A stretch of DNA of 64,000 nucleotides from a virus (Duplodnaviria > Caudoviricetes): IMG/VR virus record IMGVR_UViG_3300020042_006673, positions 953 through 64,952 of that record; one strand, written 5' to 3'. Below, one piece after another: positions 1 to 64,000 of the stretch (within the stretch, counting starts at the first letter, position 1; each line of letters starts with the position of its first letter). The translations under genes were made by a program, and so were the position numbers. The notes under the pieces were generated by a model. That model saw only the letters and a program-made list of their open reading frames with translations. It made no database searches and was not told where the DNA came from.

Positions 1-2
1 AT

Positions 3-209
3 TTCCTATGTAGGTCATATGACAGGACAGTCTGTACAGGACTCATTTGGCATGGCGATAATTGGCCTAAAGACACTAAAGAATCTGAGCTTGTTAATAA
101 GAATGCCGAGGAGGTTAAGAGAAGGATTATTGAGGAAGGGCTTACAGAGGGTTTCTCTGAAGTTGAAATTATGGGTGCAATATTGAGGTGGCCTGGAGTA
201 TTCAGGTAA
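3..209 (+). CDS. Partial hypothetical protein (5' end outside window)
   Basis: Frame 3 is open from the window edge to TAA at 207-209 (FLCRSYDRTV...RWPGVFR); not in the ORF track. Confidence 0.35.
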   Translation, partial: FLCRSYDRTVCTGLIWHGDNWPKDTKESELVNKNAEEVKRRIIEEGLTEGFSEVEIMGAILRWPGVFR

Positions 210-351
210 ATAAGAAGATCATAGTAAGATCTTAGTAAGATTCAGAACTATACACTAAAGGATGTCTTCCCTGTGGCTATTGGGTAGGACTTAGAAAGTA
301 ACTGACGATTTGCAAATCGTTGATTTTAGAATTCAGAAAAGGAACACACTA

Positions 352-993
352 ATGGCGAAAAACGTTGCATATATGATACCGCCGCCTGTCGTACCTGCTA
401 TCAAACTCTCACAGGAGACAAGTAAAGCACTCTTGGAAGATAAACCTCCTCCCGAGCCGATATTAGTAAAAGCTCCAGAAAAGATTCCCGTAATACTCGC
501 TGATGGTACTGAGACTGAAGTTGAAAAGTTGACTGAAGTAAAGCCATCATTCAGAAATGAATCATATACTGAGCGTTTTGATAGGCTTCAAGCTTGGCGT
601 AAGAGAGGATACGCCGATGGTGTAGTTGCAAAGCATTCTAAGATTGCTCACAAAAGGTTAGATGCTTTAGGTTTTGATCCCATTCAAAAGATGGTTGATC
701 TACATGATGAGATTGAGCTTGAGTTATTTGTGTTGACTCACAATCCAGATGGTACTCCAAAAAGCCGATTTTCTGCGCAAGCCCAAGCAGGTCTTATTGC
801 TACTAAACAAAAGATTACATCCGATCTTCTTCGTTATGGTTATTCTAGGGTTTCAGAGTCTAGTACTGTAGAACATCGATTGCCTCCTCCGATGAAGGTC
901 ACTCTTACAAACAAGGAGACCTGGTCTACAAGCAGTCGAGAGGTCGAGTCATATGACGAACATGGTAATTTAACTGATCCAGAGGATGAGTAA
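352..993 (+). CDS. Putative terminase small subunit
   Basis: Position two genes upstream of TerL; AAGGA RBS before ATG 352 (track starts at TTG 310); helical core GFDPIQKMVDLHDEIELEL. Assignment is mainly positional. Confidence 0.45.
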   Translation: MAKNVAYMIPPPVVPAIKLSQETSKALLEDKPPPEPILVKAPEKIPVILADGTETEVEKLTEVKPSFRNESYTERFDRLQAWRKRGYADGVVAKHSKIAHKRLDALGFDPIQKMVDLHDEIELELFVLTHNPDGTPKSRFSAQAQAGLIATKQKITSDLLRYGYSRVSESSTVEHRLPPPMKVTLTNKETWSTSSREVESYDEHGNLTDPEDE

Positions 994-1216
994 GTTTATG
1001 TCAAAGGTGTTTATTTGTGCCAACTCTAAAAATCAAGCTGACTTTGTGGCAAGAGAACGGGAGATTGATGAGTGGACTTATGTAGTTTACCCAGATCAAA
1101 TGCGAGGTCAGAAAGGTGGAACTTTTATTATTGTAGATAGGGCTTACAAAATAACAGATTCTGATTACTTAAAATATCAAGCTCAAATGCAGGGAATGGA
1201 CATTATTGAAATTTAA
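986..1216 (+). CDS. Hypothetical protein
   Basis: 76-aa ORF overlapping the upstream stop codon. Confidence 0.55.
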   Translation: MSKFMSKVFICANSKNQADFVAREREIDEWTYVVYPDQMRGQKGGTFIIVDRAYKITDSDYLKYQAQMQGMDIIEI

Positions 1217-1256
1217 TATGTCAAGACTTTTATTGACCTGCTAGGATTAAGAGTAT

Positions 1257-2627
1257 ATGTCAATTATATTAACTCCAGGTCAATCTGAAGTATTCAATGA
1301 TCTGTTTGTAGAAAAGAAATGTCTAAATGCTGTAGTTAGAGCAGCACGTGGCTGGGGTAAGAGTTTCTTTGCAGGAACTACCGCCGCTACTGCTATTATG
1401 GAACTGTTAGAACTACGAGCTAGTGTACCGAATAAGAATGTCTACATTATCGCTCCTACCTATGGCCAAGTAACCGATATTTATTATCCTCTGCTTGAGT
1501 ACCAACTTGGTATGGGTCAATATGCTATTGATAGCAGTAAAGACGCAGGTCGTTTTTGGTTTCCCAATAATGTTGAGCTTAGGTTGGTCTCTTATGAAGC
1601 CGTTGAAAGATTACGTGGTACAGGTGCGTACTTTATTGTTAACGATGAGGTTCGTGATTGGACTAAAGGTGGGGGCTTCAAGGATGCCTGGGAGGGTGTT
1701 CTACAGCCCGCCATTAAGACACGATGGGGTAAGAAGAGATCAGTAGCTAATGGCTCTAAATCTCCAGGTCGATCATTAACCATCTCGACTACTAAAGGTT
1801 ATGACTATCTTTATACATTAAATAATTTAGAAGAATCAGATCCTGAATGGAAGTCATACCACTTCGATTACACGTCATCCCCATTCCTTGATCCTGAAGA
1901 ATTATCTTCTATTAAGGATAAGGTAGATCCTTTAACTTGGAATCGCGAGTACCTAGCTCTATTCGAAGGTAGTGGTAACTCTGTGTTTTATTGCTTCGAT
2001 AGAAAAGCGCATGTAACGTCTGCATTGCCCGAGCTAGAAGATTGGGAAGATGTACACGTGGGCATTGACTTTAACGTCGGCTTACAATGTTCTTCCATGT
2101 TTGTCATTAGAGGTGGACAGGTACACTATTTAGACGAGTTTAAAGGGCATCCTGACACAGAGAATCTAGCTATTGCTATTAAAGGAAGGTACTGGCCTAA
2201 TTTCAATAACATAGGGCATCCTGACTATAAACAGAAAACCAGACGTATCTTTGTTTACCCAGATCCTACTGGTAAATCTAGAAAGACTTCTGCTACGGTT
2301 GGTACTACTGACTTGACAATTCTTGCCAGTCATGGTTTTACTGTATTAGCTAAAAACGCTTCCCCTAGTATTGTTGACAGTGTTGCATGCGTTAATAAAA
2401 AGCTTAAAACAGCATCTGGAAAAGTTGATATGTATTTTCACCCTCGTTGTGTAGGTACAATAGAGTCTATGGAACGTACTGTTTGGGTTGACAATAACTC
2501 AGATACGGCTACTATCGACAAGAAAGAGGGTGTAGAACATCATTCTGATTCCGTTAGGTATCCTATGGATTATTTATTTCCGATTCTTGTTGGTAAGAAA
2601 CGATCTTCTAAAGGATTTAATTTTTAA
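1257..2627 (+). CDS. terL: Terminase large subunit
   Basis: Walker A VRAARGWGKS, adenine-binding LTPGQ, Walker B FIVNDE, nuclease GIDFNVG and C-terminal EHHSDSVRY. Confidence 0.95.
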   Translation: MSIILTPGQSEVFNDLFVEKKCLNAVVRAARGWGKSFFAGTTAATAIMELLELRASVPNKNVYIIAPTYGQVTDIYYPLLEYQLGMGQYAIDSSKDAGRFWFPNNVELRLVSYEAVERLRGTGAYFIVNDEVRDWTKGGGFKDAWEGVLQPAIKTRWGKKRSVANGSKSPGRSLTISTTKGYDYLYTLNNLEESDPEWKSYHFDYTSSPFLDPEELSSIKDKVDPLTWNREYLALFEGSGNSVFYCFDRKAHVTSALPELEDWEDVHVGIDFNVGLQCSSMFVIRGGQVHYLDEFKGHPDTENLAIAIKGRYWPNFNNIGHPDYKQKTRRIFVYPDPTGKSRKTSATVGTTDLTILASHGFTVLAKNASPSIVDSVACVNKKLKTASGKVDMYFHPRCVGTIESMERTVWVDNNSDTATIDKKEGVEHHSDSVRYPMDYLFPILVGKKRSSKGFNF

Positions 2628-2992
2628 TGAAAATCTCTATTATTGTATTAGTCATAGTATGGTCAAGTTCTGTGTTAGGCGATCCTATAGATTACCGTCT
2701 ATGTGGGCCTCCTGTAAGGAATCTTGATGGTAGTATTAAGCGAAGTACTATTGTACTCAAGGATTTCAAAATACTTTATCGATGTCCCTATACAGGACTA
2801 AACGAAGGTCCATGTCCAGGTTGGGATATAGATCATGTTATACCCTTGGCATGTGGAGGTTGTGATTCTATATCTAATCTTCAGTGGCTTCCTCATGATT
2901 ACAAAATAAATGGTAAGGATAGGTGGGAAAGAAAGATTTATCACAATAAATCTTACAATGGGCCAACTTGTCAACCTGAAATAGTCGAATGA
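2627..2992 (+). CDS. HNH endonuclease with hydrophobic N-terminus
   Basis: CPGWDIDHVIPLACGGCDSISNLQWL HNH signature; signal-peptide-like MKISIIVLVIVWSSSVLG. Confidence 0.85.
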   Translation: MKISIIVLVIVWSSSVLGDPIDYRLCGPPVRNLDGSIKRSTIVLKDFKILYRCPYTGLNEGPCPGWDIDHVIPLACGGCDSISNLQWLPHDYKINGKDRWERKIYHNKSYNGPTCQPEIVE

Positions 2993-3291
2993 ATTGCCTT
3001 ACATATGCTTTAAAGAAATGGTCTACAGAAGGTGGTTATCTGCTTATACGAAGATCCCATTTCGGGCATATGCATAAGTTATCTAGATGGCATCCTTTAT
3101 ATTGGTCTCCTCATTTTCTACACGTAAGTAAGTATGGACATATTACTCAATTCGTGCCATCTATAAATCAACTTCGTATTGACTTTAAGCGAGGGCCAAT
3201 CCTATCTTACCTTACCATATGGAGTTTTGAAGGGTGCATCGTGAAAGGCGATAATGAAGAAATACTTTTGGAATATATTAATATCAATTGA
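2989..3291 (+). CDS. Hypothetical protein
   Basis: ATGA-coupled ORF, 100 aa. Confidence 0.55.
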   Translation: MNCLTYALKKWSTEGGYLLIRRSHFGHMHKLSRWHPLYWSPHFLHVSKYGHITQFVPSINQLRIDFKRGPILSYLTIWSFEGCIVKGDNEEILLEYININ

Positions 3292-3463
3292 TCAAGTAAT
3301 TAATACCATCCTTGGTGGTGACCCTGACGAGACTATTTCATCTCGCATGGGAAAGTATGCTGAAAGAGGTCGGGGATGGTTCCCAAAAACCATTTGTAAA
3401 TTGTTACATTTAATCGACAACAATCATTGCCAGAATTCCATCGAAAGGGATGAAGGTAAGTAA
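3254..3463 (+). CDS. Small phage protein (IDQxxNxxxGGDPDETISSR type)
   Basis: ISIDQVINTILGGDPDETISSRMGK motif that I recognise as recurrent in small phage proteins. Confidence 0.65.
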   Translation: MKKYFWNILISIDQVINTILGGDPDETISSRMGKYAERGRGWFPKTICKLLHLIDNNHCQNSIERDEGK

Positions 3464-3487
3464 TTCAACTTAGAATAAGGAAAGTAA

Positions 3488-3886
3488 ATGTCTTTTTATG
3501 CTCATGCTGATGTACTTGACAATGGTCCTAAGTACATCAAAGATAACTGTAATAAAGTAATTCTTATTAGTGCATACTCTGCAGTTTACGCCACTGTTAA
3601 CGGCGCTAATAAGGTTGCCGAAGCCGCCCTTATAACTGGCGATTTTGCTATCGCAGGTGCCGATGCGGCTGCTCGTGTACTAACGGCAACCCTAACAGGT
3701 AAGAGTGGCGGCAATGCCCTGCAAACCGTAAACCCTGGGACTGGTATGCATGTCGCTTTCGTTGACACGGTTAACAGTAAAGTTCTATATGTGACTGAAG
3801 AGTCTTCCGATCAGGCCGTAACGTCAGGCAACCCTGTACAGTTTAACAGTAACCCTACGTATACTAGCGGTCAACCTACGGCTTAA
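3488..3886 (+). CDS. Putative virion structural protein
   Basis: Strong RBS; Ala/Gly/Thr-rich, beta-rich composition; starts MSFYAHADVLDNG. Confidence 0.6.
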   Translation: MSFYAHADVLDNGPKYIKDNCNKVILISAYSAVYATVNGANKVAEAALITGDFAIAGADAAARVLTATLTGKSGGNALQTVNPGTGMHVAFVDTVNSKVLYVTEESSDQAVTSGNPVQFNSNPTYTSGQPTA

Positions 3887-3911
3887 CAATAAACTGGAAA
3901 AGGATTAAATC

Positions 3912-4199
3912 ATGGCCCTCGTACTGCAGCACCAAACGCGGGATCAATTCCTGTTACGCTTTTGGAAAAAAGCCAAAGCCGCTTTCGATGCCGGCGACAA
4001 AGCCACGTATCACTATTTGATCTGGTGGGTTTGGGATAAGGTGCAAACCGGTGACGTGACCGTGCTGCAAGTGCGAACTGCGTACAACACAGCTTTAAGC
4101 AAAACCCTAAACGCTACGCAATTCACGAACTTGGTGAACACGCGATTTGTCCCGATCAAAGATCGTTACCTGTTAATGTTGGAGGAAACCGAAGTATGA
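3912..4199 (+). CDS. Hypothetical protein (GC-richer cassette)
   Basis: AAGGA RBS, 95 aa. Confidence 0.6.
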   Translation: MALVLQHQTRDQFLLRFWKKAKAAFDAGDKATYHYLIWWVWDKVQTGDVTVLQVRTAYNTALSKTLNATQFTNLVNTRFVPIKDRYLLMLEETEV

Positions 4200-4408
4200 G
4201 CATAGTCACCAGTCAAATCACTAGACAGCGCAACGATGGCGGCGTGTTATTCGTCGAGGAGACGCATATCGACGATCTGGGCAAGGTACATATTCTTCGG
4301 CGGCGTGTACCAGTGGACTATGCCAACTTAGCCACGGATATGGTAACTCACGCCGCTGAGATGAATATTGCCTTGGCAGAGGCCGAAGCACAAGAGGTGC
4401 TCGCATGA
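4196..4408 (+). CDS. Hypothetical protein
   Basis: ATGA-coupled on both sides, 70 aa. Confidence 0.55.
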   Translation: MSIVTSQITRQRNDGGVLFVEETHIDDLGKVHILRRRVPVDYANLATDMVTHAAEMNIALAEAEAQEVLA

Positions 4409-5727
4409 CAATTTATTATGTGCGCCCGACAATCGGCTCAGATGCAAACGGTGGTACAAGTTGGGCCTCCGATTCGTGGGCTACGCTCAAGAAAGCTACG
4501 GATACCGTAACTGCTGGCGATCACACTATTATCATGGACAACGCCAATGCTGACGTGATAACAGCAAACCCAACGACTTACACGATTGCTGCTGGTGTAA
4601 AGATCATGTCCTCCAATAACGGCGCAGCGTATGCAACTGGGGCAACGGTTAGCTCGGTAACGGCTGGGCTAGACATAAATATCGCAGGCACATGTTACAT
4701 TTTCGGACTTAGCTTCAAACCCGGAACAACGCTCGGTGCAAATTTAGCCCTGGCATCTAGTGATAACTCGGTTCAATATTTTGAGGATTGCACCTTCCAG
4801 TTAACATCAAATTCGACAAGTAATATTTACACAGGAACGAATTCTGTTCGAGGCAATTGCATTGTTCGCACTAGAAATTGCACGTGGTTATTTGGAACTA
4901 CAGGTAGCAATATCGCGTTAGGTTCTACTCTGGAATCTATTGGGGATTCTTTTGCGCCAACTGGTTCAGTTCCGACCACGCTTTTTAGCGATGGTAGTTA
5001 TGCGAACAGGCTTGATATAACTGGCGCAAACCTTAGCACCATTAGCGGAACTTTATGCTATGGCTTTGGCACGATGCCTCTACAAATACGCATATCAAAC
5101 AGCTTACTCCACGCCTCAGTAACACCATTAGGTAGCATAACAAATCTTGGCGGTACGGAGATTTTTATCAACGATTGCAGTTATATGAACGGCGCAACGC
5201 TGACCGGGATATTGTTTTACCACGAGGACTATCTAGGTAGCACCACGATCAGTACCGCGATTTACAACAGCACCAGCGGACTGACGATTGACGGAACAAC
5301 CAAAGTAAGTTGGGTGGTGGATGGCAAGACGACTGCTAGTTACTCGCAACCTTACCAGTCTCCCTGGATTGAACAATACAACAGCGGCGTGGCACCGGTT
5401 ACGCCACGGCTGGAAGTGATTCGTGACGGTAGTACAACTGCTTATACCGATGAGCAGGTATGGGCGGAGTTCGCATTCAGGGGAACGCCTGACAGCCCGA
5501 AATTAACATTGAATGTATCCGACCGGCGCGGCCCGTTATCGAGCGCGGCAAATCAGGGAACGAGCGCTCTAACTACATCCGATTGGGTAGGGGATACCAC
5601 AGCTTGGTTCGGTAAACTGGAGCCATCCGGCACGATCACACCCGCCGAAGTCGGATATATGCGAGCGAGAGTCTGTGTTGCCGGTGACTACACCGTGCAC
5701 GTTGATCCGCAGATATTGGGGGTGTGA
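4405..5727 (+). CDS. Putative fibre/spike protein, parallel beta-helix-like
   Basis: N-terminal TIYYVRPTIGSDANGGTSWASDSWATLKKA is typical of beta-helix virion appendage proteins; Thr/Ser/Gly/Asn-rich. Confidence 0.6.
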   Translation: MTIYYVRPTIGSDANGGTSWASDSWATLKKATDTVTAGDHTIIMDNANADVITANPTTYTIAAGVKIMSSNNGAAYATGATVSSVTAGLDINIAGTCYIFGLSFKPGTTLGANLALASSDNSVQYFEDCTFQLTSNSTSNIYTGTNSVRGNCIVRTRNCTWLFGTTGSNIALGSTLESIGDSFAPTGSVPTTLFSDGSYANRLDITGANLSTISGTLCYGFGTMPLQIRISNSLLHASVTPLGSITNLGGTEIFINDCSYMNGATLTGILFYHEDYLGSTTISTAIYNSTSGLTIDGTTKVSWVVDGKTTASYSQPYQSPWIEQYNSGVAPVTPRLEVIRDGSTTAYTDEQVWAEFAFRGTPDSPKLTLNVSDRRGPLSSAANQGTSALTTSDWVGDTTAWFGKLEPSGTITPAEVGYMRARVCVAGDYTVHVDPQILGV

Positions 5728-6755
5728 TGGCGAGCCGTAATCGTCCTGCGGGAAGTTCCTGGGTAGTCGAGACCGGTACGAGGAATAGAGCGGTTGGCAC
5801 AGGTTGGGTACGTGAGATAGTAAGTGTGGGACAGCAGACTCATTCGGTAGCGACCACGAGTCTTACGCAAACTAATACGGTCACGTCGTGTGTAGTCCAA
5901 CAGACACATGTACTGTCCCTAGCAAGTGCTACTCAAGCTAATCAAGCATCTGCCGGTTCTATCACGAATTCAGTACTCTTGGTAACTTCCGATGTTTCAC
6001 AGACAAATGCAGTATCAAGTGCAGTTATACAACAAACTGCACAGATATCTGTAGCTCATGTATCGCAAGCTAACCAGAATACTTCTTGTGCTATAAAACA
6101 GACACATTTAGCAGGAGTAACATCCGCTACTCAAAGTAACCAAGTCTCATCAGGTTCGGTATCTGTTAATAGTGCATTTTATGTAAGTATTGCTAATGCA
6201 ACACAAATCGGACAAGTGTCATCGGCAGGTATACAACAAACTGCTTTATTGACGCCAACAAACAGCTTACAAGCTAATACAAGTGTAGCATCGGCAATTA
6301 GCCAGACTTGTTTGTTATCGGCTGCTAACTCTAGTAATGCAATACAAGTATCTAGGGCTGCGGTCGGTTCTTCTACGATGTTTGTGGTAGCAAACGCTAA
6401 TCAGCTGAACATTGGAAGCTATGCAGCTGTTAAACAGATACATAACATAGGTGTTAGAAGTCTAGCTGTAGCCAACCATCTGACTGGCCCTGCTATTAAC
6501 CAGACTCACTTACTTGCAGGTTTAAACGTAAGGGTGTTGAATCAGGTGTTGCCAGTTTCTTGGGCATATCAGGCCTCTTTGTCAAGCACTGATTTGTTAG
6601 CCATAGCAGCAGCCGTTAGATTAGAGTTAGCGCCTGAGCTTGCATTAATCCTATCGACTCTGGCTGGTGGTATTGCTAAATCGAATGTTAAATATGTAAA
6701 CGATGTCCAAGTCTCTGGTACAGGTTCTCCTGGCAATGAGTGGGGACCTTCATAA
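5727..6755 (+). CDS. Repeat-rich putative virion fibre/decoration protein
   Basis: About 22-aa QTxxL...QxN repeats; C-terminal VNDVQVSGTGSPGNEWGPS. Confidence 0.6.
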   Translation: MASRNRPAGSSWVVETGTRNRAVGTGWVREIVSVGQQTHSVATTSLTQTNTVTSCVVQQTHVLSLASATQANQASAGSITNSVLLVTSDVSQTNAVSSAVIQQTAQISVAHVSQANQNTSCAIKQTHLAGVTSATQSNQVSSGSVSVNSAFYVSIANATQIGQVSSAGIQQTALLTPTNSLQANTSVASAISQTCLLSAANSSNAIQVSRAAVGSSTMFVVANANQLNIGSYAAVKQIHNIGVRSLAVANHLTGPAINQTHLLAGLNVRVLNQVLPVSWAYQASLSSTDLLAIAAAVRLELAPELALILSTLAGGIAKSNVKYVNDVQVSGTGSPGNEWGPS

Positions 6756-6895
6756 TGAGCAGATGGGGTTCTTCATGGGGAGCCTCCTGGAAAAATTCCT
6801 GGGGCGCTCTAGTTGCAGAAATATTAGGGAAAAGACTAGCTGCTAAAATGCCAGCTAGATTCATTAGTTTTAATAGATTTAAATTAAGGAAATAA
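6755..6895 (+). CDS. Small Trp-repeat protein (46 aa)
   Basis: TAATG-coupled; MSRWGSSWGASWKNSWGA...; below the ORF-track cutoff, translated by hand. Confidence 0.55.
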   Translation: MSRWGSSWGASWKNSWGALVAEILGKRLAAKMPARFISFNRFKLRK

Positions 6896-6896
6896 A

Positions 6897-7235
6897 ATGA
6901 TTAATGCACCACAAAAACCTAGCTCTACTGAATCAACTAGAACGCTACCTATCGAGAGTACTGCTGAATTAATTACTTCTAATACTGAAGCTACCGAAGC
7001 TGTTGTAGCTACCGAAGCTGTTGTAGCTACCGAAGCTGTTGTAGCTACCGAAGCTGTTAAAGTGACTGTTGCTTCTGTTGCAAATACGAATGGGTATAGT
7101 CATCCTGCTAATTTTGTACCAGCAAATTGGGATATTGTACCACATCCATTGGGCATCGAAGCAACCAATACGCTAGCACAAAGCAGCTTTATTGGGAGCA
7201 TGTCGGATTTTAATGAAATGCTTAGAGGTAAATAA
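6897..7235 (+). CDS. Hypothetical protein with ATEAVV repeats
   Basis: AAGGA RBS, directly upstream of portal. Confidence 0.65.
   Translation: MINAPQKPSSTESTRTLPIESTAELITSNTEATEAVVATEAVVATEAVVATEAVKVTVASVANTNGYSHPANFVPANWDIVPHPLGIEATNTLAQSSFIGSMSDFNEMLRGK
6990..7058 (+). repeat. 18-bp tandem repeat, about 3.8 copies
   Basis: GCTACCGAAGCTGTTGTA at 6990, 7008 and 7026, partial at 7044. Confidence 0.95.
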
Positions 7236-8806
7236 TGTCTGTACAAAATGCTGTCCAACCTGAGAAGACTGTATCAGATCCAACAGCTTCCTATGAGTCT
7301 ATCAAACCTTTATGGGATAGAAGTAGAGCTGTCTGTAGTGGAGAGCGTTTTGTTAAGGATTATGATAATACGCTTGATACTCTGCACTTCTCGAATCTTC
7401 TGATTCCTTTTTCTCCAACTATGACATCTTCTCAGTATGAGTTTTATAAAGCTGAAGCTGAGTTACCGGGAATATCTGCACAATTCGGTAAGATGCTTGT
7501 TGGTGGATTGCTTAGAAAGAAACCTATTTTGAAGTTACCAGAAAGTGTCCCTAAAGACGGACTTAACTGGATAATGAATAACTTTGGTCAAGATGATGCA
7601 TCTCTCGCTGCCTTCTTAGATACTGCTCTTTGGGAAGAAATTCAAACAAGTAGAGCTTGGATCTACGTAGATTACCCTCGTGTACTTAATGCTGAACAGC
7701 TAACCCCAGAAGAGACTGAAGGACTGAAGCCGTATCCGATACTATGGCCTGCAGAAAATGTTATTAATTGGCGTACTAAGCTTAATTCAAAAGGTCAACG
7801 GGTCTTATCACAAATAGTAGTTAGGATATATGAAGAGTCATTCGCTAGGAATGAGTTTCATCCCGATCTTGTCGATACTGTTTATGTGCACGAGCTTGAC
7901 AATAATGAGCAATATCAGATTCGTAAATATCAAAAGGAAGTGCTTGAAGTTGCAATTCCAGTAATCAATGGTAAGAAGCAATCCAATACGAAAACTAATA
8001 AAGAGGTCTTCGTATTAAAAGAGACCAACACAAACATTCTAATGAATGGTGAACGCCTGTCAATTATCCCTGCTTGGCCTCTAAATGGTTCGATTGAAGT
8101 TATTGAACCGATGCTTACGCCAATCATTGACCGCGAGATTGCTCTTTACAATAAGATCAGTAGACGTAATCATCTGTTGTATGGTGCTTCTACTTATACT
8201 CCAGTTATTACATCTGACATGTCTGACGAAGACTTCGATGATATTGTGTCTGCAGGTCTTGGATCCTGGTTGCGATTAAAACAAGGTGACACGGCTACTG
8301 TTCTAGAAACCCCTACTGGCGCTTTGGCTGATATGGATCGAGCTATTGCTAGTACAGTAGAAGATATGGCTAAACTTGGTATTAGGATGTTGAGCCCTGA
8401 GACTGCACAATCAGGCGTAGCCTTAGATCTAAGGAACGCAGCACAGACAGCTCAACTAGGAACTTTTAATGTAAAGACCAGTAGTACGATGGCCGATGTC
8501 ATTGCTTTCATGCTGAAATGGCGGTATGATCTTGACATTAAGCCGGCTGATATTACATTTAGCTTAAGCGCTGACTTTAATCCGTCTCCTCTAGGCGAGA
8601 ACTGGTTAAGACTTATCACTGAATGGTATGAAGGTGGGCTTATTCCACGTTCTATTTGGATTGATATTCTAAAACACAATGATATTGTTCCTCCTGAGTA
8701 TAATGACGAGGTTGGTAGACAGGAAATTACTGAGAACGCATCGGAGACGATTGCTTCTAAAAATTTAGACTTTAAGAAGAACCTGGATTTAGAATCTAAT
8801 AACTAG
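7235..8806 (+). CDS. Portal protein (DUF4055-like)
   Basis: 523 aa between TerL region and MuF gene; motifs WDRSRAVCSGE, PYPILWPAENVINW, GLIPRSIWIDILK. Confidence 0.85.
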   Translation: MSVQNAVQPEKTVSDPTASYESIKPLWDRSRAVCSGERFVKDYDNTLDTLHFSNLLIPFSPTMTSSQYEFYKAEAELPGISAQFGKMLVGGLLRKKPILKLPESVPKDGLNWIMNNFGQDDASLAAFLDTALWEEIQTSRAWIYVDYPRVLNAEQLTPEETEGLKPYPILWPAENVINWRTKLNSKGQRVLSQIVVRIYEESFARNEFHPDLVDTVYVHELDNNEQYQIRKYQKEVLEVAIPVINGKKQSNTKTNKEVFVLKETNTNILMNGERLSIIPAWPLNGSIEVIEPMLTPIIDREIALYNKISRRNHLLYGASTYTPVITSDMSDEDFDDIVSAGLGSWLRLKQGDTATVLETPTGALADMDRAIASTVEDMAKLGIRMLSPETAQSGVALDLRNAAQTAQLGTFNVKTSSTMADVIAFMLKWRYDLDIKPADITFSLSADFNPSPLGENWLRLITEWYEGGLIPRSIWIDILKHNDIVPPEYNDEVGRQEITENASETIASKNLDFKKNLDLESNN

Positions 8807-8843
8807 TGCAGGTATAAGCTCACCACCATTATGGAAGATATTT

Positions 8844-11800
8844 ATGGCTGATAATGTAAATACTGCAATCTACGATACCCGTGTTGATCGTGCAGCAATG
8901 CTACGGTTGTTTGAAAGACGAGTGCAAGGTAAGGTTGAATTAGTGTTGAATGGTCATGCTGTTCGCACAGACGAGCTGATACGTGCTGCTAACCAATCTA
9001 ATAAAGGCTTTTTGGCATTAAGAGAGGCAATCGATGAGGACCTTCGAAATACCTATCGAGAGGTATATCAAGTCTCATCGAAGTCTCTCATTGATCTTGT
9101 AGGTGATCAGGTCTCTTACACGTATCAAGTATTGGATAATGCTATTGGTAAATTATGGAGAACAGAACGTCCTGGTCGTAGAGTTGCTGAAGAGTTGGTT
9201 TTAAATAAGCCACTACATGCTAATACCACATTAGCACAAGGTTGGTCAAATATTAGTGTTGGAGAAAGACGTAGACTAGAGAATATAATTCGGAAGGGAA
9301 TCGCGGATGGCAGTAGCGTAGAAGATATTGCTTTAATGGTAAGACGTGGAAATGTCCATAAGATTAGTCTACGACAATCTCAAGCTTTGGTTATCACATC
9401 CATCACCAGTGTAACAGCACAAGCCGATCATGAAGTGTATACAGCTAATAAGGATTCGCTTACGGGATGGCAATATGTTGCAGTGTTAGATAGCAGGACT
9501 ACTGATATTTGTGCGCATCGTGATGGTACTATTTATCCAATTGAAGACACTGAACATCTACCACCTGCTCATTTCCATTGCAGATCGACTACAATACCTA
9601 TTGTAAAGTCTTGGGATGACTTAGACAAGCTTGAAGGTGTGGCTCAAGTAAGACGTAGAAATCTTTCAGGTCTTAGTGCAAAACAAAAAGCATACTATGA
9701 CGGTCAGACACCCTTAAAAGAATCTTACGATCAATGGCTACGTAGACAGCCTACTGAGGTCCAGTTAAGACACCTTGGCGATACTCAGAAACTAGAGATA
9801 TTTAGATCAGGTCAACTTACATTAGATAAGTTTACTAATGCTGAAGGCAACTCTGTTGGTATTAGAGAGCTTTCAGCTATGACTATCCCAACTGTATCTG
9901 GAGATACTCGTAGGTTTGCCTTAGCTAAAGAGAAATTAGATACCATAAAGGTAGGTGCATCGACACCTGATGACTTTATTGGTGACACTGACTTGACTAA
10001 AGCCTTAAGTGAGTATTATGTACTACAAGCTGGTGAACTAAACGGTACCTTGTCTTTGACTAATTATCGTGGAGCTTTACTCCATAATAAGAAAGCAACA
10101 AAAGCTAGGGTATTGAGCACTTTACCTACTGAAGCTAATACTAGATTTAATCCTATAACAGGTCGTTATGAAGATACTCGTATATATCAACCCTCGCCTA
10201 TCACTCTAGAGAATACTCAGAGGTTAGTTAGAGAGAGTGAAGATTTATTGCCTAGAGATAAAGAGTTTATAACTAACTTTATTGATAGTTTAGAGTCTAA
10301 GATAAGTGTTAACGAACGTGCTGTGATATCTGAAAACCTTCGAATCCTTTTTACTAGGTATCGTAAGAATGGTGAAGTCTGGACTAACTTCAAAGCTGTG
10401 GCACAAAGCCAAATTAAGTTTGATATTGCAAACGTTTCAGACTACATTGAAACACAGATACGTAAAGATGCACATTTATTGCCTAAACTACTTCAAGATA
10501 ATTATATAGATCCTGTACTCGGTCCTGTTCAATTAGACGATCTTAGTAAGAACTTTATTAAAAATATTAAGGCAAAGAACAAGTGGGAAGATGCGGTAGC
10601 ACCTAAGATTGCTAAAGAGCTACGTGGATTCTTAGATTTAAATATTCCTATTAAGATAAGGTCTAGATTAAATGATAATTCATTACAAGAATTTTACCTA
10701 AAGTTTGCACATCGGTTAGCACTTGCAGATTCCCCTGATAGGGATCAGTTGGCAGTAGCTCTAGGTAGAGACCTCTACAACTTAGCTAATTATCGTGGTT
10801 CTCGAAACGAATGGTTCAACCTAGGAATTAAAATTCTAGAAAAAGCTGAGAAGAAAGGTTTTTACAAGTTAGAGACCTTTGGTACTCAAAAAAGACGTTT
10901 GAAAAGTAGGCTAGGCGGTAATTACTTTGGCCCATACTACGACACTTTTGCCGTGAACTTACGAATCACTGATCCTAGGATTCAAGAATACTCAAGGTTA
11001 ACTCGTAGTGTAGAGCTAGGACTTCGTGTAGCTGTCACCGATGCGAAGAATAGACTAGTCTTTAGGAAGGGCTATAAAACCTATTGGATAGATCGTGGTA
11101 TACTAGGCTATGAAGATACTCGAATCCCGATCACATCTACTGGCAGCTTCGGTGATTTTCCGACTGATCTTATTGATGATGATCTTGTTGACGCCTTAGA
11201 TTGGGCCTCAAAAGCTGAGTATAAGGTAGATCCTGATTTCTATGACTTTGCTACTAAGCTTTTAAAATTTGAAGATGATAAAGGTCGTGCTAAGTATTAT
11301 CATGGATTGAATCAATACAGGGCACACTTGCTGGAGCGTGGTGACTCTTATGAGCGATTGAAGGCTTTGGAGTGGCTACGCAATAGTGGCAAATCCTTCA
11401 GTAATCATCCTTTTTTAGATCATCGTGCTAGGATATATGATAGAGGTTTGATTGGGCCACAGTCTGGTGAAACCTTTAGACCTTTCTTAAGTACAGCTGA
11501 AGCTAAGAACTTTAGTGCTGAAGACTTCTTTAATTTACAAGATCAGATAGGCTCTTTCTTAGGCGGATTGAACGATTACTTTGAAGGCTTTAATAATTCA
11601 CTATCTATCTTAGGTCGTCAAAAGATCGCAGAGAAGTGGCGTAAGGATTTAGTTGAGATTGGTAATCATATTCGTCGTGGTAAACCTAACGATATTAGGG
11701 CTGTATTAGAGTCTAACTTATTGTCTAGGATTGATGGTGAAGATCAGGGAAAAGCCTTGCGATTGGCACTAGAGGTATCAAAAATTGACGAGTTCCTCCA

Positions 11801-14190
11801 GGGCAACTACTCCAAGGCGAACCTCGTTAAATTAAAGGAGTATAGAACCTCACTTGCCTTAGAGCAAGACGCATCCTCCTCTGGTGCACAGATAATTGCG
11901 TTAACCACAAAGAATAAGCAATTAGCTGAGTTGAGTAATGTAGTTCCTACGAATTATAAAAGAAGACTTTATGATGAGATTGCTGCATCTACTTTTAGAG
12001 ACCCTCGATTTATCAAACTAAATCAAAAGTTAGGGCTTACTGAGAAAGATTTAAGAAAGGCTGCAAAAGCTCAGAACTTAGTTACCTTTTATGGTGCAGG
12101 TGAACGTACCGGCATTATAAATGTTGAAGCTAAACTTTCTAAAGCATTAGGCAAGAACGAAGGTCTTCTTGTAGTAAAAGCATCTGACAGAGACACTGTA
12201 CTGTCTGAGATCGCTGCTAGAGCGGCACGTTATGAGAAGTTTGATAAAGAGACGTATCTTGAACTTAAAGCTCTTAGACAAGACGTTAAAGAGATTTTTA
12301 ATAAAGGTATAACTCCTGGTGATGATATTATCGAACAACTTTATTTTTTAGATCCTAAGACTCGAGAGTTGGTTGAAAAATTAACTAAGCAATATGATAC
12401 AGTTGTTACACCAGACGACTTTAAAGAGATTGCACAAATCTTTAGCGAAAACTTAAGGGTTCAAGTTCCTATTTTGAGAGACTTTACCAGGTTCTTTGGA
12501 AGACTTGCCGAAGATTTCCTTTCAAATGCCAAGCCGAGTCAATCTGATTTTGATTGGCCGGCTTTGATAAAGACTCAAATTAGAGGTACTAGAAAATCTG
12601 GTTATAGGCTTCCTAAAGCTATTAGTCGAATATTAGGACTTAAGGATGAACCGCTTTCAGAGAAATTCTTAAAACGAATCCCTGGATGGAATCCTGATGG
12701 TACTTTGTCAGAACTGCTATATGGTATAAGAGCACCTGAAGCAAGACGTACGGGCACTACTTTGTTCGGTATAAGCCCATTGCAATTGAAGACTTTAGGT
12801 GAGCTTGAAGTATTTACCCCTAACAAGTTACCTAAAAATTGGCCTAACGTTCCTTGGGTCAACTTTGACGGTAAAATTATTGAACAGAATTTTACACAAG
12901 TCTTTGAAGAGAAGTTAGTATATCTTGATAAAGATGGTCATCGAGTTATCAATATTCTCCAAGTTCCACAAAAGACTGATCCTACTTTCTGGGAAGAGTT
13001 AATTAACAAATCCGGAAAGATTAATGATATTGCTGATGTGAATAAAGCTAGGACTGCCTTTGCAGTTAACGGTGAAATCTGATTGCCGTTGTAAAATTCC
13101 GTGAATTCGGTGGATAACCTTAGGGTCAATACCGAGCCAAGCTTTGAGAGAACTCTCTTAGAAGGTGTAACGACTATTATGTAGGGCACAAGTGTGCTCG
13201 AAGCGCGGAACAGTGAAAACTGAAGATATAGTCTGATCTATATAGTAATATATAGCTGTTAATTATGGAGAGTATTAATGAAATTAGAACGCCTAAGGGC
13301 CCTTTTCTATTGCAAAGATGGTAAATGTTATAATCGCATCTCACGAGGTTCAGCTAAGAAAGACTTAGAGGCCGGTTATATAGCAGAGGATGGTTATAGA
13401 CGAGTTAGAATAGATGGTAGCTATCATTATATACATAGGGTGGTATGGATGCTTTCAACAGGAAAGGCGATTCCTGATGATTTGTTCATTGACCATATTG
13501 ATGGTAACAAACTCAACAATTCCATACAAAATCTAAGACTAGCGTCCTCCCTTGAAAATCAGTATAATAAATTTAGACAAACCAATGGCAGTAGCCAGTT
13601 TAAAGGTGTTTGGTTTGATTCTAAGAAAGACTGTTGGAAGGCTTCAATTCGTTTAAAAGATCGACGATTCTATATAGGTCAATTTAACACAGAAATTGAA
13701 GCTGCTATTGCCTATGATAAACTTGCAATAGAAACTCAAGGTACGTTTGCCAAACTCAATATTTTAACGGGGTTGCCTAACGAACAACCCGAACAAAACG
13801 AATCATTCCAACGATGCAACACTCGTTAAGCAGTTCCATTTATGGGGTAAGAAAAACGGTGTACCTACCTCTACTATCCATGATGCGTTCTTTACGAATG
13901 CATCCGAGATGGTTAGGGCTAGAAATGCACTAAGACAGCTTTATGCAAATACCTTGAAACGTAATGTAATCAAGTCTACCTTAGACGAGATGCGTAGCCG
14001 AGGTTTGCCCAAAGAACTTTATAATAAATACTTAGAAGAAGCTATCGCGATAGGCCTGATTCCTGTTCCAGGCAAGTCTATTGTAGGTGGCCGTGTATTA
14101 ACTGAAAAAGATATTTTAACAGATGCCGATATCTTAGCTAATATTCCTGAAGGTTTCAAGAATAATTATGCATGGTACGGTGTCAATTAA
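8844..14190 (+). CDS. MuF/SPP1-gp7 head morphogenesis domain fused to a T7-like single-subunit RNA polymerase; spliced join(8844..13073,13801..14190), 1539 aa
   Basis: N-terminal MuF motifs WQYVAVLDSRTTDIC and PPAHFHCRST. RNAP motifs DHRARIY (aa 859), A EQDASSSG (D1009), B RKAAKAQNLVTFYG (K1075, Y1083); after splicing, AVNG^NHSNDATL and motif C TIHDAFF (D1438). Exon 2 is in frame with track ORF 13909..14190. Confidence 0.9.
13074..13800 (+). ncRNA. Group I self-splicing intron (IA-like), 727 nt
   Basis: 5' exon ends in U, paired with IGS GCCGUU 13085-90; P10 UGAUU/AAUCA; P3 13097-103/13204-10; P4 13107-12/13130-35; P7 GACUA 13172-76/UAGUC 13229-33; J8/7 GAAGAUAUAGUC; P8 CAGU-GAAA-ACUG; P9 13238-55; terminal G 13800. 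Confidence 0.93.
13278..13829 (+). mobile_element. Intron-encoded HNH-AP2 homing endonuclease
   Basis: HRVVW...IDHIDGNKLNNSIQNLR (HNH_3 type) plus AP2 domain SQFKGVWFD...WKASI...GQFNTEIEAAIAYD; GGAG RBS; lies in the intron P9 region. Confidence 0.9.
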
Positions 14191-14237
14191 TTGGACCGTG
14201 TCCACAATTTAAATAGGCTGTGCCTAAAGGAAAAGAA

Positions 14238-14930
14238 ATGCCATTAACCCCTGAAGAAATTGCTGCAAAAGAAGCTGAAGATGCTTTGAAGAAGGCTGAA
14301 GAAGATGCGAAAGCATTGTCTGATGCTCAGAAAGCTGGCAATCAAGAGCTTATTGATAAGCTGGTTGCAGACAAGGTTGCAGAACAAGTTGCATCTCTCA
14401 AGACTAAACTTGACAGTGCATACGAGGCAAGAGATAAAGCTTTACAAGAAGCCGCTATCTTGAGACAAAAAGAAAAAGAAGCAGAGTTAGAGCGTTTGAA
14501 AGCTGATGGAAAGCATAAGGAAGCTTATGAGTTACAATTGGCGGAAGAACGTGCTACTAACGAAGCACTTAAGAAGCGAAATACTGAACTGACACGAGAT
14601 GTTAACGTACGTGACGCTATGAAGGCGTACTCTTTCAGAAGTGATAAAGCAGCAGAAATGGCATTTCATGAAGTTGCCAATCAACTGACACAGGATGAAA
14701 AGGGTGTATGGGTACATCGCAGTGGTATTTCGATAAGCGATTTTGTAAAGTTGTTCGCTGAGAACAAAGATAATGCCTTTTTGTTCAAAACTAAAGCTAA
14801 TACCGGTGGCGGCTCTAGTGAAAGTGGGGATGGTAGTCTCGACAATACACAAAAACCAACGTCCTTATTTAAGCTCTCACAAAAAGAAGTTCTAGAGATG
14901 GCTGAAAAAGGACAAATTAAAAGAAAGTAA
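14238..14930 (+). CDS. Capsid scaffolding protein
   Basis: Glu/Lys/Ala coiled-coil directly upstream of MCP; AAGGA RBS before ATG 14238. Confidence 0.8.
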   Translation: MPLTPEEIAAKEAEDALKKAEEDAKALSDAQKAGNQELIDKLVADKVAEQVASLKTKLDSAYEARDKALQEAAILRQKEKEAELERLKADGKHKEAYELQLAEERATNEALKKRNTELTRDVNVRDAMKAYSFRSDKAAEMAFHEVANQLTQDEKGVWVHRSGISISDFVKLFAENKDNAFLFKTKANTGGGSSESGDGSLDNTQKPTSLFKLSQKEVLEMAEKGQIKRK

Positions 14931-14934
14931 TTAA

Positions 14935-16122
14935 ATGCCTTTACGTACTAATGTCACCGGTGCTACTAACTACGCACTGCAAGAAGCTATTGGCGGTTAT
15001 TCTGACGAAGCTTACACGACTGCTAAGAAACTGTCGGGTACTGCACTTGTCAGTCCTAACCCTGAAATCCAGACTGACGGTGAAACCTTTATTGGTCAAA
15101 TGCGTTGGTTCAAACCATTGACGCCTGTTGTTAACGTGGCATCTTTGACTGATTCCTCGAACGGTACGCCTACTACTTACGGCTCTGAGTATTTGACCTA
15201 CATCAAAACTGTGCGTACGCATGGTGCTGAGAAAGTCAATATGCAGAAAGTTGTGACTCAGGATGACGGTCTGGCTAAAATTGGTCGTGACTTTGCTGAA
15301 ACCCGCAACCAAGACGAACACAATGCAATTCTGTCCGTGTTGAAGGGTGTTGCACTGGCTGAAGTTCTCAATGGTGCAGCCGCTGCTTCTGGTGCTACTG
15401 GTCTGGGTGGCCAAACGTTCACCAATGACGACACGGATAAGAAATACGGTTTCTATGTCGATCTGGGTGCAGCTTTGCCTGTTATCGCTGCTTCGGCTTC
15501 TGTGCAAGGTGCGGCTCGTGCTGAGGGCTTCTTGCAAGCTATCGGCATGGCGTGGAAAGATTACGAGCCAGAGTATGCTTATCTGGTAACCAGCCCTGAA
15601 GTTATGGCATCTTTGCGTTCGGCTAATCTGGTCGAGGATGAAGGTGTTGTTGAGGGCAATGTTACCTTTAATACCATCTTCGGTGGCAAATTCCGTTTGA
15701 TTCAGACTCGTGCTTCTCAAGGCTTTAGTTCGGCTGAGCGTACTAAGATCAATACGGGTGCTGGTGTTGACTTGGTTGGTACTAAGTGTTCCTATGTTGT
15801 ACTCCCTGGTGCAATTGCAATGGAACAAGTTGCGATTGACGATTCGGTTGAGATTTATCGTGACGGTCGTGCTTATAAAGGTGGCGGTTCTACGAATATC
15901 TGGTATCGTTGGGGTTATGTGGCGCATCCGGCTGGCTATAATTGGGCTGGTAGTGCTGATGCATTCCCTGCTGATGCTGATTTCTACAAAGCAGTTGAAG
16001 GTGGTTCGCCATTGGCTCTGGGCTCTGTTGTGTCCGGCACCCTGGCTTCCACCACTGGTACTTGGATTCGTAAAGCGAATTCTGCATTGAATCTGGGCAT
16101 CTTGCCGATTTTCCACAGCTAA
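14935..16122 (+). CDS. Major capsid protein
   Basis: 395 aa after scaffold; strongly biased, highly-expressed-type codons; motifs MRWFKPL, WYRWGYVAHP. Confidence 0.85.
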   Translation: MPLRTNVTGATNYALQEAIGGYSDEAYTTAKKLSGTALVSPNPEIQTDGETFIGQMRWFKPLTPVVNVASLTDSSNGTPTTYGSEYLTYIKTVRTHGAEKVNMQKVVTQDDGLAKIGRDFAETRNQDEHNAILSVLKGVALAEVLNGAAAASGATGLGGQTFTNDDTDKKYGFYVDLGAALPVIAASASVQGAARAEGFLQAIGMAWKDYEPEYAYLVTSPEVMASLRSANLVEDEGVVEGNVTFNTIFGGKFRLIQTRASQGFSSAERTKINTGAGVDLVGTKCSYVVLPGAIAMEQVAIDDSVEIYRDGRAYKGGGSTNIWYRWGYVAHPAGYNWAGSADAFPADADFYKAVEGGSPLALGSVVSGTLASTTGTWIRKANSALNLGILPIFHS

Positions 16123-16137
16123 TATAGGATTCCACTT

Positions 16138-16614
16138 ATGGCACTCAGTAAAGGCACTAACGCATATGCTACAGTCGCTGAAGCCGATGCATACTTTACG
16201 GACAGGATAGATGCTGATACTTGGACTGCTGCTTCAGCTACTAAAAAAGCACAAGCCTTGATTACAGCAACTCAACTTCTGGATACGTTAAATTGGACAG
16301 GTGTTGCTGTAAGTGAATCCCAACCATTAGCATTTCCAAGGTCTGGTGAGTTCTTCGATCCTAGATTAGGTACTAATATCTTTATTCAAGATTCAACACC
16401 TAATTACGTGGTCAGGGCGAACTATGAGCTTGCACTACATTTGTTAAATAATACTGGTGTATTAGATGACACAGGTAGTGTCGATTCCGTTAATCTTGGT
16501 ACTGTTTCACTCACCAACATTTTAACTCCTAGTAAAATACCGAGCTCTGTTAGACGTATTATTAAACCCTTGCTTGTCAACTCAGGTTCTAACCCATGGT
16601 TTAGGAGTAACTAA
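16138..16614 (+). CDS. Head-tail connector (DnaT-like annotated family)
   Basis: NAYATVAEADAYF, KAQALITATQLLD, QPLAFPR motifs; position after MCP. Confidence 0.8.
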   Translation: MALSKGTNAYATVAEADAYFTDRIDADTWTAASATKKAQALITATQLLDTLNWTGVAVSESQPLAFPRSGEFFDPRLGTNIFIQDSTPNYVVRANYELALHLLNNTGVLDDTGSVDSVNLGTVSLTNILTPSKIPSSVRRIIKPLLVNSGSNPWFRSN

Positions 16615-16952
16615 TGGGGTATACTAATCTGATTAGACAACAGGTAGATGCGGCTTTCAAGGCTGCAGGTGATCTTGCAGATACAGTAACGTTTGTAACC
16701 AGTAATGTCTCATTTAATTTTGCAACAGGTGAGCCTACAATTTCAGAGTCAGGAAACTATACTCTGAAGTGCGTTAAGGGCAAAAGAACAAGACCTCCTG
16801 GTGAAAGTCAAAAATTAGACATATTGCTTCCAGGTGTAAATTACGGGTATTTAAATACTTGTGAAAAAGCTTATATAGGTGGTGTCTTATGGAACGTAGA
16901 AAAATTCGAATCAGATAACTTTTTAACTAAAGTTTATTTGAGGGAGAATTAA
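16614..16952 (+). CDS. Head closure/stopper protein
   Basis: Position and size in the neck gene block. Confidence 0.55.
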   Translation: MGYTNLIRQQVDAAFKAAGDLADTVTFVTSNVSFNFATGEPTISESGNYTLKCVKGKRTRPPGESQKLDILLPGVNYGYLNTCEKAYIGGVLWNVEKFESDNFLTKVYLREN

Positions 16953-16953
16953 T

Positions 16954-17355
16954 ATGAATCGTTTTAAAGACATACAAGCCTCTATATTTAGTCTATTTAC
17001 ATTAAGTGAATGGACAACTCATAGTATAAATACGTATCCTGCTAATTTTATTCCAGATACGGCTGGCCAATCCTATATAAGAATAAAAATTCTTCCTAGC
17101 TCGATAGGTATCGATAAAAATTCTAAACGTGGTATTATTTTAATTGATATCTTTACATTGTTAGGTACTGGACCTTCAGATTATATGGAAATAGCTGACA
17201 AGCTAAATTCCTTACTAGAAAATAAGGTGTTGACTACAGCTTCCGGAGTTGTACAACTATCAAACAGTGCTATGGCTGACCTTGGCATAGATCCAGACAA
17301 TCAGACTTTATATAGAGTCCAATATTCAATACCTTTCAACTACTATGGAGTATAA
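16954..17355 (+). CDS. Tail terminator/completion protein
   Basis: Position before major tail protein; YRVQYSIPFNYY C-terminus. Confidence 0.6.
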   Translation: MNRFKDIQASIFSLFTLSEWTTHSINTYPANFIPDTAGQSYIRIKILPSSIGIDKNSKRGIILIDIFTLLGTGPSDYMEIADKLNSLLENKVLTTASGVVQLSNSAMADLGIDPDNQTLYRVQYSIPFNYYGV

Positions 17356-17357
17356 CA

Positions 17358-17996
17358 ATGTCTCATCTTTCTTCTATCAGTGCTGCAATTTTCACTGATT
17401 TGGCTGTCGCTATCGGTACTACTACCGCTGGTGTTGCCGCTGCTGCTTTACCGGCCACTTTGGATAAGGCTGGCTTCGATGCACTCTTCACTACCTCTTC
17501 GGCAACTGATGTGAATTTCATTCGGGTAGCAAATATCCGTGAATTTCCGGCATTGGGCGCTCAACCGAATCTGGTTAATGTGCCGGTGTACGGCCAGAAG
17601 ACTAGCCAAACCATTGGCGGTCAGTCGGATGCTCCGCAGCTTGAGGTTACCGTCAACTTTGTCGGCACTGAATGGGCGAAAGGCACAACCTCGTCCACTT
17701 GGTCTGGCAGCGCCCCTGCTACCAAAGGTAATGAACTGTCTAACATGGTTGGTGATGGTGTTACCCGTGCATGGCGTGTTGCCTTGATGGCAGGTGAGCC
17801 TACTGGCGCGACTTTGGGCGCCACTCAGTCGCAGTATGACTCTAATGCAGGTGGCTTGGGCCGGACCGAAAATACGATTTTCTATTTCCTCGGTAAGCTT
17901 GAGTCCCTGTTGGTTACGCCTTCGCTATCTGATGCAACTACGGCTACGCTGGCCTTCTCTATTCAGTCGGCTTTCGTTGGTCCGTTCACTGTCTAA
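17358..17996 (+). CDS. Major tail (tube) protein
   Basis: IREFPALGAQPNLVNVPVYG...IGGQSDAPQLEVTVNF; highly-expressed codon bias; no sheath gene nearby. Confidence 0.8.
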   Translation: MSHLSSISAAIFTDLAVAIGTTTAGVAAAALPATLDKAGFDALFTTSSATDVNFIRVANIREFPALGAQPNLVNVPVYGQKTSQTIGGQSDAPQLEVTVNFVGTEWAKGTTSSTWSGSAPATKGNELSNMVGDGVTRAWRVALMAGEPTGATLGATQSQYDSNAGGLGRTENTIFYFLGKLESLLVTPSLSDATTATLAFSIQSAFVGPFTV

Positions 17997-18080
17997 ATAA
18001 GACATAGGGGAGGTATCTTTAGTGGAGTTACCTTAAACAATCAACACCTCTTTGATGTCCCCAATTATAAAGGATTATAT

Positions 18081-18311
18081 ATGGCAGAAGATAAGCCGTT
18101 TGATATGCAATATGTTTTGAAGACAACTGCTAAGCATATGCGTAAGAGTATCGATGTTAGTATTAGAAAGACCTTTGAAAGAATGCCTGAGTTTGAAGGC
18201 AATTCTGAAAAAGGTAAAGAGTTATTTCAGACTCTTTCTGTGCTACATACTATGCGTAAAATGTTGGATGATTTCCAACTTAATAATAAAGAACTATTTT
18301 CTGGAGAATGA
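18081..18311 (+). CDS. Hypothetical protein
   Basis: AAGGA RBS, 76 aa. Confidence 0.65.
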   Translation: MAEDKPFDMQYVLKTTAKHMRKSIDVSIRKTFERMPEFEGNSEKGKELFQTLSVLHTMRKMLDDFQLNNKELFSGE

Positions 18312-18355
18312 ACATGGCTTCATTATCTGCTCCAAATTCTAAAGTAAAAGGAAAT

Positions 18356-18658
18356 ATGATGTCTATTAAAGATCTAGTCGGCAAACGAATGACTAAAGAT
18401 GCCAAATTCATGGGCACCGAGGTCAAAATCAATAAGCTAAGTGTCAGTGAAATTATCGAGATTCAAGACTTAGCTAAAGATGCTGAAGGCGACGAGAAAC
18501 GTAGTTTTGAAGTTATGCGTAAAGTCATTTGTTTAGGTGTCGATGGCGGTGTTGAACTGAGTGATCAAGACTTTGACAACTTTCCTATGGATGAGCTTTC
18601 GAGTCTATCCTCTGCTATTATGAAATTCTCTGGGTTAGGTGAAACAGCGGGGAAGTAG
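18356..18658 (+). CDS. Tail assembly chaperone (gpG-like)
   Basis: Acidic ~100-aa protein between MTP and TMP; RBS favours ATG 18356 or 18359 over track start 18308. Confidence 0.7.
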   Translation: MMSIKDLVGKRMTKDAKFMGTEVKINKLSVSEIIEIQDLAKDAEGDEKRSFEVMRKVICLGVDGGVELSDQDFDNFPMDELSSLSSAIMKFSGLGETAGK

Positions 18659-19023
18659 AACTATTGCCAGCAGAGATGATGTTGTATGAAATGGCATATA
18701 GTATTGGATGTACTGTCCGAACTATTAAAGACATGGATTATGACGAATATATAGGCTGGCAATTGTACTTTGAAAGGCGTCCTTTAGGTTGGCGTGAAGA
18801 TGACCGAACTATGCGATTGATGCAAGCTCAAGGCGTCAAGGCAAAGCCTGAGTCTGTGTTTGCTTCATTGGCCGCTATTGCTTCTTATTCAGAGCCTACA
18901 GTACCTAAATCAAATATGATTTCAGGTGCATCTTTGAAAGCCTCAGGTTTATTTAGACTAGCATCACAAGCTAAGGGCGGCGATAATTTAAGCCCAATTT
19001 TTAAGGAAAAGAAAGATGTTTAA
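18643..19023 (+). CDS. Tail assembly chaperone frameshift extension (gpT-like)
   Basis: -1 frame is open from 18643, overlapping the gpG end at G GGG AAG (18649-55); only a TTG start without clear RBS; WQLYFERRPLGWREDDR motif. Confidence 0.6.
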   Translation, partial: NSGEVELLPAEMMLYEMAYSIGCTVRTIKDMDYDEYIGWQLYFERRPLGWREDDRTMRLMQAQGVKAKPESVFASLAAIASYSEPTVPKSNMISGASLKASGLFRLASQAKGGDNLSPIFKEKKDV

Positions 19024-19339
19024 AATACGACTTAGAAATGTAGCGAATGAGTTAGCAAGAGTCAAAGCTGAGTTTGAAAAGATTTCAGGTAATCATCAAG
19101 ATATTGTATCAAATAATTTGCTTAATGATATGGTTGAAGCTACACCTATCGATACGGGCAAAGCTCGAGCTTCTTGGAGTCTTGTTAAAGTGAATAACAA
19201 TAGACGTAGGCTCATTAATACCACAGATTATATACAAAGGCTTAATCAAGGTTCTTCTAAACAGGCACCTGCTAATTTTGTAGAGTCAGTTGCATTAAAA
19301 CATGGTACTCCTACGGGTATCATCGTGGATGTTAAGTAG
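19016..19339 (+). CDS. HK97 gp10-like tail component
   Basis: ATPIDTGKARASW and YIQRLNQGSSKQAP motifs. Confidence 0.75.
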   Translation: MFKIRLRNVANELARVKAEFEKISGNHQDIVSNNLLNDMVEATPIDTGKARASWSLVKVNNNRRRLINTTDYIQRLNQGSSKQAPANFVESVALKHGTPTGIIVDVK

Positions 19340-19351
19340 ACTTATCTACTC

Positions 19352-19387
19352 GCCCAGAACCTATGATAAGGTTCTGGGCATTTTTTT
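19352..19387 (+). terminator. Intrinsic terminator upstream of tape measure gene
   Basis: GCCCAGAACCT-ATGATA-AGGTTCTGGGC, then A and T7. Confidence 0.85.
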
Positions 19388-19402
19388 AATCGAAAGGCTA
19401 TA

Positions 19403-22400
19403 ATGGCAATTCAAGTCGAAGTCGTCTCAGACTCTAAAAGAGCACAAGAAGACTTAGCTCGACTGAATGCATCCGTAGGTAAGATCCAGGATGCTACGTC
19501 CAAGGCTTCAAAATCGTTTTCTACATTTGCAACAGCAACAACTGCTATATTTACAGCATTTGCAGCTGGCAGTATCTTAACTAAAACTTCTGATACACTT
19601 ACTAATTTAAATACTAGACTTAAAATTGTAACTAAATCACAAGATGAACTTAATGTTTCTTTTAGAGCAGTAACTAAGATTGCATTAGATTCACGTAGTA
19701 ACCTTTCTGCAGTCGGTGATCTATATAGTAAAGTCGCCAGGTCAGGTAAGCAGTTAGGTGCAAGTCAACGAGATATCGTAACATTCACTGACAATGTTAC
19801 AAAGAGCATAGCTCTCTCGGGTTCTAGTGCACAATCTTCAACCGCTGCTATTATTCAGCTAGGCCAGGCTTTAGCCTCTAATAGACTTAGCGGTGATGAA
19901 CTTAGATCGATCCTTGAGAATGCCCCGGCATTGGCTGAAGCTTTGGCTAAAGGTCTAAAGATCAGTGTTGGTGAACTTCGTAAGTTAGGTGAACAGGGCC
20001 AACTGACATCAGTCAAGGTTTTCAAGTCCCTATTAAGCCAGACTGACGAAATTAATTCAGAGTTTAAGAAGGTAGGAATCACCTTCGCGGGTGCCTTCAC
20101 AAACCTAGGTACATCGTTTACTTTGATATTTGATGCTGTCTCTAAAGCCATATCGGGTTCACGAGGCTCTTTTGCAGGCTTTATTAATGACATTGCATTA
20201 CGCATTGCTAACATTGCAACTAATTTCTCTTTTATTTTGTATAAAGTTAGAATTGGTTTTATTGACTTTGCCATATATGTGGTAGACCTCTTTGATCGAA
20301 TCAAAGATAGTTTGGATGAAGTCGCACAAAAACTAGTGAAGTCTGCAAGTGCCCTATACACAGCTTGGACTCCCGCGTTGAAAGGATTGGCAGCATCTTT
20401 TGTAGTCTGGAGTAGCACTGCGAAGGACGCTATTAAGTCTGTCTACGGTACATTTACAGAATACCTAAGCGGTACGGCTATCGGTCAAGCACTAATGTCA
20501 GGTTTTGCAAGTACAATTACTTTCTTTAAAACAATTAAAGACACTATTGTAGATGTTTTCACTGATATCTTTCCTACTATTGACGTTGGCAAATTCTTTC
20601 CAAATTTAGATGTTGTATTAGGTTACATTCGTAAATGGTCTCTTGCTGTTGAGGGTTGGTTCTTCTATCTATATGATAAAGTAATTGGTAATTCTTGGAT
20701 TCCCGATTTGGTTCTTGGTGTTATATATTGGATGAAGAAACTCCTTGGCACACCTTTAAAACTGGTCGCTGAGTTCGTTAGCAAATCTAATGCTGGATTT
20801 AAATCGGTAAGCTTTGGTTCTATTTTTACTGTCGGTTTAGTGGCAGCTAAGAAGTATTACAAATCTTTGTTACTTATCGCTGGCGTATTAGGTGGGATCG
20901 CCCTTGCGTATAAAGCATTCGGACAAGGCGGTTTACCTTCTAATATTAAGGTACAAACCGCATTATCTGGTAACAAGGTACAAGACACCTTAGCCAAGAT
21001 CCAATCTAAACTATCCAAGCTATCCGACAGTGCTATTAAATGGTTCGGTTCAAGTACTTTTGGAAGAACTGTTAAACAGTTGTTTGGTGTTAAAGACACT
21101 GTTCCTGGAAAAGTATTTGGTGATTTCATTGATACTGGTGCATTTGTAGGTCGAGGGACACAAAGGAATAGCCCAGATAGGTCTTTTCTTCATGACTTTG
21201 TTAATGCATTCCCTAGAGAGATTCAGATTCCTTTATTGGCAACTTTGACAGGTGTGTTTTCACTGGCAATTGTAGCTGCTACTCAGTCTGGTGGATTTAG
21301 ATCCGCTTTATTAGGCATTCTTACGACTATCTTTGCAATAGTTGTGGCTAGGACTGTTGACCAGAAAACGACTTTTAATTTCACTACTGGACTTGCTAAC
21401 TCTTTTGTGCAGGCTTTGAAATCGGGGCTTGATGCCCTGTTTGGAGGCTATGCCACTAAAGATCCTTTAGGTGTACTCGCCACCATTGCGAAACTTGCAT
21501 TACTATTTAAGTCAGGCAGAGCCTTTATTGGTAATGCCCTGCTAGGGGCTGCAACTGCCCCGACTAGAGCGGTCAATATCGCTGGTGATGCCTTTACTAA
21601 ACGTGGTATTGATGCCCAAGTAAAGAGCTTGGATAAGGCAATCAATAATCTACCTAAAGACTTGGCTAACAATGCTAGAACTACTAATGAAATATTAAGA
21701 CGACAACTTAATAAATTAGCAGATTCTAATGACCGACTAGGAAATCGGATAGGTTTAGCACGAGCACAAGCTGCAATCAATTCTGGTGGCAGTTCATTTC
21801 AGTTCGGGCTAGCGTCAGCTGCTGCTTTGTTCAATGCTAGTAGAGCTAATGCAGTGGCCGAGAAGGCTAATCGTTCCGTAGGTAATGAGAGCGCTATTCG
21901 AGATGACTTAGTAGCCCAGCAAAAGGCCTTGACAGCTCAAAGCGAAACACTAGGCAACAGAGTAGCTGCTGCAAAAGATGCAACCGTGACTGGCATTAAA
22001 AATACTACTGCAGGTGCTGCTGGTATTATCGGTGGCATTGCTGGTTTCCAGATAGGTGCTGAAATTGCCAAAGGAATGGCAACATCTCCTGCTTGGGTCA
22101 AAACTGGTGTAACTTTAGCTGCATCTTTTGTAGGACAGGGCGTAGGCTCTGCTATAGGTTACGTTATAGCCACTGCGATACTAGGTGTCGGTAAACTCAT
22201 TACTGTCAATATTGCCCTTGCAGGTATTGGTTTTGGCTTAAATGTAATTAAGACATTACTGTTAAGAAATCCGTTTGTTGTTGGTGCAACGCTTTTGGCT
22301 GCAGCCTTATTAGCTGGCTACACTCTTTTTAAAAGCTTGCCTGAAGACTGGCAGAAGGCACTTAAAGCAGATATCAGTAATTTAGGTAATTCGTTGTTTA

Positions 22401-25303
22401 CGCCTAATGATCCTAAAGCTTTTGGTACTGTTAAAGACACGGTTACAAGGGCTGATCCAACGGGAATTTCTAAGATTGTATTTACAATCATAGAGTTGCA
22501 TGCCCAGATGAAAGAGCGTTTTTATGCAATCTTCGAAACATTGTATAAAGTGCATAGAGCCATTCTAAACTTTATTATTGACTTTGGTAAACAGATAAAA
22601 CGAAACTTTGATAATCTAACTAAAGACGGTTTAGGGGGGTTGTTTTCAAAGGTTACCACTGCTATTGTAGATGGTTTTAAAGGTATCTTTAAATCGATAC
22701 TTGATACTATTATTCCTGGTGCAAGAGCTTCTGAGTTAGCTCCTAATGCTCCTAAGGCATCTGCCCTTCCTAAGATAGCTGCTGATACACTTACAGATCC
22801 CTCAGGTAAACCTTTAAGTTTTACAAGTAAATTTTCAGATGCATTTTCTGAAAGCTTAAGTAAAGTTAAACCTGTATTTGATAAAATATCTTCAGCACTG
22901 ACTGGGGGTACAGACGGTATAGCGACACCGACTGTAACGCCCACTGCCAAAGCTGAAGCTCCTACTCTTAAAGCTCTAGTAGAAAATGCTAAGACTCTGA
23001 ATCAAAGTAATGAGCTTCTCGCAAAGGCGTTTAAGACTACTGGTATTGCTGGCGGTATCAAAGCTTCTGACTTTAACAATATTCCTGCATCTATAGCTAT
23101 TCAGATAGCCGAGGTTCTTGGTAATATTCAAGAAGCGAATGCTGTAATTGCAAGACGTGGTAGCGGTTCGTTACAAGGCCGTTTAGCTCAAGAGAAGTTA
23201 AATCTATCTAAGGGCGAGTTAGGGGACTTACTTGCACAACAAAAATCAGTAGGAAACGTTGACTCAAAATTCATAGAGTTACCTGGTAAAATTGATGAGA
23301 AAGACGTATTACGTGTAAAAGATCAATTTGACATTGTAGCGACGACATTTCCAGAATTAGGTTTATCGATTGGAGAATTTGTTAAATTTGCAGATAATCT
23401 TCGTGAAGATCTTGTTCAATATGCAAATGGTATACGGGTTGCTACATCAAAAATCGAAGAGACTGAAATTGGAAATGTCAAATTACCAAAGACTAAGCGT
23501 ATTGACTTGACACAACGTAGAGCTGACTTAGAGACTACCAGAAGTTTTGAGTTAGATGCTGCGAAGTCTAGATTGAGTGGAGCTAGAAGTCCTGGACGTC
23601 AATTAGTAAATGACTTCGGCGCTCTCAATATTCAAATTACTGAGGCTATAGCAGCAAAGATTGCAGCGTTTGACTCTGAATTCTTCACAAGTGCTTTAGA
23701 AACGCTTAAGAGTGCTCAGGCAAATATTAGCTTACCTGCAAGTGCTGGTAATGAGTCTATACGGACCGCTTCAGCTGATCTCATTAAGAAGACTACTGAA
23801 GAAGTTCAAAAGCGATTGACAGGACTTGAACTCCCTGAAGATTCCTTTGCAAGACTTTCACGTGAACTCAGTGGATTAGGTATCGAGGGGCTTGATCGAG
23901 TTGCTTTTAACTTGTTATCTAAGACTCAAGAAAATACCCTAAGAGAGTTAGGCCAAAGACTTAAGAAGGAATCAGATAATCTCAAGGATAATAAAGATTT
24001 ATCTGAGGGTGCTAGATACTTAGGGCAGAAGACAGTCAATGAGCTTAATACACAAATTGCTGATGTGCTCTCTAAGCTGAAGCCTGAGTATGAGTCTCAA
24101 GCCAAGCTTGCTGGAAAAGCTTTTGGTAGTAATATTACAGAGGCTGTTGCTAGTAGTTTGAAAGATGCCTTGAAGGGTAAGAAAGATGATGTTGATGCTT
24201 CATATTTTGTCAATATACGTAATCGTATTGTCGACGCTTTCACTTCCAATGTCTTAGATTCTGCAGTGAATGGCATTATCAGTGCTATCTCTAAGGAAAA
24301 CGGTTTCTTAGATTCAGTCTTAGAATCTTTAGGTATTAATATCTTCGAGACTTTTGCAAATCTATTTGGAGGTAATGGCGACCGACCAGAGGCTGAAGTT
24401 GCATTTACTAAAGCTTTGAATAAATTTACCGAGACTTTTGGCCCAACATTGGGAATTGGAAATGTCGGTGGCGTCCCTACATCTCAGACTTCATCTGGTG
24501 GACTGTTTCAGTCGATTAAAGATTTCTTCGGTATAGGCTCTGATAAAGAAGGTGTTCAGTTAGGTGCCCTTCCTGAAGACAACGCAGGGCTTGTCGAGCT
24601 AGATCCTGAAAGTGTTTCTGGTGCAAATGTCGCTGTAGATGCGGGTATTGAATCTGGATTCAATAGAGTATTTCCTAAACTGTCAGGTATCTTTAGTGAG
24701 ACTATATTAGGTCTTTCGAAGGTTTTCTCAGGCTTTACACAAGGGTTCTTCGGTCTATTCAATAGTTTTGCTTCCTTATTCGGTGGTGGCGGTGGTAGTA
24801 AAAGTGGTTCTTTATTGAACCTAGGTCTAGGAATCTTCAGTGCATTCTCCGGTGGATTTGGAGGCGGTGGAGGTGGTATTCTTCCTGGCGGTGCAAACAC
24901 GCCTATCCCTAAGCTTATTAGAGTAGCGAGTGGTGGTTACGTTCGTGGCGCTGGTACAGGTGTTTCGGACAGTATCCCGGCCATGTTGTCTAATGGCGAG
25001 TTTGTGGTTAATGCCCAGTCAACTGGTAGATACAAAGGGTTGTTAGAGAGTATTAATAGAGGTAGTCCTCTACGTTTTGCAGACGGTGGTTTTGTTAATG
25101 CTGGCAACACCGCATTACCGATGCCTGGCTCCTTCAGTTCTTCTTCAAGCGTATCTCGCTCACAGCAGACTCGTAACCAATCAGTTTTCAATATCAATGT
25201 GACTGGCAATATCAGCCAACAAACTCGTGAAGAGATTCAAAGAATGATACCTGAGATTGCAACGGGTGTGAACTCTCATAACTACGAGCAAGGTAATAAA
25301 TAG
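19403..25303 (+). CDS. Tape measure protein
   Basis: 1966 aa; N-terminal tape-measure domain (AIIQLGQALASNRLSGDELRSILEN); C-terminal ASGGYVRGAGTGVSDSIPAMLSNGEFVVNA. Confidence 0.95.
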   Translation: MAIQVEVVSDSKRAQEDLARLNASVGKIQDATSKASKSFSTFATATTAIFTAFAAGSILTKTSDTLTNLNTRLKIVTKSQDELNVSFRAVTKIALDSRSNLSAVGDLYSKVARSGKQLGASQRDIVTFTDNVTKSIALSGSSAQSSTAAIIQLGQALASNRLSGDELRSILENAPALAEALAKGLKISVGELRKLGEQGQLTSVKVFKSLLSQTDEINSEFKKVGITFAGAFTNLGTSFTLIFDAVSKAISGSRGSFAGFINDIALRIANIATNFSFILYKVRIGFIDFAIYVVDLFDRIKDSLDEVAQKLVKSASALYTAWTPALKGLAASFVVWSSTAKDAIKSVYGTFTEYLSGTAIGQALMSGFASTITFFKTIKDTIVDVFTDIFPTIDVGKFFPNLDVVLGYIRKWSLAVEGWFFYLYDKVIGNSWIPDLVLGVIYWMKKLLGTPLKLVAEFVSKSNAGFKSVSFGSIFTVGLVAAKKYYKSLLLIAGVLGGIALAYKAFGQGGLPSNIKVQTALSGNKVQDTLAKIQSKLSKLSDSAIKWFGSSTFGRTVKQLFGVKDTVPGKVFGDFIDTGAFVGRGTQRNSPDRSFLHDFVNAFPREIQIPLLATLTGVFSLAIVAATQSGGFRSALLGILTTIFAIVVARTVDQKTTFNFTTGLANSFVQALKSGLDALFGGYATKDPLGVLATIAKLALLFKSGRAFIGNALLGAATAPTRAVNIAGDAFTKRGIDAQVKSLDKAINNLPKDLANNARTTNEILRRQLNKLADSNDRLGNRIGLARAQAAINSGGSSFQFGLASAAALFNASRANAVAEKANRSVGNESAIRDDLVAQQKALTAQSETLGNRVAAAKDATVTGIKNTTAGAAGIIGGIAGFQIGAEIAKGMATSPAWVKTGVTLAASFVGQGVGSAIGYVIATAILGVGKLITVNIALAGIGFGLNVIKTLLLRNPFVVGATLLAAALLAGYTLFKSLPEDWQKALKADISNLGNSLFTPNDPKAFGTVKDTVTRADPTGISKIVFTIIELHAQMKERFYAIFETLYKVHRAILNFIIDFGKQIKRNFDNLTKDGLGGLFSKVTTAIVDGFKGIFKSILDTIIPGARASELAPNAPKASALPKIAADTLTDPSGKPLSFTSKFSDAFSESLSKVKPVFDKISSALTGGTDGIATPTVTPTAKAEAPTLKALVENAKTLNQSNELLAKAFKTTGIAGGIKASDFNNIPASIAIQIAEVLGNIQEANAVIARRGSGSLQGRLAQEKLNLSKGELGDLLAQQKSVGNVDSKFIELPGKIDEKDVLRVKDQFDIVATTFPELGLSIGEFVKFADNLREDLVQYANGIRVATSKIEETEIGNVKLPKTKRIDLTQRRADLETTRSFELDAAKSRLSGARSPGRQLVNDFGALNIQITEAIAAKIAAFDSEFFTSALETLKSAQANISLPASAGNESIRTASADLIKKTTEEVQKRLTGLELPEDSFARLSRELSGLGIEGLDRVAFNLLSKTQENTLRELGQRLKKESDNLKDNKDLSEGARYLGQKTVNELNTQIADVLSKLKPEYESQAKLAGKAFGSNITEAVASSLKDALKGKKDDVDASYFVNIRNRIVDAFTSNVLDSAVNGIISAISKENGFLDSVLESLGINIFETFANLFGGNGDRPEAEVAFTKALNKFTETFGPTLGIGNVGGVPTSQTSSGGLFQSIKDFFGIGSDKEGVQLGALPEDNAGLVELDPESVSGANVAVDAGIESGFNRVFPKLSGIFSETILGLSKVFSGFTQGFFGLFNSFASLFGGGGGSKSGSLLNLGLGIFSAFSGGFGGGGGGILPGGANTPIPKLIRVASGGYVRGAGTGVSDSIPAMLSNGEFVVNAQSTGRYKGLLESINRGSPLRFADGGFVNAGNTALPMPGSFSSSSSVSRSQQTRNQSVFNINVTGNISQQTREEIQRMIPEIATGVNSHNYEQGNK

Positions 25304-25391
25304 CTTTAAGAACGTACCCTCTCCGGAGGGTGCATTCTACTATCAACTATAGTAGAATGTATCTTCTATAACAACAGAACAAAGGAACTAT

Positions 25392-25997
25392 ATGTACGGT
25401 ATTTTATTATCCTCGACCAATACAGGCCTCACATCTGAGCTTTTAGCTGTTTTTACGGCACCATTAAGCCTGATAGATAATAGAGGTGAGAACATTGCTG
25501 ATGCCCTGAATTTAAAGAGACGAGGTTCTAGACAGACTGCTCAACGTTGGGAGATAGAAGCTGGTATTGCGCCTACAAGAGCCGATTCTTCAATTTTAGT
25601 GCATACTGTAAAGTACGGTCATGTGTTGCCATTTCCAATAAGGATGCCGCAGCCTGCTGAAGTGATTTGTACAACCGCAGCAGTAACTGTAAATGGTACT
25701 ATAGCAGCAGGCAATGATACCTTCAACATTAATGGAGCACCTAGTCTAGTTTCTGGTGAGTTTATCAATATAGGAGCTGATCCTAAGGTGTATTTAGTAG
25801 TGTCTCCTGGAGTAGCTGGTGTTGGGGTTCAAGTTTCACCGCCGTTAAGGACTACAATATCTACATTATCTGTAATTAAAACTAACCTTCAGGTTACAAT
25901 GCAAGCCATGTATGATAAAGACACCCGACTCGGTATTACCTATGTAGATGGTGTGCTTTCTGATAATGGCATATTTAAATTCATAGAGAGGTTATAA
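25392..25997 (+). CDS. Distal tail / tail tip protein
   Basis: First gene after TMP; AQRWEIEAGI motif. Confidence 0.6.
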   Translation: MYGILLSSTNTGLTSELLAVFTAPLSLIDNRGENIADALNLKRRGSRQTAQRWEIEAGIAPTRADSSILVHTVKYGHVLPFPIRMPQPAEVICTTAAVTVNGTIAAGNDTFNINGAPSLVSGEFINIGADPKVYLVVSPGVAGVGVQVSPPLRTTISTLSVIKTNLQVTMQAMYDKDTRLGITYVDGVLSDNGIFKFIERL

Positions 25998-26599
25998 TGC
26001 GACAGTTTAGTGAAAATGTTAAATTGTTAATGCAGACTGATTTTCCAGCAGCATTCTTTTTAATTACTATTGTTTCTAAACTAGGTACTACTCGTGAGAC
26101 AGACTTAGCGTACCCTGTGACAGTATCAGGTCTAGGTACGTTTCAATCATCCGATTATTTGCTGTCAGTAGAACCTCCTAGGACATCTAATGTTGTGGAT
26201 CGTGAGACATACAAGGTAGTTTATGCAGATCCTTCTATGGAAAAGTTAGCATATTTTGAGAATGTATTAACTGGTTCGTTGATGACGATACGAGTTGGTT
26301 TTTATAATACAACCTCTAATCAATTAGGTGGTGCTGACCCTGGGATGCCTTTGCTAAATCCTGAAGATATTTTCATATCTTATGAAGGGGTCGTCGATAC
26401 ACAAGGTTACACTGTAACAGCTGCAGAAGGCCGAGTGACCGCTGTGATTGAGTGCTCCAGCCCTGTCGCCAGCTTAGGTTTGGTTAAAGCGTTTCATACT
26501 TCTAGAGACAATCTTCGTCAGATAAATCCTGCTGACAACTCCTTTGATCAAGTATATGTAGGCTCTTCACAAGTGTCTCAGTTATGGGGTAAACCATGA
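25997..26599 (+). CDS. Tail tip/hub protein (gpL-like position)
   Basis: Coupled to previous gene; YEGVVD...VIECSSP...QLWGK. Confidence 0.6.
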   Translation: MRQFSENVKLLMQTDFPAAFFLITIVSKLGTTRETDLAYPVTVSGLGTFQSSDYLLSVEPPRTSNVVDRETYKVVYADPSMEKLAYFENVLTGSLMTIRVGFYNTTSNQLGGADPGMPLLNPEDIFISYEGVVDTQGYTVTAAEGRVTAVIECSSPVASLGLVKAFHTSRDNLRQINPADNSFDQVYVGSSQVSQLWGKP

Positions 26600-27102
26600 G
26601 TAATTTACCTATAAATGTGATTTCAGAAATTCCTATGCTATCACCAAATAATATGACGGATATGGAATGTATTCGCTCTATCGAAGCCTATGAATCACGG
26701 ATTGAGTCTTCACCAGCTAATATAAAGATTAATGTCAATCAGTTTTTTGGTGATGGCTGTTATGCACGTGAAGCTGTAATGCCTAAGGGTGCTATTGTCA
26801 CAGGAAGAACACATCTTTATGATCATATAATAGTTATGATTTCGGGTGAAATGACTGTGTGGTCCGCTGGCGTGGGCCTTAAGAGGATTTCTGGCCCTTG
26901 TGTTTTTGAAGCAAAGGCAGGGGTCAAACGAATCGCTTATATACATCAAGATGTTAGATGGGTTAATCTGCATGGTATTCATGTTGAAGGGCGACCTTCT
27001 GAAGATGAAATGTCTGAAGTTCTCAGTAAGAGACACTATGGCGATTTTATAAAATATATTTCAGACCTAAAGAGAGGTATACTCGATGGCAGCATTTATT
27101 AG
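26596..27102 (+). CDS. Cupin-like protein in tail operon
   Basis: YAREAVMPKGAIVTGRTHLYDHIIVMISGE is a cupin-barrel-like pattern with paired His. Confidence 0.55.
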   Translation: MSNLPINVISEIPMLSPNNMTDMECIRSIEAYESRIESSPANIKINVNQFFGDGCYAREAVMPKGAIVTGRTHLYDHIIVMISGEMTVWSAGVGLKRISGPCVFEAKAGVKRIAYIHQDVRWVNLHGIHVEGRPSEDEMSEVLSKRHYGDFIKYISDLKRGILDGSIY

Positions 27103-30100
27103 TGCAGCAATTAGTATTGCTTTAACTGTTGTATCCTTTGTGGTCCAACAGAAACAGGCTTCCAAAGCCAAAAATGCGGCAAGAAGAGCACAAGAGGAGG
27201 CTGATGCCCGTGCAGATGCTTCGAAGGGTTTTCAGATCGTTACTGAAAGTAAACCATCAGTTGTGCCTGTGGTTTATGGACGTGCAGTGGTAGGCGGATC
27301 GAGAGTTTATCATAAGACTTTTAATAATTATGTCTATGCAGCTCCAGGGGCTAACGGGCAGGTTTTTAAAGCCAGCGATGCCTTGGATAGTAATGGCACG
27401 GGTTCTAAACATGAATGGTTAATTACTCAACAGGTATTATGCATCGGTGGAATTAATGCTTGTTACGATGTCGATGTGGACCGTCGTAAGATAGCAGGTG
27501 AGTATATTAATGAATATAATGAAGTCGTTTTGAATGTTAACCCTAATAATTTACCGGTAGGTGTAACTAAAGTCGAACCTTACGCCTATGGTGCAATGGC
27601 CTACGTTTATAAAAATGGTGGTGCTCCTGATCCTCTTATGACAGCAAATGAGGCAGTTAGAGCATCTGCTTTTTTCACTAATTGTGCATTTGCTACCAAT
27701 GTATTTAAGTTAAATCGGGATGATCCACAGTTTAGTGGAGTCCCTGAAGGTCAGTTTTATATTGAAGGTGCCTTGGTACATGACATTGTTGAAAGTGGTG
27801 GCGTATACTCTCTTTCTGCAAATAAAGTGTATTCTACTAGTCCTCCATTACACTTAGTAGACTATCTGACAAATCCATCCTATGGCCGAGGTCTAGCTAT
27901 CAATAAACTTGATTTAGCTAGCTTCTATAAGGCAGCTAGGATTTGCGAAAGAGTTGTACAAGCTAACGTTCCTTTAGAAGGTTCTTTCTGGAATGCAAAA
28001 GGCGGTACTAGAAATGTTTATTTATATGAGAATTGTCAGGCAATAGACACCTCTAAGACTATTAGAGAGAATATAGAGTTGATTAAAGACACTATGAATG
28101 ATGCTGAACTCTTATGGTCTGGCGGTGTTTATAAACTCAAACTTGAGTATCCCTTAGTATATTCCGTTGGTTCGTATAACGTAGGACAAGTTGTTCAATA
28201 TCAGAACAAACTGTACCGGTCACTTACAAATGGAAATACGAACTCGATTCCACATGCATCATGGGCGGATGCTATTGATTTTTATTTAGATGATAATACT
28301 ATCTTAAGAGATGGCGAGACTTCCCTGAGTTGGCCTAATGCACAGACTCGGTTAAATTTTGCAACAGTTAGATTCTTGAATGAAGCTAAGGATTTTCAAG
28401 AAGATACTGTCTCTTGGCCGCCTAAGACTGGTATCGTCCCTGGCCCGAGCCTTGATAGAGGTGAATGGAACGGGGCAACAGCTTACAACATATCTGATAA
28501 AGTTAATTACTTAGGTGCCATTTATCAACTATCTAGTGGTACTCTACGTGTCAGTGCCGTAAACCCTGTTGTAGATTTAGTATGGGTGCCATACGCAGGA
28601 AATTCTGTGTACGCAACATACTTGGCAGAAGATAGCGGTTTACCTTTAGAAACTGAAATTTTTGTAACGGGTATAACGTCCTATTACAACGCACTTGCAA
28701 AAGCTGAATATTTAGTTAGGAATAGTCGTAGTGCTATAACATACAGCATAAATGTAGACAGAACACATATCGGGATTGAGCCTGGCGATTTTGGGTATAT
28801 CGAATCTGACGTTTATGGAATATCAGGTGACTTGATACGTGCTACTGAAGTCAGACCAGATGACACTGGCAAGATTACCTTGTCTGCTGTTAGATATAAT
28901 GCAGCTGATTTAGCCTGGAATATAATAGATGATGAGATTGTAGCTTCAAGGTTAATTTACAACAATGCCTTAGCACAAGTGACAGGGCTAACATTTTACA
29001 GAATACCTGATGTCTTAGCTGAGTCATCTGGACGTTTGGCATGGCTTCCTTCAAATGATATAAGAGTTACAAGCTATAGTATTAAATACACCAGGACCGA
29101 GCCTCAGTTTATAACATCAAGTACTGTATGGTTAGAGCTAGGTCAGACTACGAGTACTGCATTTGATTTACCTAGACTGTTAAGCGGCAGTTTTACATTA
29201 ACTGTTGTTTCCATGAGTAACAGTAGAGCTGCTCCTTTCTTGAATAGCGATGGTTCTGTTGCATGGCCTGTTGTGGGTGTTGGGTTTTCATCTACAGTCA
29301 TTGGTGGAACTACCTTACAATCGGTTACGGTTTATAAAAGAAGCTCTAGCCCACCCTTAGCACCCGTCGGTGGCGTATATGATATTACTGCGTTACAGTT
29401 TAATACTCTTCCAGTAGGATGGACAGTAACGCCACCAACTGGGGTAAATCCGTTATATTCATCTACAACCATCGTAGCAGGCACTTCTGTTAATACTGTG
29501 ATTACGATAGTTTCTTGGGAAACGCCTATATTGCTGGCAGACACTTCTTCATATGCTTTGTTATCCAAGCCTGTGATAGGGATTCTCCAAGATTCTCAAG
29601 GTAACAATTTTGGGTACTCCAATGCGAATGGTAGGTTCATAGTTATTTCTAATAACGTGGATGTTACACAAAGTGTCGATCTTACATTCAGTGTACTTTC
29701 CAGTGAAAATATTGGGGTGTTTGTTGATAACAATATAGGGCTTACTCGTGGAAATTACGCAGTATCTTCTTTGACAGGTAACCAAGGGTATGCTATACTA
29801 AGAGCTACATATCTAGGGGTTCACTCAGATAGACGACTTACAGTTGCGTCTGTACCTGTTGGCTATGTCCTAGACCCTAGCCCTCCTAGCGAGATACCTG
29901 ACGCTACTATCTTTGTAGATTATTCTTTAGTTAGTATAACCTTAACGACACCTCTGACATACTCTGAAGGTAATGGACATCTAGAGACTGACGTTTATAT
30001 GGGTGTTGGGGCAAACCTCCCATTCTTATCTTGCGACAAGTTGACAGCATTCTCAGGACCATCTGTATCGTTTATTGGACCATTGGCTTCTACAATTACA

Positions 30101-32068
30101 TTATGGCTACGATATCGTTCTAAAGATAATGGTGTTAACGAGCCTGTTAGTTTTCAAGCTACTATAGGCGCTTTAGCCACAGCTCAAATAGCTGCAGAAG
30201 CTATTACAGAAGCTTTACTATCAGGCGGTGTTAGTAGTGCTATCGCATTAGCTAATGCCAATGCTTCAGAGGCTTTGGCAGGGTTAATCACTAAACTTAC
30301 AAATGGTGCATCCAACGTTCTTTCTGTCGATACTGAACTGAAGACTAGCGGGTACGATGGTGGTAATGGAGTTGCAATCACTGATAATGGTATTGTTGCT
30401 CAGAAAAATGCTGTGAGTACTTTCGTTATTGAGAGTGACGGTACAGCAACTTTCGGTGGAGCTTTATCTGCTGCTACTGGTAGTTTTTCTGGCTCTTTGA
30501 CAGCAGTCACTGGTAGCTTTGGTGCAGTTACAGTAGGTGCAGCTGGAAGCATAGCTAGCAATAACTTTACGGTAGGTGGTAGTGTTGGCTGGCGTATTAC
30601 AGGCGGAGGTCTGGCTGAATTTCGGAACCTCTTAATTAAGAACGCATCTGGAAATACTGTATTAGACACGACTGGTCTTTACTGGAGTTCTGTAGTTGGT
30701 GCTGGAAAACCTGCAGATAATGCAACTGCTGATCTTACACTAATACCTACATCAGACGGTGGTACTTGTGTTGTTTTAGGTAATAATGTAACCAAGACTT
30801 CGGCAGCAGCCATGTATGATTGTGGAGCGTATAGTATTATAGCATACTCGTCTGGTGTAATGTGCTCCTTCCAATCTGTCTTTACAAATAAAAAGATAAT
30901 GGCAGGTCTGAATACAGATCCTGCACTTAATAGTAATTATACTTCATTAGATTATGCCTTTTACTTGTCTGATACAGGGAGTATCCAGATATACGAAGGT
31001 GGTGCCTCTAAAGGCAGTTTCGGTACCTACACAACAGAGACTTTGTTTAGTATTGCTTATGACAACATAACAGTTAAATATTACGTTGATAATATACTTA
31101 CGTATGTTAGTGTAAACCCATCAGTAGCCCCTGGACTAAAACTTTATTTTGACAGTGCTTTTAACTCTCAGAACGGTCAACTGTACAATATTAATCTAAG
31201 TCCTTTTACAAATAACAACTGGGGTAGTATCGGTGGTGTTGGAAAGCCTGAAGATAATGCTACAGTTGGTGCACAAATCGGTGGAAATCTCACAGGTCAA
31301 ATCAGTGGTGCTAATATATCTACGTACCTCGCACCTGCTGTTGTTACTGATGATTTTATAGGCAGCGTATCTATACCCAAGTTATTAGCTGGTAATTTAG
31401 CAGTTGGACAGTATATTCGTAGTACGGCATATAGTCCAGGTGTTAATGGTTGGGCGATTGCTGCTGACGGTACCGCTGAGTTTAGAAATGTTTTAGTACG
31501 TGGTGATGTACAAGCAACTAGCTTAAATGCCGCTACAGGGACATTCGCAGGTGCGTTAAGTGCAGCTACTGGTCAGTTTGCTGGACAACTAACGGCAGCT
31601 ACAGGGACATTCGCAGGTTCGTTAAGTGCAGCCACAGGGACATTCTCGGGTACACTGACGGCTAATGCGATCAATGCAGTGAGCACGATTAATCTCGCAG
31701 GTAATGCTGTGACAATACCTGTAGCTGCTTATTCAGCAGGTGTTGCTCCGATGGCGGGTTACAATGTAGTCCAATCTATTTCAATAAGCTCTTCAGGTGG
31801 TCCTGTTTATGTACTATGTAGCATGCTTGCAAGTAATGGTTATAGTGCAACTGTATGGATCAGGCGCGATGGTAATATCTTGTATGAAAGTTCTGTTACA
31901 CCTGTCCCTTATGGTGGAGAGCCTGGAGGTTCATATCCATTAGCATGGAGTGCATCCATCGTAGATATTCCAGGCTTTGGGTTCCATACGTACGACATTT
32001 ATGTCTTTACTGCCATTGGTGTAGAGCTCTCACAAAGATCTATTTTATTATTAGAGACTAAGAGATGA
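27086..32068 (+). CDS. Central tail fibre / host specificity protein (J-like)
   Basis: 1660 aa; VPVVYGRAVVGG N-terminal motif, FnIII-like middle, duplicated GWxIxxxGxAEFRN modules, 11-aa repeats. Confidence 0.85.
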   Translation: MAAFISAAISIALTVVSFVVQQKQASKAKNAARRAQEEADARADASKGFQIVTESKPSVVPVVYGRAVVGGSRVYHKTFNNYVYAAPGANGQVFKASDALDSNGTGSKHEWLITQQVLCIGGINACYDVDVDRRKIAGEYINEYNEVVLNVNPNNLPVGVTKVEPYAYGAMAYVYKNGGAPDPLMTANEAVRASAFFTNCAFATNVFKLNRDDPQFSGVPEGQFYIEGALVHDIVESGGVYSLSANKVYSTSPPLHLVDYLTNPSYGRGLAINKLDLASFYKAARICERVVQANVPLEGSFWNAKGGTRNVYLYENCQAIDTSKTIRENIELIKDTMNDAELLWSGGVYKLKLEYPLVYSVGSYNVGQVVQYQNKLYRSLTNGNTNSIPHASWADAIDFYLDDNTILRDGETSLSWPNAQTRLNFATVRFLNEAKDFQEDTVSWPPKTGIVPGPSLDRGEWNGATAYNISDKVNYLGAIYQLSSGTLRVSAVNPVVDLVWVPYAGNSVYATYLAEDSGLPLETEIFVTGITSYYNALAKAEYLVRNSRSAITYSINVDRTHIGIEPGDFGYIESDVYGISGDLIRATEVRPDDTGKITLSAVRYNAADLAWNIIDDEIVASRLIYNNALAQVTGLTFYRIPDVLAESSGRLAWLPSNDIRVTSYSIKYTRTEPQFITSSTVWLELGQTTSTAFDLPRLLSGSFTLTVVSMSNSRAAPFLNSDGSVAWPVVGVGFSSTVIGGTTLQSVTVYKRSSSPPLAPVGGVYDITALQFNTLPVGWTVTPPTGVNPLYSSTTIVAGTSVNTVITIVSWETPILLADTSSYALLSKPVIGILQDSQGNNFGYSNANGRFIVISNNVDVTQSVDLTFSVLSSENIGVFVDNNIGLTRGNYAVSSLTGNQGYAILRATYLGVHSDRRLTVASVPVGYVLDPSPPSEIPDATIFVDYSLVSITLTTPLTYSEGNGHLETDVYMGVGANLPFLSCDKLTAFSGPSVSFIGPLASTITLWLRYRSKDNGVNEPVSFQATIGALATAQIAAEAITEALLSGGVSSAIALANANASEALAGLITKLTNGASNVLSVDTELKTSGYDGGNGVAITDNGIVAQKNAVSTFVIESDGTATFGGALSAATGSFSGSLTAVTGSFGAVTVGAAGSIASNNFTVGGSVGWRITGGGLAEFRNLLIKNASGNTVLDTTGLYWSSVVGAGKPADNATADLTLIPTSDGGTCVVLGNNVTKTSAAAMYDCGAYSIIAYSSGVMCSFQSVFTNKKIMAGLNTDPALNSNYTSLDYAFYLSDTGSIQIYEGGASKGSFGTYTTETLFSIAYDNITVKYYVDNILTYVSVNPSVAPGLKLYFDSAFNSQNGQLYNINLSPFTNNNWGSIGGVGKPEDNATVGAQIGGNLTGQISGANISTYLAPAVVTDDFIGSVSIPKLLAGNLAVGQYIRSTAYSPGVNGWAIAADGTAEFRNVLVRGDVQATSLNAATGTFAGALSAATGQFAGQLTAATGTFAGSLSAATGTFSGTLTANAINAVSTINLAGNAVTIPVAAYSAGVAPMAGYNVVQSISISSSGGPVYVLCSMLASNGYSATVWIRRDGNILYESSVTPVPYGGEPGGSYPLAWSASIVDIPGFGFHTYDIYVFTAIGVELSQRSILLLETKR

Positions 32069-32463
32069 AAAATTTTATCGTTTATAATGCAGCAGGTACT
32101 ATTCTACGAACTGGCAATTGTCAAGATGAGACTCTAGCATATCAAGCATATTCAGGTGAAACGGTGATGGAGGGTACAGCCAACGACGCGACACAGTACA
32201 TCGTGGCTGGCGTAGTCACCGATAAACCGGTCCTTGGCAGCGCTATCGACAAGACCGATATGCTCGCCAACGGCGTTGAAGTCGCTACGATTTCCGGCCT
32301 GCCCAATCCAACGCAAGCGCTTATCCTTGGTGGGGGTTCTAACCAGAACGTTACTGTGATAGATGGTACCTTGGAGTTGACCTTCGACTTAGCTGGTATT
32401 TACAAAGTGATACTTACTGCTATAAACAAGCTGCCACAGGAGTACTTGATAAATGCGACTTAA
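32065..32463 (+). CDS. Tail-fibre-associated protein
   Basis: ATGA-coupled to the fibre gene. Confidence 0.55.
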   Translation: MKNFIVYNAAGTILRTGNCQDETLAYQAYSGETVMEGTANDATQYIVAGVVTDKPVLGSAIDKTDMLANGVEVATISGLPNPTQALILGGGSNQNVTVIDGTLELTFDLAGIYKVILTAINKLPQEYLINAT

Positions 32464-32656
32464 TATCCAAGGTTCACAACACGAGAAGAATCGGTCTGAA
32501 GTTCGCGCGGATGTATTGCTGAGTCAATTTAAAAATATGACCCCACAACAAGCCGCCAACTGGGTAGATACTAACGTCAACAATATTGCAACTGCAAAAA
32601 TTGCTTTGAAGATGTTTGCAAAGATGTTAGTCATACTCGCTAAGGATATCACCTAG
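32453..32656 (+). CDS. Hypothetical (possible fibre assembly) protein
   Basis: Overlapping start, 67 aa. Confidence 0.55.
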   Translation: MRLNIQGSQHEKNRSEVRADVLLSQFKNMTPQQAANWVDTNVNNIATAKIALKMFAKMLVILAKDIT

Positions 32657-32939
32657 GTTTTGATAGACTGGCTAGTCGTCTTCTCAACTACAGTTAGCCA
32701 ACTGGCAGTTAGGCTTTTTCGGCTTGCGAGGTTGTTGCAGGCGGCGCGATTTGGGGTGTCCCGATATGGTCGTGATGGGCACTTTTCGCGCCTCACCTGC
32801 GCACACCTGGTGCAAATTTCAGGAAGTCGATGATTTTTAACAAAAAATATTTCATCAACAGCGATCATTTTCATGGTATAATATACAATTTACGATAGTT
32901 CGTAAAGGTTCAAGTTAACCCTACTACACATTAGTGATA

Positions 32940-32958
32940 CTCGACCCCGTTAAATTAA
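32940..32958 (+). promoter_or_regulatory. Motif B copy 1 (CTCGACCCCGTTAAATTAA), candidate phage-RNAP promoter
   Basis: Exact 19-bp repeat of 54974-54992; intergenic, upstream of the lysis cassette. Confidence 0.5.
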
Positions 32959-33080
32959 AGGAATAGGTGCCCTCCCCTGTCCTCTATCTATGTTGTATAT
33001 TGTTATAGTTAATAAAAATATTATAAAAGAATGGATATGGAATATATTTATTCTTCTAACAGAACTACACGGAGTATGCT

Positions 33081-33584
33081 GTGACAGAACGTAGAGAGCC
33101 TGAAAAAATGTATACTGAAGAAGAAGCCAATCATATGATTGCAAGGGAAGTAGCAAAGCAACGTATGAATGACCTTGAAAGAAATTTAAATCAAACGACA
33201 ACTGCAGTTGTCCAAAACTTTGCTAAGTTCGATGCAAAGATGGATGCAATTGCACAACAGGTTTCTGAAATAGGTAGTAGAGATTACTTACTTAGAGATG
33301 ATGTAGAAAGAGATTTCAGTAAGTTTGAAGCGAAAATGGACAGGCTTGCTCAAATATTCGCTGATCATCAATCTGCAGTTTTTACTAGAAGCGATGCCAC
33401 TCAGGAGTTCGTGACTAAACTTACTATGGCGCAGGAAGTTCACAGTCTGAATTCAAGCATTGCTAACGTAGATAATGTGGTAAAAGGCTTAGTTATCAAG
33501 CTTACTACCATTGTCTCAACAATAACTATATTAGGCCTATTTGCGAATTATTACATTAATTTTGCAAAGGTCATTACTCCCTAA
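33081..33584 (+). CDS. Coiled-coil protein with C-terminal TM helix (lysis cassette)
   Basis: Internal duplication FAKFDAKMDAIAQ/FSKFEAKMDRLAQ; TM LTTIVSTITILGLFANYYI. Confidence 0.65.
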   Translation: MTERREPEKMYTEEEANHMIAREVAKQRMNDLERNLNQTTTAVVQNFAKFDAKMDAIAQQVSEIGSRDYLLRDDVERDFSKFEAKMDRLAQIFADHQSAVFTRSDATQEFVTKLTMAQEVHSLNSSIANVDNVVKGLVIKLTTIVSTITILGLFANYYINFAKVITP

Positions 33585-33598
33585 CATAAAGGAAATGT

Positions 33599-34159
33599 AT
33601 GCTAACATCATTGATTACTTTACTAGGTGGCGGCCTTGGTGGTCTATTACGATTTGTCCCTGAAATATTTAAATTTTTCAATGACAAAGGCGATAGAGCA
33701 CATGAGCTTGAGATGACTAAACTGCAATTAGACATCGACAAAGCTAGGGCTACACAAGCCATCGATTTTGTAAGAGCTAATTCTGAAGCAGAGCTTGCAA
33801 AGGTCTCAGTGGAAGCTCAAGGTCGAATTGCTGATAGTGAAATGAAAGCATTGGCTGAAGCTTTAAAATCTCAGAGTAAAATGACTGGAGTAGCTTGGAT
33901 TGATGGTTTAAATCAATCAGTCAGACCAATCATAACATACTGGTGGATGGCCTTATTGACTGTTTATAAAGGTGTACTTGTTATTGTAGCCACTATTGAG
34001 CTATTCGCCGTATTGAAAATTGCAAATGGTATGGCGACTTCTGCTCCAGCTTTATTGGCTTTTGCTGATAAGTTGTGGACACCTCAAGACGCTGGTATAT
34101 TAGCAATGATCTTAGGTTTCTGGTTCGTGGATCGGTCATTGAAACATCAGGTAAGATAA
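33599..34159 (+). CDS. Holin (3TM-type)
   Basis: SLITLLGGGLGGLLRFVP start, SVRPIITYWW, ILGFWFVDRS end; directly before the endolysin. Confidence 0.8.
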   Translation: MLTSLITLLGGGLGGLLRFVPEIFKFFNDKGDRAHELEMTKLQLDIDKARATQAIDFVRANSEAELAKVSVEAQGRIADSEMKALAEALKSQSKMTGVAWIDGLNQSVRPIITYWWMALLTVYKGVLVIVATIELFAVLKIANGMATSAPALLAFADKLWTPQDAGILAMILGFWFVDRSLKHQVR

Positions 34160-34161
34160 TC

Positions 34162-34581
34162 ATGGATCTTATGACGTTATATGTCCTGATACGTAGATTT
34201 GAGGGCTTACGATTAAAGGCTTATTTATGTCCGGCAGGTATTTGGACTTGTGGTTATGGCTCTACTGGCCCTGATGTGAAGCCTGGAGTGGAATGGACGT
34301 TGGAGTACGCAGAAACACGTATGAAGGCGGATGCTTCTCGTTTTGCATTGGGAACTTTGCGGTTGTGTCCTACGTTAGGAGGTGACAATCTATCTGCTAT
34401 TGCAGACTTTGCGTATAACCTAGGGCTTACTCGATTAGCTAGTTCTACACTTCTACGTAAACTTAAAAAAGGTAATACCGAAGGTGCAAGAGTTGAGTTG
34501 CATAAGTGGGTATATGGAGGTGGTAAGAAATTACCAGGTCTTGTTATCCGAAGAGCGATTGAAGCTAGTTTATTGAAATAA
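34162..34581 (+). CDS. Endolysin, GH24 lysozyme
   Basis: IRRFEGLRLKAYLCPAGIWTCGYG (E-x8-C-x5-T triad), FAYNLG, KWVYGGGKKLPGLVIRR; start moved from track 34075. Confidence 0.93.
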   Translation: MDLMTLYVLIRRFEGLRLKAYLCPAGIWTCGYGSTGPDVKPGVEWTLEYAETRMKADASRFALGTLRLCPTLGGDNLSAIADFAYNLGLTRLASSTLLRKLKKGNTEGARVELHKWVYGGGKKLPGLVIRRAIEASLLK

Positions 34582-34586
34582 AGAAT

Positions 34587-34619
34587 CCCTTGAGCCTTAA
34601 AAAGCTTGAGGGCTTTTTT
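34587..34619 (+). terminator. Intrinsic terminator after endolysin
   Basis: CCCTTGAGC/GCTTGAGGG stem (two G-U pairs) followed by T6, which overlaps motif A copy 1. Confidence 0.7.
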
Positions 34620-34644
34620 GCGAATTTCTTGGTATCTTATATGA
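34614..34644 (+). promoter_or_regulatory. Motif A copy 1, candidate early promoter
   Basis: TTTTTTGCGAATTTCTTGGTATCTTATATGA, identical to 35048-35078. Confidence 0.65.
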
Positions 34645-34679
34645 AGAGAACCATAAACCAAAACCAAAGGATAAATATC

Positions 34680-35018
34680 ATGAAAGTATTTTTTATTTTA
34701 ATTCTTGCGATACTCTCAATAACAGTCTATCTGTCAGGTGCGTCTAATGTTGAGCAAATTGAGATTGCAACGAAAGCAGCTGAAGCACAGGCCGCTAAAG
34801 CTAAATCTGATGCTGACGAATTGGCCAAGGCTTGGGCCAGATCTGAGACTGCGGTAAAGTCTGTAGGGTTGCAAGATAAGATTCAACAAATGTCTGATGA
34901 GTTGAGTGCGCCATTACTTGAACAGATTAAGCAGGATATGTCCGAGTTAGATAAAGCAAAGGCGCATAACAATGCTGAGACTGAGAGACTACTGGCTAGG
35001 CTGAAGGCTGGACAATGA
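34680..35018 (+). CDS. Signal/TM-anchored coiled-coil protein
   Basis: AAGGA RBS before ATG 34680; MKVFFILILAILSITVYLSGA, then Ala/Glu/Lys coil. Confidence 0.65.
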   Translation: MKVFFILILAILSITVYLSGASNVEQIEIATKAAEAQAAKAKSDADELAKAWARSETAVKSVGLQDKIQQMSDELSAPLLEQIKQDMSELDKAKAHNNAETERLLARLKAGQ

Positions 35019-35047
35019 AGTAAAGTTACGACATCTAAAAGCTTAAG

Positions 35048-35078
35048 TTTTTTGCGAATTTCTTGGTATCTTATATGA
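35048..35078 (+). promoter_or_regulatory. Motif A copy 2
   Basis: Exact 31-bp repeat of 34614-34644, 20 nt upstream of ATG 35098. Confidence 0.65.
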
Positions 35079-35097
35079 TAACCACCAGGAGACTTAC

Positions 35098-35640
35098 ATG
35101 AAAGCTATTTTACGATTTGCAGTAATTTGTGTAGTAGTTTATGGGTTAACTTTGTTACCTTCGCCGGCGCCTCGAGTCGAAGTTAAGCCAGTAGTAGAAT
35201 ACGAAATTGTGCCGGAGGAAACACCTGCAAAAGTGCCGACTAAGGTCTCTGCTGACAAAGAAATACATTGTTTAGCAGATGCTATTTACCATGAAGCTAG
35301 AGGTGAGGGTATTGAAGGGATGTCGGCAGTAGCATCTGTTATTATGAACAGGGTCAAAGATAGACGATGGCCTAACTCTGTTTGTAAAGTAGTTTACCAA
35401 AAGGGGCAATTTGAAGCACTGTTCCTTTGGAAGCCCGCTGACGAATCACATGCTTACAACAGAGCGCATCGTATAGCAAGGCTATTCTACTATAACAAAG
35501 GTGTAGATAAGACAGACGGTAGTTTATTTTTTAGAACTTTTAAAGTAGCCGACGCTGATGGGATTGTCATTGGTAATCATATCTTTCATAAAGAGTACAA
35601 GTATGCGGCAGTTCATGTTGCTAATAAGGAGTCTGAATGA
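35098..35640 (+). CDS. Cell wall hydrolase, SleB/Hydrolase_2 family
   Basis: CLADAIYHEARGE...AVASVIMNRV...WPNSVCKVVYQKGQF...IGNHIF; N-terminal signal/TM. Confidence 0.9.
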   Translation: MKAILRFAVICVVVYGLTLLPSPAPRVEVKPVVEYEIVPEETPAKVPTKVSADKEIHCLADAIYHEARGEGIEGMSAVASVIMNRVKDRRWPNSVCKVVYQKGQFEALFLWKPADESHAYNRAHRIARLFYYNKGVDKTDGSLFFRTFKVADADGIVIGNHIFHKEYKYAAVHVANKESE

Positions 35641-35772
35641 AATATTTTATAGACAAGTCAGGAGAAGTTTCTTCAATCATCATCGCAGCTAACTTTGTTG
35701 ATGCTGTGTTGGTTGCCAGAGCTTCACATTCAAAACAAACCAAACTACATGTAATCCCATATAAGGAGCAGT

Positions 35773-35982
35773 ATGACCCGTATTTTAAACTTTCCATTAT
35801 CTGAGACATTGACCGTGGACTTGGCTTTAAAAAGCGCTATAACGGCGAGTGAGCTGCTGTCTACTGTACTTATAGTAGGCTACTACAAGGATGGTCGAAT
35901 GTTTGTAAGATCATCGCGAATGGACCGTAAAGATGCTTTATGGCTATCTGAGCAATTAAGGGATTACGCAAAACATTCTTAA
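35773..35982 (+). CDS. Hypothetical protein
   Basis: AAGGAG RBS. Confidence 0.65.
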   Translation: MTRILNFPLSETLTVDLALKSAITASELLSTVLIVGYYKDGRMFVRSSRMDRKDALWLSEQLRDYAKHS

Positions 35983-36006
35983 ATCAGCATTCTTAAAGGA
36001 GAAAAA

Positions 36007-36297
36007 ATGTCTAACAGTAAATTAACTTTAGTAGCATTTGTGATTTGTATTTCCTTCGGTCTTTTGATGGCTAGTAATGTTTCAGCAGAGACCGTTAGAG
36101 AAGTGGATTCCGTCACAGGTAGTACTCAGTACCACAAGCCCGCACTTAAACGTGAGGGCCAAAAAGTCTATGAGGTGAGAGATGGTAGAGTGCAATACGG
36201 CAAACCTGCTTATGTTCTTGATAAAGGTGTTTGGCGTAGTACCTATCCAGGCACGAATCGGATAGACTACAACCGGCCTGGTTTTAAACCTGAATAG
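36007..36297 (+). CDS. Putative secreted protein
   Basis: AAGGAG RBS; signal peptide ending in VSA. Confidence 0.65.
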   Translation: MSNSKLTLVAFVICISFGLLMASNVSAETVREVDSVTGSTQYHKPALKREGQKVYEVRDGRVQYGKPAYVLDKGVWRSTYPGTNRIDYNRPGFKPE

Positions 36298-36327
36298 TGA
36301 TTTGTTAATAACTCAAAGGAGATTTAC

Positions 36328-36525
36328 ATGAATGGGATCATAGACACGGTTATGATTGGCGATAAGATGTACAACATTGTTGAAAGTACTGCCTTGAACG
36401 GTTGTGATGGCTGCGCACTGGTGACAGAAGGTTGTTTCTTCCTAGATAGACCTTTTTGTACCAGTCCACAGAGACATGATAACCGTGAAGTAATCTTCAT
36501 GGCAGTAGTGCCAATCAAACAATAA
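36328..36525 (+). CDS. Small Cys-containing hypothetical protein
   Basis: AAGGAG RBS; CDGC...CFF...C. Confidence 0.6.
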   Translation: MNGIIDTVMIGDKMYNIVESTALNGCDGCALVTEGCFFLDRPFCTSPQRHDNREVIFMAVVPIKQ

Positions 36526-36541
36526 ATTTATAATATGTTTA

Positions 36542-36568
36542 TTGCGGGTTTTCAGGTATCTTATATGA
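36542..36568 (+). promoter_or_regulatory. Motif A copy 3
   Basis: TTGCG-GGTTTTCA-GGTATCTTATATGA; same 8-nt spacer as copies 1 and 2. Confidence 0.6.
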
Positions 36569-36609
36569 AGAAGTAGTAAACTAGTAGTAAAACCAAAAGG
36601 AGATTTAAA

Positions 36610-36756
36610 ATGAAACAAGGTAAAGAAATGAAGGTAGCTCGCGGTTCCGCTCGTGCAAGTCGTCGTATGGGTATCCCTCGAAAGGGCACTAATGCTCGTA
36701 AGCTGTGGGACAACCCACCTAAAGAAACAGAAGTCGAAGTAGACGGCAATAAATAG
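36610..36756 (+). CDS. Small basic protein (48 aa)
   Basis: AAGGAG RBS; MKQGKEMKVARGSARASRRMGIPRKG...; not in track. Confidence 0.6.
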   Translation: MKQGKEMKVARGSARASRRMGIPRKGTNARKLWDNPPKETEVEVDGNK

Positions 36757-36803
36757 TATTCAGTTAATGTATCACATTCAATTACCCCAAAAGGAGATTT
36801 AAA

Positions 36804-37274
36804 ATGAACGTTCAATATGTAATTTCAGAAGAGTCTTTTGATGCTGCTGGTAACTTGGTTGTTGTCTACAAACCTACCAGCCCCTATTCACGGCTAATTG
36901 CCAATGTGAAGAAGTGGGGTGCGTCAGTCTGTTTAGTAGCCATCTCTGCAATAGCAGGTTGGGCTTATGGCGAAAATCTACAATTCGAGGGTAATACTTT
37001 GTGGTCCAATTCGGATCGCATTATCGTATTACAATCTCAGAAGAAAGCTTTGACTTCCGCCAATGCAGTACTTACCGCAGAATTGACGAAGACACAAGCA
37101 GAGCTAAAAGTTAAATCAGCAGCGCTATCCAATGCCTTGATCCCCGAGGCAACTGCAGGTGAAGCTTTCAACAATCATGTCTGGCAGCCTATCAAATCCA
37201 CAGCTGTTTCTGTGGGCGCCGTAGTAGCTGAATCAAGCAAATCTGCTTACGCTACAGTGGCAGGTCTGTTCTGA
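36804..37274 (+). CDS. Membrane-anchored coiled-coil protein
   Basis: AAGGAG RBS; TM WGASVCLVAISAIAGWAY. Confidence 0.7.
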   Translation: MNVQYVISEESFDAAGNLVVVYKPTSPYSRLIANVKKWGASVCLVAISAIAGWAYGENLQFEGNTLWSNSDRIIVLQSQKKALTSANAVLTAELTKTQAELKVKSAALSNALIPEATAGEAFNNHVWQPIKSTAVSVGAVVAESSKSAYATVAGLF

Positions 37275-37573
37275 TGAAAAAAGAAAAGAAGTCAATCGTC
37301 GCAGTTTGGGCAAGGGGAATCTGGGATTGGTGCAAGGGTGCTGACAAAGAACCCAGGTTGTATGAAGTGTATCGAGCTATCGCAAAGGCTAAGGCCAGTC
37401 TTCGTGACTTGGACTACATGCTTTCTGCACCTACAAGGTTGGAGCTAGAAATGGCTGAAGTCGATAAGCTGGGTCACATAATCAACACGGCACCGCCTGG
37501 CTCTAAAAAGTATCTTGCAGCTATCAAAGAGTTAGAAAAGCTTGACAAGAAGTTTCAGTCTGGAAGGCGGTAA
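37274..37573 (+). CDS. Hypothetical protein
   Basis: TGATG-coupled, 99 aa. Confidence 0.65.
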   Translation: MKKEKKSIVAVWARGIWDWCKGADKEPRLYEVYRAIAKAKASLRDLDYMLSAPTRLELEMAEVDKLGHIINTAPPGSKKYLAAIKELEKLDKKFQSGRR

Positions 37574-37578
37574 GTAGA

Positions 37579-37630
37579 GTCCATCCCTTCGGGGATGGGC
37601 TTTCTTTCTTCTTTCTTTTATTTTTTTTTT
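37579..37630 (+). terminator. Strong intrinsic terminator
   Basis: GTCCATCCC-TTCG-GGGATGGGC followed by a ~30-nt T-rich tract. Confidence 0.9.
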
Positions 37631-37663
37631 GTATTGTTGCGTATCACAGTGCTTTAGGTAACC

Positions 37664-37792
37664 ATGCTAAAATATGAAATATATTTTAGGCTGATGATCG
37701 CCGTACGAATGATAGCCTTCGTGTTTGTAAACGGAGTAGCAATATGTTTATTGATTTATTGTATTCCTTGGTTATTAAATATAGTAGTTTAA
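37664..37792 (+). CDS. Possible small membrane peptide (42 aa)
   Basis: Hand-translated hydrophobic ORF MLKYEIYFRLMIAVRMIAFVFVNGVAICLL...; weak RBS. Confidence 0.35.
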   Translation: MLKYEIYFRLMIAVRMIAFVFVNGVAICLLIYCIPWLLNIVV

Positions 37793-37809
37793 TTGGGGAC
37801 TAAGTTTCA

Positions 37810-40074
37810 ATGAGACAAAATTTAATTGATTCACTCACCCGCAGGTATGTAAGAGAGCTTGTTGTTCAAAACCCTGTTAGCTTTATTAAAGAGTATAAGC
37901 CTGAGGACTATATCGATGCTGTTACCTCTATTGTGTACTTATACACAAGAGCGGGCAAAGGCCGTGATAAAAAGCTTATACAATTCTCAGAAGTGATTTC
38001 CGCCATAGGTCATGCTATACGTACAAAGTATAAGCTTAAACGTGATTCTGCGTTATCTGCTAAACTCGGAGCTTTCCTTTTATATAGCTTTCAGGAGCTG
38101 GGGATGATACAAGTTAGTCTGGAGAAGGCGCCTAATGGACATAACGTATATGGAATTACAGTAACTAATGAGGATGCTCTAGGTAAACTATGGAATGTTA
38201 TTGATGAGTCTGTGACTGAAAAACTACCATCTCTAACACCGTACCCTGATTGGTTATCTGGCAAACAACCAAATGGAACATCCCTTGTTAAGACTAACTC
38301 TAAAGATGTTATATCTAGTCTATCTCCAGAAACACATCCTATTGTATTTAATTGTGTGAACAGAGCGCAAAAGGTCGGTTGGATGGTAAATGCAGCTGTA
38401 TATGAAATATATACATGGGCTTTAAGGAATAAGGCTGATGCCTTCCACGAAATATGGGAAATGCAGAGTCAAGAGGCTAAGACATCGAAGCTTAGAGAAG
38501 CCAAGGCCATAGGTACGATTGCGAAGAGATTCATGGGTAAGATCTTCTACCATCTGTATTACTTAGATTTCCGTGGAAGAAAATATCCTGCAACTGCATA
38601 TTTTCATGAACAGGGAACTGATCTCGCAAAAGGTCTATTGTTAAGAGCAGATTCTAAACCTATAACGGAGCAGGGCTACTATTGGTTATTAATATCTATT
38701 GCCTCGAATTGGGCTGGCGATGCCGGTAGAGAAGACCAAGCAAAGACTGATAAAATACCATTAAATGACCGAGTATATTGGGCAGAGGATAATGAAGAGA
38801 TTTTGATGTCATACGCCGTAAATCCTAAAGTTAACCAAGGTTGGATGCGTGCTGATAAGCCTTGGCAATTTCTAGCTGCATGTATGGAATGGCATAAAGC
38901 AAAATCTTGGGTTATTACTGCTAATTTTGGTAGAGTGTTACAAGGGCTTCCTCCCCTTACAATATATGACTATGTGTCTCACCTTGAATGTTATATAGAT
39001 GGTTCTACAAATGGAAGTCAACATTTAGCAGCGTTAATGCGCGATGAAGTGACTGCACCATATGTCAATCTCATACCACAAGAACTTCCTGGAGATTTAT
39101 ATCGATATGTTGCAGAGCATGTTTGGCATAAATTGGATAAAATAACTTCCAAACTTTCATCAGAACAATCTAAGGCTTGTAATGAGATTATCGATAATTT
39201 AAAAGATATTAAAAAGCAAATATCCGATACACCAGAACGTTCGGATCGTAGAAAAGAAGCTTATGCTGAAATGATTTTGTATAAAGAAGATCATAAAGAC
39301 TCTTTTGAGCTTGCTGCTCCTGTTTTTTGGAATAGAATTAAGGATGCTAAAGAGAGAAGGAAGATTGTAAAAAGGGGTGTCATGACGCTACCTTATGGTG
39401 GAACTGCTTACGGGTTAGGTCAACAGGTTATCGATGATTCACGTAAACATGGCATTGATCTGTTACTTTATGGTGAACATAAATGGAGCAGTTATATGGG
39501 GAAACTTATCTTCGATGATTGTCGAGAAAGTTTGAAACGACCTATGAGACTGTTAAGTATATTTGAAAGTGTCGGTAAGAAAGCAGAAGCTGATGGCAAG
39601 TTTTTAAAATGGTCATTGCCGTTGACTAATTTTCCTGTAGTTCAACATTATGTGGAAGGTAAGGTTAGAAAAATATATGTTCAGTATGGCCCACAGGATG
39701 GATATAGAGACAGCTCGGGCTATTACGAAAACACCTTTCAGGTAAATATCTGTTTCATTGAAGATACTAAACCTAGTAAAAAGAAGCAATCACAAGCTGC
39801 CGCACCTAACGCTATACACAGCTTAGATGCAGCACATCTTATGCTTGCATGCAGTCGAACGGAGTTCCCTGTGACAACAATTCATGATAGCTTTGGGTGT
39901 TTATTATCTGAGATGCCTGAGCTGTTCGTTGTTATAAGAGAAACATTCGTAGAGTTGTATAATCAAAATCCTTTAAAGGTATTATTGGAGGATATGGGAG
40001 GCTCATTGGATGGAATTGAAATGGGTAATTTAGATATTAGCCTAATTTTAGACAGTGAATACGCTTTTAGCTAA
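37810..40074 (+). CDS. T7-like single-subunit DNA-directed RNA polymerase (RNAP2)
   Basis: YYLDFRGRKYP, motif A YIDGSTNGSQH, motif B RKIVKRGVMTLPYG, APNAIHSLDAAHL, motif C TIHDSFG. Confidence 0.97.
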   Translation: MRQNLIDSLTRRYVRELVVQNPVSFIKEYKPEDYIDAVTSIVYLYTRAGKGRDKKLIQFSEVISAIGHAIRTKYKLKRDSALSAKLGAFLLYSFQELGMIQVSLEKAPNGHNVYGITVTNEDALGKLWNVIDESVTEKLPSLTPYPDWLSGKQPNGTSLVKTNSKDVISSLSPETHPIVFNCVNRAQKVGWMVNAAVYEIYTWALRNKADAFHEIWEMQSQEAKTSKLREAKAIGTIAKRFMGKIFYHLYYLDFRGRKYPATAYFHEQGTDLAKGLLLRADSKPITEQGYYWLLISIASNWAGDAGREDQAKTDKIPLNDRVYWAEDNEEILMSYAVNPKVNQGWMRADKPWQFLAACMEWHKAKSWVITANFGRVLQGLPPLTIYDYVSHLECYIDGSTNGSQHLAALMRDEVTAPYVNLIPQELPGDLYRYVAEHVWHKLDKITSKLSSEQSKACNEIIDNLKDIKKQISDTPERSDRRKEAYAEMILYKEDHKDSFELAAPVFWNRIKDAKERRKIVKRGVMTLPYGGTAYGLGQQVIDDSRKHGIDLLLYGEHKWSSYMGKLIFDDCRESLKRPMRLLSIFESVGKKAEADGKFLKWSLPLTNFPVVQHYVEGKVRKIYVQYGPQDGYRDSSGYYENTFQVNICFIEDTKPSKKKQSQAAAPNAIHSLDAAHLMLACSRTEFPVTTIHDSFGCLLSEMPELFVVIRETFVELYNQNPLKVLLEDMGGSLDGIEMGNLDISLILDSEYAFS

Positions 40075-40084
40075 GGAGACTGAG

Positions 40085-40531
40085 ATGTTGAAAATTAAAT
40101 TCGTGGAAGATTGTAATGTAATGCCTAAAGGTCTCATTAAGGAATTTTTAAAGAATAATGTACTGCTCCTTAGAAATGGTGAGGATGGTTATTATAAAGA
40201 GCATCCTGAATTTATAGAAGACATGTCCTACGATATTCTGATCGACAATAAATGTGATAATTTGAAGAAAGGTGTTCCTCACCTTAACGACTCGGAAGAA
40301 GGACTCTTTTGCAAAGACGGTAATGGAAATTATGGATGGTGTTGGGAAGCATTTGATTATCATCCAGAGATTGGCTTATTCGAGATCATTATTTGTATGA
40401 ATGATGCATTGTGCATTGGTTATTGGATCCCTAACGATTCTTGGATGAATCCTGAAATTAAGAGAATTTTGTGTGAAAAACTGAATATAGAAATTCCTGA
40501 GCCTCAAATGGAGTATTTCCAATGTTGCTAA
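40085..40531 (+). CDS. Hypothetical protein
   Basis: AAGGAG RBS before ATG 40085. Confidence 0.65.
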   Translation: MLKIKFVEDCNVMPKGLIKEFLKNNVLLLRNGEDGYYKEHPEFIEDMSYDILIDNKCDNLKKGVPHLNDSEEGLFCKDGNGNYGWCWEAFDYHPEIGLFEIIICMNDALCIGYWIPNDSWMNPEIKRILCEKLNIEIPEPQMEYFQCC

Positions 40532-40761
40532 CTAAAATATCAATGTTGACTAAAAAGGAGAATTCAAGAGAAATAGATATAACCCAGGATAGGATAGATG
40601 CTTGGAGAAGTTGCCAAACCAAAAGATCACGTCAGTTAATACGAGACGCATTTCCACACCTTTCGGAGGATGATCGTGAATTTATTTTGACAGGAATCAC
40701 TCCAGAGGAGTGGGACGAAGCAATGGCTAATGAGACTCCAGGCTTTGAGTTTGATAATTAA
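40522..40761 (+). CDS. Hypothetical protein
   Basis: LSEDDREFILTGITPEEW motif. Confidence 0.65.
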   Translation: MLLTKISMLTKKENSREIDITQDRIDAWRSCQTKRSRQLIRDAFPHLSEDDREFILTGITPEEWDEAMANETPGFEFDN

Positions 40762-40778
40762 TTAATTAAGGATATAAA

Positions 40779-41342
40779 ATGGCACTGTTAAATAATGTTG
40801 CACTGTGGTATGCAAAGTTGGATCCTAAAAAACCTAATGCTAAAATGGATAAAGAAAACCCAACTTGGGAAGTCCAAATTAGAACATCTGATCCTGCCCA
40901 GAAGGATGACTGGGTAACTAATAATTTAAAGCCTAAGCTTATGGTTTACAAGGAAGGAGATCCTAAAGAAGGTGAACCTATGCTCGATGACGAGGGCCGT
41001 AAGCAGTGGAAGGTTGTCCTACGAAAGCGTTCACGGAAGAAAGATTCTAAATTACCAGCTGCTGATTGGGAACGGACTGATCCACCTGAAGTTGTAGATG
41101 GTGGATTGAATCCTATCGATCCAACTAGTATTGGGAATGGCTCGATTGCAAACATCCGTATCTTCCAGCACGAGCATGTTTACGAGGGAAAGCCTGGCGT
41201 ATCTTCGGTGCTTATGAAAATTCAAATCATTAAGCATATTATCTATGTGCCCAAACCATTCGATGACGACTTCTCTGAATGTGAGACTGAAGTTATTGCA
41301 CCTCAAATGGAAGACAGCGATACACCTGATCCAAAATTCTAA
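40779..41342 (+). CDS. Single-stranded DNA-binding protein (T7 gp2.5-like)
   Basis: WYAKLDP...WEVQIR, IGNGSIANI, acidic C-terminal tail ending in F. Confidence 0.75.
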   Translation: MALLNNVALWYAKLDPKKPNAKMDKENPTWEVQIRTSDPAQKDDWVTNNLKPKLMVYKEGDPKEGEPMLDDEGRKQWKVVLRKRSRKKDSKLPAADWERTDPPEVVDGGLNPIDPTSIGNGSIANIRIFQHEHVYEGKPGVSSVLMKIQIIKHIIYVPKPFDDDFSECETEVIAPQMEDSDTPDPKF

Positions 41343-41344
41343 GG

Positions 41345-41941
41345 ATGAGCATGAGATATACATATACGAGTTTCAAAGATGGACTTAGGACGGATGTGAC
41401 AACTAACTACAATGATATTCCTGAGATCGTGGGGTACACTAGCGGCTATGTTGACGTTTACGATAATTTACATGAAGCTCACGTAGCTCGATTAGTTACC
41501 GCAGAAGACTTCGAAGTATTTCGAGAGGGTCTTGAGAAGGCGCATGCTTGGAAAGATCGGCCTGTTGCGCCTCACCTGCACACACACTATATCGGGGAGG
41601 ATAGCGGCGCAGATGCGGCTAACTATATTCCACATAACATCCCACCTTCAAGTGAGGTGCAAAAAGACCATATCAATCCATCGCACTATAAGGGCTTTGT
41701 GAAAGATATGCAATGGATGGAGGCTCAGCAGTACATTATTGGTGAACGAAAGGGAGCGGTTGCGTTCAAGGCTGCTGTCGAAATGATGGCTAGAAAGTAT
41801 TTGGATCGTAATGGCGGGAAGGACGCCGAGCTGCAAGAGTTGGAGAAGTGTCTTTGGTACTTGAAGTTTCTAGTGGCTTATGTAAAGAACGGAAACAAGC
41901 CTATTGAGATAAAAGACATCGATACTATTTTAAGGAAGTAG
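41345..41941 (+). CDS. DUF3310-domain protein
   Basis: DHINPSHY...KYLDRNGGKD...ELEKCLWYL. Confidence 0.75.
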   Translation: MSMRYTYTSFKDGLRTDVTTNYNDIPEIVGYTSGYVDVYDNLHEAHVARLVTAEDFEVFREGLEKAHAWKDRPVAPHLHTHYIGEDSGADAANYIPHNIPPSSEVQKDHINPSHYKGFVKDMQWMEAQQYIIGERKGAVAFKAAVEMMARKYLDRNGGKDAELQELEKCLWYLKFLVAYVKNGNKPIEIKDIDTILRK

Positions 41942-41984
41942 ATATTAGTAGCTGATGGGTTCCTCGGCTTCCTAGGAGAATATA

Positions 41985-43850
41985 TTGTCTAGATATGTTT
42001 TTGACATCGAGACTGACGGTCTTTTGGATGTACTGACACGGTGTTGGATTATCGTAGCTAAGGATATAGATACAAAGCGTGTTTCAAAATGGTATGAGGG
42101 CGACCTTTCATGGCGGCCTGTGTTTGACAAGGCTTCACTGGTTGTTGGTCATAATATTTTAGGATTTGACTTACCTGCTTTAGAAAAGTTATTTGGCTAT
42201 AGGTTACCGAAAACTGTTATGACACACGATACTATGTTAATGTCCCTAATTATGAATTACAAAAGATTTGGAAACGATGGGCATAGTATGGAAGTTTGGG
42301 GCGAGCATCTCAGTCAACCTAAACAGGAACATGAAGATTGGACTCAATTCTCTCCAGAGATGGAATCTAGATGTGTGACTGATGTGGATCTTAATGAGAA
42401 AATGTACCGAGTTCTAATGCAAGAAGTTAAGAGCTTGGCTGCAAAAGAGCCAAAGATATTGACATATCTGAAAGCAGAGCATGCTGTTTCTAAGTGGTGT
42501 TCTGCAGCAAATTTGTATGGTTGGCCATTTGATGTTCCTACCGCTACTATTCTACTAGATGAAATGTTAGTTGAATTAACAAATGCTAGAGAAAAGATTA
42601 CACCGCTACTAGGGGCTAAAACTGTTGCCGTAGATAAATGTAAGGGTGTTGTTGAATCCAAGAAACCTAAATGGGTTAAATCTGGGGCATATGATGCTCA
42701 CTTAGCTAGATGGTTTGATATAAACCCTTATAGCGGGCAGGATGATGATCGTTTAGTTGAGGGTGAGTACTGTCGTGTTGAATTTGTAAATTTAAGTCTA
42801 GATAATAGTGATGATGTCAAGCTATTCTTGTTCAGGCACGGATGGGAGCCTACTGAATTTAATTATAAAAAAGATCCTATAACAGGAAGAAAGATACAGT
42901 CTTCTCCTAAAGTAACAGAGGATAGCTTGGAACTTCTAGAAGGTAATGGTAAGCTGTATACTGATTTTTTGACGACTAAGTCTCGATATGGCCTTCTGAA
43001 AGGTTGGTTGGAGAACGTAGATAGTAATGGTGTACTTCATGGTGATTGCTTTACAATAGGCACTCCAAGTATGCGAGCCAGGCATTCGATTATTGTCAAT
43101 GTACCGTCTCCTGAAGTCCCTTGGGGAAAGGAAATTCGGCAGTTGTTTATAACTAAACCTGGCTGGAAGTTAATTGGTTGTGACAGTGCAGGTAATCAGG
43201 CACGAGGTCTAGCACATTACTTAGGTTCACCTGAATTTATCGATGTATTATTGAATGGGGACATTCACCAGAAAAATGCTGATACGCTAACTAATGTTTT
43301 GAAAGATATGGGAATAGACTTTAAAGTTTCTAGAGCCTCTGCTAAAAGGATTTTATATGCATTTCTTTTTGGAGCGTCTGGTAAGAAGCTTTGGAGCTAC
43401 ATCTTTGGTGTAATGGATGTGGAGAAGGGTAATAAACTAAAACTAGGATTTATTAAAGCTGTGCCTGGGTTTAAAGACTTATTAGATAAGCTAGAAAATA
43501 TCTTTGGGAAGACAAAGCAGTTCGGTCATGGATATATCCCATCAATTGCAGGTAATAGAATTTATGTAGATTCTTTTCATAAGCTACTGGTCTATTTACT
43601 GCAGTCTTGTGAGAAAGCTACTTGCTCTGCTGCTGTTATGCTGACAATGGAGCGGCTGGAAGCGGCTAATATCCCCTACCAGCCAGTCATTATGATGCAT
43701 GATGAAGAAGATTTTCTAGTTCCAGAAGAATTCGCAGAGGAAGCTGCTGCCATTGGCAAACAAGCCTTTGTAGATGGACCTAAGTTATTTGGAATAGAAA
43801 TAATGGATGGTTCGGCTAAGATCGGAAACAACTGGTATGATATTCATTAA
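41985..43850 (+). CDS. DNA polymerase, family A (T7 gp5-like) with 3'-5' exonuclease
   Basis: VFDIETDG, GHNILGFD, motif A IGCDSAGNQARGLAHY, motif B AKRILYAFLFG, motif C MMHDE; TTG start with GGAG RBS. Confidence 0.97.
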   Translation: MSRYVFDIETDGLLDVLTRCWIIVAKDIDTKRVSKWYEGDLSWRPVFDKASLVVGHNILGFDLPALEKLFGYRLPKTVMTHDTMLMSLIMNYKRFGNDGHSMEVWGEHLSQPKQEHEDWTQFSPEMESRCVTDVDLNEKMYRVLMQEVKSLAAKEPKILTYLKAEHAVSKWCSAANLYGWPFDVPTATILLDEMLVELTNAREKITPLLGAKTVAVDKCKGVVESKKPKWVKSGAYDAHLARWFDINPYSGQDDDRLVEGEYCRVEFVNLSLDNSDDVKLFLFRHGWEPTEFNYKKDPITGRKIQSSPKVTEDSLELLEGNGKLYTDFLTTKSRYGLLKGWLENVDSNGVLHGDCFTIGTPSMRARHSIIVNVPSPEVPWGKEIRQLFITKPGWKLIGCDSAGNQARGLAHYLGSPEFIDVLLNGDIHQKNADTLTNVLKDMGIDFKVSRASAKRILYAFLFGASGKKLWSYIFGVMDVEKGNKLKLGFIKAVPGFKDLLDKLENIFGKTKQFGHGYIPSIAGNRIYVDSFHKLLVYLLQSCEKATCSAAVMLTMERLEAANIPYQPVIMMHDEEDFLVPEEFAEEAAAIGKQAFVDGPKLFGIEIMDGSAKIGNNWYDIH

Positions 43851-43861
43851 AGGGGATAATT

Positions 43862-44116
43862 TTGGCAGAGAATCATTACGGTAAAATTTCAGCAGCAATC
43901 TCGCGTATGCAAGATCGTAACGATAAAGTACGTAGATCAATACAACTAAAAGATTCGAATGAAAGAGTTAAGCTGGCTAAAAGCGAAGATGGAAATTGTA
44001 AACGGTGTGATAAGTGTAAAATTTTACCTTACGGAATATTTAAATGCTTACTCAAGGTAAAGTTTGTTAAAGAGTACTCGATTTGCCCCGAGTATAAATT
44101 AAAGGAGTTAGTATGA
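43862..44116 (+). CDS. Hypothetical Cys-rich protein
   Basis: CKRCDKC...C...CP. Confidence 0.55.
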   Translation: MAENHYGKISAAISRMQDRNDKVRRSIQLKDSNERVKLAKSEDGNCKRCDKCKILPYGIFKCLLKVKFVKEYSICPEYKLKELV

Positions 44117-44313
44117 CATTTTTAAGTAAGATTTTAGGTATGGCATTACACATAGCTGACCCGGCGCCTAAGCGAATGTTACATCTGGTACCTACAGGAG
44201 AGACATTACCTGGCTCCAATGTTCAAGTATACAAAGTCAATTGGTATGTTCTTGAACGAAATAAATATGCCCCATGGGGTCGTGGCTTGTCTGGTGGAAA
44301 AATATTAATTTAA
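44113..44313 (+). CDS. Hypothetical protein
   Basis: AAGGAG RBS. Confidence 0.6.
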   Translation: MTFLSKILGMALHIADPAPKRMLHLVPTGETLPGSNVQVYKVNWYVLERNKYAPWGRGLSGGKILI

Positions 44314-44331
44314 TTAAACTAAGGAGTAATT

Positions 44332-44553
44332 ATGAGTGGGTTTTCAGAAGTTATCCAGTATGCGCATGTAGCGCCTGATAAAGAGGCAGTCCATAAACTA
44401 GAATCGAAAAGACAAGAAGTCAAAGACCGTATGCAGGTTTTTATTTCAGATAAAAACTTCAAGTACGTAACGTCAGATTTCTCAGATATTCGAAAGACAT
44501 TTAAGGAGGTAACTTTTGACGAATTCGGAGAACCTGTCGGCCAAGTGGTTTAA
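44332..44553 (+). CDS. Hypothetical protein
   Basis: AAGGAG RBS. Confidence 0.6.
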   Translation: MSGFSEVIQYAHVAPDKEAVHKLESKRQEVKDRMQVFISDKNFKYVTSDFSDIRKTFKEVTFDEFGEPVGQVV

Positions 44554-44815
44554 AGATCAATTTGGAGATTACGTGGATATACCGGCTTGCTACAAGAAAT
44601 TGTTAGAGGAGGTCGGTGAGCTAGGGGAAGCATTGATGCATAACAACTCACAAGAAATACGGGTTGAGTTGGGTGACATACTAAATGCTCTAAATCAAAT
44701 CGTAAGGACGACATGTCCTCCTGGAGTAGGTTTTGAAGACGTTCTTCAGGAGGCAGTTGTTCGTTGTGGATATAAGACATATGACAAACAAGGTGGAAAA
44801 GGAAGAAACGTCTAA
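44516..44815 (+). CDS. mazG: MazG-like nucleotide pyrophosphohydrolase
   Basis: KLLEEVGELGEAL...ELGDIL (EExxE/ExxD); exact start uncertain. Confidence 0.8.
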   Translation: MTNSENLSAKWFKDQFGDYVDIPACYKKLLEEVGELGEALMHNNSQEIRVELGDILNALNQIVRTTCPPGVGFEDVLQEAVVRCGYKTYDKQGGKGRNV

Positions 44816-44954
44816 AGAGACTTTTTTTTGCTATGGTTGCCAATCTAGGAAACCGGTTGAAGGCAGTAGTAAAAATTTAGGCAAAGGCCGTTATACGAGA
44901 CGGTCATGTAGAGAGTGTAGGATAACCCAACAGATGAATCGGAGGATGCTTTAA
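44781..44954 (+). CDS. Small zinc-ribbon protein
   Basis: CYGC...CREC; start moved to the internal ATG. Confidence 0.45.
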   Translation: MTNKVEKEETSKETFFCYGCQSRKPVEGSSKNLGKGRYTRRSCRECRITQQMNRRML

Positions 44955-45224
44955 ATGATGAAACCTTTACCTTTTGCAAGAGCAAGACATGTTAAAGCTT
45001 TCAATGGAACTGTGCATACTACGAGCTCAGGTTTCGAAGGGACACCTATAATGATTATTCCTGAAGAAGGCCTATATGTCACGTGCCACAAGCTGGATTG
45101 GTGGTCCAGAATAAAGGCACTCTTATTTGGTGTTATGTGGACGGAATACGATAAAAGGGTGAAATTCGTCTCTGTATCTTTTAATAAAAAATTAAAGAGG
45201 TCTAAACATGCTCGTATTATTTGA
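44955..45224 (+). CDS. Hypothetical protein
   Basis: GGAGG RBS. Confidence 0.6.
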   Translation: MMKPLPFARARHVKAFNGTVHTTSSGFEGTPIMIIPEEGLYVTCHKLDWWSRIKALLFGVMWTEYDKRVKFVSVSFNKKLKRSKHARII

Positions 45225-46092
45225 CGGTGATGTTATTGCCTATATGTGTTTCAAGAATCGTAATGGTTCTGAAAATTTATATTCTGTCACTACACGTGAG
45301 TATACAGTAGAGGAAGACGCCGAATACTTAGAGACTAGCTGGGAAAATTTTAAGAAGATAGTAGATGATGTCATGGACATTTGTTTTGCCAATTGTTTTA
45401 AAATGGCTATGAAGGGCGATGGAAATTTTCGTACAGCGATATATCCTGAATACAAAGCAAACAGAAATAAACGGCCAGATAAAACTAATTATCTTGTTAA
45501 TTTTATTCGAAAACGCGCTATTGATGATGGGTATGCGACACCCGCAGATGGCTGTGAAGCAGATGACTTAATCGCCGAATGGGCATACGAAGCAAAAATG
45601 GCAAATGAGCATTTTGTAATTTGTTCCATTGATAAAGATCTTCTAACAATTCCAGGAAAACACTACCGATTAAAAAATAAAGAATTCTTTGACTCTACAC
45701 CTGAGTTTGCTAACCGATTCTTTTTTGAGCAACTGCTGAAAGGCGATCCTACTGATAATATAAAAGGGCTACCCGGTATTGGAGAAGTAAAAGCTAAAAA
45801 GATCCTGTCTGATCTTACTACAGTCCAGCAGTTTCAACAAGAGGTTGTAGACCAGTATTTCTACTCTTTTGAAAAAGATTGGCGCAAGGAATTAGAGTTG
45901 ACAGGACATATGATTTATTTACGTAGGTCCAAAGACGATGCGTTCTCATTGAGCGACTGGACATTTGAAGATCCACTTGATTTAATAGAGGAAGCAGATG
46001 CAACAGTTATTAATAACAACACAACAGTCGGCTTGGATGTACCTAAAGAAACAAATTCAATGTCACCAAGTAGATTCAAAGTACCATGTTAG
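45208..46092 (+). CDS. 5'-3' exonuclease (T7 gp6 / FEN-like)
   Basis: FDGDVIAY, NFR...YPEYKANR, EADDL, SIDKDL, GDPTDNIKGLPGIG. Confidence 0.93.
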   Translation: MLVLFDGDVIAYMCFKNRNGSENLYSVTTREYTVEEDAEYLETSWENFKKIVDDVMDICFANCFKMAMKGDGNFRTAIYPEYKANRNKRPDKTNYLVNFIRKRAIDDGYATPADGCEADDLIAEWAYEAKMANEHFVICSIDKDLLTIPGKHYRLKNKEFFDSTPEFANRFFFEQLLKGDPTDNIKGLPGIGEVKAKKILSDLTTVQQFQQEVVDQYFYSFEKDWRKELELTGHMIYLRRSKDDAFSLSDWTFEDPLDLIEEADATVINNNTTVGLDVPKETNSMSPSRFKVPC

Positions 46093-46241
46093 ATTTAAAA
46101 TACAACAGTTAGGGGTTGCTATAAGTAGGGAAAGAATCTTGATAGGAACTACGATAGAAGTTTCCGATGATGTTGTTAAAATCTTCCCTATTACCCTACC
46201 GGATTCAACTCATAGACTAATGTGTATAAGGGAGTTTATGA

Positions 46242-46787
46242 ATGTTTGACCCATCTAAATTTAAAGCACCAGCTTTTGTTGCTACTGTACCTGAAAATAA
46301 AGTTGTAAGCAAAACTATTATCAAACGCGTTTCACTAGAAGGTGTTGTAGGCTCTAGAGTGGACCGACGTGATTACAGAGGTAATGGTCATTGGGATTTC
46401 CCAACAGATATGGGTGTATCTAATGCAATCGGTTTTATATATGTTATACGTAATAATATTACAGGTCGAGCTTACATCGGTAAAAAGTTTTACAAAGGCA
46501 CAGGTAAGTTAAATAAAGGTCAGAGCACTAATTGGGCATGGTACATTAGTAGTAGTAAAGAGCTTTCTGAAGATGTAAAGACTTTAGGTAAAGAGAACTT
46601 CTCATTCTTTTGTATTGAGGAATATGCTACGAAAGGTTCTCTATCTTGGGCAGAAACTTGGAGTATATGCCATGTAAGAGCGCCAGAATTTCAAGATAAA
46701 TGGTACAATCTATTAATTAATAAAGTTTCCTGGAAGGTTAAAGCAGGAATAACACAACGACACTTAACGCGATTAGGAGAATTCTAA
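46242..46787 (+). CDS. GIY-YIG (Seg-like) endonuclease
   Basis: GFIYVIRNNITGRAYIGKK...WYISSS...YN. Confidence 0.8.
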   Translation: MFDPSKFKAPAFVATVPENKVVSKTIIKRVSLEGVVGSRVDRRDYRGNGHWDFPTDMGVSNAIGFIYVIRNNITGRAYIGKKFYKGTGKLNKGQSTNWAWYISSSKELSEDVKTLGKENFSFFCIEEYATKGSLSWAETWSICHVRAPEFQDKWYNLLINKVSWKVKAGITQRHLTRLGEF

Positions 46788-46991
46788 ATGGTAACCATTT
46801 ACATTAATTTAGGCTTTTTGTTGGTAATGTTTACTTCAATATTTGTCATAAAAAATAAGGAAACACTCAGTCTTATTATAGAATTATGTATAACAGCCAT
46901 GATTATTCTTGCGCTATATACGATAGTTCAATCACTTTCAAATTACATGATTTGTAATTTTAACCCTTTTGAGTGTCGTTTGGAGAATTGA
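46788..46991 (+). CDS. Small membrane protein
   Basis: GGAG RBS, two hydrophobic segments. Confidence 0.5.
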   Translation: MVTIYINLGFLLVMFTSIFVIKNKETLSLIIELCITAMIILALYTIVQSLSNYMICNFNPFECRLEN

Positions 46992-48643
46992 TGGGAAAGA
47001 TAGTTCAGAAAAATCTACCTTGCCTTAGCCCTACTTGTGGTTCTTCTGATGCGAGACAACTCTATGAAGACGGCTCATCACATTGTTTCTCTTGTAAGAA
47101 AACCTTCAGGGGAGCTGCAGCTAGTTTTGTAGCACCATCTAAAGTTGTACCTGAAGAGGGATTTAAGAAAGTTCCATATACTAAAATGCCAACAATTGAG
47201 GAGATTGCTGAGTTTCCCACTAGAGGTTTCGTAGAACGTAAGATTACAAAGGACATATGTGAGTTCTTCGGAGTTAAGGTCAGTTACGATGAAGATGGTG
47301 AAATAGATACTCATTATTATCCTTATCATGATGGGCTAGGCTTCAAAGTTAGAAAACTACCGAAGACATTTACATTTATAGGCAAGTCACCTTCTTTGTT
47401 TGGCAGAGAAAAATTTGCTGGTGGTGGAAAAAGATTGGTGATTGTTGAAGGCGAAATGGACGCACTGTCGATGGCGCAAGCTCATTTCGATCAGTATAAG
47501 AAGATATATCCGGTAATAGGACTGCCATCTGCAACCTCTGTTAATCAATTGCTAGAACATAGAGAGTGGATACGAAGTTTTCAGGAGGTCGTTCTATGCC
47601 TTGATAATGACAAGGCTGGACAAGAAGCTTTAGAAATTGCAATAAAAATAGTCGGATTTGACAAAGCCAAAATTGCTGTATTGCCTGAAAAAGATTCAAG
47701 TGATGTTCTTGTCAAACTAGGCTACAAGATTTTAATACAAGCCGTCTGGGATGCTGCTCCATATACACCATCAAGTATCATTAAGACTAAAAACCTATGG
47801 GAAAATCTAGTTGCATATAATAAGGTTAAGGCAGTTCCTTATCCAGATTGTATGGAAGGCGTTAATGAGAAATTAGACGGTATGCGGCCTGGTGAAATTG
47901 TATTGTTTATCTCAGGGACAGGTTCGGGTAAAAGTACATTATCTAGAGAGATTATGATTCATCTGAAAAGATCAACTCAAGCTAAGATTGGCATTATATC
48001 TTTAGAGGAGAGCCCTGCTGAGACTGCTAGAAAACTAAGTGGTATGGCTATCGATAGAAATCCAGCAAACTCTGAAATTTCGATTGATGATCTAAAAGTT
48101 GGATTCGATGAAATATTTGGCGATGAGCGTATTCTCATGCTAGATCACCAAGGCTCCATTAGAGACTCTAGTATAATTGATACGTTAGAATACATGGCGT
48201 TGACAGGCTGTGAGTATATTTTCGTAGATCATATTACTATGTTAGTCTCAGAAGGCTCAGAGGGGTTGAGTGGTAATGAAGCAATCGATGCAATGATGAA
48301 TTCATTATTAAGAGTAGTTAAGAAACATCCTGTATGGATCGGTTTAGTATCTCACTTACGGAAAGCCCCTACATCTGTTAAGAGTTTCGAACAAGGTGTT
48401 ATGCCAACATTAGATGACATAAAAGGTAGTGGTTCTATCAAACAAGTGTCTTTTGATGTGATCGCATTCGCAAGGGATATGACAGCGCCTGAAGAGACTG
48501 TAAGAAATACTGTAAATATGTCTGTATTGAAGGCACGTACCACTGGACGAACTGGCCCTGCTAAGAGTGCTTATTATCTTATGGATAAAGGTCGTCTGGT
48601 AGAGATAAGTAAAGCACCTCGTGAAGAGTTCACTGTACTTTAG
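46991..48643 (+). CDS. DNA primase-helicase (T7 gp4-like)
   Basis: Zn finger CLSPTCGSSD...CFSC, TOPRIM IVEGEMDAL and LCLDND, Walker A SGTGSGKS, FVDHI, KGSGSIKQ. Confidence 0.96.
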   Translation: MGKIVQKNLPCLSPTCGSSDARQLYEDGSSHCFSCKKTFRGAAASFVAPSKVVPEEGFKKVPYTKMPTIEEIAEFPTRGFVERKITKDICEFFGVKVSYDEDGEIDTHYYPYHDGLGFKVRKLPKTFTFIGKSPSLFGREKFAGGGKRLVIVEGEMDALSMAQAHFDQYKKIYPVIGLPSATSVNQLLEHREWIRSFQEVVLCLDNDKAGQEALEIAIKIVGFDKAKIAVLPEKDSSDVLVKLGYKILIQAVWDAAPYTPSSIIKTKNLWENLVAYNKVKAVPYPDCMEGVNEKLDGMRPGEIVLFISGTGSGKSTLSREIMIHLKRSTQAKIGIISLEESPAETARKLSGMAIDRNPANSEISIDDLKVGFDEIFGDERILMLDHQGSIRDSSIIDTLEYMALTGCEYIFVDHITMLVSEGSEGLSGNEAIDAMMNSLLRVVKKHPVWIGLVSHLRKAPTSVKSFEQGVMPTLDDIKGSGSIKQVSFDVIAFARDMTAPEETVRNTVNMSVLKARTTGRTGPAKSAYYLMDKGRLVEISKAPREEFTVL

Positions 48644-48649
48644 TAACAC

Positions 48650-48680
48650 ACCCAACCCTAATACGGTTGGGTTTAATTTT
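48650..48680 (+). terminator. Probable intrinsic terminator after primase-helicase
   Basis: ACCCAACC-CTAATAC-GGTTGGGT followed by TTAATTTT. Confidence 0.6.
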
Positions 48681-48684
48681 AAAG

Positions 48685-48714
48685 TATACACGATTATAGA
48701 ACTAATGTTATAAT
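48685..48714 (+). promoter_or_regulatory. Possible sigma70-type extended -10 promoter
   Basis: TATACA-18 nt-TATAAT with TGn extension (TGTTATAAT 48706-14). Confidence 0.4.
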
Positions 48715-48733
48715 ATGCCAAAAGGAGAAAGAG

Positions 48734-48874
48734 ATGAATGAAATTGTTATTATATTGAGGGATGGCAAATTCGTATTCTACTTATATGGTTATTGGCATG
48801 AATACGATGGTTATATTGAGGCAAGCGTGGCATTGAAATCAGAACTAGATTTCATATTTTCTGATGATTCTTAA
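48734..48874 (+). CDS. Small hypothetical protein (46 aa)
   Basis: AAGGAG RBS; hand-translated. Confidence 0.5.
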   Translation: MNEIVIILRDGKFVFYLYGYWHEYDGYIEASVALKSELDFIFSDDS

Positions 48875-48892
48875 TGAGAGGATTGTGCTATT

Positions 48893-49324
48893 GTGAATAA
48901 GTACGGTATATCGAAATGGGATGTAAGGTTTATGGAAATGGCCAAGGTAATTGCTACATGGTCTAAAGATCCTGCTAAACCAGTCGGAGCGCTTATCACT
49001 ACACCACGTAATACTATTGTGAGTTTAGGATTTAATGGCTACCCTGCAGGTATTCCAGATAATCCAAACGACATTCGAGAAATTAAGTTACTGAGAACTA
49101 TTCATGCTGAAGAGAATGCTATTTTATTTGCTATGCGAGATTTGTCAGGGCATTCTATATATGTCACACATGACCCATGTGCTAATTGTGCTGCTAAGAT
49201 AATTCAAGTAGGAATCACATCAGTATATTCAGGAAAGGAAATGGTAAATAAATGGAGCATTTCAAGTAATGAGGGTAAGTCGATGTTTAAAGAAGCTGGT
49301 GTGGCCTTCATAACGATGTACTAA
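48893..49324 (+). CDS. dCMP deaminase
   Basis: WSKDPAKPVGA, GFNGYP, IHAEENAI, THDPCANCA Zn motif. Confidence 0.92.
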   Translation: MNKYGISKWDVRFMEMAKVIATWSKDPAKPVGALITTPRNTIVSLGFNGYPAGIPDNPNDIREIKLLRTIHAEENAILFAMRDLSGHSIYVTHDPCANCAAKIIQVGITSVYSGKEMVNKWSISSNEGKSMFKEAGVAFITMY

Positions 49325-49341
49325 TTTAAGAGGATAAGAAA

Positions 49342-49752
49342 ATGATACCACGTAATTTTGCAATAGCACGTGCAGCCAAAATAATTAATTTACTAAACTT
49401 TATCTTTACGAATAATCCTAAGGAAGTTTATACAATTGATTCACTGTTGAAGATGGCAGACGTGGCGGAAATTGTTGACAACCGAGGTTCATTACAGAAT
49501 CAACTAAAGAAGCTCTGGATACAACGTGTGGTAACAAAAGTTTCTGTTTCTATTCCTGGTGCACCTAATATTCGTTATGGATACCGTTTAAGGACAAGTA
49601 ACGAGTTGCCTGAAACAAAAACAATCGTTAATAAAGATATTATTAAAGAAAAAGATGAGGGAATTCCTGTAGATATAAAGGTAAGTAAGTCTACTGGTGC
49701 TATTATATTAAAAGTTAAAGGTGTTTCAATTTCAATCACAATTACTGAATAG
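49342..49752 (+). CDS. Hypothetical, possibly winged-helix DNA-binding protein
   Basis: GAGG RBS; basic helical N-terminus. Confidence 0.55.
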   Translation: MIPRNFAIARAAKIINLLNFIFTNNPKEVYTIDSLLKMADVAEIVDNRGSLQNQLKKLWIQRVVTKVSVSIPGAPNIRYGYRLRTSNELPETKTIVNKDIIKEKDEGIPVDIKVSKSTGAIILKVKGVSISITITE

Positions 49753-49906
49753 GAGATTTAAATGGCTGTTTTAGTTCTGGAGAAAGAAGACATTATTAAA
49801 ATTTGTGAAGATTGGTTCACTAACAAGTACCCAGATGTCGAAATGAAAGACTTAGAAGTGATCTTCGACCGTGATGAGGATACCTTCACGATGGAGATTT
49901 TTACTG

Positions 49907-50821
49907 ATGTTTAAACCGATGCTTGCCCCAAATAATGATCCAATGAAAGATTCTGAGTTCTTTCGAGGCTTGAGGTTCCCACTGTATTGCTCCCCTAAGT
50001 TAGATGGGATTCGATGTATTACATCGGCAGGTTCTTGTTTCAGTAGAAGTTTTAAGACAATACCTAACCATCAAATACAAGATTTATTTTCATCGTGGGA
50101 GGGGCTGGACGGAGAACTGATCCTGGGAGATGAAACAGATTTCGATGTGTACAACCGAACACAGTCCCATGTTATGTCTTTCTTCACTAGATCAGAGAAG
50201 ATTCGTTTCAGAGTATTTGACTCGATTAGCCTTGATTTGGCAAAAGAGCCTTTCAGAGATCGTCTAGAACATGCTAGGATCCTAATTGAGGAGTATGAAG
50301 AGATCTTAGGGGTAGGCCGTGTTAGCCTGGTCACACATACTTTATGTGAAACCTTAGAAGACCTCTTAGAGTATGAAGCCTCCCAATTGGCATTAGGCTA
50401 TGAAGGTATTATGATGAGGGATCCTTTAGGGATTTATAAACATGGCCGTGGCACCTTTAGGGAAGGCTTGATATATAAACTGAAGCGGTTTCAAGATGAT
50501 GAAGGCGTCATAACTGGATTTATCGAACAGACAACAAATACCAATATCCAAACAAGGGATGTCCTTGGTCGTGCTGAACGCTCTACTGCAAAAGCAGGAC
50601 TGGCCCAAGCGGGTACATTAGGTAAACTGTTGGTTGATTTTCAAGGTGATGAAATTTCAGTTGCGTTAGGTTGTTTAACGCACCCTCAAAGATTGCATAT
50701 TTGGGAGAACCAGAATACGTTCTTGGGTAAGATGATTAAGTTCAGACATTTTCCACACGGTGTCAAGACCTTACCTAGGTTTCCTAGAGTAGTTGGATTT
50801 AGAGAGGATATCGATTTATGA
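49907..50821 (+). CDS. ATP-dependent DNA ligase
   Basis: FKPMLA, SPKLDGIR (KxDG), LDGELI, YEGIMMR, YKLKRF, PRFP; start moved to ATG 49907. Confidence 0.95.
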   Translation: MFKPMLAPNNDPMKDSEFFRGLRFPLYCSPKLDGIRCITSAGSCFSRSFKTIPNHQIQDLFSSWEGLDGELILGDETDFDVYNRTQSHVMSFFTRSEKIRFRVFDSISLDLAKEPFRDRLEHARILIEEYEEILGVGRVSLVTHTLCETLEDLLEYEASQLALGYEGIMMRDPLGIYKHGRGTFREGLIYKLKRFQDDEGVITGFIEQTTNTNIQTRDVLGRAERSTAKAGLAQAGTLGKLLVDFQGDEISVALGCLTHPQRLHIWENQNTFLGKMIKFRHFPHGVKTLPRFPRVVGFREDIDL

Positions 50822-51285
50822 AATTCAAAGCAGGATGCACTGTTCAACATTGTAAGTCAGGAGGCCTTTATGAGATTTTATTCGACCCCAGTCTGGCCAT
50901 ACTAGAAGCGACAGGGAAAGCTGCTTACATTTATCAATCAAAACAAGGGCTTGTCTTCGCCAGGGATAGAGAGCATATGGAGTCAGAAGGTCGCTTTATA
51001 GAGGTGGATGCTCCTTCTGAAACTTCTTTTGGGTTTGATAAAATTCTCGGAGAGGTGGCCAATGAGCGTGTTCGCCAGATCAGTAAATGGGGGCATAAAG
51101 TCGATAAGATATATTCGCCCCTAGACTGGCATGAAATGATTTCCGATTACAACGGGTGGGCTAGACGTATGGCTGCGATGGGTAGCCCACATAAGGCACG
51201 AACTCGGTATATACAGGTTGCTGCCTTGGCTATAGCTGCAGTGGAAGCTCTAGACGCACGTATTGATAAAGCTTTGGAGGTTTAG
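50818..51285 (+). CDS. Two-domain hypothetical protein (DUF1653-like N-terminus)
   Basis: QHCKSGGLYEI...YIYQS...FARD; C-terminal ERVRQISKWG...IQVAALAIAAVE. Confidence 0.6.
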   Translation: MKFKAGCTVQHCKSGGLYEILFDPSLAILEATGKAAYIYQSKQGLVFARDREHMESEGRFIEVDAPSETSFGFDKILGEVANERVRQISKWGHKVDKIYSPLDWHEMISDYNGWARRMAAMGSPHKARTRYIQVAALAIAAVEALDARIDKALEV

Positions 51286-51290
51286 TACCA

Positions 51291-52504
51291 ATGGTAGTAG
51301 GCATAGATGGAGATATGTGGTATTGTTCTAATGGAGTATGCCTAGACGCGAGTAATAGTAAAATTGCATTTGGAAGAACTCTTAAGGATGCTGTATTGAC
51401 ATACAGGGACGACTTCAATGAACCTAATGCACGAGTCCACGATAGGTTCCTCAAGTACTGGGACAACACACCTGAGGAGTATTATCGAGAACCAACTAGA
51501 CAACTTTTTTAAAGGAGATATAATGTTTATTATGATACACGAATCAGGAGATATGCTTGCGTTACCTGCTCTGACAGAGGATGACCTTTCGGCTGCAAAA
51601 GATGGTGTGGTTACATTAATTCGGATATCTGATGTGAATACGCCAGAAACATACATCGGAGATGAGTGGGTCATGATTCCACTTGTAGATGACCCTCTAG
51701 AGGTACTGAGTCAGGGGCTTAATAATGCGACATCTTAGTAGAAACGTTGGTGAGCCACTAAGCCGTTCTGTGGCTTATATAATGAGCTACGACATTAAAA
51801 AAGCAATGGCAGGAGGTGTTCCCATCACACGGCGTGGTGATATCGTAACAAACTTGTGCGTGATATGCGAAAGGGTGTCTGACAACTTTGGATCATTAAC
51901 CCAGGAGTGCCAAGTCGAGCTTATGGGTTTTATCGGTAGCCGCCAACATCTTTGGGATCTCGAAGGTTGTTCGCTATTAGGTAAACAGCTAGATATCGTA
52001 AAGGTAGATCCATGCCCATGACAACACAATATCAAGGGGCTAGATCAGGAGCCCTGGTTGAAATACTAGGTATGCCACCTAGTTACAAATATGCGAGTAA
52101 GTTCCTAAAGAATACATATGTACGCTTGTACTCGACAGGTACCGTCTGGAGTGTTGGTGGAAGACGCTTTATGACAGCTTGGATCAAGCCCCTAGGTTTA
52201 CCTAAGTGGTTTCCAGAAGATAAGGGGCCTTGGTGTATTTCGTTTGAGTTTAGGAGGGTACCTTCTTATGTCAGAAAACACTGGGATGTTAAGTGACAAG
52301 ATTGAAGAAGTTCGTTATCTAGTAGCATTACAGAAATCCTTATATCTAGAGACTAGAGGTAAATTGGATAAGGAGTATTCTGTGTATGACCTGGTTAAAC
52401 ATAAGTTTGGGTTTAAAGGTTATCGACCTCGTGTCTTAGCACAATTAGAAGAGTTAATTGTTGTAAAAAAGAAAGAACTACAGGAGCTTAAGAATGAAAC
52501 ATAA
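51291..52504 (+). other. Cluster of about five small hypothetical CDS (51291-51512, ~51510-51738, 51725-52021, 52012-52296, ~52270-52504)
   Basis: Tightly coupled + strand ORFs with RBSs; no recognisable motifs. Confidence 0.55.
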
Positions 52505-53318
52505 ACATGAACGAGCAAGGTTATACAAAGTCATTATGCAGTACTTTGGTATTAATGAGATTGTAGTCTTGGGGGATGATGGTTCTGAAGATAAGTACCG
52601 GACGGGTGAAGCCAGAGTAAGCGCTTTACATCTTGTTCTTCAAAAATTATCAGATTTAAACGTAATGGTATGTGGAGGTACCACTTTGTCTATCTTCACT
52701 GATACCCCAGTCAATGATCTTGATTTTTATATGAAAGATCCTTCGCTTATAGGCCAAGTAAAAGCGTTCTTACATGAGTATTTTAATCACGGTGAACCGT
52801 TTTTCACTCAGAATGCGATTACATACAAGCGTAAGCAGGTCTCTAGTCGAAGAGTTTTTGTAGCACAGCTCATAACCCGATTTTCAGGATTGCCCGAGAT
52901 GATTTTCGATGACTTCGATTTCACCATAACGCATTCAGCATATGACTTCAGGGAGCGAGCCTTTGTAGTGGGTGATCGATTCTTCGAAGATGTGGCTAAG
53001 CGTAAGCTTGTTTATGCTGGAAAATCACATTACCCTATTTGTGCGCTACATAGAACTATTAAATACCAAAAACGTGGGTACACAGTATCAGGCATTACAC
53101 TAATGCACATCGCATTATCAATTGTACAACTCGAGATCAAATCGTATGCTGATTTGAAAGAACAATTGATGGGTGTTGACACAATGCTCTTACAAGGTCT
53201 TCTAGAGAAGCATGACATGGCCGCGCCGGTGGAGTACGGTGAGTTTCTAGCCGAAGTATTTCAGCATATTGATAATGATTTCGATAGGTCAGATGAGGAT
53301 CCTCTGGTATATAATTAA
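52494..53318 (+). CDS. Nucleotidyltransferase (Pol beta superfamily, CCA/poly(A) head-like)
   Basis: VCGGTTLSIFTDTPVNDLDFY (GG-x9-DxD), DFDFT, RTIKYQKRGY. Confidence 0.7.
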   Translation: MKHKHERARLYKVIMQYFGINEIVVLGDDGSEDKYRTGEARVSALHLVLQKLSDLNVMVCGGTTLSIFTDTPVNDLDFYMKDPSLIGQVKAFLHEYFNHGEPFFTQNAITYKRKQVSSRRVFVAQLITRFSGLPEMIFDDFDFTITHSAYDFRERAFVVGDRFFEDVAKRKLVYAGKSHYPICALHRTIKYQKRGYTVSGITLMHIALSIVQLEIKSYADLKEQLMGVDTMLLQGLLEKHDMAAPVEYGEFLAEVFQHIDNDFDRSDEDPLVYN

Positions 53319-53807
53319 AGAGGCTTATATGGAAATTAATGAAATCAAGGTTGGGATGTATGTTGTAAAAAGAAAAGACCCACTTAGTTTAGTCTATACA
53401 GTATCTGAAGTCAAGTTTAATATGGTCCGTCTTGTATGTCGTGTATTTAGTAAAGGCATGGGTAATCTAGTTGATGCAGGTTTAATATCACCAAATGATT
53501 TAGAGATACCTTCTAGAAGACAACTTAGAAAAATAGGAGTTAGAATATGAATAATAAATTTAGTAAGAACTTTAGTGAGCACTCAAATCAAAGGTTCTTG
53601 ACAGAGACTGTTGAAAAGTCACCATATGGTGAAATGACAGGCGTATTTATTATCGAGGCTATGCGTTTTTATTCAGAAATGATTAAGGAGACTATTGATC
53701 CGAATACTGAGAATAACGCGATTGTTTCACCTAAACTATGGCATGATATAGCTATATACGTATCAGAAGCAATCCAGTCCAACTTTAATGACCAATCAAA
53801 GGGATGA
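53269..53807 (+). other. Two small hypothetical CDS (~53329-53550, 53547-53807)
   Basis: Coupled ORFs with RBS. Confidence 0.55.
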
Positions 53808-53808
53808 T

Positions 53809-54663
53809 ATGAAACCAATTGTTGTATACCACAAAGACTGTAATGATGGTTTTGGTGCCGCCTGGTGTTTCCACCATTTTCTTGGTGATTGCGAGTTCCA
53901 CCCTGGTGTTTATCAAGAGAGACCCCAGATTGATTTCTTCAACAAGGATGTGTATCTAGTAGACTTTAGCTACCCACGTAGTGTAGTTGAAGAGATCTTA
54001 CTAGTGGCAAACAGTGTCACGATCATAGATCACCACAAGACTGCTATTGAGGCCTTGTGGGATTTGACATCAAGTGGCTTACAGATGCATTGTAATGAGA
54101 ATATATCAGGTTCTAACTTAGCATGGCGGTATCTAAACAGACAACTTAAGAAGCCTAAGCCAATGCCGTTGCTGTTAGCGTACATAAACGACCGTGATCT
54201 CTGGGTGGAGGCTTATAAGAACGGAAAAGATGTCCATTTAGCTTTAAGCCTCGAACAGAAGAGTTTTACCGTATGGGATAAGATCATTAAAGCTGGTCCC
54301 AGAGGCGTTGCAAAGCTAGCTCAAAAAGGTGCGATCTTAAGAGAGTATCAGGAGAAGCTTATTGATGAGATAATCCTGAATAGCACCAGGATTATTCAAT
54401 TTGAAGGAGAGTTTGTATCTATTGTAAATTGCCCTCACTCTTTGACATCTGATTTGTGTGATCGGTTTACGTTGGATGCGCCTTTCGTAATCACATATTA
54501 TGACTCTGAGAAGACTAGAAATTTCAGTTTACGATCTAATAAAGACAATCCAAATGCAGTTGATGTATCTAAGATTGCTGTTAAATACGGCGGAGGTGGT
54601 CATAAGCATGCCGCTGGATTTAAAATTGAACGTAAACCATCAAGTGAGTTATCAGAATTATGA
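53809..54663 (+). CDS. DHH/DHHA1 phosphoesterase
   Basis: YHKDCNDGF, LVDFS, IIDHHKTA, DRDLW, GGGGHKHAAGF. Confidence 0.9.
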   Translation: MKPIVVYHKDCNDGFGAAWCFHHFLGDCEFHPGVYQERPQIDFFNKDVYLVDFSYPRSVVEEILLVANSVTIIDHHKTAIEALWDLTSSGLQMHCNENISGSNLAWRYLNRQLKKPKPMPLLLAYINDRDLWVEAYKNGKDVHLALSLEQKSFTVWDKIIKAGPRGVAKLAQKGAILREYQEKLIDEIILNSTRIIQFEGEFVSIVNCPHSLTSDLCDRFTLDAPFVITYYDSEKTRNFSLRSNKDNPNAVDVSKIAVKYGGGGHKHAAGFKIERKPSSELSEL

Positions 54664-54869
54664 AACCTAAATATTTCACGTACAAGGGTGTAGTCTACAT
54701 GAAAGTAACACCATGTAAGCTACTTTTTCATTCAACAACAATTCATGAAGTAGTGAATAGAGGAGATATCTTTGCGATAAATATGGAAACTTACGTACTA
54801 ACCGTTGTACCACGTGTGGCCTACTTCCCCGAGACACTAGGGCAGTCAGCTGCGCAAACGCCTCCATAG
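54660..54869 (+). CDS. Hypothetical protein
   Basis: ATGA-coupled, 69 aa. Confidence 0.55.
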   Translation: MKPKYFTYKGVVYMKVTPCKLLFHSTTIHEVVNRGDIFAINMETYVLTVVPRVAYFPETLGQSAAQTPP

Positions 54870-54903
54870 GCCAGCCAGAGGGTGCCTACTCGGCACTTTT
54901 TCC

Positions 54904-54927
54904 GGCAGGGATGGGGGCAGGGATGGG
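54904..54927 (+). repeat. 12-bp tandem repeat GGCAGGGATGGG x2 in GC-rich intergenic island
   Basis: Direct reading of 54904-54915 and 54916-54927. Confidence 0.9.
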
Positions 54928-54973
54928 GCATTTTTCAGGGGCACAGGGGACCACCTGGCGCAAACTGGCTATG

Positions 54974-54992
54974 CTCGACCCCGTTAAATTAA
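54974..54992 (+). promoter_or_regulatory. Motif B copy 2 (CTCGACCCCGTTAAATTAA)
   Basis: Exact repeat of 32940-32958; upstream of the codon-biased gene 55142. Confidence 0.5.
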
Positions 54993-55141
54993 TGATATAT
55001 GAACGAAGTGAACGACTGCTGTTACAACCCGGACGGGGCAGTCGGGCGGCATACTGGCCGTTTTGTGACAAATCCCATACATGTGTATGGTTCAATAGTA
55101 ATCTAATAATGGGTTGCTAAATCAATTAAAGAGGATCTAAA

Positions 55142-55840
55142 ATGAGTACTGCATTGAAACAAGGTTTTGTAACTGAAGATGGTCAAGTTTTCACCAACCG
55201 TAACGATGCTCTGGAGCATATTCGTAAACCGCAGGTGATGTCCGTTTTGACCGTTCTATGCAATAAAGATGCCGATCTAGCATCGTTCTTGTATGAGAAG
55301 CGTGAAGATATTGCTGCTGCTTATGATACTGGTAAGATCCCGCGTGTTACTAAATCGCAACGTAAGGCCTTGGAAAAAGCCTTGGAGTATGCTGTTAGTT
55401 TGAATGATCCTAAACTGGAATTCATCAACAAGCACTATGAAGATATTTCTGCAAGTTTCCGTTGGCCTACCGTCTCCCGTCTGAAACCTGAAGAGCATGC
55501 TGGTGCAATTCAAGAAGCTTTGGCCAAATTGGTTGATGGTAACACTGAGTTGGCTGTTTGGATCATTAACAATAAAGATCAACTCTTGGCTGCATATGAG
55601 ACCGGTGTCGAGAAACGTGAAGTCAATCCGAAAGCTATGGAAAAGCTGGCTGAATACCGTGCACAACGTGCCGCTGACGCTGAGCGTATGCGTAAGGAAG
55701 ACGAGGCTGTCAAAGACGATCCTGTTGCTAAAGAGAAATTGGCAAAAGCTCGTGCTCAAGCTAAAGTCAAAGCTGCAGAAGAAAAAGCTGCTGCAAAGGC
55801 AGCTGAAGCCGCTGCTAAAGAAGCTGCTAAGGCTAAGTAA
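55142..55840 (+). CDS. Probably highly expressed hypothetical protein with Ala/Lys-rich C-tail
   Basis: GAGG RBS; capsid-like codon bias (CGT, GGT, GCT); AKAKAAEEKAAAKAAEAAAK tail. Confidence 0.85.
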   Translation: MSTALKQGFVTEDGQVFTNRNDALEHIRKPQVMSVLTVLCNKDADLASFLYEKREDIAAAYDTGKIPRVTKSQRKALEKALEYAVSLNDPKLEFINKHYEDISASFRWPTVSRLKPEEHAGAIQEALAKLVDGNTELAVWIINNKDQLLAAYETGVEKREVNPKAMEKLAEYRAQRAADAERMRKEDEAVKDDPVAKEKLAKARAQAKVKAAEEKAAAKAAEAAAKEAAKAK

Positions 55841-55864
55841 GTCTTGTGAGAGATTAAGAGAAAC

Positions 55865-56160
55865 CACTGCCTGAAAAGGGTGTCATTTCTCTGCTCTAAG
55901 GGCTTCGTCAATGTGCCTTGCTAATGTACAATGATCTCCTCCCCTGTGATTCTCCCCACAGGTCTTTTCTTCATAGTATATTAGCAAAATGACACGTCCC
56001 TGCTCCTCTTTAGACTATATGTCTAAACAGCTGGCAGGCCGTCTTTGTATCTATTAAGACACTCTTTGAGTTGCTTGATAGATTAGTGACTGATAGGATC
56101 AGACGCTTAGCGTTATTTCTATCACATATCTGTTATCCATTATGGCTCTAACAGAATGTA
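55865..56160 (+). ncRNA. Candidate structured non-coding RNA
   Basis: Nested stems 55880-88/55987-95, 55920-34/55971-85, 55943-48/55957-62, 56009-15/56021-27, 56091-98/56117-24, 56129-35/56149-55 in a ~500-nt gap with no credible ORF. Confidence 0.5.
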
Positions 56161-56347
56161 TTCTAAACTTATGCATTTATGCATTTGTTTAAATGGCTCT
56201 GAACTGATTGCCAAGTAAAATATGCCCTCGGCATACTACTAAAAATCATCTGCCCTATTATTGTCTTCGGACTTTAGTAGGGCATCAAGTTTTCGCCCTG
56301 CTGATATCCCCGGATATTGGTGGGGCTTTTTTACGAAAAGGTGATCT

Positions 56348-58288
56348 ATGTATAAAGTACTTATTACTACGTTCGGTTATCGTGAGACAAATCATGGTAC
56401 AGGCTGTGCAATTCATACTCAAACTGTACATTTTAAGGAAGAGGCAGAGGCCATACTTGCAGCTAAAATCGTAAATGAGAATGCCTATACAAATACAAGT
56501 TTAATTCGATCTGCCGTTTGTTTATTCTGATGGAAAATCTTTATAAAGGAACTATAGGAAAAGCTACAGGAAGCCCTTTTGAAATTGGTGCTAGACTGTG
56601 TACAAGGGATGGTCGGAGAATAGGAAATGCTGTTACGATTGGGATAATCGATATTTTGAAATTTAATAGATATGAGATGTTAGCTATTGTATTGACAGAT
56701 GCAGGCATGACTCTTGAAATGACAGCTGAGGATCTTAATGACTTATTCTTTGCACCGGATAGTTTAGTAGAAGTTCAGACAATAGGACGACACTTTGAAG
56801 GGAGGTCTAGTTAGATGCAACTTGCACGTTATCAGTCTAGTCGTATAATCTTCGTAATTTGTAATAAGCTTGAGTTCCAAGGGTTGCCACCTGATTGTAA
56901 AGTAACGGAGTTGCGGGATGATGGTGAAAAGCTTCTCGTAGAACTCGATAGAAATGTGAAGAATCTAGTTGCATTGGATATTTGTGGGCTATCAATACCG
57001 ATATCAGAGCTCTCTAGAAAAGAACCTACATGGATTGTTAACTAAAGGAGTTGTTATGATAAATCAAGGAGCATTACCTTGTTCGATGCTTTGCAAGGGT
57101 TGTGAATCTGGTGATTTAAATGTACAGAAGTGTGATGCAGGTGTAGTATCGCGTCTCATAGCTAAAAGAGACGATCTAGCAGAGTATGATCATAAACACA
57201 GTTTGAGATCCAAATAATTGATTGCATTAATGAAATTTTAGGAGAATGAAATGATGAACAAAGTTACATATTTCTGCATTAGTATTGACTCAAAAATGAC
57301 ACAGGGAAATACCGTTGAGGAAGCTTATCAGACGATGGTCGCTAAAGTCGGTGCAGTAGATTTTAATACTTGCCAATTTTATAGAGCAAGTCCTGTGGCT
57401 GTAAACCTTGTGGTCGAAGGCGCTTAAATGGCAACATACGTGACATTTGGATCAGCGCATCACCATGTCATTAACGGTAAGGTGCTAGACCATAATTGTG
57501 TTGCTGTTATTAAGTCAATTTCTGCGGAGGAGGGCCGAAGAGAAGCCTTTAGACTCTTTGGTAATCAATTTAGTTTCGAGTATTGGGAGTCTGAAAAATT
57601 ACCTGATATGTCGTATTACTCACGAGGCCTGATTCATTTGGAGGGATAACATGAAGATGTATATTGGACTTTTTATGGTTTGCCTTATTTTTCTAGGTGC
57701 AGTCAAATTAATGGATGACGCCGATTGGGCAAAGTTTAAGAAGAAGCATAACTGTGTATTTAAGGGTTATGATCAAATGGACGGTTATTTAACCAAGAGT
57801 ATCTGGGAATGTGACAATCTAGAAGTCCGAAATTTACGGCATAAATAAGGAACCTTTATGTATTTGATCTATACGCACATTGGTATCAAGATATATTTGG
57901 CAGGCTACGATCCTGAAGACTGTTTCGATCCGTCTTTTGTCTATGTGGTTCAATATAACGGAACACTTTATAAGGTACTTGCGAGACGTTCAATAAGTGG
58001 CATTTCCTGTAGACTATATAGAGCTGATAATGTACAGATTAAGGAAGAGTTCTTCCCTGGCCTTAATTCGTTCAGTACAGCTTGCGCAGAAATCGTGAAG
58101 CTATAATGGAACCATCTTTTGGATTTGTCATGTCTATAGTAATTATTACGGGGATAGCTATTGTATTACCACCCTTAGTCCCTAAAGACCCCAATAGTAA
58201 GTTGTATCAACTCATTGATGCCGGCAGGGTTGGACTTTTATTTTTTACAGTAGGGCTAGTACTTGCAAGTGTTTTTAAGTTATATTAA
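56348..58288 (+). other. Cluster of small hypothetical CDS (56348-56530, ~56530-56814, 56815-57045, ~57056-57217, 57428-57649, 57651-57848, 57858-58106, ~58106-58288)
   Basis: Coupled + strand ORFs with RBSs; several hydrophobic. Confidence 0.55.
57428..57649 (+). CDS. Small hypothetical protein, paralog of the frameshifted gene at 62522
   Basis: VTFGSAHHHVINGK...VIK...GR.EAF..FG...RGLIHLE aligns with the 62522 product. Confidence 0.7.
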   Translation: MATYVTFGSAHHHVINGKVLDHNCVAVIKSISAEEGRREAFRLFGNQFSFEYWESEKLPDMSYYSRGLIHLEG

Positions 58289-58297
58289 AATATCAAC

Positions 58298-58944
58298 GGG
58301 CCTGTAGCTCAGTGGTAAGAGCAAGCGACTCATTAAGGCGTAGTGATACGTTATTGTGCACCACCGAAAAATGCATTGGTAGTCAGAAAGATACACCTTA
58401 AGTATCCTCCTAATATGACATGTAACTGGAGCATATTGCTGGCGTAACAGTACAACCGAAAGGCGGTAAAGTAATAAGTAGACAAAAATTATCTGTATCG
58501 ACAATAGCCGGAGTTTGCATTAAATGTGAGAGTGAGACTCACATGTCTTCCGGATACTTATTAGGTGAATTTTCTCAAAGTCGGCGAACGCTAAAGAATA
58601 TAGGAAAGCCAGAGGCTTCGTAATTCCTATTCTAATACTAGGCTGTAAGTATTGGATGCTGCCAACGCCGAGCCAAACCTGTCGAAAGACCAACAAAATG
58701 CTGTATGAGTAGGATGTACAGAGGAAGGTGTAGAGACTGTATGGGAAATACCTAAGTCCACAAACCGATGATTCTTTCGAGAAACTAGTTGTTTAGACGA
58801 CAAGGTAAAGACACAGTCCAGACCACGAACATATGCAGTCCTAGAGCGCACCGAGAGCGTGGATAAAAGTCTAGGCATATGGCGTCGAAAGACGAAGTGG
58901 TACGAATCGCCTGGTCATAGGTTCAAATCCTATCAGGCCCACCA
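58298..58944 (+). tRNA. tRNA-Ile2(CAU), split: exons 58298-58333 and 58905-58944
   Basis: Joined exons give a 76-nt cloverleaf GGGCCTG...CTCATAA...CAGGCCC-A-CCA, very similar to E. coli ileX; has the C4:G69/C5:G68 pairs used by TilS. Confidence 0.9.
58334..58904 (+). ncRNA. Group I intron (Azoarcus/IC3-like core), 571 nt, no ORF
   Basis: Inserted 3' of anticodon CAU; P1 UCAU/GUGA 58343-46; P3 58571-77/58742-48; P4 UCGGCG 58581-86/CGCCGA 58666-71; GAAGGUGUAGAGACU; P7 58735-40/58813-18; terminal G 58904. Confidence 0.9.
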
Positions 58945-58968
58945 ATTTATTACATAAAGGAGAAATAA

Positions 58969-59271
58969 ATGAATTTTGGAGAGGCACTTAACCTTTTAAA
59001 GTTTGGATACAAGGTTCGTCGAACTGGATGGAATGGTAAGGGCCTTTGGCTCGAATTACAAGTACCCGATGAACATAGCAAGATGACTTTACCTTACATC
59101 TTCATCAGCTACCCAGATACACCAGCGAGTGAGACTGCGCCAGCTAGCCATATAGGCGCGCGTGTGCCTTGGCTAGCTAGTCAGACTGATGTATTAGCGG
59201 AAGACTGGATTGTGGTAAATGAGTGGGTTCCTTCGCCTGTACCACTTCCGGATGACGGTATTCCTTTTTAA
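58969..59271 (+). CDS. DUF2829-family protein
   Basis: MNFGEALNLLK.G.KVRRTGWNGKG...PWLASQTDVLAEDW. Confidence 0.85.
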   Translation: MNFGEALNLLKFGYKVRRTGWNGKGLWLELQVPDEHSKMTLPYIFISYPDTPASETAPASHIGARVPWLASQTDVLAEDWIVVNEWVPSPVPLPDDGIPF

Positions 59272-59280
59272 TAATAATAA

Positions 59281-59357
59281 CTGCCTATAGCTCAATTGGA
59301 TAGAGCAACAGCCTTCTAAGCTGTAGGCTACAGGTTCAATTCCTGTTAGGCAGGCCA
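59281..59357 (+). tRNA. tRNA-Arg(UCU)
   Basis: CTGCCTA/TAGGCAG acceptor, D-loop GGA (A20), ACAGC-CTTCTAA-GCTGT anticodon arm, encoded CCA; argU-like. Confidence 0.95.
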
Positions 59358-59379
59358 TTTCAACTATAGGGATCTTAAA

Positions 59380-62300
59380 ATGAGTATTGAAGGTAAGCTT
59401 AAAACGCCAAGTGACCCGGTATTATTTCTTATAGGCGTAGTAGGTTGGTTAATGGGTATGGCAATAGCCAAAGGTTTTTGGCCTATGCTGATTGCAACCG
59501 TCTTTCCACCATTTGCCTGGTTTGTTGTGATAGATAAGATGTTACAAATAGCAGGATGGATATGAACGATGAAAATATTGATTGACAGAGTCAAACACGT
59601 GCCGACAGATGCACTGCCTGATCAGGTGATGTTTTATTACATGCACGATTGCCACGTCTTTTCACGTCTGTACGGCACCACGATTGATGACGTATTAGCT
59701 ATCGCCGATATAATGGCGAAGGAAAGCCCATGCGGAATGCTTTGCCCACCGATATTGTTGTTGGGTGACAAAGAATTGTACCGACTTGAAGAAGTGGCGC
59801 ACGCCCCATGCTTGTACCATCCACAAAAGTGGGAAAATGGAAAGATTTTATGGCGTAGAGAGTGCGAATCCGACAAAAACATAATTCGACTGATGTCTTC
59901 TAAGTTGACTGACAGTCAAGAGAAAGGCCAGTGATCCTAATAAATACCTAAAGGACTAAAATGAAACCATTACATAGTAAATTCAAAAGACTTAGTCGCT
60001 GCCCTTGTTGTCAAACTGTATATTCTGCAAGTGGCATGCGTAAGAAGAATGATGGCAAGAGTGCTGCAAGGCAAGCTTATAAAAGGGATCTTAACAAAGA
60101 TCTAGGAAAGGATTAGTATGTATTTAATCGTGTATCCTGATTTACGTACCGTCAAGGCTAAGGTTGTACTTCAGACCGAATTCGCGAAAGTGATGTCTGA
60201 TCCTAAATCAATGATTATCTTAGATATTACTGTTCCTGAAACACCCTTACGATTTAATAAAATCAATGAATCATTGGGGCTATTTGAGACTATCGAAGAA
60301 TAAGGATAATTTATGGCAAACAGAATATGGATAGAGGCCTTTGGTTTGATCTAGATCAACTGATTGCTAATTTTAAGGAGACTAGCTGAAATGCCTAATA
60401 TCTCAATACCTCGATTGGCGGAATTAGAACGTGCCGAGAAACGTTTAATTGATTTGGAACAGCAAAAAACTATTGCATGGCTAGGGGTGGCCTTAGGCAA
60501 TGCGCTAGCAATTACTCTAGCTAACAAACCATACAGCAAATGGAGCTCAAACCAAAAAATGCTTTTGCATGCTGTAGCCGGTAATGCAACAACGGCTTTG
60601 GCGTTATATATTGACTCTCTGCCGAAAGACTAAACAATAAGATAGGTCTCTTTGAAGAAATTGAGGAGTAGTTTTTAATGGATAGATATCAAATTGCCCA
60701 AATGGCTTGCGTGTATGCTGAATTAGCAAGAGTCTTTGGGATGCAGGCCGAAAATATGAAACGAAATCAGCGTGGTGAGTCCATAGTTTATACAGAGGAT
60801 GCATTTAATGCTTCTGCATCACGATTGGAGTCGCTGTCGATCAAGATCTTAAATGGTGATTAAGATAAGAAGGGTATAATGGGTATGTTTGATGAAGTTG
60901 TCGTATCTTGCCCTGTATGCAAGAATACTGTTGTATTTCAAAGCAAAGCTGGTCCTTGCATATTTAGGGCATATAATGTCCATGAAGTGCCAATAGCAAT
61001 TGCGTTATCACTGGAGGGCCATAAAGAGGAGTGCTCTGGTTGTGGCGCTGTTATGGCGCTTGTCAGATATAACCCAATGGATACGGTTTCAATGAAAGCT
61101 ATTACTGAGTAAGGAACTTTTATGAACGTTCTTAAGCAAGCAAATGCTTTAAATACGACGGATCGTATAAAATTTGTTGATGAATTACAAGTTAGTGACG
61201 TCGTGGCCGTTATGACCCTTACATATAAGACTACTGAAGGTATTTATGTGGAAGGTTTTACTGCAGATGGGATACATTTATCAGATGGCAAGATCTTCAA
61301 TCTGGACGGTGTTTTAGAGGTAGGTCCGTATTGTACTAAGATACTGTTTAAGCCTGACGTAGAGTCTCGTGAAGAATATCTATCCAGGAGACTTAGAAAT
61401 AAAATAAATCAGTTTAGATGGACTGACTTAACGTCAAATCAGTTAGATGCCGTACTTAAATACGCCGAATCTAAACTCATACGGCAACAAACGTTGCCTG
61501 AAAAGGAATAGTATGCAATTGTTTAAGCCCTATTGTACGAATGTCAAGATCATAATTCTTGACAAAGAAGATGAAAGTAAATACTTAGACTATCTTCTAT
61601 ATATGTCTAATGATATTATGTGCTTGAAGCCTGAGATTCAGGACTTTGCGGAAGCCTTGAGAGATAAATTAAACGGATCTTAAGGACACATTATGAGAGG
61701 AATTATGAAAAGTCGTAGGAGAACTGATAGCCTAATAAACTGGTCGAAGCGCCTGTTAAACACGCTACTTAGTCAGTTCAATCATCCTTGTAAAGAATGT
61801 GCAGTTATTCAAATTCCATTTTGGAAATCTCGTTGTAGCTTTTGTGGTCCAGGTGAAGGTCGGGTAAAGTCATGACATTAGGTGACAAAGATACAAATTT
61901 CGGTAGTATGTTTAGATACGAGTCGACATGGGGTACTGACATACCTCCTGCTTTATTTCCACCTGTGATCTTGGAAGGTGAAATTGGCGATGGCAGGGCT
62001 GGCCTTTATCTGAGAACATTTAACATCATTAGAGTAACACCTAAGGGTGTTTGGATAGCCTTAGAGTATAACTACAAAGGCGAGGTAGCGAAGAAGAAGT
62101 TCATCTTAGCAAATTCCAGAAAGAAATACGCTTGTTTTACTTTGGAAGAAGCAAGGGTCTCGTTTCTTATTAGGAAACAAAGGCAACTAGCTATTCTTAA
62201 GCATCAAATGGAGATAACAGTATTCTCAATAGAGGCCATCCTTAAGGAGATGTGATGGCACGTTTTAGGGTTGATCGAAATAAATCGCGTACGAAAGTAC

Positions 62301-62521
62301 CCTGTGGTATGAACTCTATTATCTATGTTGGAGATCAATTCAATGTAGCCTACGCTATATTCAAAGAATCGTTTCCTGGAATTGATGAATGGGGTCAAGT
62401 CGATAAGCTGTACTGTGTAACATTGGCTGAATGGAGTAGTTTTAAAAAGGATTATATAGTCAGTTATTGTAAAGTTGTCGGACAAGGTAGACTACCCACA
62501 AACACAGAAAGAGAATCGTAA
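59380..62521 (+). other. Cluster of about 12 small hypothetical CDS (e.g. 59380-59565, 59569-59934, 59961-60116, 60118-60303, 60678-60863, 60879-61112 Zn-ribbon, 61122-61511, 61513-61683, 61693-61875, 61872-62255, 62252-62521)
   Basis: Coupled + strand ORFs, most with AAGGA/GGAG RBS; no confident functions. Confidence 0.55.
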
Positions 62522-63212
62522 ATGGAAATTTTTTTGTAACATTCGGGCAAGACCACATTCACACTGTGAACGGAAAGACCTTTGATAAAGATTCTATTTG
62601 CGTCATAAAGGCGGAGTCCTACAAGGCCGGGAGATAGCTTTGGAAGCTTTCGGCACTGTATTTGCGTTCTTTTACTCAGAAGGTGATTGGGAGCCGGAAA
62701 ACACGGCACTGTTTCCACGAGGCTTTATTGAGTTAGAAGACGCGGTGGAGGAAGCCCCAGTGGACGTGATTGTCGCAGAGCTTACCGAACAGACTGAGGA
62801 TAAGCTCGACAAGCTGCGACAGGAACAGAGCGCCTTATGGGAGTTCTCCACAAATGGGGAAGTTAGTCGACTGATAGACGTCGCCAGGGCACGGCTTAAA
62901 GAGTGCTTCGGGGAAAGCTGTGAAGTGTACAACCAGAGTGTGTCACAGCGTTATTACGGGGGACCGCGTTTTTATGTAATGCTTTTTGCATCAGCCTCTT
63001 ATGAAGCTCATCTGGAACATTGCGATGACAGCTCTTTTGTGACACTGGATGCCTTAAGCACCACCTGGGACATGGAAAATCAAGATCTTGTCTGTGTCCA
63101 AATCTTAAGCGAATTGCCTAAAGAAGCGCTTTCGGCGCTAGTAGACCTCGGGAAACTGAAAACGATTGTACAGCAGGCTTCGACTTACCACACAATCTCA
63201 TGCAGCTTTTAG
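62522..63212 (+). pseudogene. Doubly frameshifted gene; N-terminal domain is a paralog of 57428-57649
   Basis: ATG 62522 hits TAA after a T7 run; the next frame reads VTFGQDHIHTVNGKTFDKDSICVIKAESY; the third frame (track ORF 62598) continues GREIALEAFG...RGFIELE. Confidence 0.7.
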
Positions 63213-63250
63213 GAACCTAAATACCAAACATTTCTAAATGGAGAATAAAT

Positions 63251-63781
63251 ATGATCTACATGACGCTTAATCAAATTCGGGAATTTTCACCCTGTCAATT
63301 GGGATGGGTAACTCTGCTTACCTCGTTAGGGAAAAATAAAGCAGACGACGAACCTATACCGTTATCTTGGATAATCAAAAGTAACGGTATCTGTGATGCT
63401 ATTTGGTGTTTCCGTGTTAACTGGTTTGAGCATAGAGATCTTTATATGGCTTTTTTGAACGGCTGTGTAATACGTGCTGATGAGTATGCTGCTATTTATG
63501 GTGCTGACGCAGCTTACACTTCTGGTGCTGCTGTTTATGCTGATGATGCTGCCAAAGATGCTGCTGCTGCTGTTTATGCTGATGATGCTGCCAAAGCTGC
63601 TGCTGCCGCAGATGCTGCCGCAGATGCTGCTTATGCTGCTGCTGATGCTGCTTATGCTGCTGCTGCTGCTGCTTATGCTTATGATGTTACTGATGCTACT
63701 GCTACTGATGCTACTGCTGAGCGCAGAATGCAGGAAACACACCTTTTTCAATTACTCGAGGCTCATGAAACGGTCTCTTGA
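63251..63781 (+). CDS. Hypothetical protein with Ala/Asp/Tyr low-complexity repeats
   Basis: GGAG RBS; TLNQIREFSPCQLGW N-terminus; DAAYAAA-type repeats. Confidence 0.8.
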   Translation: MIYMTLNQIREFSPCQLGWVTLLTSLGKNKADDEPIPLSWIIKSNGICDAIWCFRVNWFEHRDLYMAFLNGCVIRADEYAAIYGADAAYTSGAAVYADDAAKDAAAAVYADDAAKAAAAADAAADAAYAAADAAYAAAAAAYAYDVTDATATDATAERRMQETHLFQLLEAHETVS

Positions 63782-63932
63782 CTAGTTGCAAACCCTATGT
63801 AGATCTTATGCTTTCGTACTTTCACGTATTCGTACGGTGTGTCCCTCAGGGGACATCCCAGTCGAAATGATTGAAGCTAAACGACAGCAATTGAAGACTA
63901 AGCGTTTGATCTGTCAGCTAAAGAAAAAGTAG
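63765..63932 (+). pseudogene. Possible small gene with internal TAG
   Basis: GAGG-ATG 63765, TAG at 63783-85, same frame open to TAG 63930-32 with DIPVEMIEAKRQQLKTKR. Confidence 0.3.
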
Positions 63933-63938
63933 TACTAT

Positions 63939-64000
63939 AGACCGACCTACACTTATACTCCCTTAATTGGGTTGTATAAGTGTAGGTCGGTCTTTTTTTT
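63939..64000 (+). terminator. Long perfect hairpin plus T tract
   Basis: AGACCGACCTACACTTATAC (63939-58) / GTATAAGTGTAGGTCGGTCT (63974-93), followed by Ts to the window end. Confidence 0.8.

Follow-up and report, generated by a model that had tools for sequence, protein, structure and literature searches.

In a window of 64,000 nucleotides (64 kb, the whole stretch of phage DNA analysed here), we identified a gene, at positions 8844 to 14190, that encodes a MuF-type minor head domain fused to a complete T7-type single-subunit RNA polymerase (RNAP), and the capsid of this phage probably contains a transcription enzyme of the phage's own. The reading that we favour, with moderate confidence, is that this fusion, MuF-RNAP, is packaged, is ejected with the DNA and starts a two-polymerase transcription relay. 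The portal, MuF-RNAP, scaffold, major head protein and second RNAP genes, the intron with its ORF and the promoter-like motifs described below lie on the + strand.

The MuF-RNAP gene consists of two exons around a group I intron, and its spliced translation gives a product of 1539 residues with no internal stop. Exon 1 (8844..13073, residues 1-1410) was delimited from the open reading frame, the spliced translation and the alignment to uninterrupted homologues; read without splicing, the ORF (8844-13082) gives 1412 residues and terminates with ...AFAVNG-EI and a stop. Exon 2 (13801..14190, residues 1411-1539), identified by alignment and by its match to Pfam RNA_pol (E 2.4e-5, profile positions 306-371), lies in the frame 13768-14190 that contains NHSND...IHDAFF, and carries NHSND, motif C and the C-terminus. 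As the junction was set by the alignment with uninterrupted homologues of 1539-1543 residues, exon 1 is taken to end at T13073 and the 727-nt intron to occupy 13074..13800, ending with G13800. The intron interrupts the conserved VNG/NHSND motif, and in-frame ligation restores it as ...AFAVNG/NHSND..., identical to the uninterrupted homologues. Rfam RF00028 is matched over its full model at 13030-13255 with 69.8 bits, for a gathering score of 50. A P1 pairing can be read from the sequence between the exon AACGGT (13068-13073) and GCCGTT (13084-13089), with a U.G pair at the splice site, the 5' splice site being U13073 and the terminal G of the intron G13800. The intron also contains a homing endonuclease ORF of 183 residues (13278..13829) with HNH_3 (PF13392, E 2e-17) and AP2 (PF00847, E 3e-8) domains, whose final 29 nt overlap exon 2. 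In the relative L019, this site is likewise occupied by an intron. The intron of the window is predicted to be of the self-splicing group I type.

The N-terminal region (residues ~1-345, 8844..9878) is a MuF, or SPP1 gp7-type, minor head domain, as an earlier sequence-only reading had proposed, and the profile search and the fold agree on this assignment. Phage_Mu_F (Pfam PF04233) is matched at residues 145-251 with an E-value of 4.4e-14 and 53.6 bits, versus a cut-off of 29.6, and the spliced protein presents the motifs LDSRTTDIC (215-223) and PPAHFHCRST (240-249). The AF2 model of the domain (pLDDT 85) has 93 matches in BFVD at E<=1e-3; those that are named are all minor capsid or head morphogenesis proteins or MuF fusions. 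Ordinary MuF proteins of 340-390 residues in BFVD match the model at TMt 0.6-0.79, the value of 0.79 being obtained with 361-residue proteins; a search of the PDB yielded no solved structure of MuF. The MuF domain is followed by a linker domain (residues ~346-560, 9879..10520), helical with two small hairpins, which folds confidently in the models and lies outside the T7 alignment (model residues 1-219). Some MuF proteins of 600-700 residues in BFVD align across this linker.

MuF-RNAP is the sole MuF within the 64-kb window. A portal protein gene (7235..8806; Pfam DUF4055; phrog_145 portal, E 3.5e-50) is found directly upstream, and a scaffold gene (14220-14930; phrog_206, E 3e-13) and a major head protein gene (14935-16122; phrog_247, E 3e-15) follow. 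The canonical MuF slot between portal and scaffold, claimed earlier, is therefore borne out by PHROGs and Pfam, and the relatives keep the same order. No prohead protease gene was detected in the portal-to-head-protein block with Pfam or PHROGs. SPP1 gp7 is a portal-binding protein of which each capsid contains 1-2 copies (PMC5576092), in agreement with the portal binding and low copy number invoked in the sequence-only reading. By homology with SPP1 gp7, one or two copies of the fusion, made late together with the head proteins, would attach through the MuF domain to the portal within the procapsid, and MuF would in this way bring the polymerase into the capsid.

The ~980 C-terminal residues of the spliced protein (~560-1539) form a complete T7-type RNAP, of which the N-terminal domain and most of the polymerase domain (residues ~560-1410) are encoded at 10521..13073, as indicated by the profile comparison with the PDB, the fold and the invariant columns. 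The similarity to T7 RNAP is too low to be found in single-sequence searches. Since Pfam RNA_pol passes only with exon 2 (23.8 bits for a threshold of 22) and has no match to exon 1 alone, the polymerase was established by profile and by fold. A family profile of 27 diverse members matched in the PDB T7 RNAP (E 1.6e-22), mitochondrial RNAP (2e-18) and N4 RNAPII (2e-6), with no match to N4 mini-vRNAP in this search. The fold was determined on a model of the uninterrupted relative L057 (residues 345-1542, 67% identical; pLDDT 83, pTM 0.77) and not on the spliced window protein. Residues 220-1198 of this model superpose on T7 30-883 with a VIA Z of 29.3 and an rmsd of 3.8 over 529 residues, Foldseek of the polymerase model gave an E-value of 4e-18, and the T7-type N-terminal promoter-binding domain is retained. 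In the VIA ranking, T7 is followed by mitochondrial RNAP (Z 26), N4 mini-vRNAP (Z 19) and gp50 (Z 12), and N4 vRNAP was for this reason rejected as the closest polymerase relative. The two halves of the protein, which the sequence-only reading had proposed to submit to fold and profile searches, are therefore MuF and T7-type RNAP, according to Foldseek, VIA and Pfam.

The catalytic residues are DHRARIY (859-865), D1009 of motif A and R1071/K1075/Y1083-G1084 of motif B in exon 1, and NHSND (1411-1415) and H1437-D1438 of motif C in exon 2. In the alignment to T7, D1009, H1437-D1438 and DxRxR correspond to T7 D537, H811-D812 and D421-R425. Residues D1009, K1075, Y1083 and R863 are invariant in alignments of 27 and 47 family sequences, which share as little as ~20% identity; the aspartates of NHSND and HD, encoded by exon 2, are nearly invariant among the 27 sequences and invariant among the 47. 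Every MuF and T7-type motif listed in the sequence-only reading stands at the exact residue given there once the protein is translated spliced. Its description of the spacing as correct holds inside motif B, but not between motifs, as Y1083 and H1437 are separated by 354 residues versus 172 in T7, which places motifs B and C ~180 residues further apart. These extra residues, together with the bare detection of the domain by Pfam RNA_pol, would suit a catalytically dead structural or DNA-binding module, which we hold to be highly improbable considering the conservation of the catalytic aspartates, the motif B Lys/Tyr and DxRxR at such low identity, the whole T7 fold kept in the L057 model (Z 29), and an intron placed inside the conserved NHSND whose exact splicing restores the motif. 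Judging from its residues, the MuF-fused RNAP is catalytically intact and apparently active.

The fusion belongs to a large family, with 375 protein clusters and 567 IMG/VR loci. All 27 diverse members match the MuF profile and 20 of them pass Pfam RNA_pol. The fusion is intact across relatives down to ~21-27% identity, every full-length representative presents the polymerase at the C-terminus of a protein of 1260-2070 residues, and no free-standing copy of this polymerase type was found among these representatives. T7 RNAP requires a free C-terminus and tolerates N-terminal fusions; the constant C-terminal position of the polymerase fits this tolerance of N-terminal, and not C-terminal, additions. 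The cultured roseophages DSS3_VP1 and DSS3_PM1 (Naomviridae) carry an uninterrupted fusion of 1463 residues in the same slot, with 31% identity, annotated only as "head morphogenesis", and also hold a second, annotated RNAP. The term 'RNA polymerase' is absent from the two papers searched on these phages (PMC8323127, PMC12697855). Their DNA contains dU, whereas most close relatives of the window phage have no deaminase.

The window contains a second polymerase gene (37810..40074), in the early/replication region, which encodes a free-standing canonical T7-like RNAP of 754 residues (phrog_414, E 3.7e-115; Pfam RNA_pol, E 2e-67) and whose similarity to the fused polymerase is confined to motif A (BLASTP E 0.005). 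This enzyme is likely the non-virion partner of the fusion. The two genes co-occur in the relatives G003-G007, G009 and G015 and in DSS3_VP1, the pairing thus reaching Naomviridae; the contig of G002, in which the second gene is not seen, is broken exactly in that region and is uninformative on this point.

Two classes of promoter-like motifs were found. The class-1 motif, GGTATCTTATATG, is present in three exact copies (34631, 35065 and 36555; 34631..36567), 1.2-3.2 kb upstream of the second RNAP gene, versus 0.15 matches expected at <=1 mismatch. The 13-mer occurs in 7 related genomes in 1-3 copies on the coding strand, with no match for the reversed-pattern control in 20 records, and precedes the second RNAP gene in all the genomes that have both on the contig. 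It is T7-promoter-like (CTTATAT/G versus CACTATA/G) and unlike sigma-70. Lysis-type genes, one for a lysozyme (34075-34581) and one for a cell-wall hydrolase (35098-35640), are flanked by two of the three sites and are not obviously an early set, and a strong terminator (~37585-37630) separates the last site from the second RNAP gene. The class-2 motif, ACCCCGTTAAATTAA, is present in two exact copies (32944..32958 and 54978-54992) versus 0.03 expected at <=1 mismatch; in the relatives, it has 2-7 copies, on the coding strand only, and precedes replication, head and terminase operons.

Motifs are assigned to enzymes here by their position only. In the relay that we propose, the delivered polymerase would use a small number of phage-specific promoters, with GGTATCTTATATG as the candidate sequence, to transcribe the first genes; these genes would include that of the second, ordinary T7-like polymerase, which would then read the commoner ACCCCGTTAAATTAA before the replication and structural operons. 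The second RNAP, the conserved pairing and the three-copy class-1 motif are consistent with an enzyme of the virion by which infection is started. The class-2 motif before the head genes of relatives, and the location of the fusion gene in a late head operon, where its enzyme would be present late anyway, could also be taken to mean that the polymerase is not delivered, being a late intracellular enzyme or a mere fusion of two neighbouring genes; the RNAP part would then act in the producing cell, for example by boosting late transcription, or be removed ahead of or during assembly, while MuF does its usual head job. We consider this unlikely, as the fusion persists intact at ~21-27% identity over hundreds of contigs with no free-standing version among the full-length representatives, as a separate polymerase is already available for intracellular work, and as the portal-to-head-protein block holds no prohead protease gene.

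Host-type extended -10 boxes of the sigma-70 type, among them TGGTATAAT at ~32873 and TGTTATAAT at ~48705, are also present, where the early region begins and elsewhere. The sequence-only reading had MuF deliver the phage's own RNAP for transcription independent of the host enzyme; the fusion architecture is real and conserved, but independence from the host RNAP is not established because of these boxes. They would also suit a fusion that is packaged for another purpose than early expression, with the host RNAP starting transcription and the capsid polymerase pulling the genome in, through transcription from its leading end, or making replication primers. The entry of the T7 genome is driven by transcription, T7 RNAP pulling the genome in from inside the cell. 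SPP1 gp7 binds DNA and has an effect on how DNA is ejected and how efficiently cells are infected (Stiege 2003; Vinga 2006, both as cited in PMC5576092). The complete T7-type N-terminal promoter-binding domain and the dedicated few-copy promoter-like motif make this explanation distinctly unlikely, and a role in genome entry would be compatible with one in early transcription. For the packaged fusion to start the relay, its 175 kDa would need to exit through the tail with the DNA at the next infection. The passage of such a large protein through a tail is known for N4.

N4 is one of the closest known parallels. In the same way as N4 (Schitoviridae), the window phage presents a single-subunit RNAP of the T7 superfamily among late/virion genes and a second, non-virion T7-like RNAP; a few dedicated early promoters, for which it has candidate motifs, fit a packaged enzyme that hands over, as in the N4 relay. 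The early promoters of N4 are hairpins, while the candidate motif is linear and T7-like. N4 gp50 has ~3500 residues, with a central polymerase, an N-terminal injection domain, a C-terminal encapsidation domain and a metallopeptidase (PMC5512222), an architecture that is not found in MuF-RNAP, where the polymerase is C-terminal on MuF, the protein has 1539 residues with MuF as its sole other Pfam domain, and the phage is long-tailed. As its closest relatives are not N4 vRNAPs, the origin of MuF-RNAP looks independent of N4 vRNAP. The resemblance to T7 RNAP (Autographiviridae gene 1) and the mitochondrial RNAPs (PF00940) covers the whole fold, including the N-terminal domain, the motifs T/DxxGR, A, B and C, and, for T7, the architecture of the candidate promoter. 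T7 RNAP is expressed early by the host RNAP as a free protein and is absent from the virion; the window polymerase, unlike it, is fused behind ~560 extra residues and has the insertion between motifs B and C.

The MuF polymorphic toxins and polyvalent proteins offer another parallel, with a PF04233 gene after the portal and an enzymatic cargo at the C-terminus. Delivery of such cargo has been proposed for ADP-ribosyltransferases, RNases, RelA/SpoT and others (PMC5576092; PMC5512222), surveys that do not list an RNAP among the MuF cargos; here, the cargo is neither a toxin nor a host modifier, but an enzyme for transcribing the genome of the phage itself. According to PMC5512222, N4-like phages are the only ones with virion RNAP modules, and our full-text literature search found no description of a MuF-RNAP fusion. 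The virion RNAPs of Thermus phage P23-45 (fused to the tape measure), crAss-like phages and phiKZ are likewise fused to or packaged with a virion protein and paired with a non-virion RNAP, but are two-barrel, multisubunit-type enzymes on the tape measure or separate, whereas that of the window is a T7-type right-hand polymerase on MuF. Whether a T7-type RNAP on MuF, with a self-contained two-polymerase relay and two promoter classes, constitutes a third, independently evolved virion-polymerase route is in our judgement evenly balanced.

To our knowledge, virion RNAPs are known only from a few lineages, namely N4-like, phiKZ-like, crAss-like and P23-45, and these have informed host-independence and the passage of large proteins through the tail. 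If packaged, MuF-RNAP would be the first MuF cargo that is the phage's own transcription machinery, and would support the long-standing, little-tested idea that MuF, the commonest portal-associated minor head protein, delivers C-terminal cargo, here a compact T7-type polymerase. Were the relay to operate as proposed, hundreds of environmental siphophages and the dU-DNA Naomviridae would be largely independent of the host RNAP. The idea is directly testable, since cultures exist of both DSS3_VP1 and Ruegeria pomeroyi DSS-3, its host. The family also provides new, very divergent single-subunit RNAPs with candidate promoters, and a polymerase is concealed in hundreds of entries that databases list as 'head morphogenesis protein'.

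Every gene in the window, a phage genome on a contig of 64,952 bp, lies on the + strand, and the gene encoding the MuF-RNAP protein, an SPP1 gp7-type minor head protein fused to an RNA polymerase, is seen as three open reading frames. The first (8844-13082, 1412 aa) reads through the end of exon 1 and terminates in ...ARTAFAVNG-EI-stop, the second (13278-13829, 183 aa) encodes a homing endonuclease with HNH_3 and AP2 domains in Pfam, and the third (13909-14190, 93 aa) lies within exon 2. The Rfam search located the complete core of a group I intron at 13030-13255 (69.8 bits; gathering score 50). A frame open from 13768 encodes ...NHSNDATLVKQFHLWGKKNGVPTSTIHDAFF..., and the corresponding stretch in the alignment of uninterrupted homologues (1539-1543 aa) is ...ARTAFAVNGNHSNDA.... 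As these homologues show the joined reading, T13073 is taken to be spliced to A13801. Inspection of the sequence shows that AACGGT, at the exon end (13068-13073), is able to base-pair with GCCGTT (13084-13089), which places a U.G pair at the cleavage site, and that the intron has G13800 as its last base, as in the textbook description of group I splice sites. The spliced product has 1539 aa, and in its translation all the motif residue numbers claimed by the sequence-only reading were recovered.

The endonuclease ORF stops 29 nt into exon 2 (13801-13829) in a different frame, so that the 3' splice site lies inside the endonuclease coding sequence. A second mobile endonuclease gene, SegE-like and of the GIY-YIG type, is present in addition to the intron-borne HNH gene; it is free-standing at 46242-46787, between the exonuclease and primase-helicase genes. 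Group I introns were also found in the MuF-RNAP genes of six of the eight relatives scanned, seven introns in all, one of which shares the insertion site of the window; L054, L038, L019, L042 and L048 are among the relatives' loci named.

The N-terminal part of the protein had been assigned to MuF from its motifs, and this was borne out by the Pfam match of Phage_Mu_F to residues 145-251 (E 4.4e-14) together with fold matches in BFVD. The AlphaFold2 model of residues 1-620 (pLDDT 85) gave no significant Foldseek match in the PDB and 93 matches at E<=1e-3 in BFVD, those bearing a name being all minor capsid or head morphogenesis proteins or MuF fusions, with TMt values of 0.6-0.79 for ordinary MuF proteins of 340-390 aa. 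In the model, residues ~346-560 fold confidently into a linker domain. The gene does sit in the MuF slot, as had been proposed: the portal gene (DUF4055, phrog_145) precedes it, the scaffold and major head protein genes follow, and no other MuF is present in the window.

Searches started from single sequences were silent on the polymerase. With exon 1, phmmer found nothing in the PDB and Pfam returned MuF alone, with no polymerase domain, while phmmer against 1.8 billion representatives returned other fusions only. A profile built from 27 diverse full-length family members matched T7 RNAP (E 1.6e-22), mitochondrial RNAPs (~2e-18) and N4 RNAPII (2e-6); N4 mini-vRNAP was not matched by this profile. 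In the profile alignments, DHRARIY is aligned with T7 DWRGRVY, EQDASSSGAQ with FDGSCSGIQ (D537), PWVNFDGK with HWVTPDGF, NHSND with VHSQD and IHDAFF with IHDSFG (H811-D812). In alignments of 27 and 47 sequences, with identity down to ~20%, D1009, K1075, Y1083 and R863 are invariant and R879, K1072 and G1084 nearly so; both aspartates of exon 2 are invariant among the 47 sequences and nearly so among the 27. The earlier description of the catalytic motifs as correctly spaced needs one correction: the intervals from one motif to the next differ from those of T7, with ~180 extra residues from B to C.

The polymerase fold was tested on residues 345-1542 of L057, an uninterrupted relative with 67% identity, whose model has a pLDDT of 83.4 and a pTM of 0.77. 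The top Foldseek matches are mitochondrial and T7 RNAPs, with E of ~1e-17 to 4e-18. VIA-align superposed the model on T7 RNAP with a Z of 29.3 and an rmsd of 3.8 over 529 residues, and gave lower scores for N4 mini-vRNAP (Z 19) and full N4 gp50 (Z 12). Residues 220-1198 of the model align with T7 residues 30-883, and hence the fusion has the N-terminal promoter-binding domain besides the catalytic domain. Judged from the profile alignments and the predicted structure, the C-terminal part of MuF-RNAP is a whole T7-type polymerase. It stands closer to the RNAPs of T7 and mitochondria than to the N4 virion RNAP, the sole known virion polymerase of the T7 superfamily.

The homologue search gave 375 protein clusters. 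More than 100 clusters are of ~1540 aa, 63-70% identical and with precomputed PF04233 and PF00940, and they are named 'SPP1 gp7 family head morphogenesis protein' at most. At least 567 IMG/VR loci carry the fusion. MuF is present in all 27 diverse members, and the polymerase is C-terminal in every full-length match of the representative library (~1260-2070 aa), the shorter matches resembling fragments. T7 RNAP requires a free C-terminus and tolerates N-terminal fusions, which the placement of the fused RNAP fits. A search of phage databases for MuF together with RNA_pol, as had been suggested, found the full architecture in 4 of 50,697 phage records, namely EBPR siphovirus 1 and the cultured dU-DNA roseophages DSS3_VP1 (two records) and DSS3_PM1 (one). 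The EBPR siphovirus 1 fusion (57% identity) is likewise interrupted by an HNH gene, and that of DSS3_VP1 and DSS3_PM1 (1463 aa, 31% identity; YP_010105321 in DSS3_VP1) is uninterrupted; the four records annotate it as 'head protein', 'head morphogenesis' or 'minor head protein-like protein'.

A second, free-standing T7-like RNAP of 754 aa is encoded at 37810-40074 on the + strand (phrog_414 E 3.7e-115; Pfam E 2e-67), in the early/replication region, adjoining a T7-like replication module with DNA polymerase, exonuclease, primase-helicase and ligase. The fused and second RNAPs are similar around motif A only (BLASTP E 0.005) and are therefore not recent duplicates. The close relatives G003, G004, G006, G007 and G009 and two distant ones, G005 and G015, have the pair, and so does DSS3_VP1, whose second gene bears the annotation 'RNA polymerase'. 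In G006 and G007 the second RNAP gene is split, and in this group of phages either polymerase gene is a recurrent site of group I introns. The related genome G002 (CheckV 98% complete, class-1 motif present) was considered as one without the second RNAP and the class-2 motif; its contig starts at the DNA polymerase and ends at the homologue of ORF 35098-35640, so that the break falls precisely at the expected place of the second RNAP gene, and a natural lack was dropped. The 'direct terminal repeats' of G003 are crossed by tail genes and were for this reason rejected as physical genome ends.

Upstream of the second RNAP gene, at 1.2-3.2 kb, the class-1 motif, the 13-mer GGTATCTTATATG, occurs in three exact copies on the + strand (34631-34643, 35065-35077 and 36555-36567), for a chance expectation of 0.15 matches at up to one mismatch in a fuzzy search of the window. 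With at most one mismatch, 1-3 coding-strand copies are present in G002, G003, G004, G006, G007, G009 and G017, upstream of the second RNAP gene wherever the contig holds both, and a control with the reversed pattern gave zero matches in 20 records. The core is T7-like (CTTATAT-G compared with CACTATA-G in the T7 promoter) and carries a conserved upstream element, GCG(G/A)A. Class 1 is a candidate early phage promoter. A sigma-70 promoter was rejected, since TTGCGA is only 9-14 nt from any -10-like hexamer, and the upstream element conserved in relatives, CGCGGAAA, also counts against it.

The class-2 motif, ACCCCGTTAAATTAA(CCCT), is found before other operons, with two copies in the window on the + strand (32944-32958 and 54978-54992) and a further copy, with one mismatch, at 11821 within the MuF-RNAP gene. 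Relatives hold 2-7 copies, on the coding strand only, before the replication, head and terminase operons, often paired 110-155 nt apart with a CCCC(C)T element after the first of the pair. Class 2 is a candidate promoter of the second RNAP; the motif contains the palindrome GTTAA-A-TTAAC and may instead be the binding site of a regulator. In DSS3_VP1 (NC_055826.1) the motif ATAGGKTRCGTTAAAGAGGGG, which has the CGTTAAA core in common with class 2, occurs in twelve coding-strand copies, at 2250, 2341, 6588, 7416, 19245, 19334, 29404, 45934, 46401, 46559, 55106 and 59204. No class-1-like few-copy motif was found upstream of the second RNAP of this phage in 35-42.5 kb.

We propose that the fused RNAP would be packaged through MuF, ejected together with the phage DNA and responsible for early transcription, which it would then hand over to the second polymerase. 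In our reading, which rests on the position of the motifs only, class 1 would be read by the enzyme present when infection begins and class 2 by the second polymerase. Against this reading of the motifs count the lysozyme and cell-wall hydrolase genes, flanked by two class-1 sites, the host-type extended -10 boxes at ~32873 and ~48705, and a strong intrinsic-terminator-like hairpin at 37585-37630 (CCATCCC-TTCG-GGGATGG and then a long T run), which separates the second RNAP gene from the last class-1 site. Packaging via MuF with ejection, early transcription and hand-over is the best-supported reading, which we hold with moderate confidence.

SPP1 gp7 is bound to the portal in 1-2 copies per capsid (PMC5576092). 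Many MuF cargos are listed in the survey of polyvalent proteins (PMC5512222), and RNA polymerase is not mentioned in that of MuF toxins (PMC5576092). The term 'RNA polymerase' is absent from both the Naomviridae paper (PMC8323127) and the dU-DNA enzyme paper (PMC12697855), the former having neither 'MuF' nor 'head morphogenesis'. No description of a MuF-RNAP fusion was found in the full-text literature searched, most subscription journals being outside its scope. Virion RNAPs and MuF-delivered cargo are already known; the MuF-RNAP fusion is widespread and apparently undescribed. The idea is testable in a cultured system, the ATAGGKTRCGTTAAAGAGGGG set of the roseophage offering ready candidate promoters for experiments.

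The window also has a dCMP/cytidine deaminase-family gene (48893-49324, +), which shares 45% identity with an ORF of DSS3_VP1 that is annotated as deoxycytidylate deaminase. In that phage the dCMP-deaminase-family enzyme proved to be a dCTP deaminase for dU-DNA (PMC12697855). This hints that the window phage may also modify its own DNA; the ORFs scanned did not include an HD-type dTMP phosphatase. The deaminase gene is absent from G002-G005, so a dU-DNA link was discarded as an explanation of the MuF-RNAP family.

A tRNA(CAU)-like gene at 58298-58968 has its anticodon loop split by an insertion of ~570 nt, which scores 43.8 bits with the group I intron model at 58520-58838, below the threshold of 50. 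The joined halves fold as a 76-nt tRNA-Met in ARAGORN, and the locus would represent a phage tRNA gene with an intron. A G+C-rich island (4001-6755, 49.6% as compared with ~40%) has two large ORFs (4405-5727 and 5724-6755) that lie between terminase and portal and have no Pfam or PHROG match. Coding tandem repeats occur at 6986-7075 (ORF 6897-7235), in 18-nt units, and at 63478-63723 (ORF 63251-63781), in GCTGCT-rich units with spacings of 9-39 nt.

Follow-up and report, generated by a model that had tools for sequence, protein, structure and literature searches.

The DNA analysed here, which we call the window, is a 64,000-nt stretch of a Caudoviricetes virus (IMG/VR record IMGVR_UViG_3300020042_006673, positions 953 to 64,952). 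All of its genes point in one direction, as an earlier note on this DNA had claimed, and the features located below lie on the + strand. The gene order in the head module is portal (7235–8806), MuF, scaffold and capsid. Further downstream is a 1966-aa ORF (19403–25303), rightly read in that note as the tape measure protein (PHROG tape measure families, E = 2e-67). The claim that a sheath is absent also holds because the ORFs lying downstream of the capsid gene and upstream of the tape measure encode no more than 212 aa. A phage lysozyme gene (34162–34581; Pfam Phage_lysozyme, 2e-32) is the last before a terminator closing the tail/lysis block, and a T7-like replication block (40055–50821) encodes DNA polymerase A, exonuclease, primase/helicase, deaminase and ligase. 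This long-tailed phage has genes for two T7-type RNA polymerases that differ greatly from each other, a fusion to a capsid protein and a free enzyme. Every item listed in the earlier note is present, with some in need of correction.

The first polymerase, MuF-RNAP, is encoded next to the portal gene. A MuF domain joined to an RNA polymerase is present as reported, but the 8844–13082 ORF (1412 aa) previously taken for the whole fusion is exon 1 only. Based on Pfam, PHROG, tblastn of 1545-aa homologues and a T7 RNAP profile, exon 1 (8844–13073) encodes the MuF domain (aa 1–350), the N-terminal and palm/fingers parts of the polymerase, and catalytic motifs A and B. Exon 2 (13801–14190, 129 aa), assigned from homologue alignment, encodes NHSND, IHDAFF and the C-terminal end, so that motif C with its catalytic Asp is found there and not in exon 1. 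The predicted spliced product has 1539 aa and combines the N-terminal MuF domain with a complete T7-fold polymerase ending directly after the motif C region. Pfam Phage_Mu_F matches residues 145–251 (E = 4e-14; 53.6 bits versus a cut-off of 29.6) and a PHROG head morphogenesis match spans residues 1–345; both marks of the MuF/SPP1 gp7 family, the domain and a gene adjoining the portal in the head module, are present.

A profile of the part downstream of the MuF domain matches T7 RNAP with an E-value of 1.4e-23, aligning motifs A, B and C and placing the catalytic residues opposite T7 D537, K631, Y639 and H811-D812. DAS.SG.Q, K.......YG and IHDAFF are invariant among 27–28 homologues, as are the D, K, Y, D and D catalytic residues across 27. 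Pfam RNA_pol does not match exon 1 alone, whereas the intact fusion ORFs of relatives score 23.6–32.5 bits against a cut-off of 22. For the fold, an uninterrupted homologue from relative G003 (63% identical) stood in for the window's own spliced protein. Its AlphaFold model (pLDDT 81) matches T7 RNAP (Foldseek E = 8e-18) and mitochondrial RNAPs (1e-16) over more than 1000 columns, and the polymerase part is thus predicted with good confidence, from this close relative's fusion, to adopt the full T7 RNAP fold. N4 vRNAP and mini-vRNAP are absent from the profile matches and from the top fold matches, where T7 and mitochondrial enzymes are best. At least 587 IMG/VR stretches encode fusion homologues. 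Within this family, homing introns and in-frame insertions hit conserved sites of the gene, a pattern typical of essential active genes.

The interruption itself (13074–13800) is a group I intron by its core score, its U/G ends and the existence of uninterrupted relatives, and its splicing is predicted. The Rfam RF00028 match covers 13030–13255 (69.8 bits versus a threshold of 50). Reading the sequence places T13073, the U of the 5′ splice site, just before the intron and G13800 at its 3′ end. In tblastn searches, full-length homologues align to 8844–13073 and resume at 13801–14184; the G003 homologue reads AVNG|NHSND across the junction, and that of G001 is also contiguous. An HNH homing endonuclease ORF inside the intron (13278–13829; PHROG 99, E = 5e-51) overlaps the first 29 nt of exon 2 in a different frame.

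The second polymerase, RNAP2 (37810–40074), is the free 754-aa enzyme that had been described at the head of the T7-like replication block, and this description stands. It matches Pfam RNA_pol (228 bits, 2e-67) and T7 RNAP (E = 1e-45, catalytic motifs aligned), and DGSTNGSQH, KRGVMTLPYGG and IHDSFG are intact and aligned to T7. Its similarity to MuF-RNAP is limited to the stretches of motifs A and C, and the two enzymes are not distinguished by how their putative specificity loops are conserved. Both polymerases are encoded in 5/5 complete close relatives, in 5/5 long contigs from distant clades and in the cultured roseophage DSS3_VP1; they co-occur in every long relative tested.

Two classes of repeated motif accompany these genes. 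The three claimed copies of class A (core GGTATCTTATATGA) are all found by motif search, against 0.27 expected by chance. They lie in gene orientation at 34.6–36.6 kb: copy 1 (34614–34647) reads TTGCGA followed by GGTATCTTATATGAAGA, copy 2 (35048–35081) is 17 nt 5′ of a cell-wall hydrolase gene (35098–35640), and copy 3 is at 36538–36571. A terminator-like hairpin with a T tract (34587–34612), identified by hairpin scan and from the sequence, abuts copy 1. Behind the sites are ∼10 small genes (34680–37573), including a membrane protein and the Hydrolase_2 cell-wall hydrolase; the content of this cassette, with its hydrolase and membrane proteins, looks more lysis-like than early. Just upstream of RNAP2, a 12-bp GC-rich hairpin is followed by a long pyrimidine/oligo-T tract (37576–37650; dG −27 kcal/mol, z −5.4). 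This element is conserved in relatives and in DSS3_VP1, and its position between the cassette and RNAP2 implies that RNAP2 would be reached from class A only by read-through.

The exact class A 14-mer occurs in 17/18 relatives, always on the coding strand and 1–3.5 kb upstream of RNAP2. It is nearly unchanged in DSS3_VP1, where two copies of GCATCTATAATGAAG directly follow the tape measure gene, and in a third lineage, represented by G006, where two copies of GTATCTATAATGAAG lie 2.3 kb upstream of RNAP2. In all three lineages class A thus forms a small cluster limited to the region shortly before the RNAP2 gene, with the consensus G-N-ATCT-(T)ATA(A/T)-TGAAG kept where protein identity is only ∼30%. 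Class A sequences do not follow the pattern of a sigma-70 promoter. A sigma-70 scan was passed by only one of the three copies, copy 2, which scores as TTGCGA, 16 nt, TATGAT. In relatives the −35-like part lacks a kept TT (ATACGG, ACGCGG), the spacer is invariant, and the −10 register differs between lineages. The cores of DSS3_VP1 and G006 contain a perfect TATAAT, beside which neither a −35 element nor a TG extension was found. As single-stranded DNA, the class A sites fold with only −1.3 to −3.8 kcal/mol, and two of the three do no better than shuffled sequence.

Class B (CCCGTTAAATTAA) has a different distribution. The two copies reported earlier are exact, and a third with one mismatch, within the MuF-RNAP gene, had been missed; at this tolerance 0.01 matches are expected by chance. 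All are gene-oriented: copy 1 (GACCCCGTTAAATTAA; 32943–32958) is ahead of genes 33081–34581, copy 2 (54977–54992) is ahead of gene 55142 and is followed by the class A-like TGATATATGAA, and the additional site (11820–11835) reads AACCTCGTTAAATTAA and then AGGAGTA, its flank matching that of copy 1. GC-rich islands and AT-rich stretches flank copies 1 and 2. The statement that no motif copy precedes the structural operon needs amending because a class B-like copy lies inside the operon at 11820. The window is poor in class B copies, and none precedes TerL or scaffold. Relatives carry 5–16 copies per genome, preceding the modules for replication, terminase and scaffold/capsid, with 31 sites on the coding strand and one opposite in five complete relatives. 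In G003 the sites precede homologues of g55142, TerL, scaffold and g40779; DSS3_VP1 has ∼16 co-oriented copies, and G006 has 5–7, one directly after RNAP2. Class B is therefore spread genome-wide in gene orientation. The best sigma-70-like site of the region (TCAACA, 16 nt, TG-extended TATAAT) is at 32855–32882, and no such site was seen within 30 nt upstream of the class B sites of relatives.

Two polymerases and two conserved promoter-like motif classes suggest that infection begins with a packaged enzyme, after which the second takes over. We give roughly even chances to a phage-run, two-polymerase programme in which virion-borne MuF-RNAP fires class A and RNAP2 then reads class B. The MuF-RNAP pre-mRNA would be made late, along with the head genes, and the group I intron would have to be spliced out to yield the 1539-aa fusion. 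From what is known of the MuF/SPP1 gp7 family, the MuF domain would hold the fusion at the portal inside the capsid, and a few copies would travel with the DNA. At infection, the packaged enzyme would start at the three class A promoters, which lie immediately after the terminator of the tail/lysis block, transcribe the ∼3-kb cassette and, by reading through the element at 37.58 kb, transcribe RNAP2. RNAP2 may next read class B, as the distribution of its sites suggests: at 32943, 54977 and 11820 in the window and, in complete relatives, at the heads of the modules for replication, terminase and scaffold/capsid.

The comparative data partly support the cascade that the earlier note proposed. 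The distribution of the two classes, the co-occurrence of the polymerases and the departure of class A from a sigma-70 pattern all fit it. Counting against the cascade are the strong terminator-like element between class A and RNAP2, the hydrolase and membrane proteins of the cassette, the scarcity of class B copies in the window with none before TerL or scaffold, the specificity-loop conservation and the TATAAT in the DSS3_VP1 and G006 class A cores. The good sigma-70-like promoter at 32855–32882 counts against it as well, and means that host RNAP could take part.

Host RNAP might act as in T7, whose RNAP gene is likewise preceded by three promoters for the host enzyme, by reading class A and/or the 32855 site to produce RNAP2, which then reads class B; MuF-RNAP would have another role, such as DNA pulling, replication priming or a late boost. 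The sigma-70 score of class A copy 2, the two TATAAT cores and the extended −10 site at 32855–32882 favor such a scheme. We regard it as rather unlikely because the −35-like part loses its TT in relatives while spacer and flanks are invariant, the TATAAT sequences lack a −35 or TG extension, the lineages have no common −10 register, and the 32855 site does not recur within 30 nt upstream of class B elsewhere. It would also leave a conserved, catalytically intact, capsid-anchored polymerase unexplained. Alternatively, the assignments could be reversed, with MuF-RNAP, both injected and newly made, reading class B and RNAP2 reading class A. Class B precedes the class A cluster in every lineage, so the injected enzyme could start there, and it heads late capsid genes when MuF-RNAP itself is being made. 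However, RNAP2 would be left with only 2–5 promoters, mainly driving its own gene, and a few injected molecules would have to serve 5–16 promoters without temporal order. Class B, moreover, varies between lineages as do T7-group promoters with free RNAPs, whereas class A is almost fixed, and we consider this arrangement improbable.

That a single enzyme, most likely RNAP2 and perhaps with a cofactor, reads both classes while MuF-RNAP is inactive or not promoter-specific strikes us as more doubtful still. The class A-like 3′ half on class B copy 2, and the AT-rich stretch and purine end common to both classes, would be explained; the invariance of all MuF-RNAP catalytic residues, the targeting of its conserved sites by homing introns and in-frame insertions, and the strict pairing of the polymerases would not. 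It is very unlikely that the motifs are not promoters at all and serve as operators, replication origins or packaging signals. T7 origins include promoters, and the GC-rich islands and AT-rich stretches beside class B copies 1 and 2 could be read in this way, but the motifs are strictly co-oriented with genes, lie 20–60 nt before start codons and often directly after terminators, and, in three lineages, precede every gene module in multiple copies.

In coliphage N4, the virion RNAP gp50 is followed by RNAPII (gp15/gp16) and then by host RNAP, with three early promoters. The earlier suggestion that the window resembles N4 in logic, with different parts and a siphovirus-type virion, fits comparisons of architecture, promoters and fold. 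In both N4 (Schitoviridae) and the proposed scheme, a capsid-carried T7-family polymerase fires a few early promoters leading to a second T7-family polymerase. However, N4 is a podovirus and the phage here is long-tailed; N4 gp50 lacks a MuF domain, whereas the fusion here is an N-terminal MuF and a polymerase ending after motif C; N4 early promoters are DNA hairpins, whereas class A forms no stable hairpin; and N4 RNAPII is a heterodimer, whereas RNAP2 is a single chain. N4 gp50 has ∼3500 aa, with its own injection/encapsidation regions and a metallopeptidase domain (PMC5512222). We rejected MuF-RNAP as an N4-like vRNAP since both the giant gp50 architecture and the hairpin promoters are absent.

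Thermus phage P23-45 carries a tape-measure-fused virion RNAP, gp96, which transcribes pre-early genes including that of a second, non-virion phage RNAP, gp64 (PMC10770324). Like the phage here, it is long-tailed, with a polymerase fused to a structural protein and two DNA motifs for two enzymes, but its polymerases are two-barrel enzymes related to cellular RNAPs rather than T7-type, and its anchor is the tape measure rather than a MuF head protein. Autographiviridae resemble the window in RNAP2, the replication block, the unidirectional genome and a multi-copy phage promoter ahead of modules; by eye, class A and class B also end like T7-group promoters, in an AT-rich stretch and then purines. 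Unlike the phage here, T7 is a podovirus that makes its RNAP via host RNAP and has no polymerase in its capsid, and the RNAP2 N-terminus is ∼130 aa shorter than that of T7 RNAP. The proposed use of a MuF head domain to deliver a C-terminal enzyme along with DNA recalls MuF-fused effectors and polyvalent proteins, in which the known cargo comprises toxins, ADP-ribosyltransferases, nucleases and similar domains; the survey of these proteins reported virion RNAP modules only in N4-like phages (PMC5512222).

The closest cultured counterparts are the roseophages DSS3_VP1 and DSS3_PM1, dU-DNA siphoviruses of the Naomviridae (PMC8323127). They have the same unidirectional gene order, with class A and class B motifs in corresponding positions, but protein identity is only ∼30–36% (31% over 82% of the length for the fusion, 36% for the free RNAP). 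Their fusion is annotated 'minor head protein-like', and the paper's text does not mention RNA polymerase (PMC8323127). With respect to the Naomviridae dU-DNA enzymes (Dcd deaminase and an HD-family dTMP phosphatase), the window encodes a dCMP_cyt_deam_1 deaminase, and no HD hydrolase was found among the subset of ORFs scanned. Our literature search found no published description of such a two-polymerase siphophage design; the logic is already known from N4 and P23-45, and the parts are new.

These results bear on annotation because MuF-RNAP fusions are now labelled only "minor head protein" and introns conceal their catalytic end. Direct tests are feasible in DSS3_VP1 and DSS3_PM1, which are cultured and have both polymerases along with class A and class B motifs. 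The two enzymes and their promoters, very conserved in one case, could also serve as small orthogonal pairs for use as expression tools. More tentatively, and with somewhat less than even confidence in the whole, we propose that a large group of long-tailed phages, mostly uncultured but including the cultured dU-DNA Naomviridae, transcribes its genes wholly without host RNAP, using a capsid-delivered, MuF-anchored T7-type polymerase on a near-invariant class A 'ignition' promoter and a faster-evolving RNAP2/class B pair for middle and late genes. DNA entry may then also be aided by transcription, which runs one way along the genome. To our knowledge, the phage groups with a demonstrated virion RNAP are few: N4-like phages, crAss-like phages, jumbo phages (AR9 and phiKZ, for example) and P23-45. 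If the proposal is true, a MuF-anchored T7-type enzyme would be a simple, modular way to carry a polymerase in the capsid, on a domain that other phages use for toxins, and host-independent transcription would extend to a widespread group of siphoviruses.

All credible ORFs in the window are encoded on the + strand, with positive GC skew along its whole length, bearing out the unidirectional genome described in the earlier note. The terminase gene (1257-2627) is followed by the portal (7235-8806), the MuF-RNAP fusion gene, the scaffold (14220-14930), the major capsid protein (14935-16122), small tail genes, a 1966-aa tape measure (19403-25303) and a 1660-aa tail protein. Because no ORF longer than 212 aa separates the major capsid protein gene from that of the tape measure, there is no sheath, as the earlier note also stated. 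A GH24 lysozyme gene (34162-34581) closes a short block after the tail genes and precedes a terminator-like hairpin. Beyond it lie a cassette of small genes, the free polymerase RNAP2 (37810-40074), a T7-like replication block (DNA polymerase A, exonuclease, primase-helicase, deaminase and ligase) and many further small genes. Among database records, the nearest are EBPR siphovirus 1, the cultured dU-DNA roseophages DSS3_VP1 and DSS3_PM1, and the Pelagibacter phages Kolga and Aegir; RNAP2 is found at 50-63% identity in 18 IMG/VR contigs, five of which are complete genomes of 66-97 kb.

The fusion ORF is 1412 aa long. Its MuF minor head domain (residues 1-350) and T7-type polymerase are both present, but the ORF is incomplete and the gene is split by an intron. 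As a single sequence, the C-terminal part of exon 1 gave no match to PDB sequences; a 28-sequence profile of the part past the MuF domain matches T7 RNAP with an E-value of 1.4e-23 and with catalytic motifs A, B and C in register. Full-length homologues of ∼1545 aa align in two segments, 8844-13073 and 13801-14184, and Rfam places a group I intron core at 13030-13255 (69.8 bits), with an HNH endonuclease ORF occupying most of the insert. The splice sites have the U at the exon end (13073) and the G at the intron end (13800), and in relatives G003 and G001 AVNG runs uninterrupted into NHSND. Exon 2 encodes NHSND and IHDAFF, which contains the second catalytic Asp, so the unspliced product would be inactive; splicing would give a protein of 1539 aa. 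When residues 355-1545 of the uninterrupted homologue from G003 were modelled with AlphaFold (mean pLDDT 81, pTM 0.77), the predicted fold matched T7 RNAP (E 8e-18) and mitochondrial RNAPs across >1000 alignment columns. In three other relatives (G002, G004 and G005), the polymerase part carries open in-frame insertions of ∼230 aa without stops, at a conserved site different from that of the window's intron. These insertions look like inteins and add to the indications that the domain experiences strong selection and is a target for homing elements.

RNAP2 matches the Pfam RNA_pol family at 228 bits and T7 RNAP at E 1e-45, with DGSTNGSQH, KRGVMTLPYGG and IHDSFG aligned to the T7 enzyme, confirming a free T7-type polymerase ahead of the replication block. 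Its similarity to MuF-RNAP is limited to short stretches around catalytic motifs A and C (E 2e-6), so the two, already noted as divergent, are not recent duplicates. The two genes nevertheless travel together: both are present in all five complete close relatives, in DSS3_VP1, where the MuF-RNAP is a 1463-aa protein (QGH74596.1), and in all five long contigs examined from clades in which the fusion shares only 28-46% identity with the query. In an alignment-based search, at least 587 IMG/VR stretches were found to encode relatives of the fusion. In one distant relative, G008 (L117), the free RNAP lies in two pieces at 46656-48425, with a gap and one TGA, and is probably also split by an intron.

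The three copies of motif A reported earlier stand. The class A core GGTATCTTATATGA occurs on the + strand at 34631, 35065 and 36555, with TTGCGR ∼11 nt upstream, against 0.27 copies expected by chance; motif counts for this phage, for both classes, cover the window only, with another 10-30 kb of the phage lying outside. Copy 1 adjoins the terminator-like hairpin downstream of the lysozyme gene. The exact 14-mer is present in 17 of the 18 relatives at 2-4 copies each, in every case co-oriented with the genes and 1-3.5 kb ahead of RNAP2, with one additional copy near the homologue of gene 55142. DSS3_VP1 carries GCATCTATAATGAAG at three places: 35809 and 36256, both directly following the tape measure gene and ahead of the RNAP gene, and 67793. 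In a third lineage, represented by G006, GTATCTATAATGAAG occurs twice, 2.3 kb ahead of RNAP2, and the upstream AAAGTGAGAAAA is shared with DSS3_VP1. A de novo search for a third common intergenic motif within the window turned up nothing beyond ribosome-binding sites, the class A copies and weak variants resembling class A. These variants (TATCTTCTATA), at 25360 in the gap after the tape measure gene and at 61591 in the gap at 61.5 kb, may be minor promoters or chance matches.

Class B is present as the two exact copies already recorded (32943 and 54977, both +) and as a one-mismatch copy, omitted from the earlier count, at 11820 (+); 0.01 matches are expected by chance at ≤1 mismatch. Each of the five complete relatives has 5-8 copies; in total, 31 lie on the coding strand and 1 on the opposite strand, and a reversed-pattern control gave 2 matches. 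Class B sites in G003 precede the gene 55142 homologue, the first class A site (by 90 nt) and, closely, the first gene past RNAP2; two more lie ∼1 kb ahead of the terminase and two between the fusion gene and the scaffold. In DSS3_VP1 the motif reads TAGG[GT]T[GA]CGTTAAAGAGGGGGA and occurs in ∼16 co-oriented copies, including a tandem array of three ahead of the portal; G006 has ACCAGGGGACGCTAAAGAGAGA 5-7 times, one copy directly past RNAP2. Between lineages, class B therefore retains only a CG(T/C)TAAA core, and class A is almost fixed. The earlier note saw no motif ahead of the structural operon in the window. The gap between exon 2 and the scaffold is only 29 nt here and larger in G003. The copy at 11820 lies inside the fusion gene, and this window-specific copy may replace those found before the scaffold in G003.

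Other features adjoin the class B sites. GC-rich, apparently non-coding islands (32690-32830 and 54840-55080) precede copies 1 and 2, and an AT-rich stretch (32990-33050) follows copy 1, an arrangement that could be origin-like. Copy 2 runs directly into a class A-like TGATATATGAA, the two together spanning 54977-55003. Gene 55142 encodes 232 aa with an Ala/Lys-rich tail and no family match, and its homologues are preceded by class A and class B sites (12026/12656 in G003 and, in gene-forward coordinates, 14107/14333 in G001).

Could class A be a host-type promoter? A canonical sigma-70 reading is unlikely because a sigma-70 consensus scan accepts just one of the window's three copies and the -35-like hexamer of relatives lacks the TT (ATACGG, ACGCGG). 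The class A "spacer" is invariant, and the TATAAT in the class A sites of DSS3_VP1 and G006 is accompanied by neither a -35 nor a TG element and sits in a different register from that of the window's clade. In its behavior, class A thus appears unlike a sigma-70 promoter; a strong sigma-70-like site does occur in the window, at 32855-32882. An N4-style promoter was rejected: early promoters of N4 are hairpins, whereas class A forms no stable hairpin. Both classes have a T7-like layout, in which a conserved block is followed by an AT-rich stretch and then purines. The few-copy class A precedes the free-polymerase gene and the many-copy class B precedes modules needing bulk transcription. The simplest assignment, which has about an even chance of being correct, is that MuF-RNAP would be delivered from the capsid, in the manner proposed for MuF-carried cargo (PMC5512222), and would read class A, with RNAP2 reading class B. 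Phage Kolga, considered as a natural control, has an RNAP2 homologue and a 633-aa MuF protein without polymerase; it contains no class A-like site within 3 mismatches, but as it also lacks a recognisable class B set it does not inform the assignment. Across five genomes, the putative specificity loops are conserved to the same degree in both polymerases (∼0.32) and so do not separate the enzymes with respect to the invariant class A.

The proposed cascade, in which injected MuF-RNAP would express the cassette and possibly RNAP2, and RNAP2 would drive later genes, is consistent with the pairing of the enzymes and the placement of both motif classes, but two features fit it less well. A 12-bp GC-rich hairpin with a long oligo-T/pyrimidine tract (37576-37650, +; dG -27 kcal/mol, z -5.4) lies directly upstream of RNAP2. 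The element recurs there in nearly every lineage, including L002, L003, L012, L016 and DSS3_VP1 (∼42340-42420), with TAACCCTTA before the T run common to L003 and DSS3_VP1. Because several relatives have no room for a promoter between it and RNAP2, RNAP2 must be made by read-through, or the element serves another role; termination, attenuation and processing are all possible functions. The cassette also includes a membrane protein and a Hydrolase_2 cell-wall hydrolase (35098-35640) that looks like a lysis gene. The hydrolase gene starts 17 nt past class A copy 2, and a hydrolase is found in the corresponding cassettes of G001 (72 nt after a class A site) and DSS3_VP1. Two peptidoglycan hydrolases, the GH24 lysozyme and Hydrolase_2, thus flank the proposed late/early boundary.

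The window also encodes a zinc deaminase (48893-49324), a nucleotide-kinase-like protein (41345-41941) and a DHH phosphoesterase (53788-54663), which raise the possibility of dU-DNA; the dCTP deaminase of DSS3_VP1 belongs to the same family as the zinc deaminase. Among the ORFs scanned, none was recognised as an HD-family dTMP phosphatase. At 58310-58950, a tRNA with anticodon CAU, not called by ARAGORN, is apparently split in the anticodon loop by a ∼590-nt insert that matches a group I intron model at 58520-58838 (43.8 bits against a gathering score of 50, E 8.5e-10).

The proposed two-polymerase logic is that of N4 and P23-45; in the latter, transcription of a second RNAP gene is carried out by a virion RNAP fused to a structural protein, and the two enzymes use separate motifs (PMC10770324). 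A 2017 survey of polyvalent proteins reported virion RNAP modules only in N4-like phages (PMC5512222), the text of the paper on DSS3_VP1 makes no mention of an RNA polymerase (PMC8323127), and our literature search found no published description of a MuF-RNAP fusion or of such a cascade. The MuF-RNAP/RNAP2 system would be a new variant, in which a known logic is built from different parts, and its interest is high because it is widespread, appears to be undescribed and has a cultured relative available.

Follow-up and report, generated by a model that had tools for sequence, protein, structure and literature searches.

Is the stretch between positions 58298 and 58944 of the window, the 64,000 nucleotides of viral DNA analysed here, a working tRNA gene interrupted by a group I intron and, if so, which tRNA does it encode and where does its intron belong? 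According to a review from 2014, all phage group I introns then known lay in protein-coding genes, despite the many tRNA genes that phages carry (PMC3984707), and our literature search found no later report of a group I intron in a phage tRNA gene. We propose, with a probability of about 0.8, that the locus is a phage tRNA gene, most likely for tRNA-Ile2, which is split between tRNA positions 36 and 37 by an IC3-like group I ribozyme intron of the bacterial tRNA-intron type. Sequence anatomy, homology, covariation and tRNA resemblance were all computed, and it is from these that we infer splicing activity, lysidine modification and a role for the extended parts of the intron. The window belongs to a tailed phage with a G+C content of 40.5% and with every gene on one strand, among them those for a large terminase, a portal, a head-morphogenesis protein, a major head protein, a single-subunit RNA polymerase, a family A DNA polymerase and a primase-helicase.

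The split tRNA(CAU) gene

The 5' exon (58298..58333; 36 nt; this and all features below lie on the + strand) holds the acceptor 5' strand, the D arm, the anticodon stem 5' strand and the loop bases CU followed by CAU, and thus ends in CUCAU with U58333 as the -1 nucleotide. The 3' exon (58905..58944; 40 nt) starts with AAUCGCC and provides A37, A38, the anticodon stem 3' strand, the variable loop, the T arm, the acceptor 3' strand, A73 and an encoded CCA (58942-44). Both exons were delimited from the sequence and by ARAGORN, they are exactly the 571 nt apart that an earlier note on this DNA had given, and when joined they fold into a cloverleaf of 76 nt, which ARAGORN identifies as tRNA(cat). 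The splice junctions read CUCAU/UAAGG...GGUACG/AAUCGCC and were fixed by the group I rules of a U at position -1 and a G as the last intron base. As the earlier note had anticipated, standard scanners miss this gene: default ARAGORN and the Rfam tRNA model detect only a neighbouring tRNA-Arg(UCU). When introns are allowed, a check that the note had proposed, ARAGORN recovers 58298-58944 with a 571-nt intron, which it sets 3 nt too far 5' and for that reason miscalls the anticodon as ACG.

The same note had named the product tRNA-Ile2, and we agree that the spliced tRNA is probably tRNA-Ile2 rather than tRNA-Met. Over its 36 nt, exon 1 shares 91.7% identity with E. coli genes bearing a tRNA-Ile annotation, and the spliced tRNA matches an E. 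coli gene with a CAT anticodon, listed in RefSeq as tRNA-Ile, at 64-66 of 76 positions, against 56 of 77 for the elongator tRNA-Met gene metT, whose anticodon stem is unrelated. With the E. coli tRNA-Ile(CAT) gene the spliced tRNA has in common an identical anticodon stem as well as C4-G69 and C5-G68. Since G1 is paired with C72, it is not an initiator, and the anticodon stem (AGCGA/UCGCC) is free of three consecutive G-C pairs. Moreover, C4-G69, C5-G68, C29-G41, U12-A23, A37, A38 and A73, which we take to be identity elements of E. coli Ile2, TilS and IleRS, are all present. On this resemblance to E. coli genes and these identity elements known from the literature, Ile2 is the most likely assignment. 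An intron just as described here but residing in an elongator tRNA-Met gene would agree with the label tRNA-Met(cat) that ARAGORN gives to the spliced gene, and with the annotation of the sole phage-database match to exon 1 as tRNA-Met; the first label, however, is derived from the anticodon alone, and labels of this kind are the default for any CAT anticodon. Considering also that ATA is frequent in this phage and that the partner tRNA, Arg-UCU, is the other classic rare-codon tRNA, we regard the elongator assignment as unlikely.

By codon counts over the window, ATA makes up 28% of the Ile codons (18.2 per 1000, which makes it commoner than ATG) and AGA 34% of the Arg codons. The uninterrupted tRNA-Arg(UCU) gene (59281..59357) is detected by both default ARAGORN and the Rfam tRNA model, and heavy use of ATA and AGA would make sense of an AUA decoder placed beside an AGA decoder, so that the two tRNAs most likely form an AGA/AUA decoding pair. 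Upstream of the locus, a candidate sigma-70-like promoter (TTGCAA-17-TAAAAT; 58263..58291), a weak match to the consensus, stops 7 nt before the tRNA 5' end; such sites are fewer around these positions than in shuffled sequence, and the phage encodes its own RNA polymerase.

An enlarged group I intron with an extended P2

The intron (58334..58904; 571 nt) was delimited by Rfam alignment, ORF scan, ARAGORN and complementarity. It is enlarged and ORF-free, as had been noted, its longest + strand ORF being 34 aa, and three minus-strand ORFs of 58-83 aa are without a Pfam match. In the Infernal search suggested by the earlier note, cmscan aligned 58520-58838 to the full Rfam model Intron_gpI (RF00028) with 43.8 bits and an E-value of 9.6e-10. 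This score lies below the curated gathering cut-off of 50, which is why the match is absent from a gathering-level scan of the whole window. The alignment mis-assigns P1 and P2, and it loses score on the long insertions in P5, P6 and P8.

All elements of a group I intron are in place around the splice sites and in the core, in line with the note's reading of the interruption. P1 is formed by the exon CAU (58331-33) and the guide GUG (58356-58), with a U58333.G58356 wobble at the splice site, P10 pairs AUU (58353-55) with the AAU of the 3' exon (58905-07), and the internal guide sequence AUUGUG thus occupies 58353..58358, a placement that rests on complementarity and on covariation in related introns, where the three bases immediately before the conserved CACCACCG change in step with the exon end. 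The same covariation speaks against GUAGUG (58341-46) as the guide. The catalytic core (58568..58821), defined by Rfam alignment, complementarity and compensatory changes in family alignments, contains the four segments that the note had quoted (58575-88, 58663-76, 58724-38 and 58807-21). P3 (58571-76/58743-48) and P7 (58735-39/58814-18) are complementary and show compensatory changes in relatives, the last P7 pair being G-C, A-U or U-A across the family, and P4 (58581-86/58666-71) is likewise complementary. A branched P5 arm (about 58587-58665), a P6 arm with a GAAA hairpin (about 58672-58727), a complementary P8 (58749-53/58803-07) with a CCUAAG receptor-like 5' strand and a UUCG tip, and J8/7 (58808-13) complete the core. 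The P9 domain (58822..58904), identified by complementarity and family alignment, consists of P9 (58822-26/58897-901), in which compensatory changes occur in the family, a long P9a hairpin (58830-58881) and P9b with a GAAA loop (58883-86/58891-94), and ends in omega-G (58904), the last intron base. All 12 family members have P9 and P9b, with a single mismatch, and P9b takes eight different sequences among them. P5, P6, P8 and P9 each bear extra hairpins. The note's description of extended P5, P8 and P9 arms with GNRA loops applies in part: GAAA caps P2c, P6a and P9b, whereas UUCG forms the tip of P8, and no GNRA loop is found at the tips of P5.

Most distinctive is the P2 extension domain (58359..58567), which was delimited by family alignment and pair counts. 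P2 (58359-62/58564-67) and P2a (58363-66/58464-67) are followed by the junction AAAAA (58367-71), by P2b (58372-78/58448-54), which continues through a 3 x 4 internal loop into a variable stem from 58382-86/58439-43, by the mini-hairpin P2c (CC-GAAA-GG; 58456-63) and by the P2.1 arm closed by 58472-80/58555-63. For this model, 24 pairs were scored on an alignment of 12 family members: 97.2% of the cells are paired, a share that drops to 24-41% once the 3' partners are slid. Both sides have changed in eight pairs, a number reached by 0 of 500 shuffles, and the covariation score is 0.199 as opposed to 0.098 for shuffles. P2b of the window copy contains one C.A mismatch. The P2.1 closing helix measures 6-10 bp in 10 of the 11 members in which the flanking anchors were located and 4 bp in the divergent L120, mostly with different sequences. 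These data support a covariation-backed fold in which a three-way junction and a second arm appear to be grafted onto an ordinary P2 GAAA hairpin, and the P2c GAAA loop is presumably the partner of the receptor-like P8. The extension also contains two sequence blocks, A and B, with 28 nt identical between the window and the related intron L119, so that sequence is kept well beyond what the helices need. The earlier note had instead proposed a helix between 58394-407 and 58552-67. Such a helix is possible and is part of the MFE fold of the single sequence, but it is not conserved and competes with the covariation-supported fold; we rejected it as the native structure, since relatives are without the 5' partner and the 3' strand belongs to P2.1 and P2. 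A search of 58200-59050 against Rfam at E-values up to 10 returned chance-level matches only and no riboswitch or other family for the extension, and a search of the cultured-phage collection with the extension stayed empty up to an E-value of 1. Stabilisation of the core fold is the most likely role of the added arms, and the strong sequence conservation of the extension may leave room for a protein or ligand partner.

Relatives of the intron in bacteria, phages and metagenomes

The model for introns at this site is the Azoarcus pre-tRNA-Ile intron, which is 205 nt long and self-splices in vitro (PMC13168695). The window intron resembles the Azoarcus-type tRNA-Ile(CAU) introns in its position 3' of CAU, its 3-bp P1 (CAU/GUG) and its adjacent P10, in identical P4 and P6 strings (CGCCGAGCCAA) and an identical P7 string (AAGGUGUAGAGACU), and in its GAAA loops on P2 and P9 and its lack of an ORF (PMC13168695). 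It differs in being 2.8 times longer, in having two extra P2 arms and extended P5, P6, P8 and P9, and in residing in a phage and not in a chromosome; at 571 nt it falls outside the compact build of Azoarcus-type introns (about 190-250 nt, without peripheral domains).

To place the intron, we compared it with two samples. The viral sample, obtained with a core pattern, covered more than 117 contigs; in 28 of at least 117, ARAGORN assigned the match to an intron within a tRNA gene, 186-260 nt long in all but one case, which measured 773 nt. The bacterial sample comprised at least 120 loci pre-selected by a stricter core pattern, and among those listed were 67 tRNA-Leu(UAA) introns of 216-332 nt, mostly not cyanobacterial, 30 tRNA(CAU) introns of 188-248 nt, mostly from Burkholderiales and Rhodocyclaceae, and a single intron longer than 350 nt. 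The sampled bacterial tRNA(CAU) introns share the junctions CUCAU/...G/AAUC and the CAU/GUG P1, which bears out the statement that the insertion point is that of Azoarcus-type introns. Similarity was scored on four conserved core blocks (maximum 112), with the Rhodocyclaceae and Burkholderiales tRNA(CAU) introns standing in for the Azoarcus sequence. The 30 bacterial tRNA(CAU) introns, of which those read are beta-proteobacterial, reach at most 65, the tRNA-Leu introns among the matches listed up to 73, small tRNA-Gln(CUG) introns from Gemmatimonadales 86-88, and a set of enlarged phage and metagenome introns 73-103, most of them at least 80. The close resemblance to the Azoarcus intron that had been claimed therefore extends to the site, P1 and the P4, P6 and P7 strings but not to the core blocks as a whole.

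Among the bacterial introns, those of tRNA-Leu(UAA) share with the window intron an IC3-like core, the J8/7 string type and an anticodon-loop location, and their U34/A35 site is also used by two members of the enlarged family (L119 and L252); they are smaller, however, sit at another site and have no P2 extension. The best-scoring small relatives among the matches listed are two tRNA-Gln(CUG) introns in Gemmatimonadales MAGs (L130 and L226; 235 nt by ARAGORN in L226). They end in a P9/P9b tail almost identical to that of the window intron, and their P2 hairpin, CACCACACCG-GAAA-CGGUGUG, resembles an un-expanded form of the window's P2, P2a and P2c, whereas they are bacterial, occupy another tRNA and insertion point and have no extension arms. 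We suggest from this comparison that the P2 of the enlarged family corresponds to the plain Gemmatimonadales-type hairpin with one arm inserted into each strand, 5' and 3', and with the GAAA loop kept.

The closest relatives among the matches listed form an enlarged family of about ten introns of 463-907 nt from uncultured phage and metagenome contigs. Patterns that demanded a long P5 and P6, followed by patterns based on the peripheral region, located them in about seven viral contigs of IMG/VR and in eight from metagenomes, some of which represent the same locus or are incomplete. The family occupies tRNA-Leu(UAA), tRNA-Arg(UCU), tRNA(CAU) and some non-tRNA sites. Introns with the guide GAG lie at U34/A35 of tRNA-Leu(UAA) in L119, which is the same as L251 (563 nt), and in L252 (about 907 nt), and at U34/C35 of tRNA-Arg(UCU) in L124, on a 250-kb contig (about 613 nt); L253 and L249 are found in partial tRNA-Leu contexts, the latter again with GAG. 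The 463-nt intron L122/L254, on a 98.8-kb contig, interrupts a tRNA(CAU) gene at the window's insertion site and has the guide GUG. With the window intron these relatives have the P2 extension (blocks A and B and the P2.1 arm), the core and P9b in common, and L254 also the tRNA type and site, while the sequence and length of the arms vary and most members lie at U34/A35 of other tRNAs. Guide and exon end covary across the family (CAU/GUG twice and CUU/GAG four times), and the bases preceding the guide trinucleotide complement the start of the 3' exon, which together provide good comparative evidence that these introns splice. We found no family member in cultured phages and no description of the family in the literature, and blastn of the whole locus against the cultured-phage collection returned a 37-nt tRNA match only. 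Five viral records with family members, four of them incomplete, showed no terminase of the window's type, and the phages concerned may thus be unrelated to the window phage.

Further copies, namely those in L125, L123, L247/L248 and L259 and an additional one in L252, lie outside tRNA genes; they have GCC, GGG or GAG as guide, with the short complementary strings GGU, CCU and CUU upstream and/or just downstream. In addition, L246 shows a perfect 619-nt period over 1628 nt. The non-tRNA and periodic copies hint at mobility or at other uses of the ribozyme.

These comparisons bear on the suggestion that an Azoarcus-type intron was recently captured from a beta-proteobacterial host, to which the intron would then point. 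The site, the CAU/GUG P1 and the P4, P6 and P7 strings do match the tRNA(CAU) introns of Burkholderiales and Rhodocyclaceae, but on the core blocks these introns score below the tRNA-Leu and Gemmatimonadales tRNA-Gln introns and below the enlarged family, and exact motif scans found the extension blocks in none of the 120 bacterial and 117 viral loci listed outside the enlarged family. Nor is the intron type confined to beta-proteobacteria, from which the earlier note knew it (bacterial sample; Williams 2020, bioRxiv 10.1101/2020.01.27.920355). The cultured phages closest to the window, all of them distant, are the Ruegeria phages DSS3_PM1 and DSS3_VP1 (54% TerL identity), EBPR siphovirus 1 and the Pelagibacter phages Kolga and Aegir, and the hosts Ruegeria and Pelagibacter are alpha-proteobacteria. 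We therefore consider a recent capture of this kind very improbable, and the host hint that had been read from the intron falls away, bacterial tRNA(CAU) introns not being its closest kin among the matches listed.

Splicing, mobility and decoding

We envisage that the precursor would be transcribed as a single RNA, in which the exon CAU pairs with the guide GUG across the U.G wobble, and free guanosine would attack after U58333. The AAU of the 3' exon, held by the AUU beside the guide, would then be positioned for the exon 3'-OH to attack after omega-G58904, and two products would be released, the tRNA of 76 nt with its CCA end and the intron as an RNA of 571 nt. Host TilS would convert C34 to lysidine, such that the mature tRNA reads AUA and, together with tRNA-Arg(UCU), would supply ATA and AGA decoding. 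The additional 366 nt relative to the Azoarcus intron are structured RNA and not coding sequence, with P2b and P2.1 as arms inserted into an ordinary P2 GAAA hairpin. As in the small relatives, the receptor-like P8 and P5 probably receive the GAAA loops of P2c and P9b, and the added arms would wrap and stabilise the core.

A decayed gene, in which the intron has degenerated or grown by junk insertions and yields neither splicing nor tRNA, would account for the unusual size, the sub-threshold Rfam score and the P2b mismatch. Yet all core helices, U-1, omega-G, P1 and P10 are intact, the exons are undamaged, and the added arms have been maintained, with compensatory changes, in seemingly unrelated phage contigs, which speaks for selection rather than junk and makes decay highly improbable. 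Somewhat more credence, though still well short of an even chance, is due to the idea that the intron is real and that its splicing depends on a phage or host protein, a maturase or chaperone, which binds the conserved extension. The conservation of blocks A and B beyond helix needs is consistent with such a partner, and large group I introns often need protein helpers (PMC3984707); an intron of 571 nt may need one to fold in vivo. On the other hand, ORFs scanned against Pfam reveal no candidate protein encoded within or beside the intron, and as the family occurs in phages without the window's terminase type, a protein partner would need a wide distribution. As for a homing endonuclease nearby, none of the six ORFs of 121-232 aa scanned around the intron (55142-63781) has any Pfam match. 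The earlier note had remarked on an intron that persists without its own endonuclease; the intron is indeed ORF-free, but this is the rule for bacterial tRNA introns and no peculiarity. The sole HNH gene of the window lies 45 kb from the tRNA(CAU) intron and adjoins another intron.

Beyond splicing itself, the two-armed P2 extension might be the hallmark of a separate lineage of ORF-less ribozymes in phages, one with additional abilities such as ligand- or protein-gated splicing or movement by reverse splicing, which we consider a long shot. If true, gated splicing would time the supply of the AUA-reading tRNA. Reverse splicing, if true, would explain copies in the anticodon loops of three tRNAs at two positions and at non-tRNA sites, the apparently free-standing copies beside intact tRNA genes, and the 619-nt repeat as a circle or concatemer.

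For the tRNA gene with a bacterial-type group I intron that we favour, what is new is the 571-nt size, the protein-free build and the conserved P2 extension, whereas the kind of element itself is already known. At nearly three times the size of the model Azoarcus ribozyme, this protein-free tRNA intron belongs to a rare family whose P2 domain combines sequence conservation with support from compensatory changes, and the family offers a natural experiment in the grafting of peripheral RNA domains onto a minimal ribozyme. Moreover, split tRNA genes of this kind are invisible to default finders, which leads to an undercount of phage tRNA repertoires, in this case of an AUA decoder. Finally, the family provides a clean test case for ORF-less introns that spread between tRNA anticodon loops through retargeting of a 3-nt guide.

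Enlarged-family ribozymes outside tRNA genes

Members of the enlarged family, that is, group I ribozymes of phage and metagenome contigs with a conserved two-armed P2 extension, also occur outside any tRNA gene. We found such copies at four loci, L125:10161-10910, L123:9348-9995, L247:265-967, which is intergenic with an ORF on each side, and L259, where the copy lies on the minus strand at approximately 8356-8621. Those of L125 and L123 are located 14-25 nt 5' of intact tRNA(CAU) and tRNA-Arg(UCU) genes. The non-tRNA copies carry the guide trinucleotides GCC and GGG, which match the short strings GGU and CCU upstream and/or in the conserved tail at their 3' end, YUGGUAAA. Such copies may be introns with tiny exons, ribozymes that process 3' ends, or relics.

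Another family copy is found in contig L252, on the reverse strand (approximately 1505-2283 of the reverse complement of a contig that already holds one member). It sits within a U-run, directly after a GC-rich hairpin, with the junctions GUCCACGACGUGGACGCGCUU|...G|UUUUCUUU, and its splicing would therefore rebuild a look-alike of an intrinsic terminator.

Further elements in and near related introns

In the 250-kb viral contig L124, the tRNA-Arg(UCU) intron (6614-7349) carries in its P5 insertion a tRNA-like stretch with the D-loop-like AGUUCAGUUGGUAGAA and the T-arm-like GGGUUCGAGCCCC, followed by CCA. Judged by these motifs, the arrangement looks like a tRNA-like module inside an intron inside a tRNA; ARAGORN made no call on the stretch. 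A group I J8/7-P7-like string, AGUCCAGACAAC, is present in the 98.8-kb viral contig L254 (755-1100; G001:C1), about 160 nt 5' of the split tRNA(CAU) encoded there, and may be part of another intron.

Surroundings of the split tRNA and a second intron in the window

Just 3' of the split tRNA(CAU) of the window lies a 100-aa ORF (58969-59271) that is Tad2-like (PF11195, E 6.6e-22), with further matches to phrog_1048 and phrog_872. Tad2 is Thoeris anti-defence 2. On the other side, about 10 small plus-strand ORFs of 58-98 aa follow one another in series up to the tRNA pair (55874-58288), and those scanned, two against Pfam and one against PHROGs, gave no significant family match. The region 55865-56160 had been flagged separately in the earlier reading as a possible structured RNA.

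The window holds another group I intron at 13030-13255, which was matched by Rfam with 69.8 bits, over the threshold. This intron interrupts a head-morphogenesis gene at the end of its 1412-aa ORF (8844-13082), and is followed by an ORF (13278-13829) whose HNH_3 and AP2 domains make it a typical homing endonuclease.

A perfectly periodic contig

The metagenome contig JGI20216J20342_1119287 (L246:1-1628) repeats perfectly over its entire length with a period of 619 nt; none of the 1009 positions compared is mismatched, and each unit comprises one family ribozyme and the junction UUUGGU|AAAUAGCC. Such perfect periodicity is the signature of a molecule that is circular or of units arrayed in tandem.
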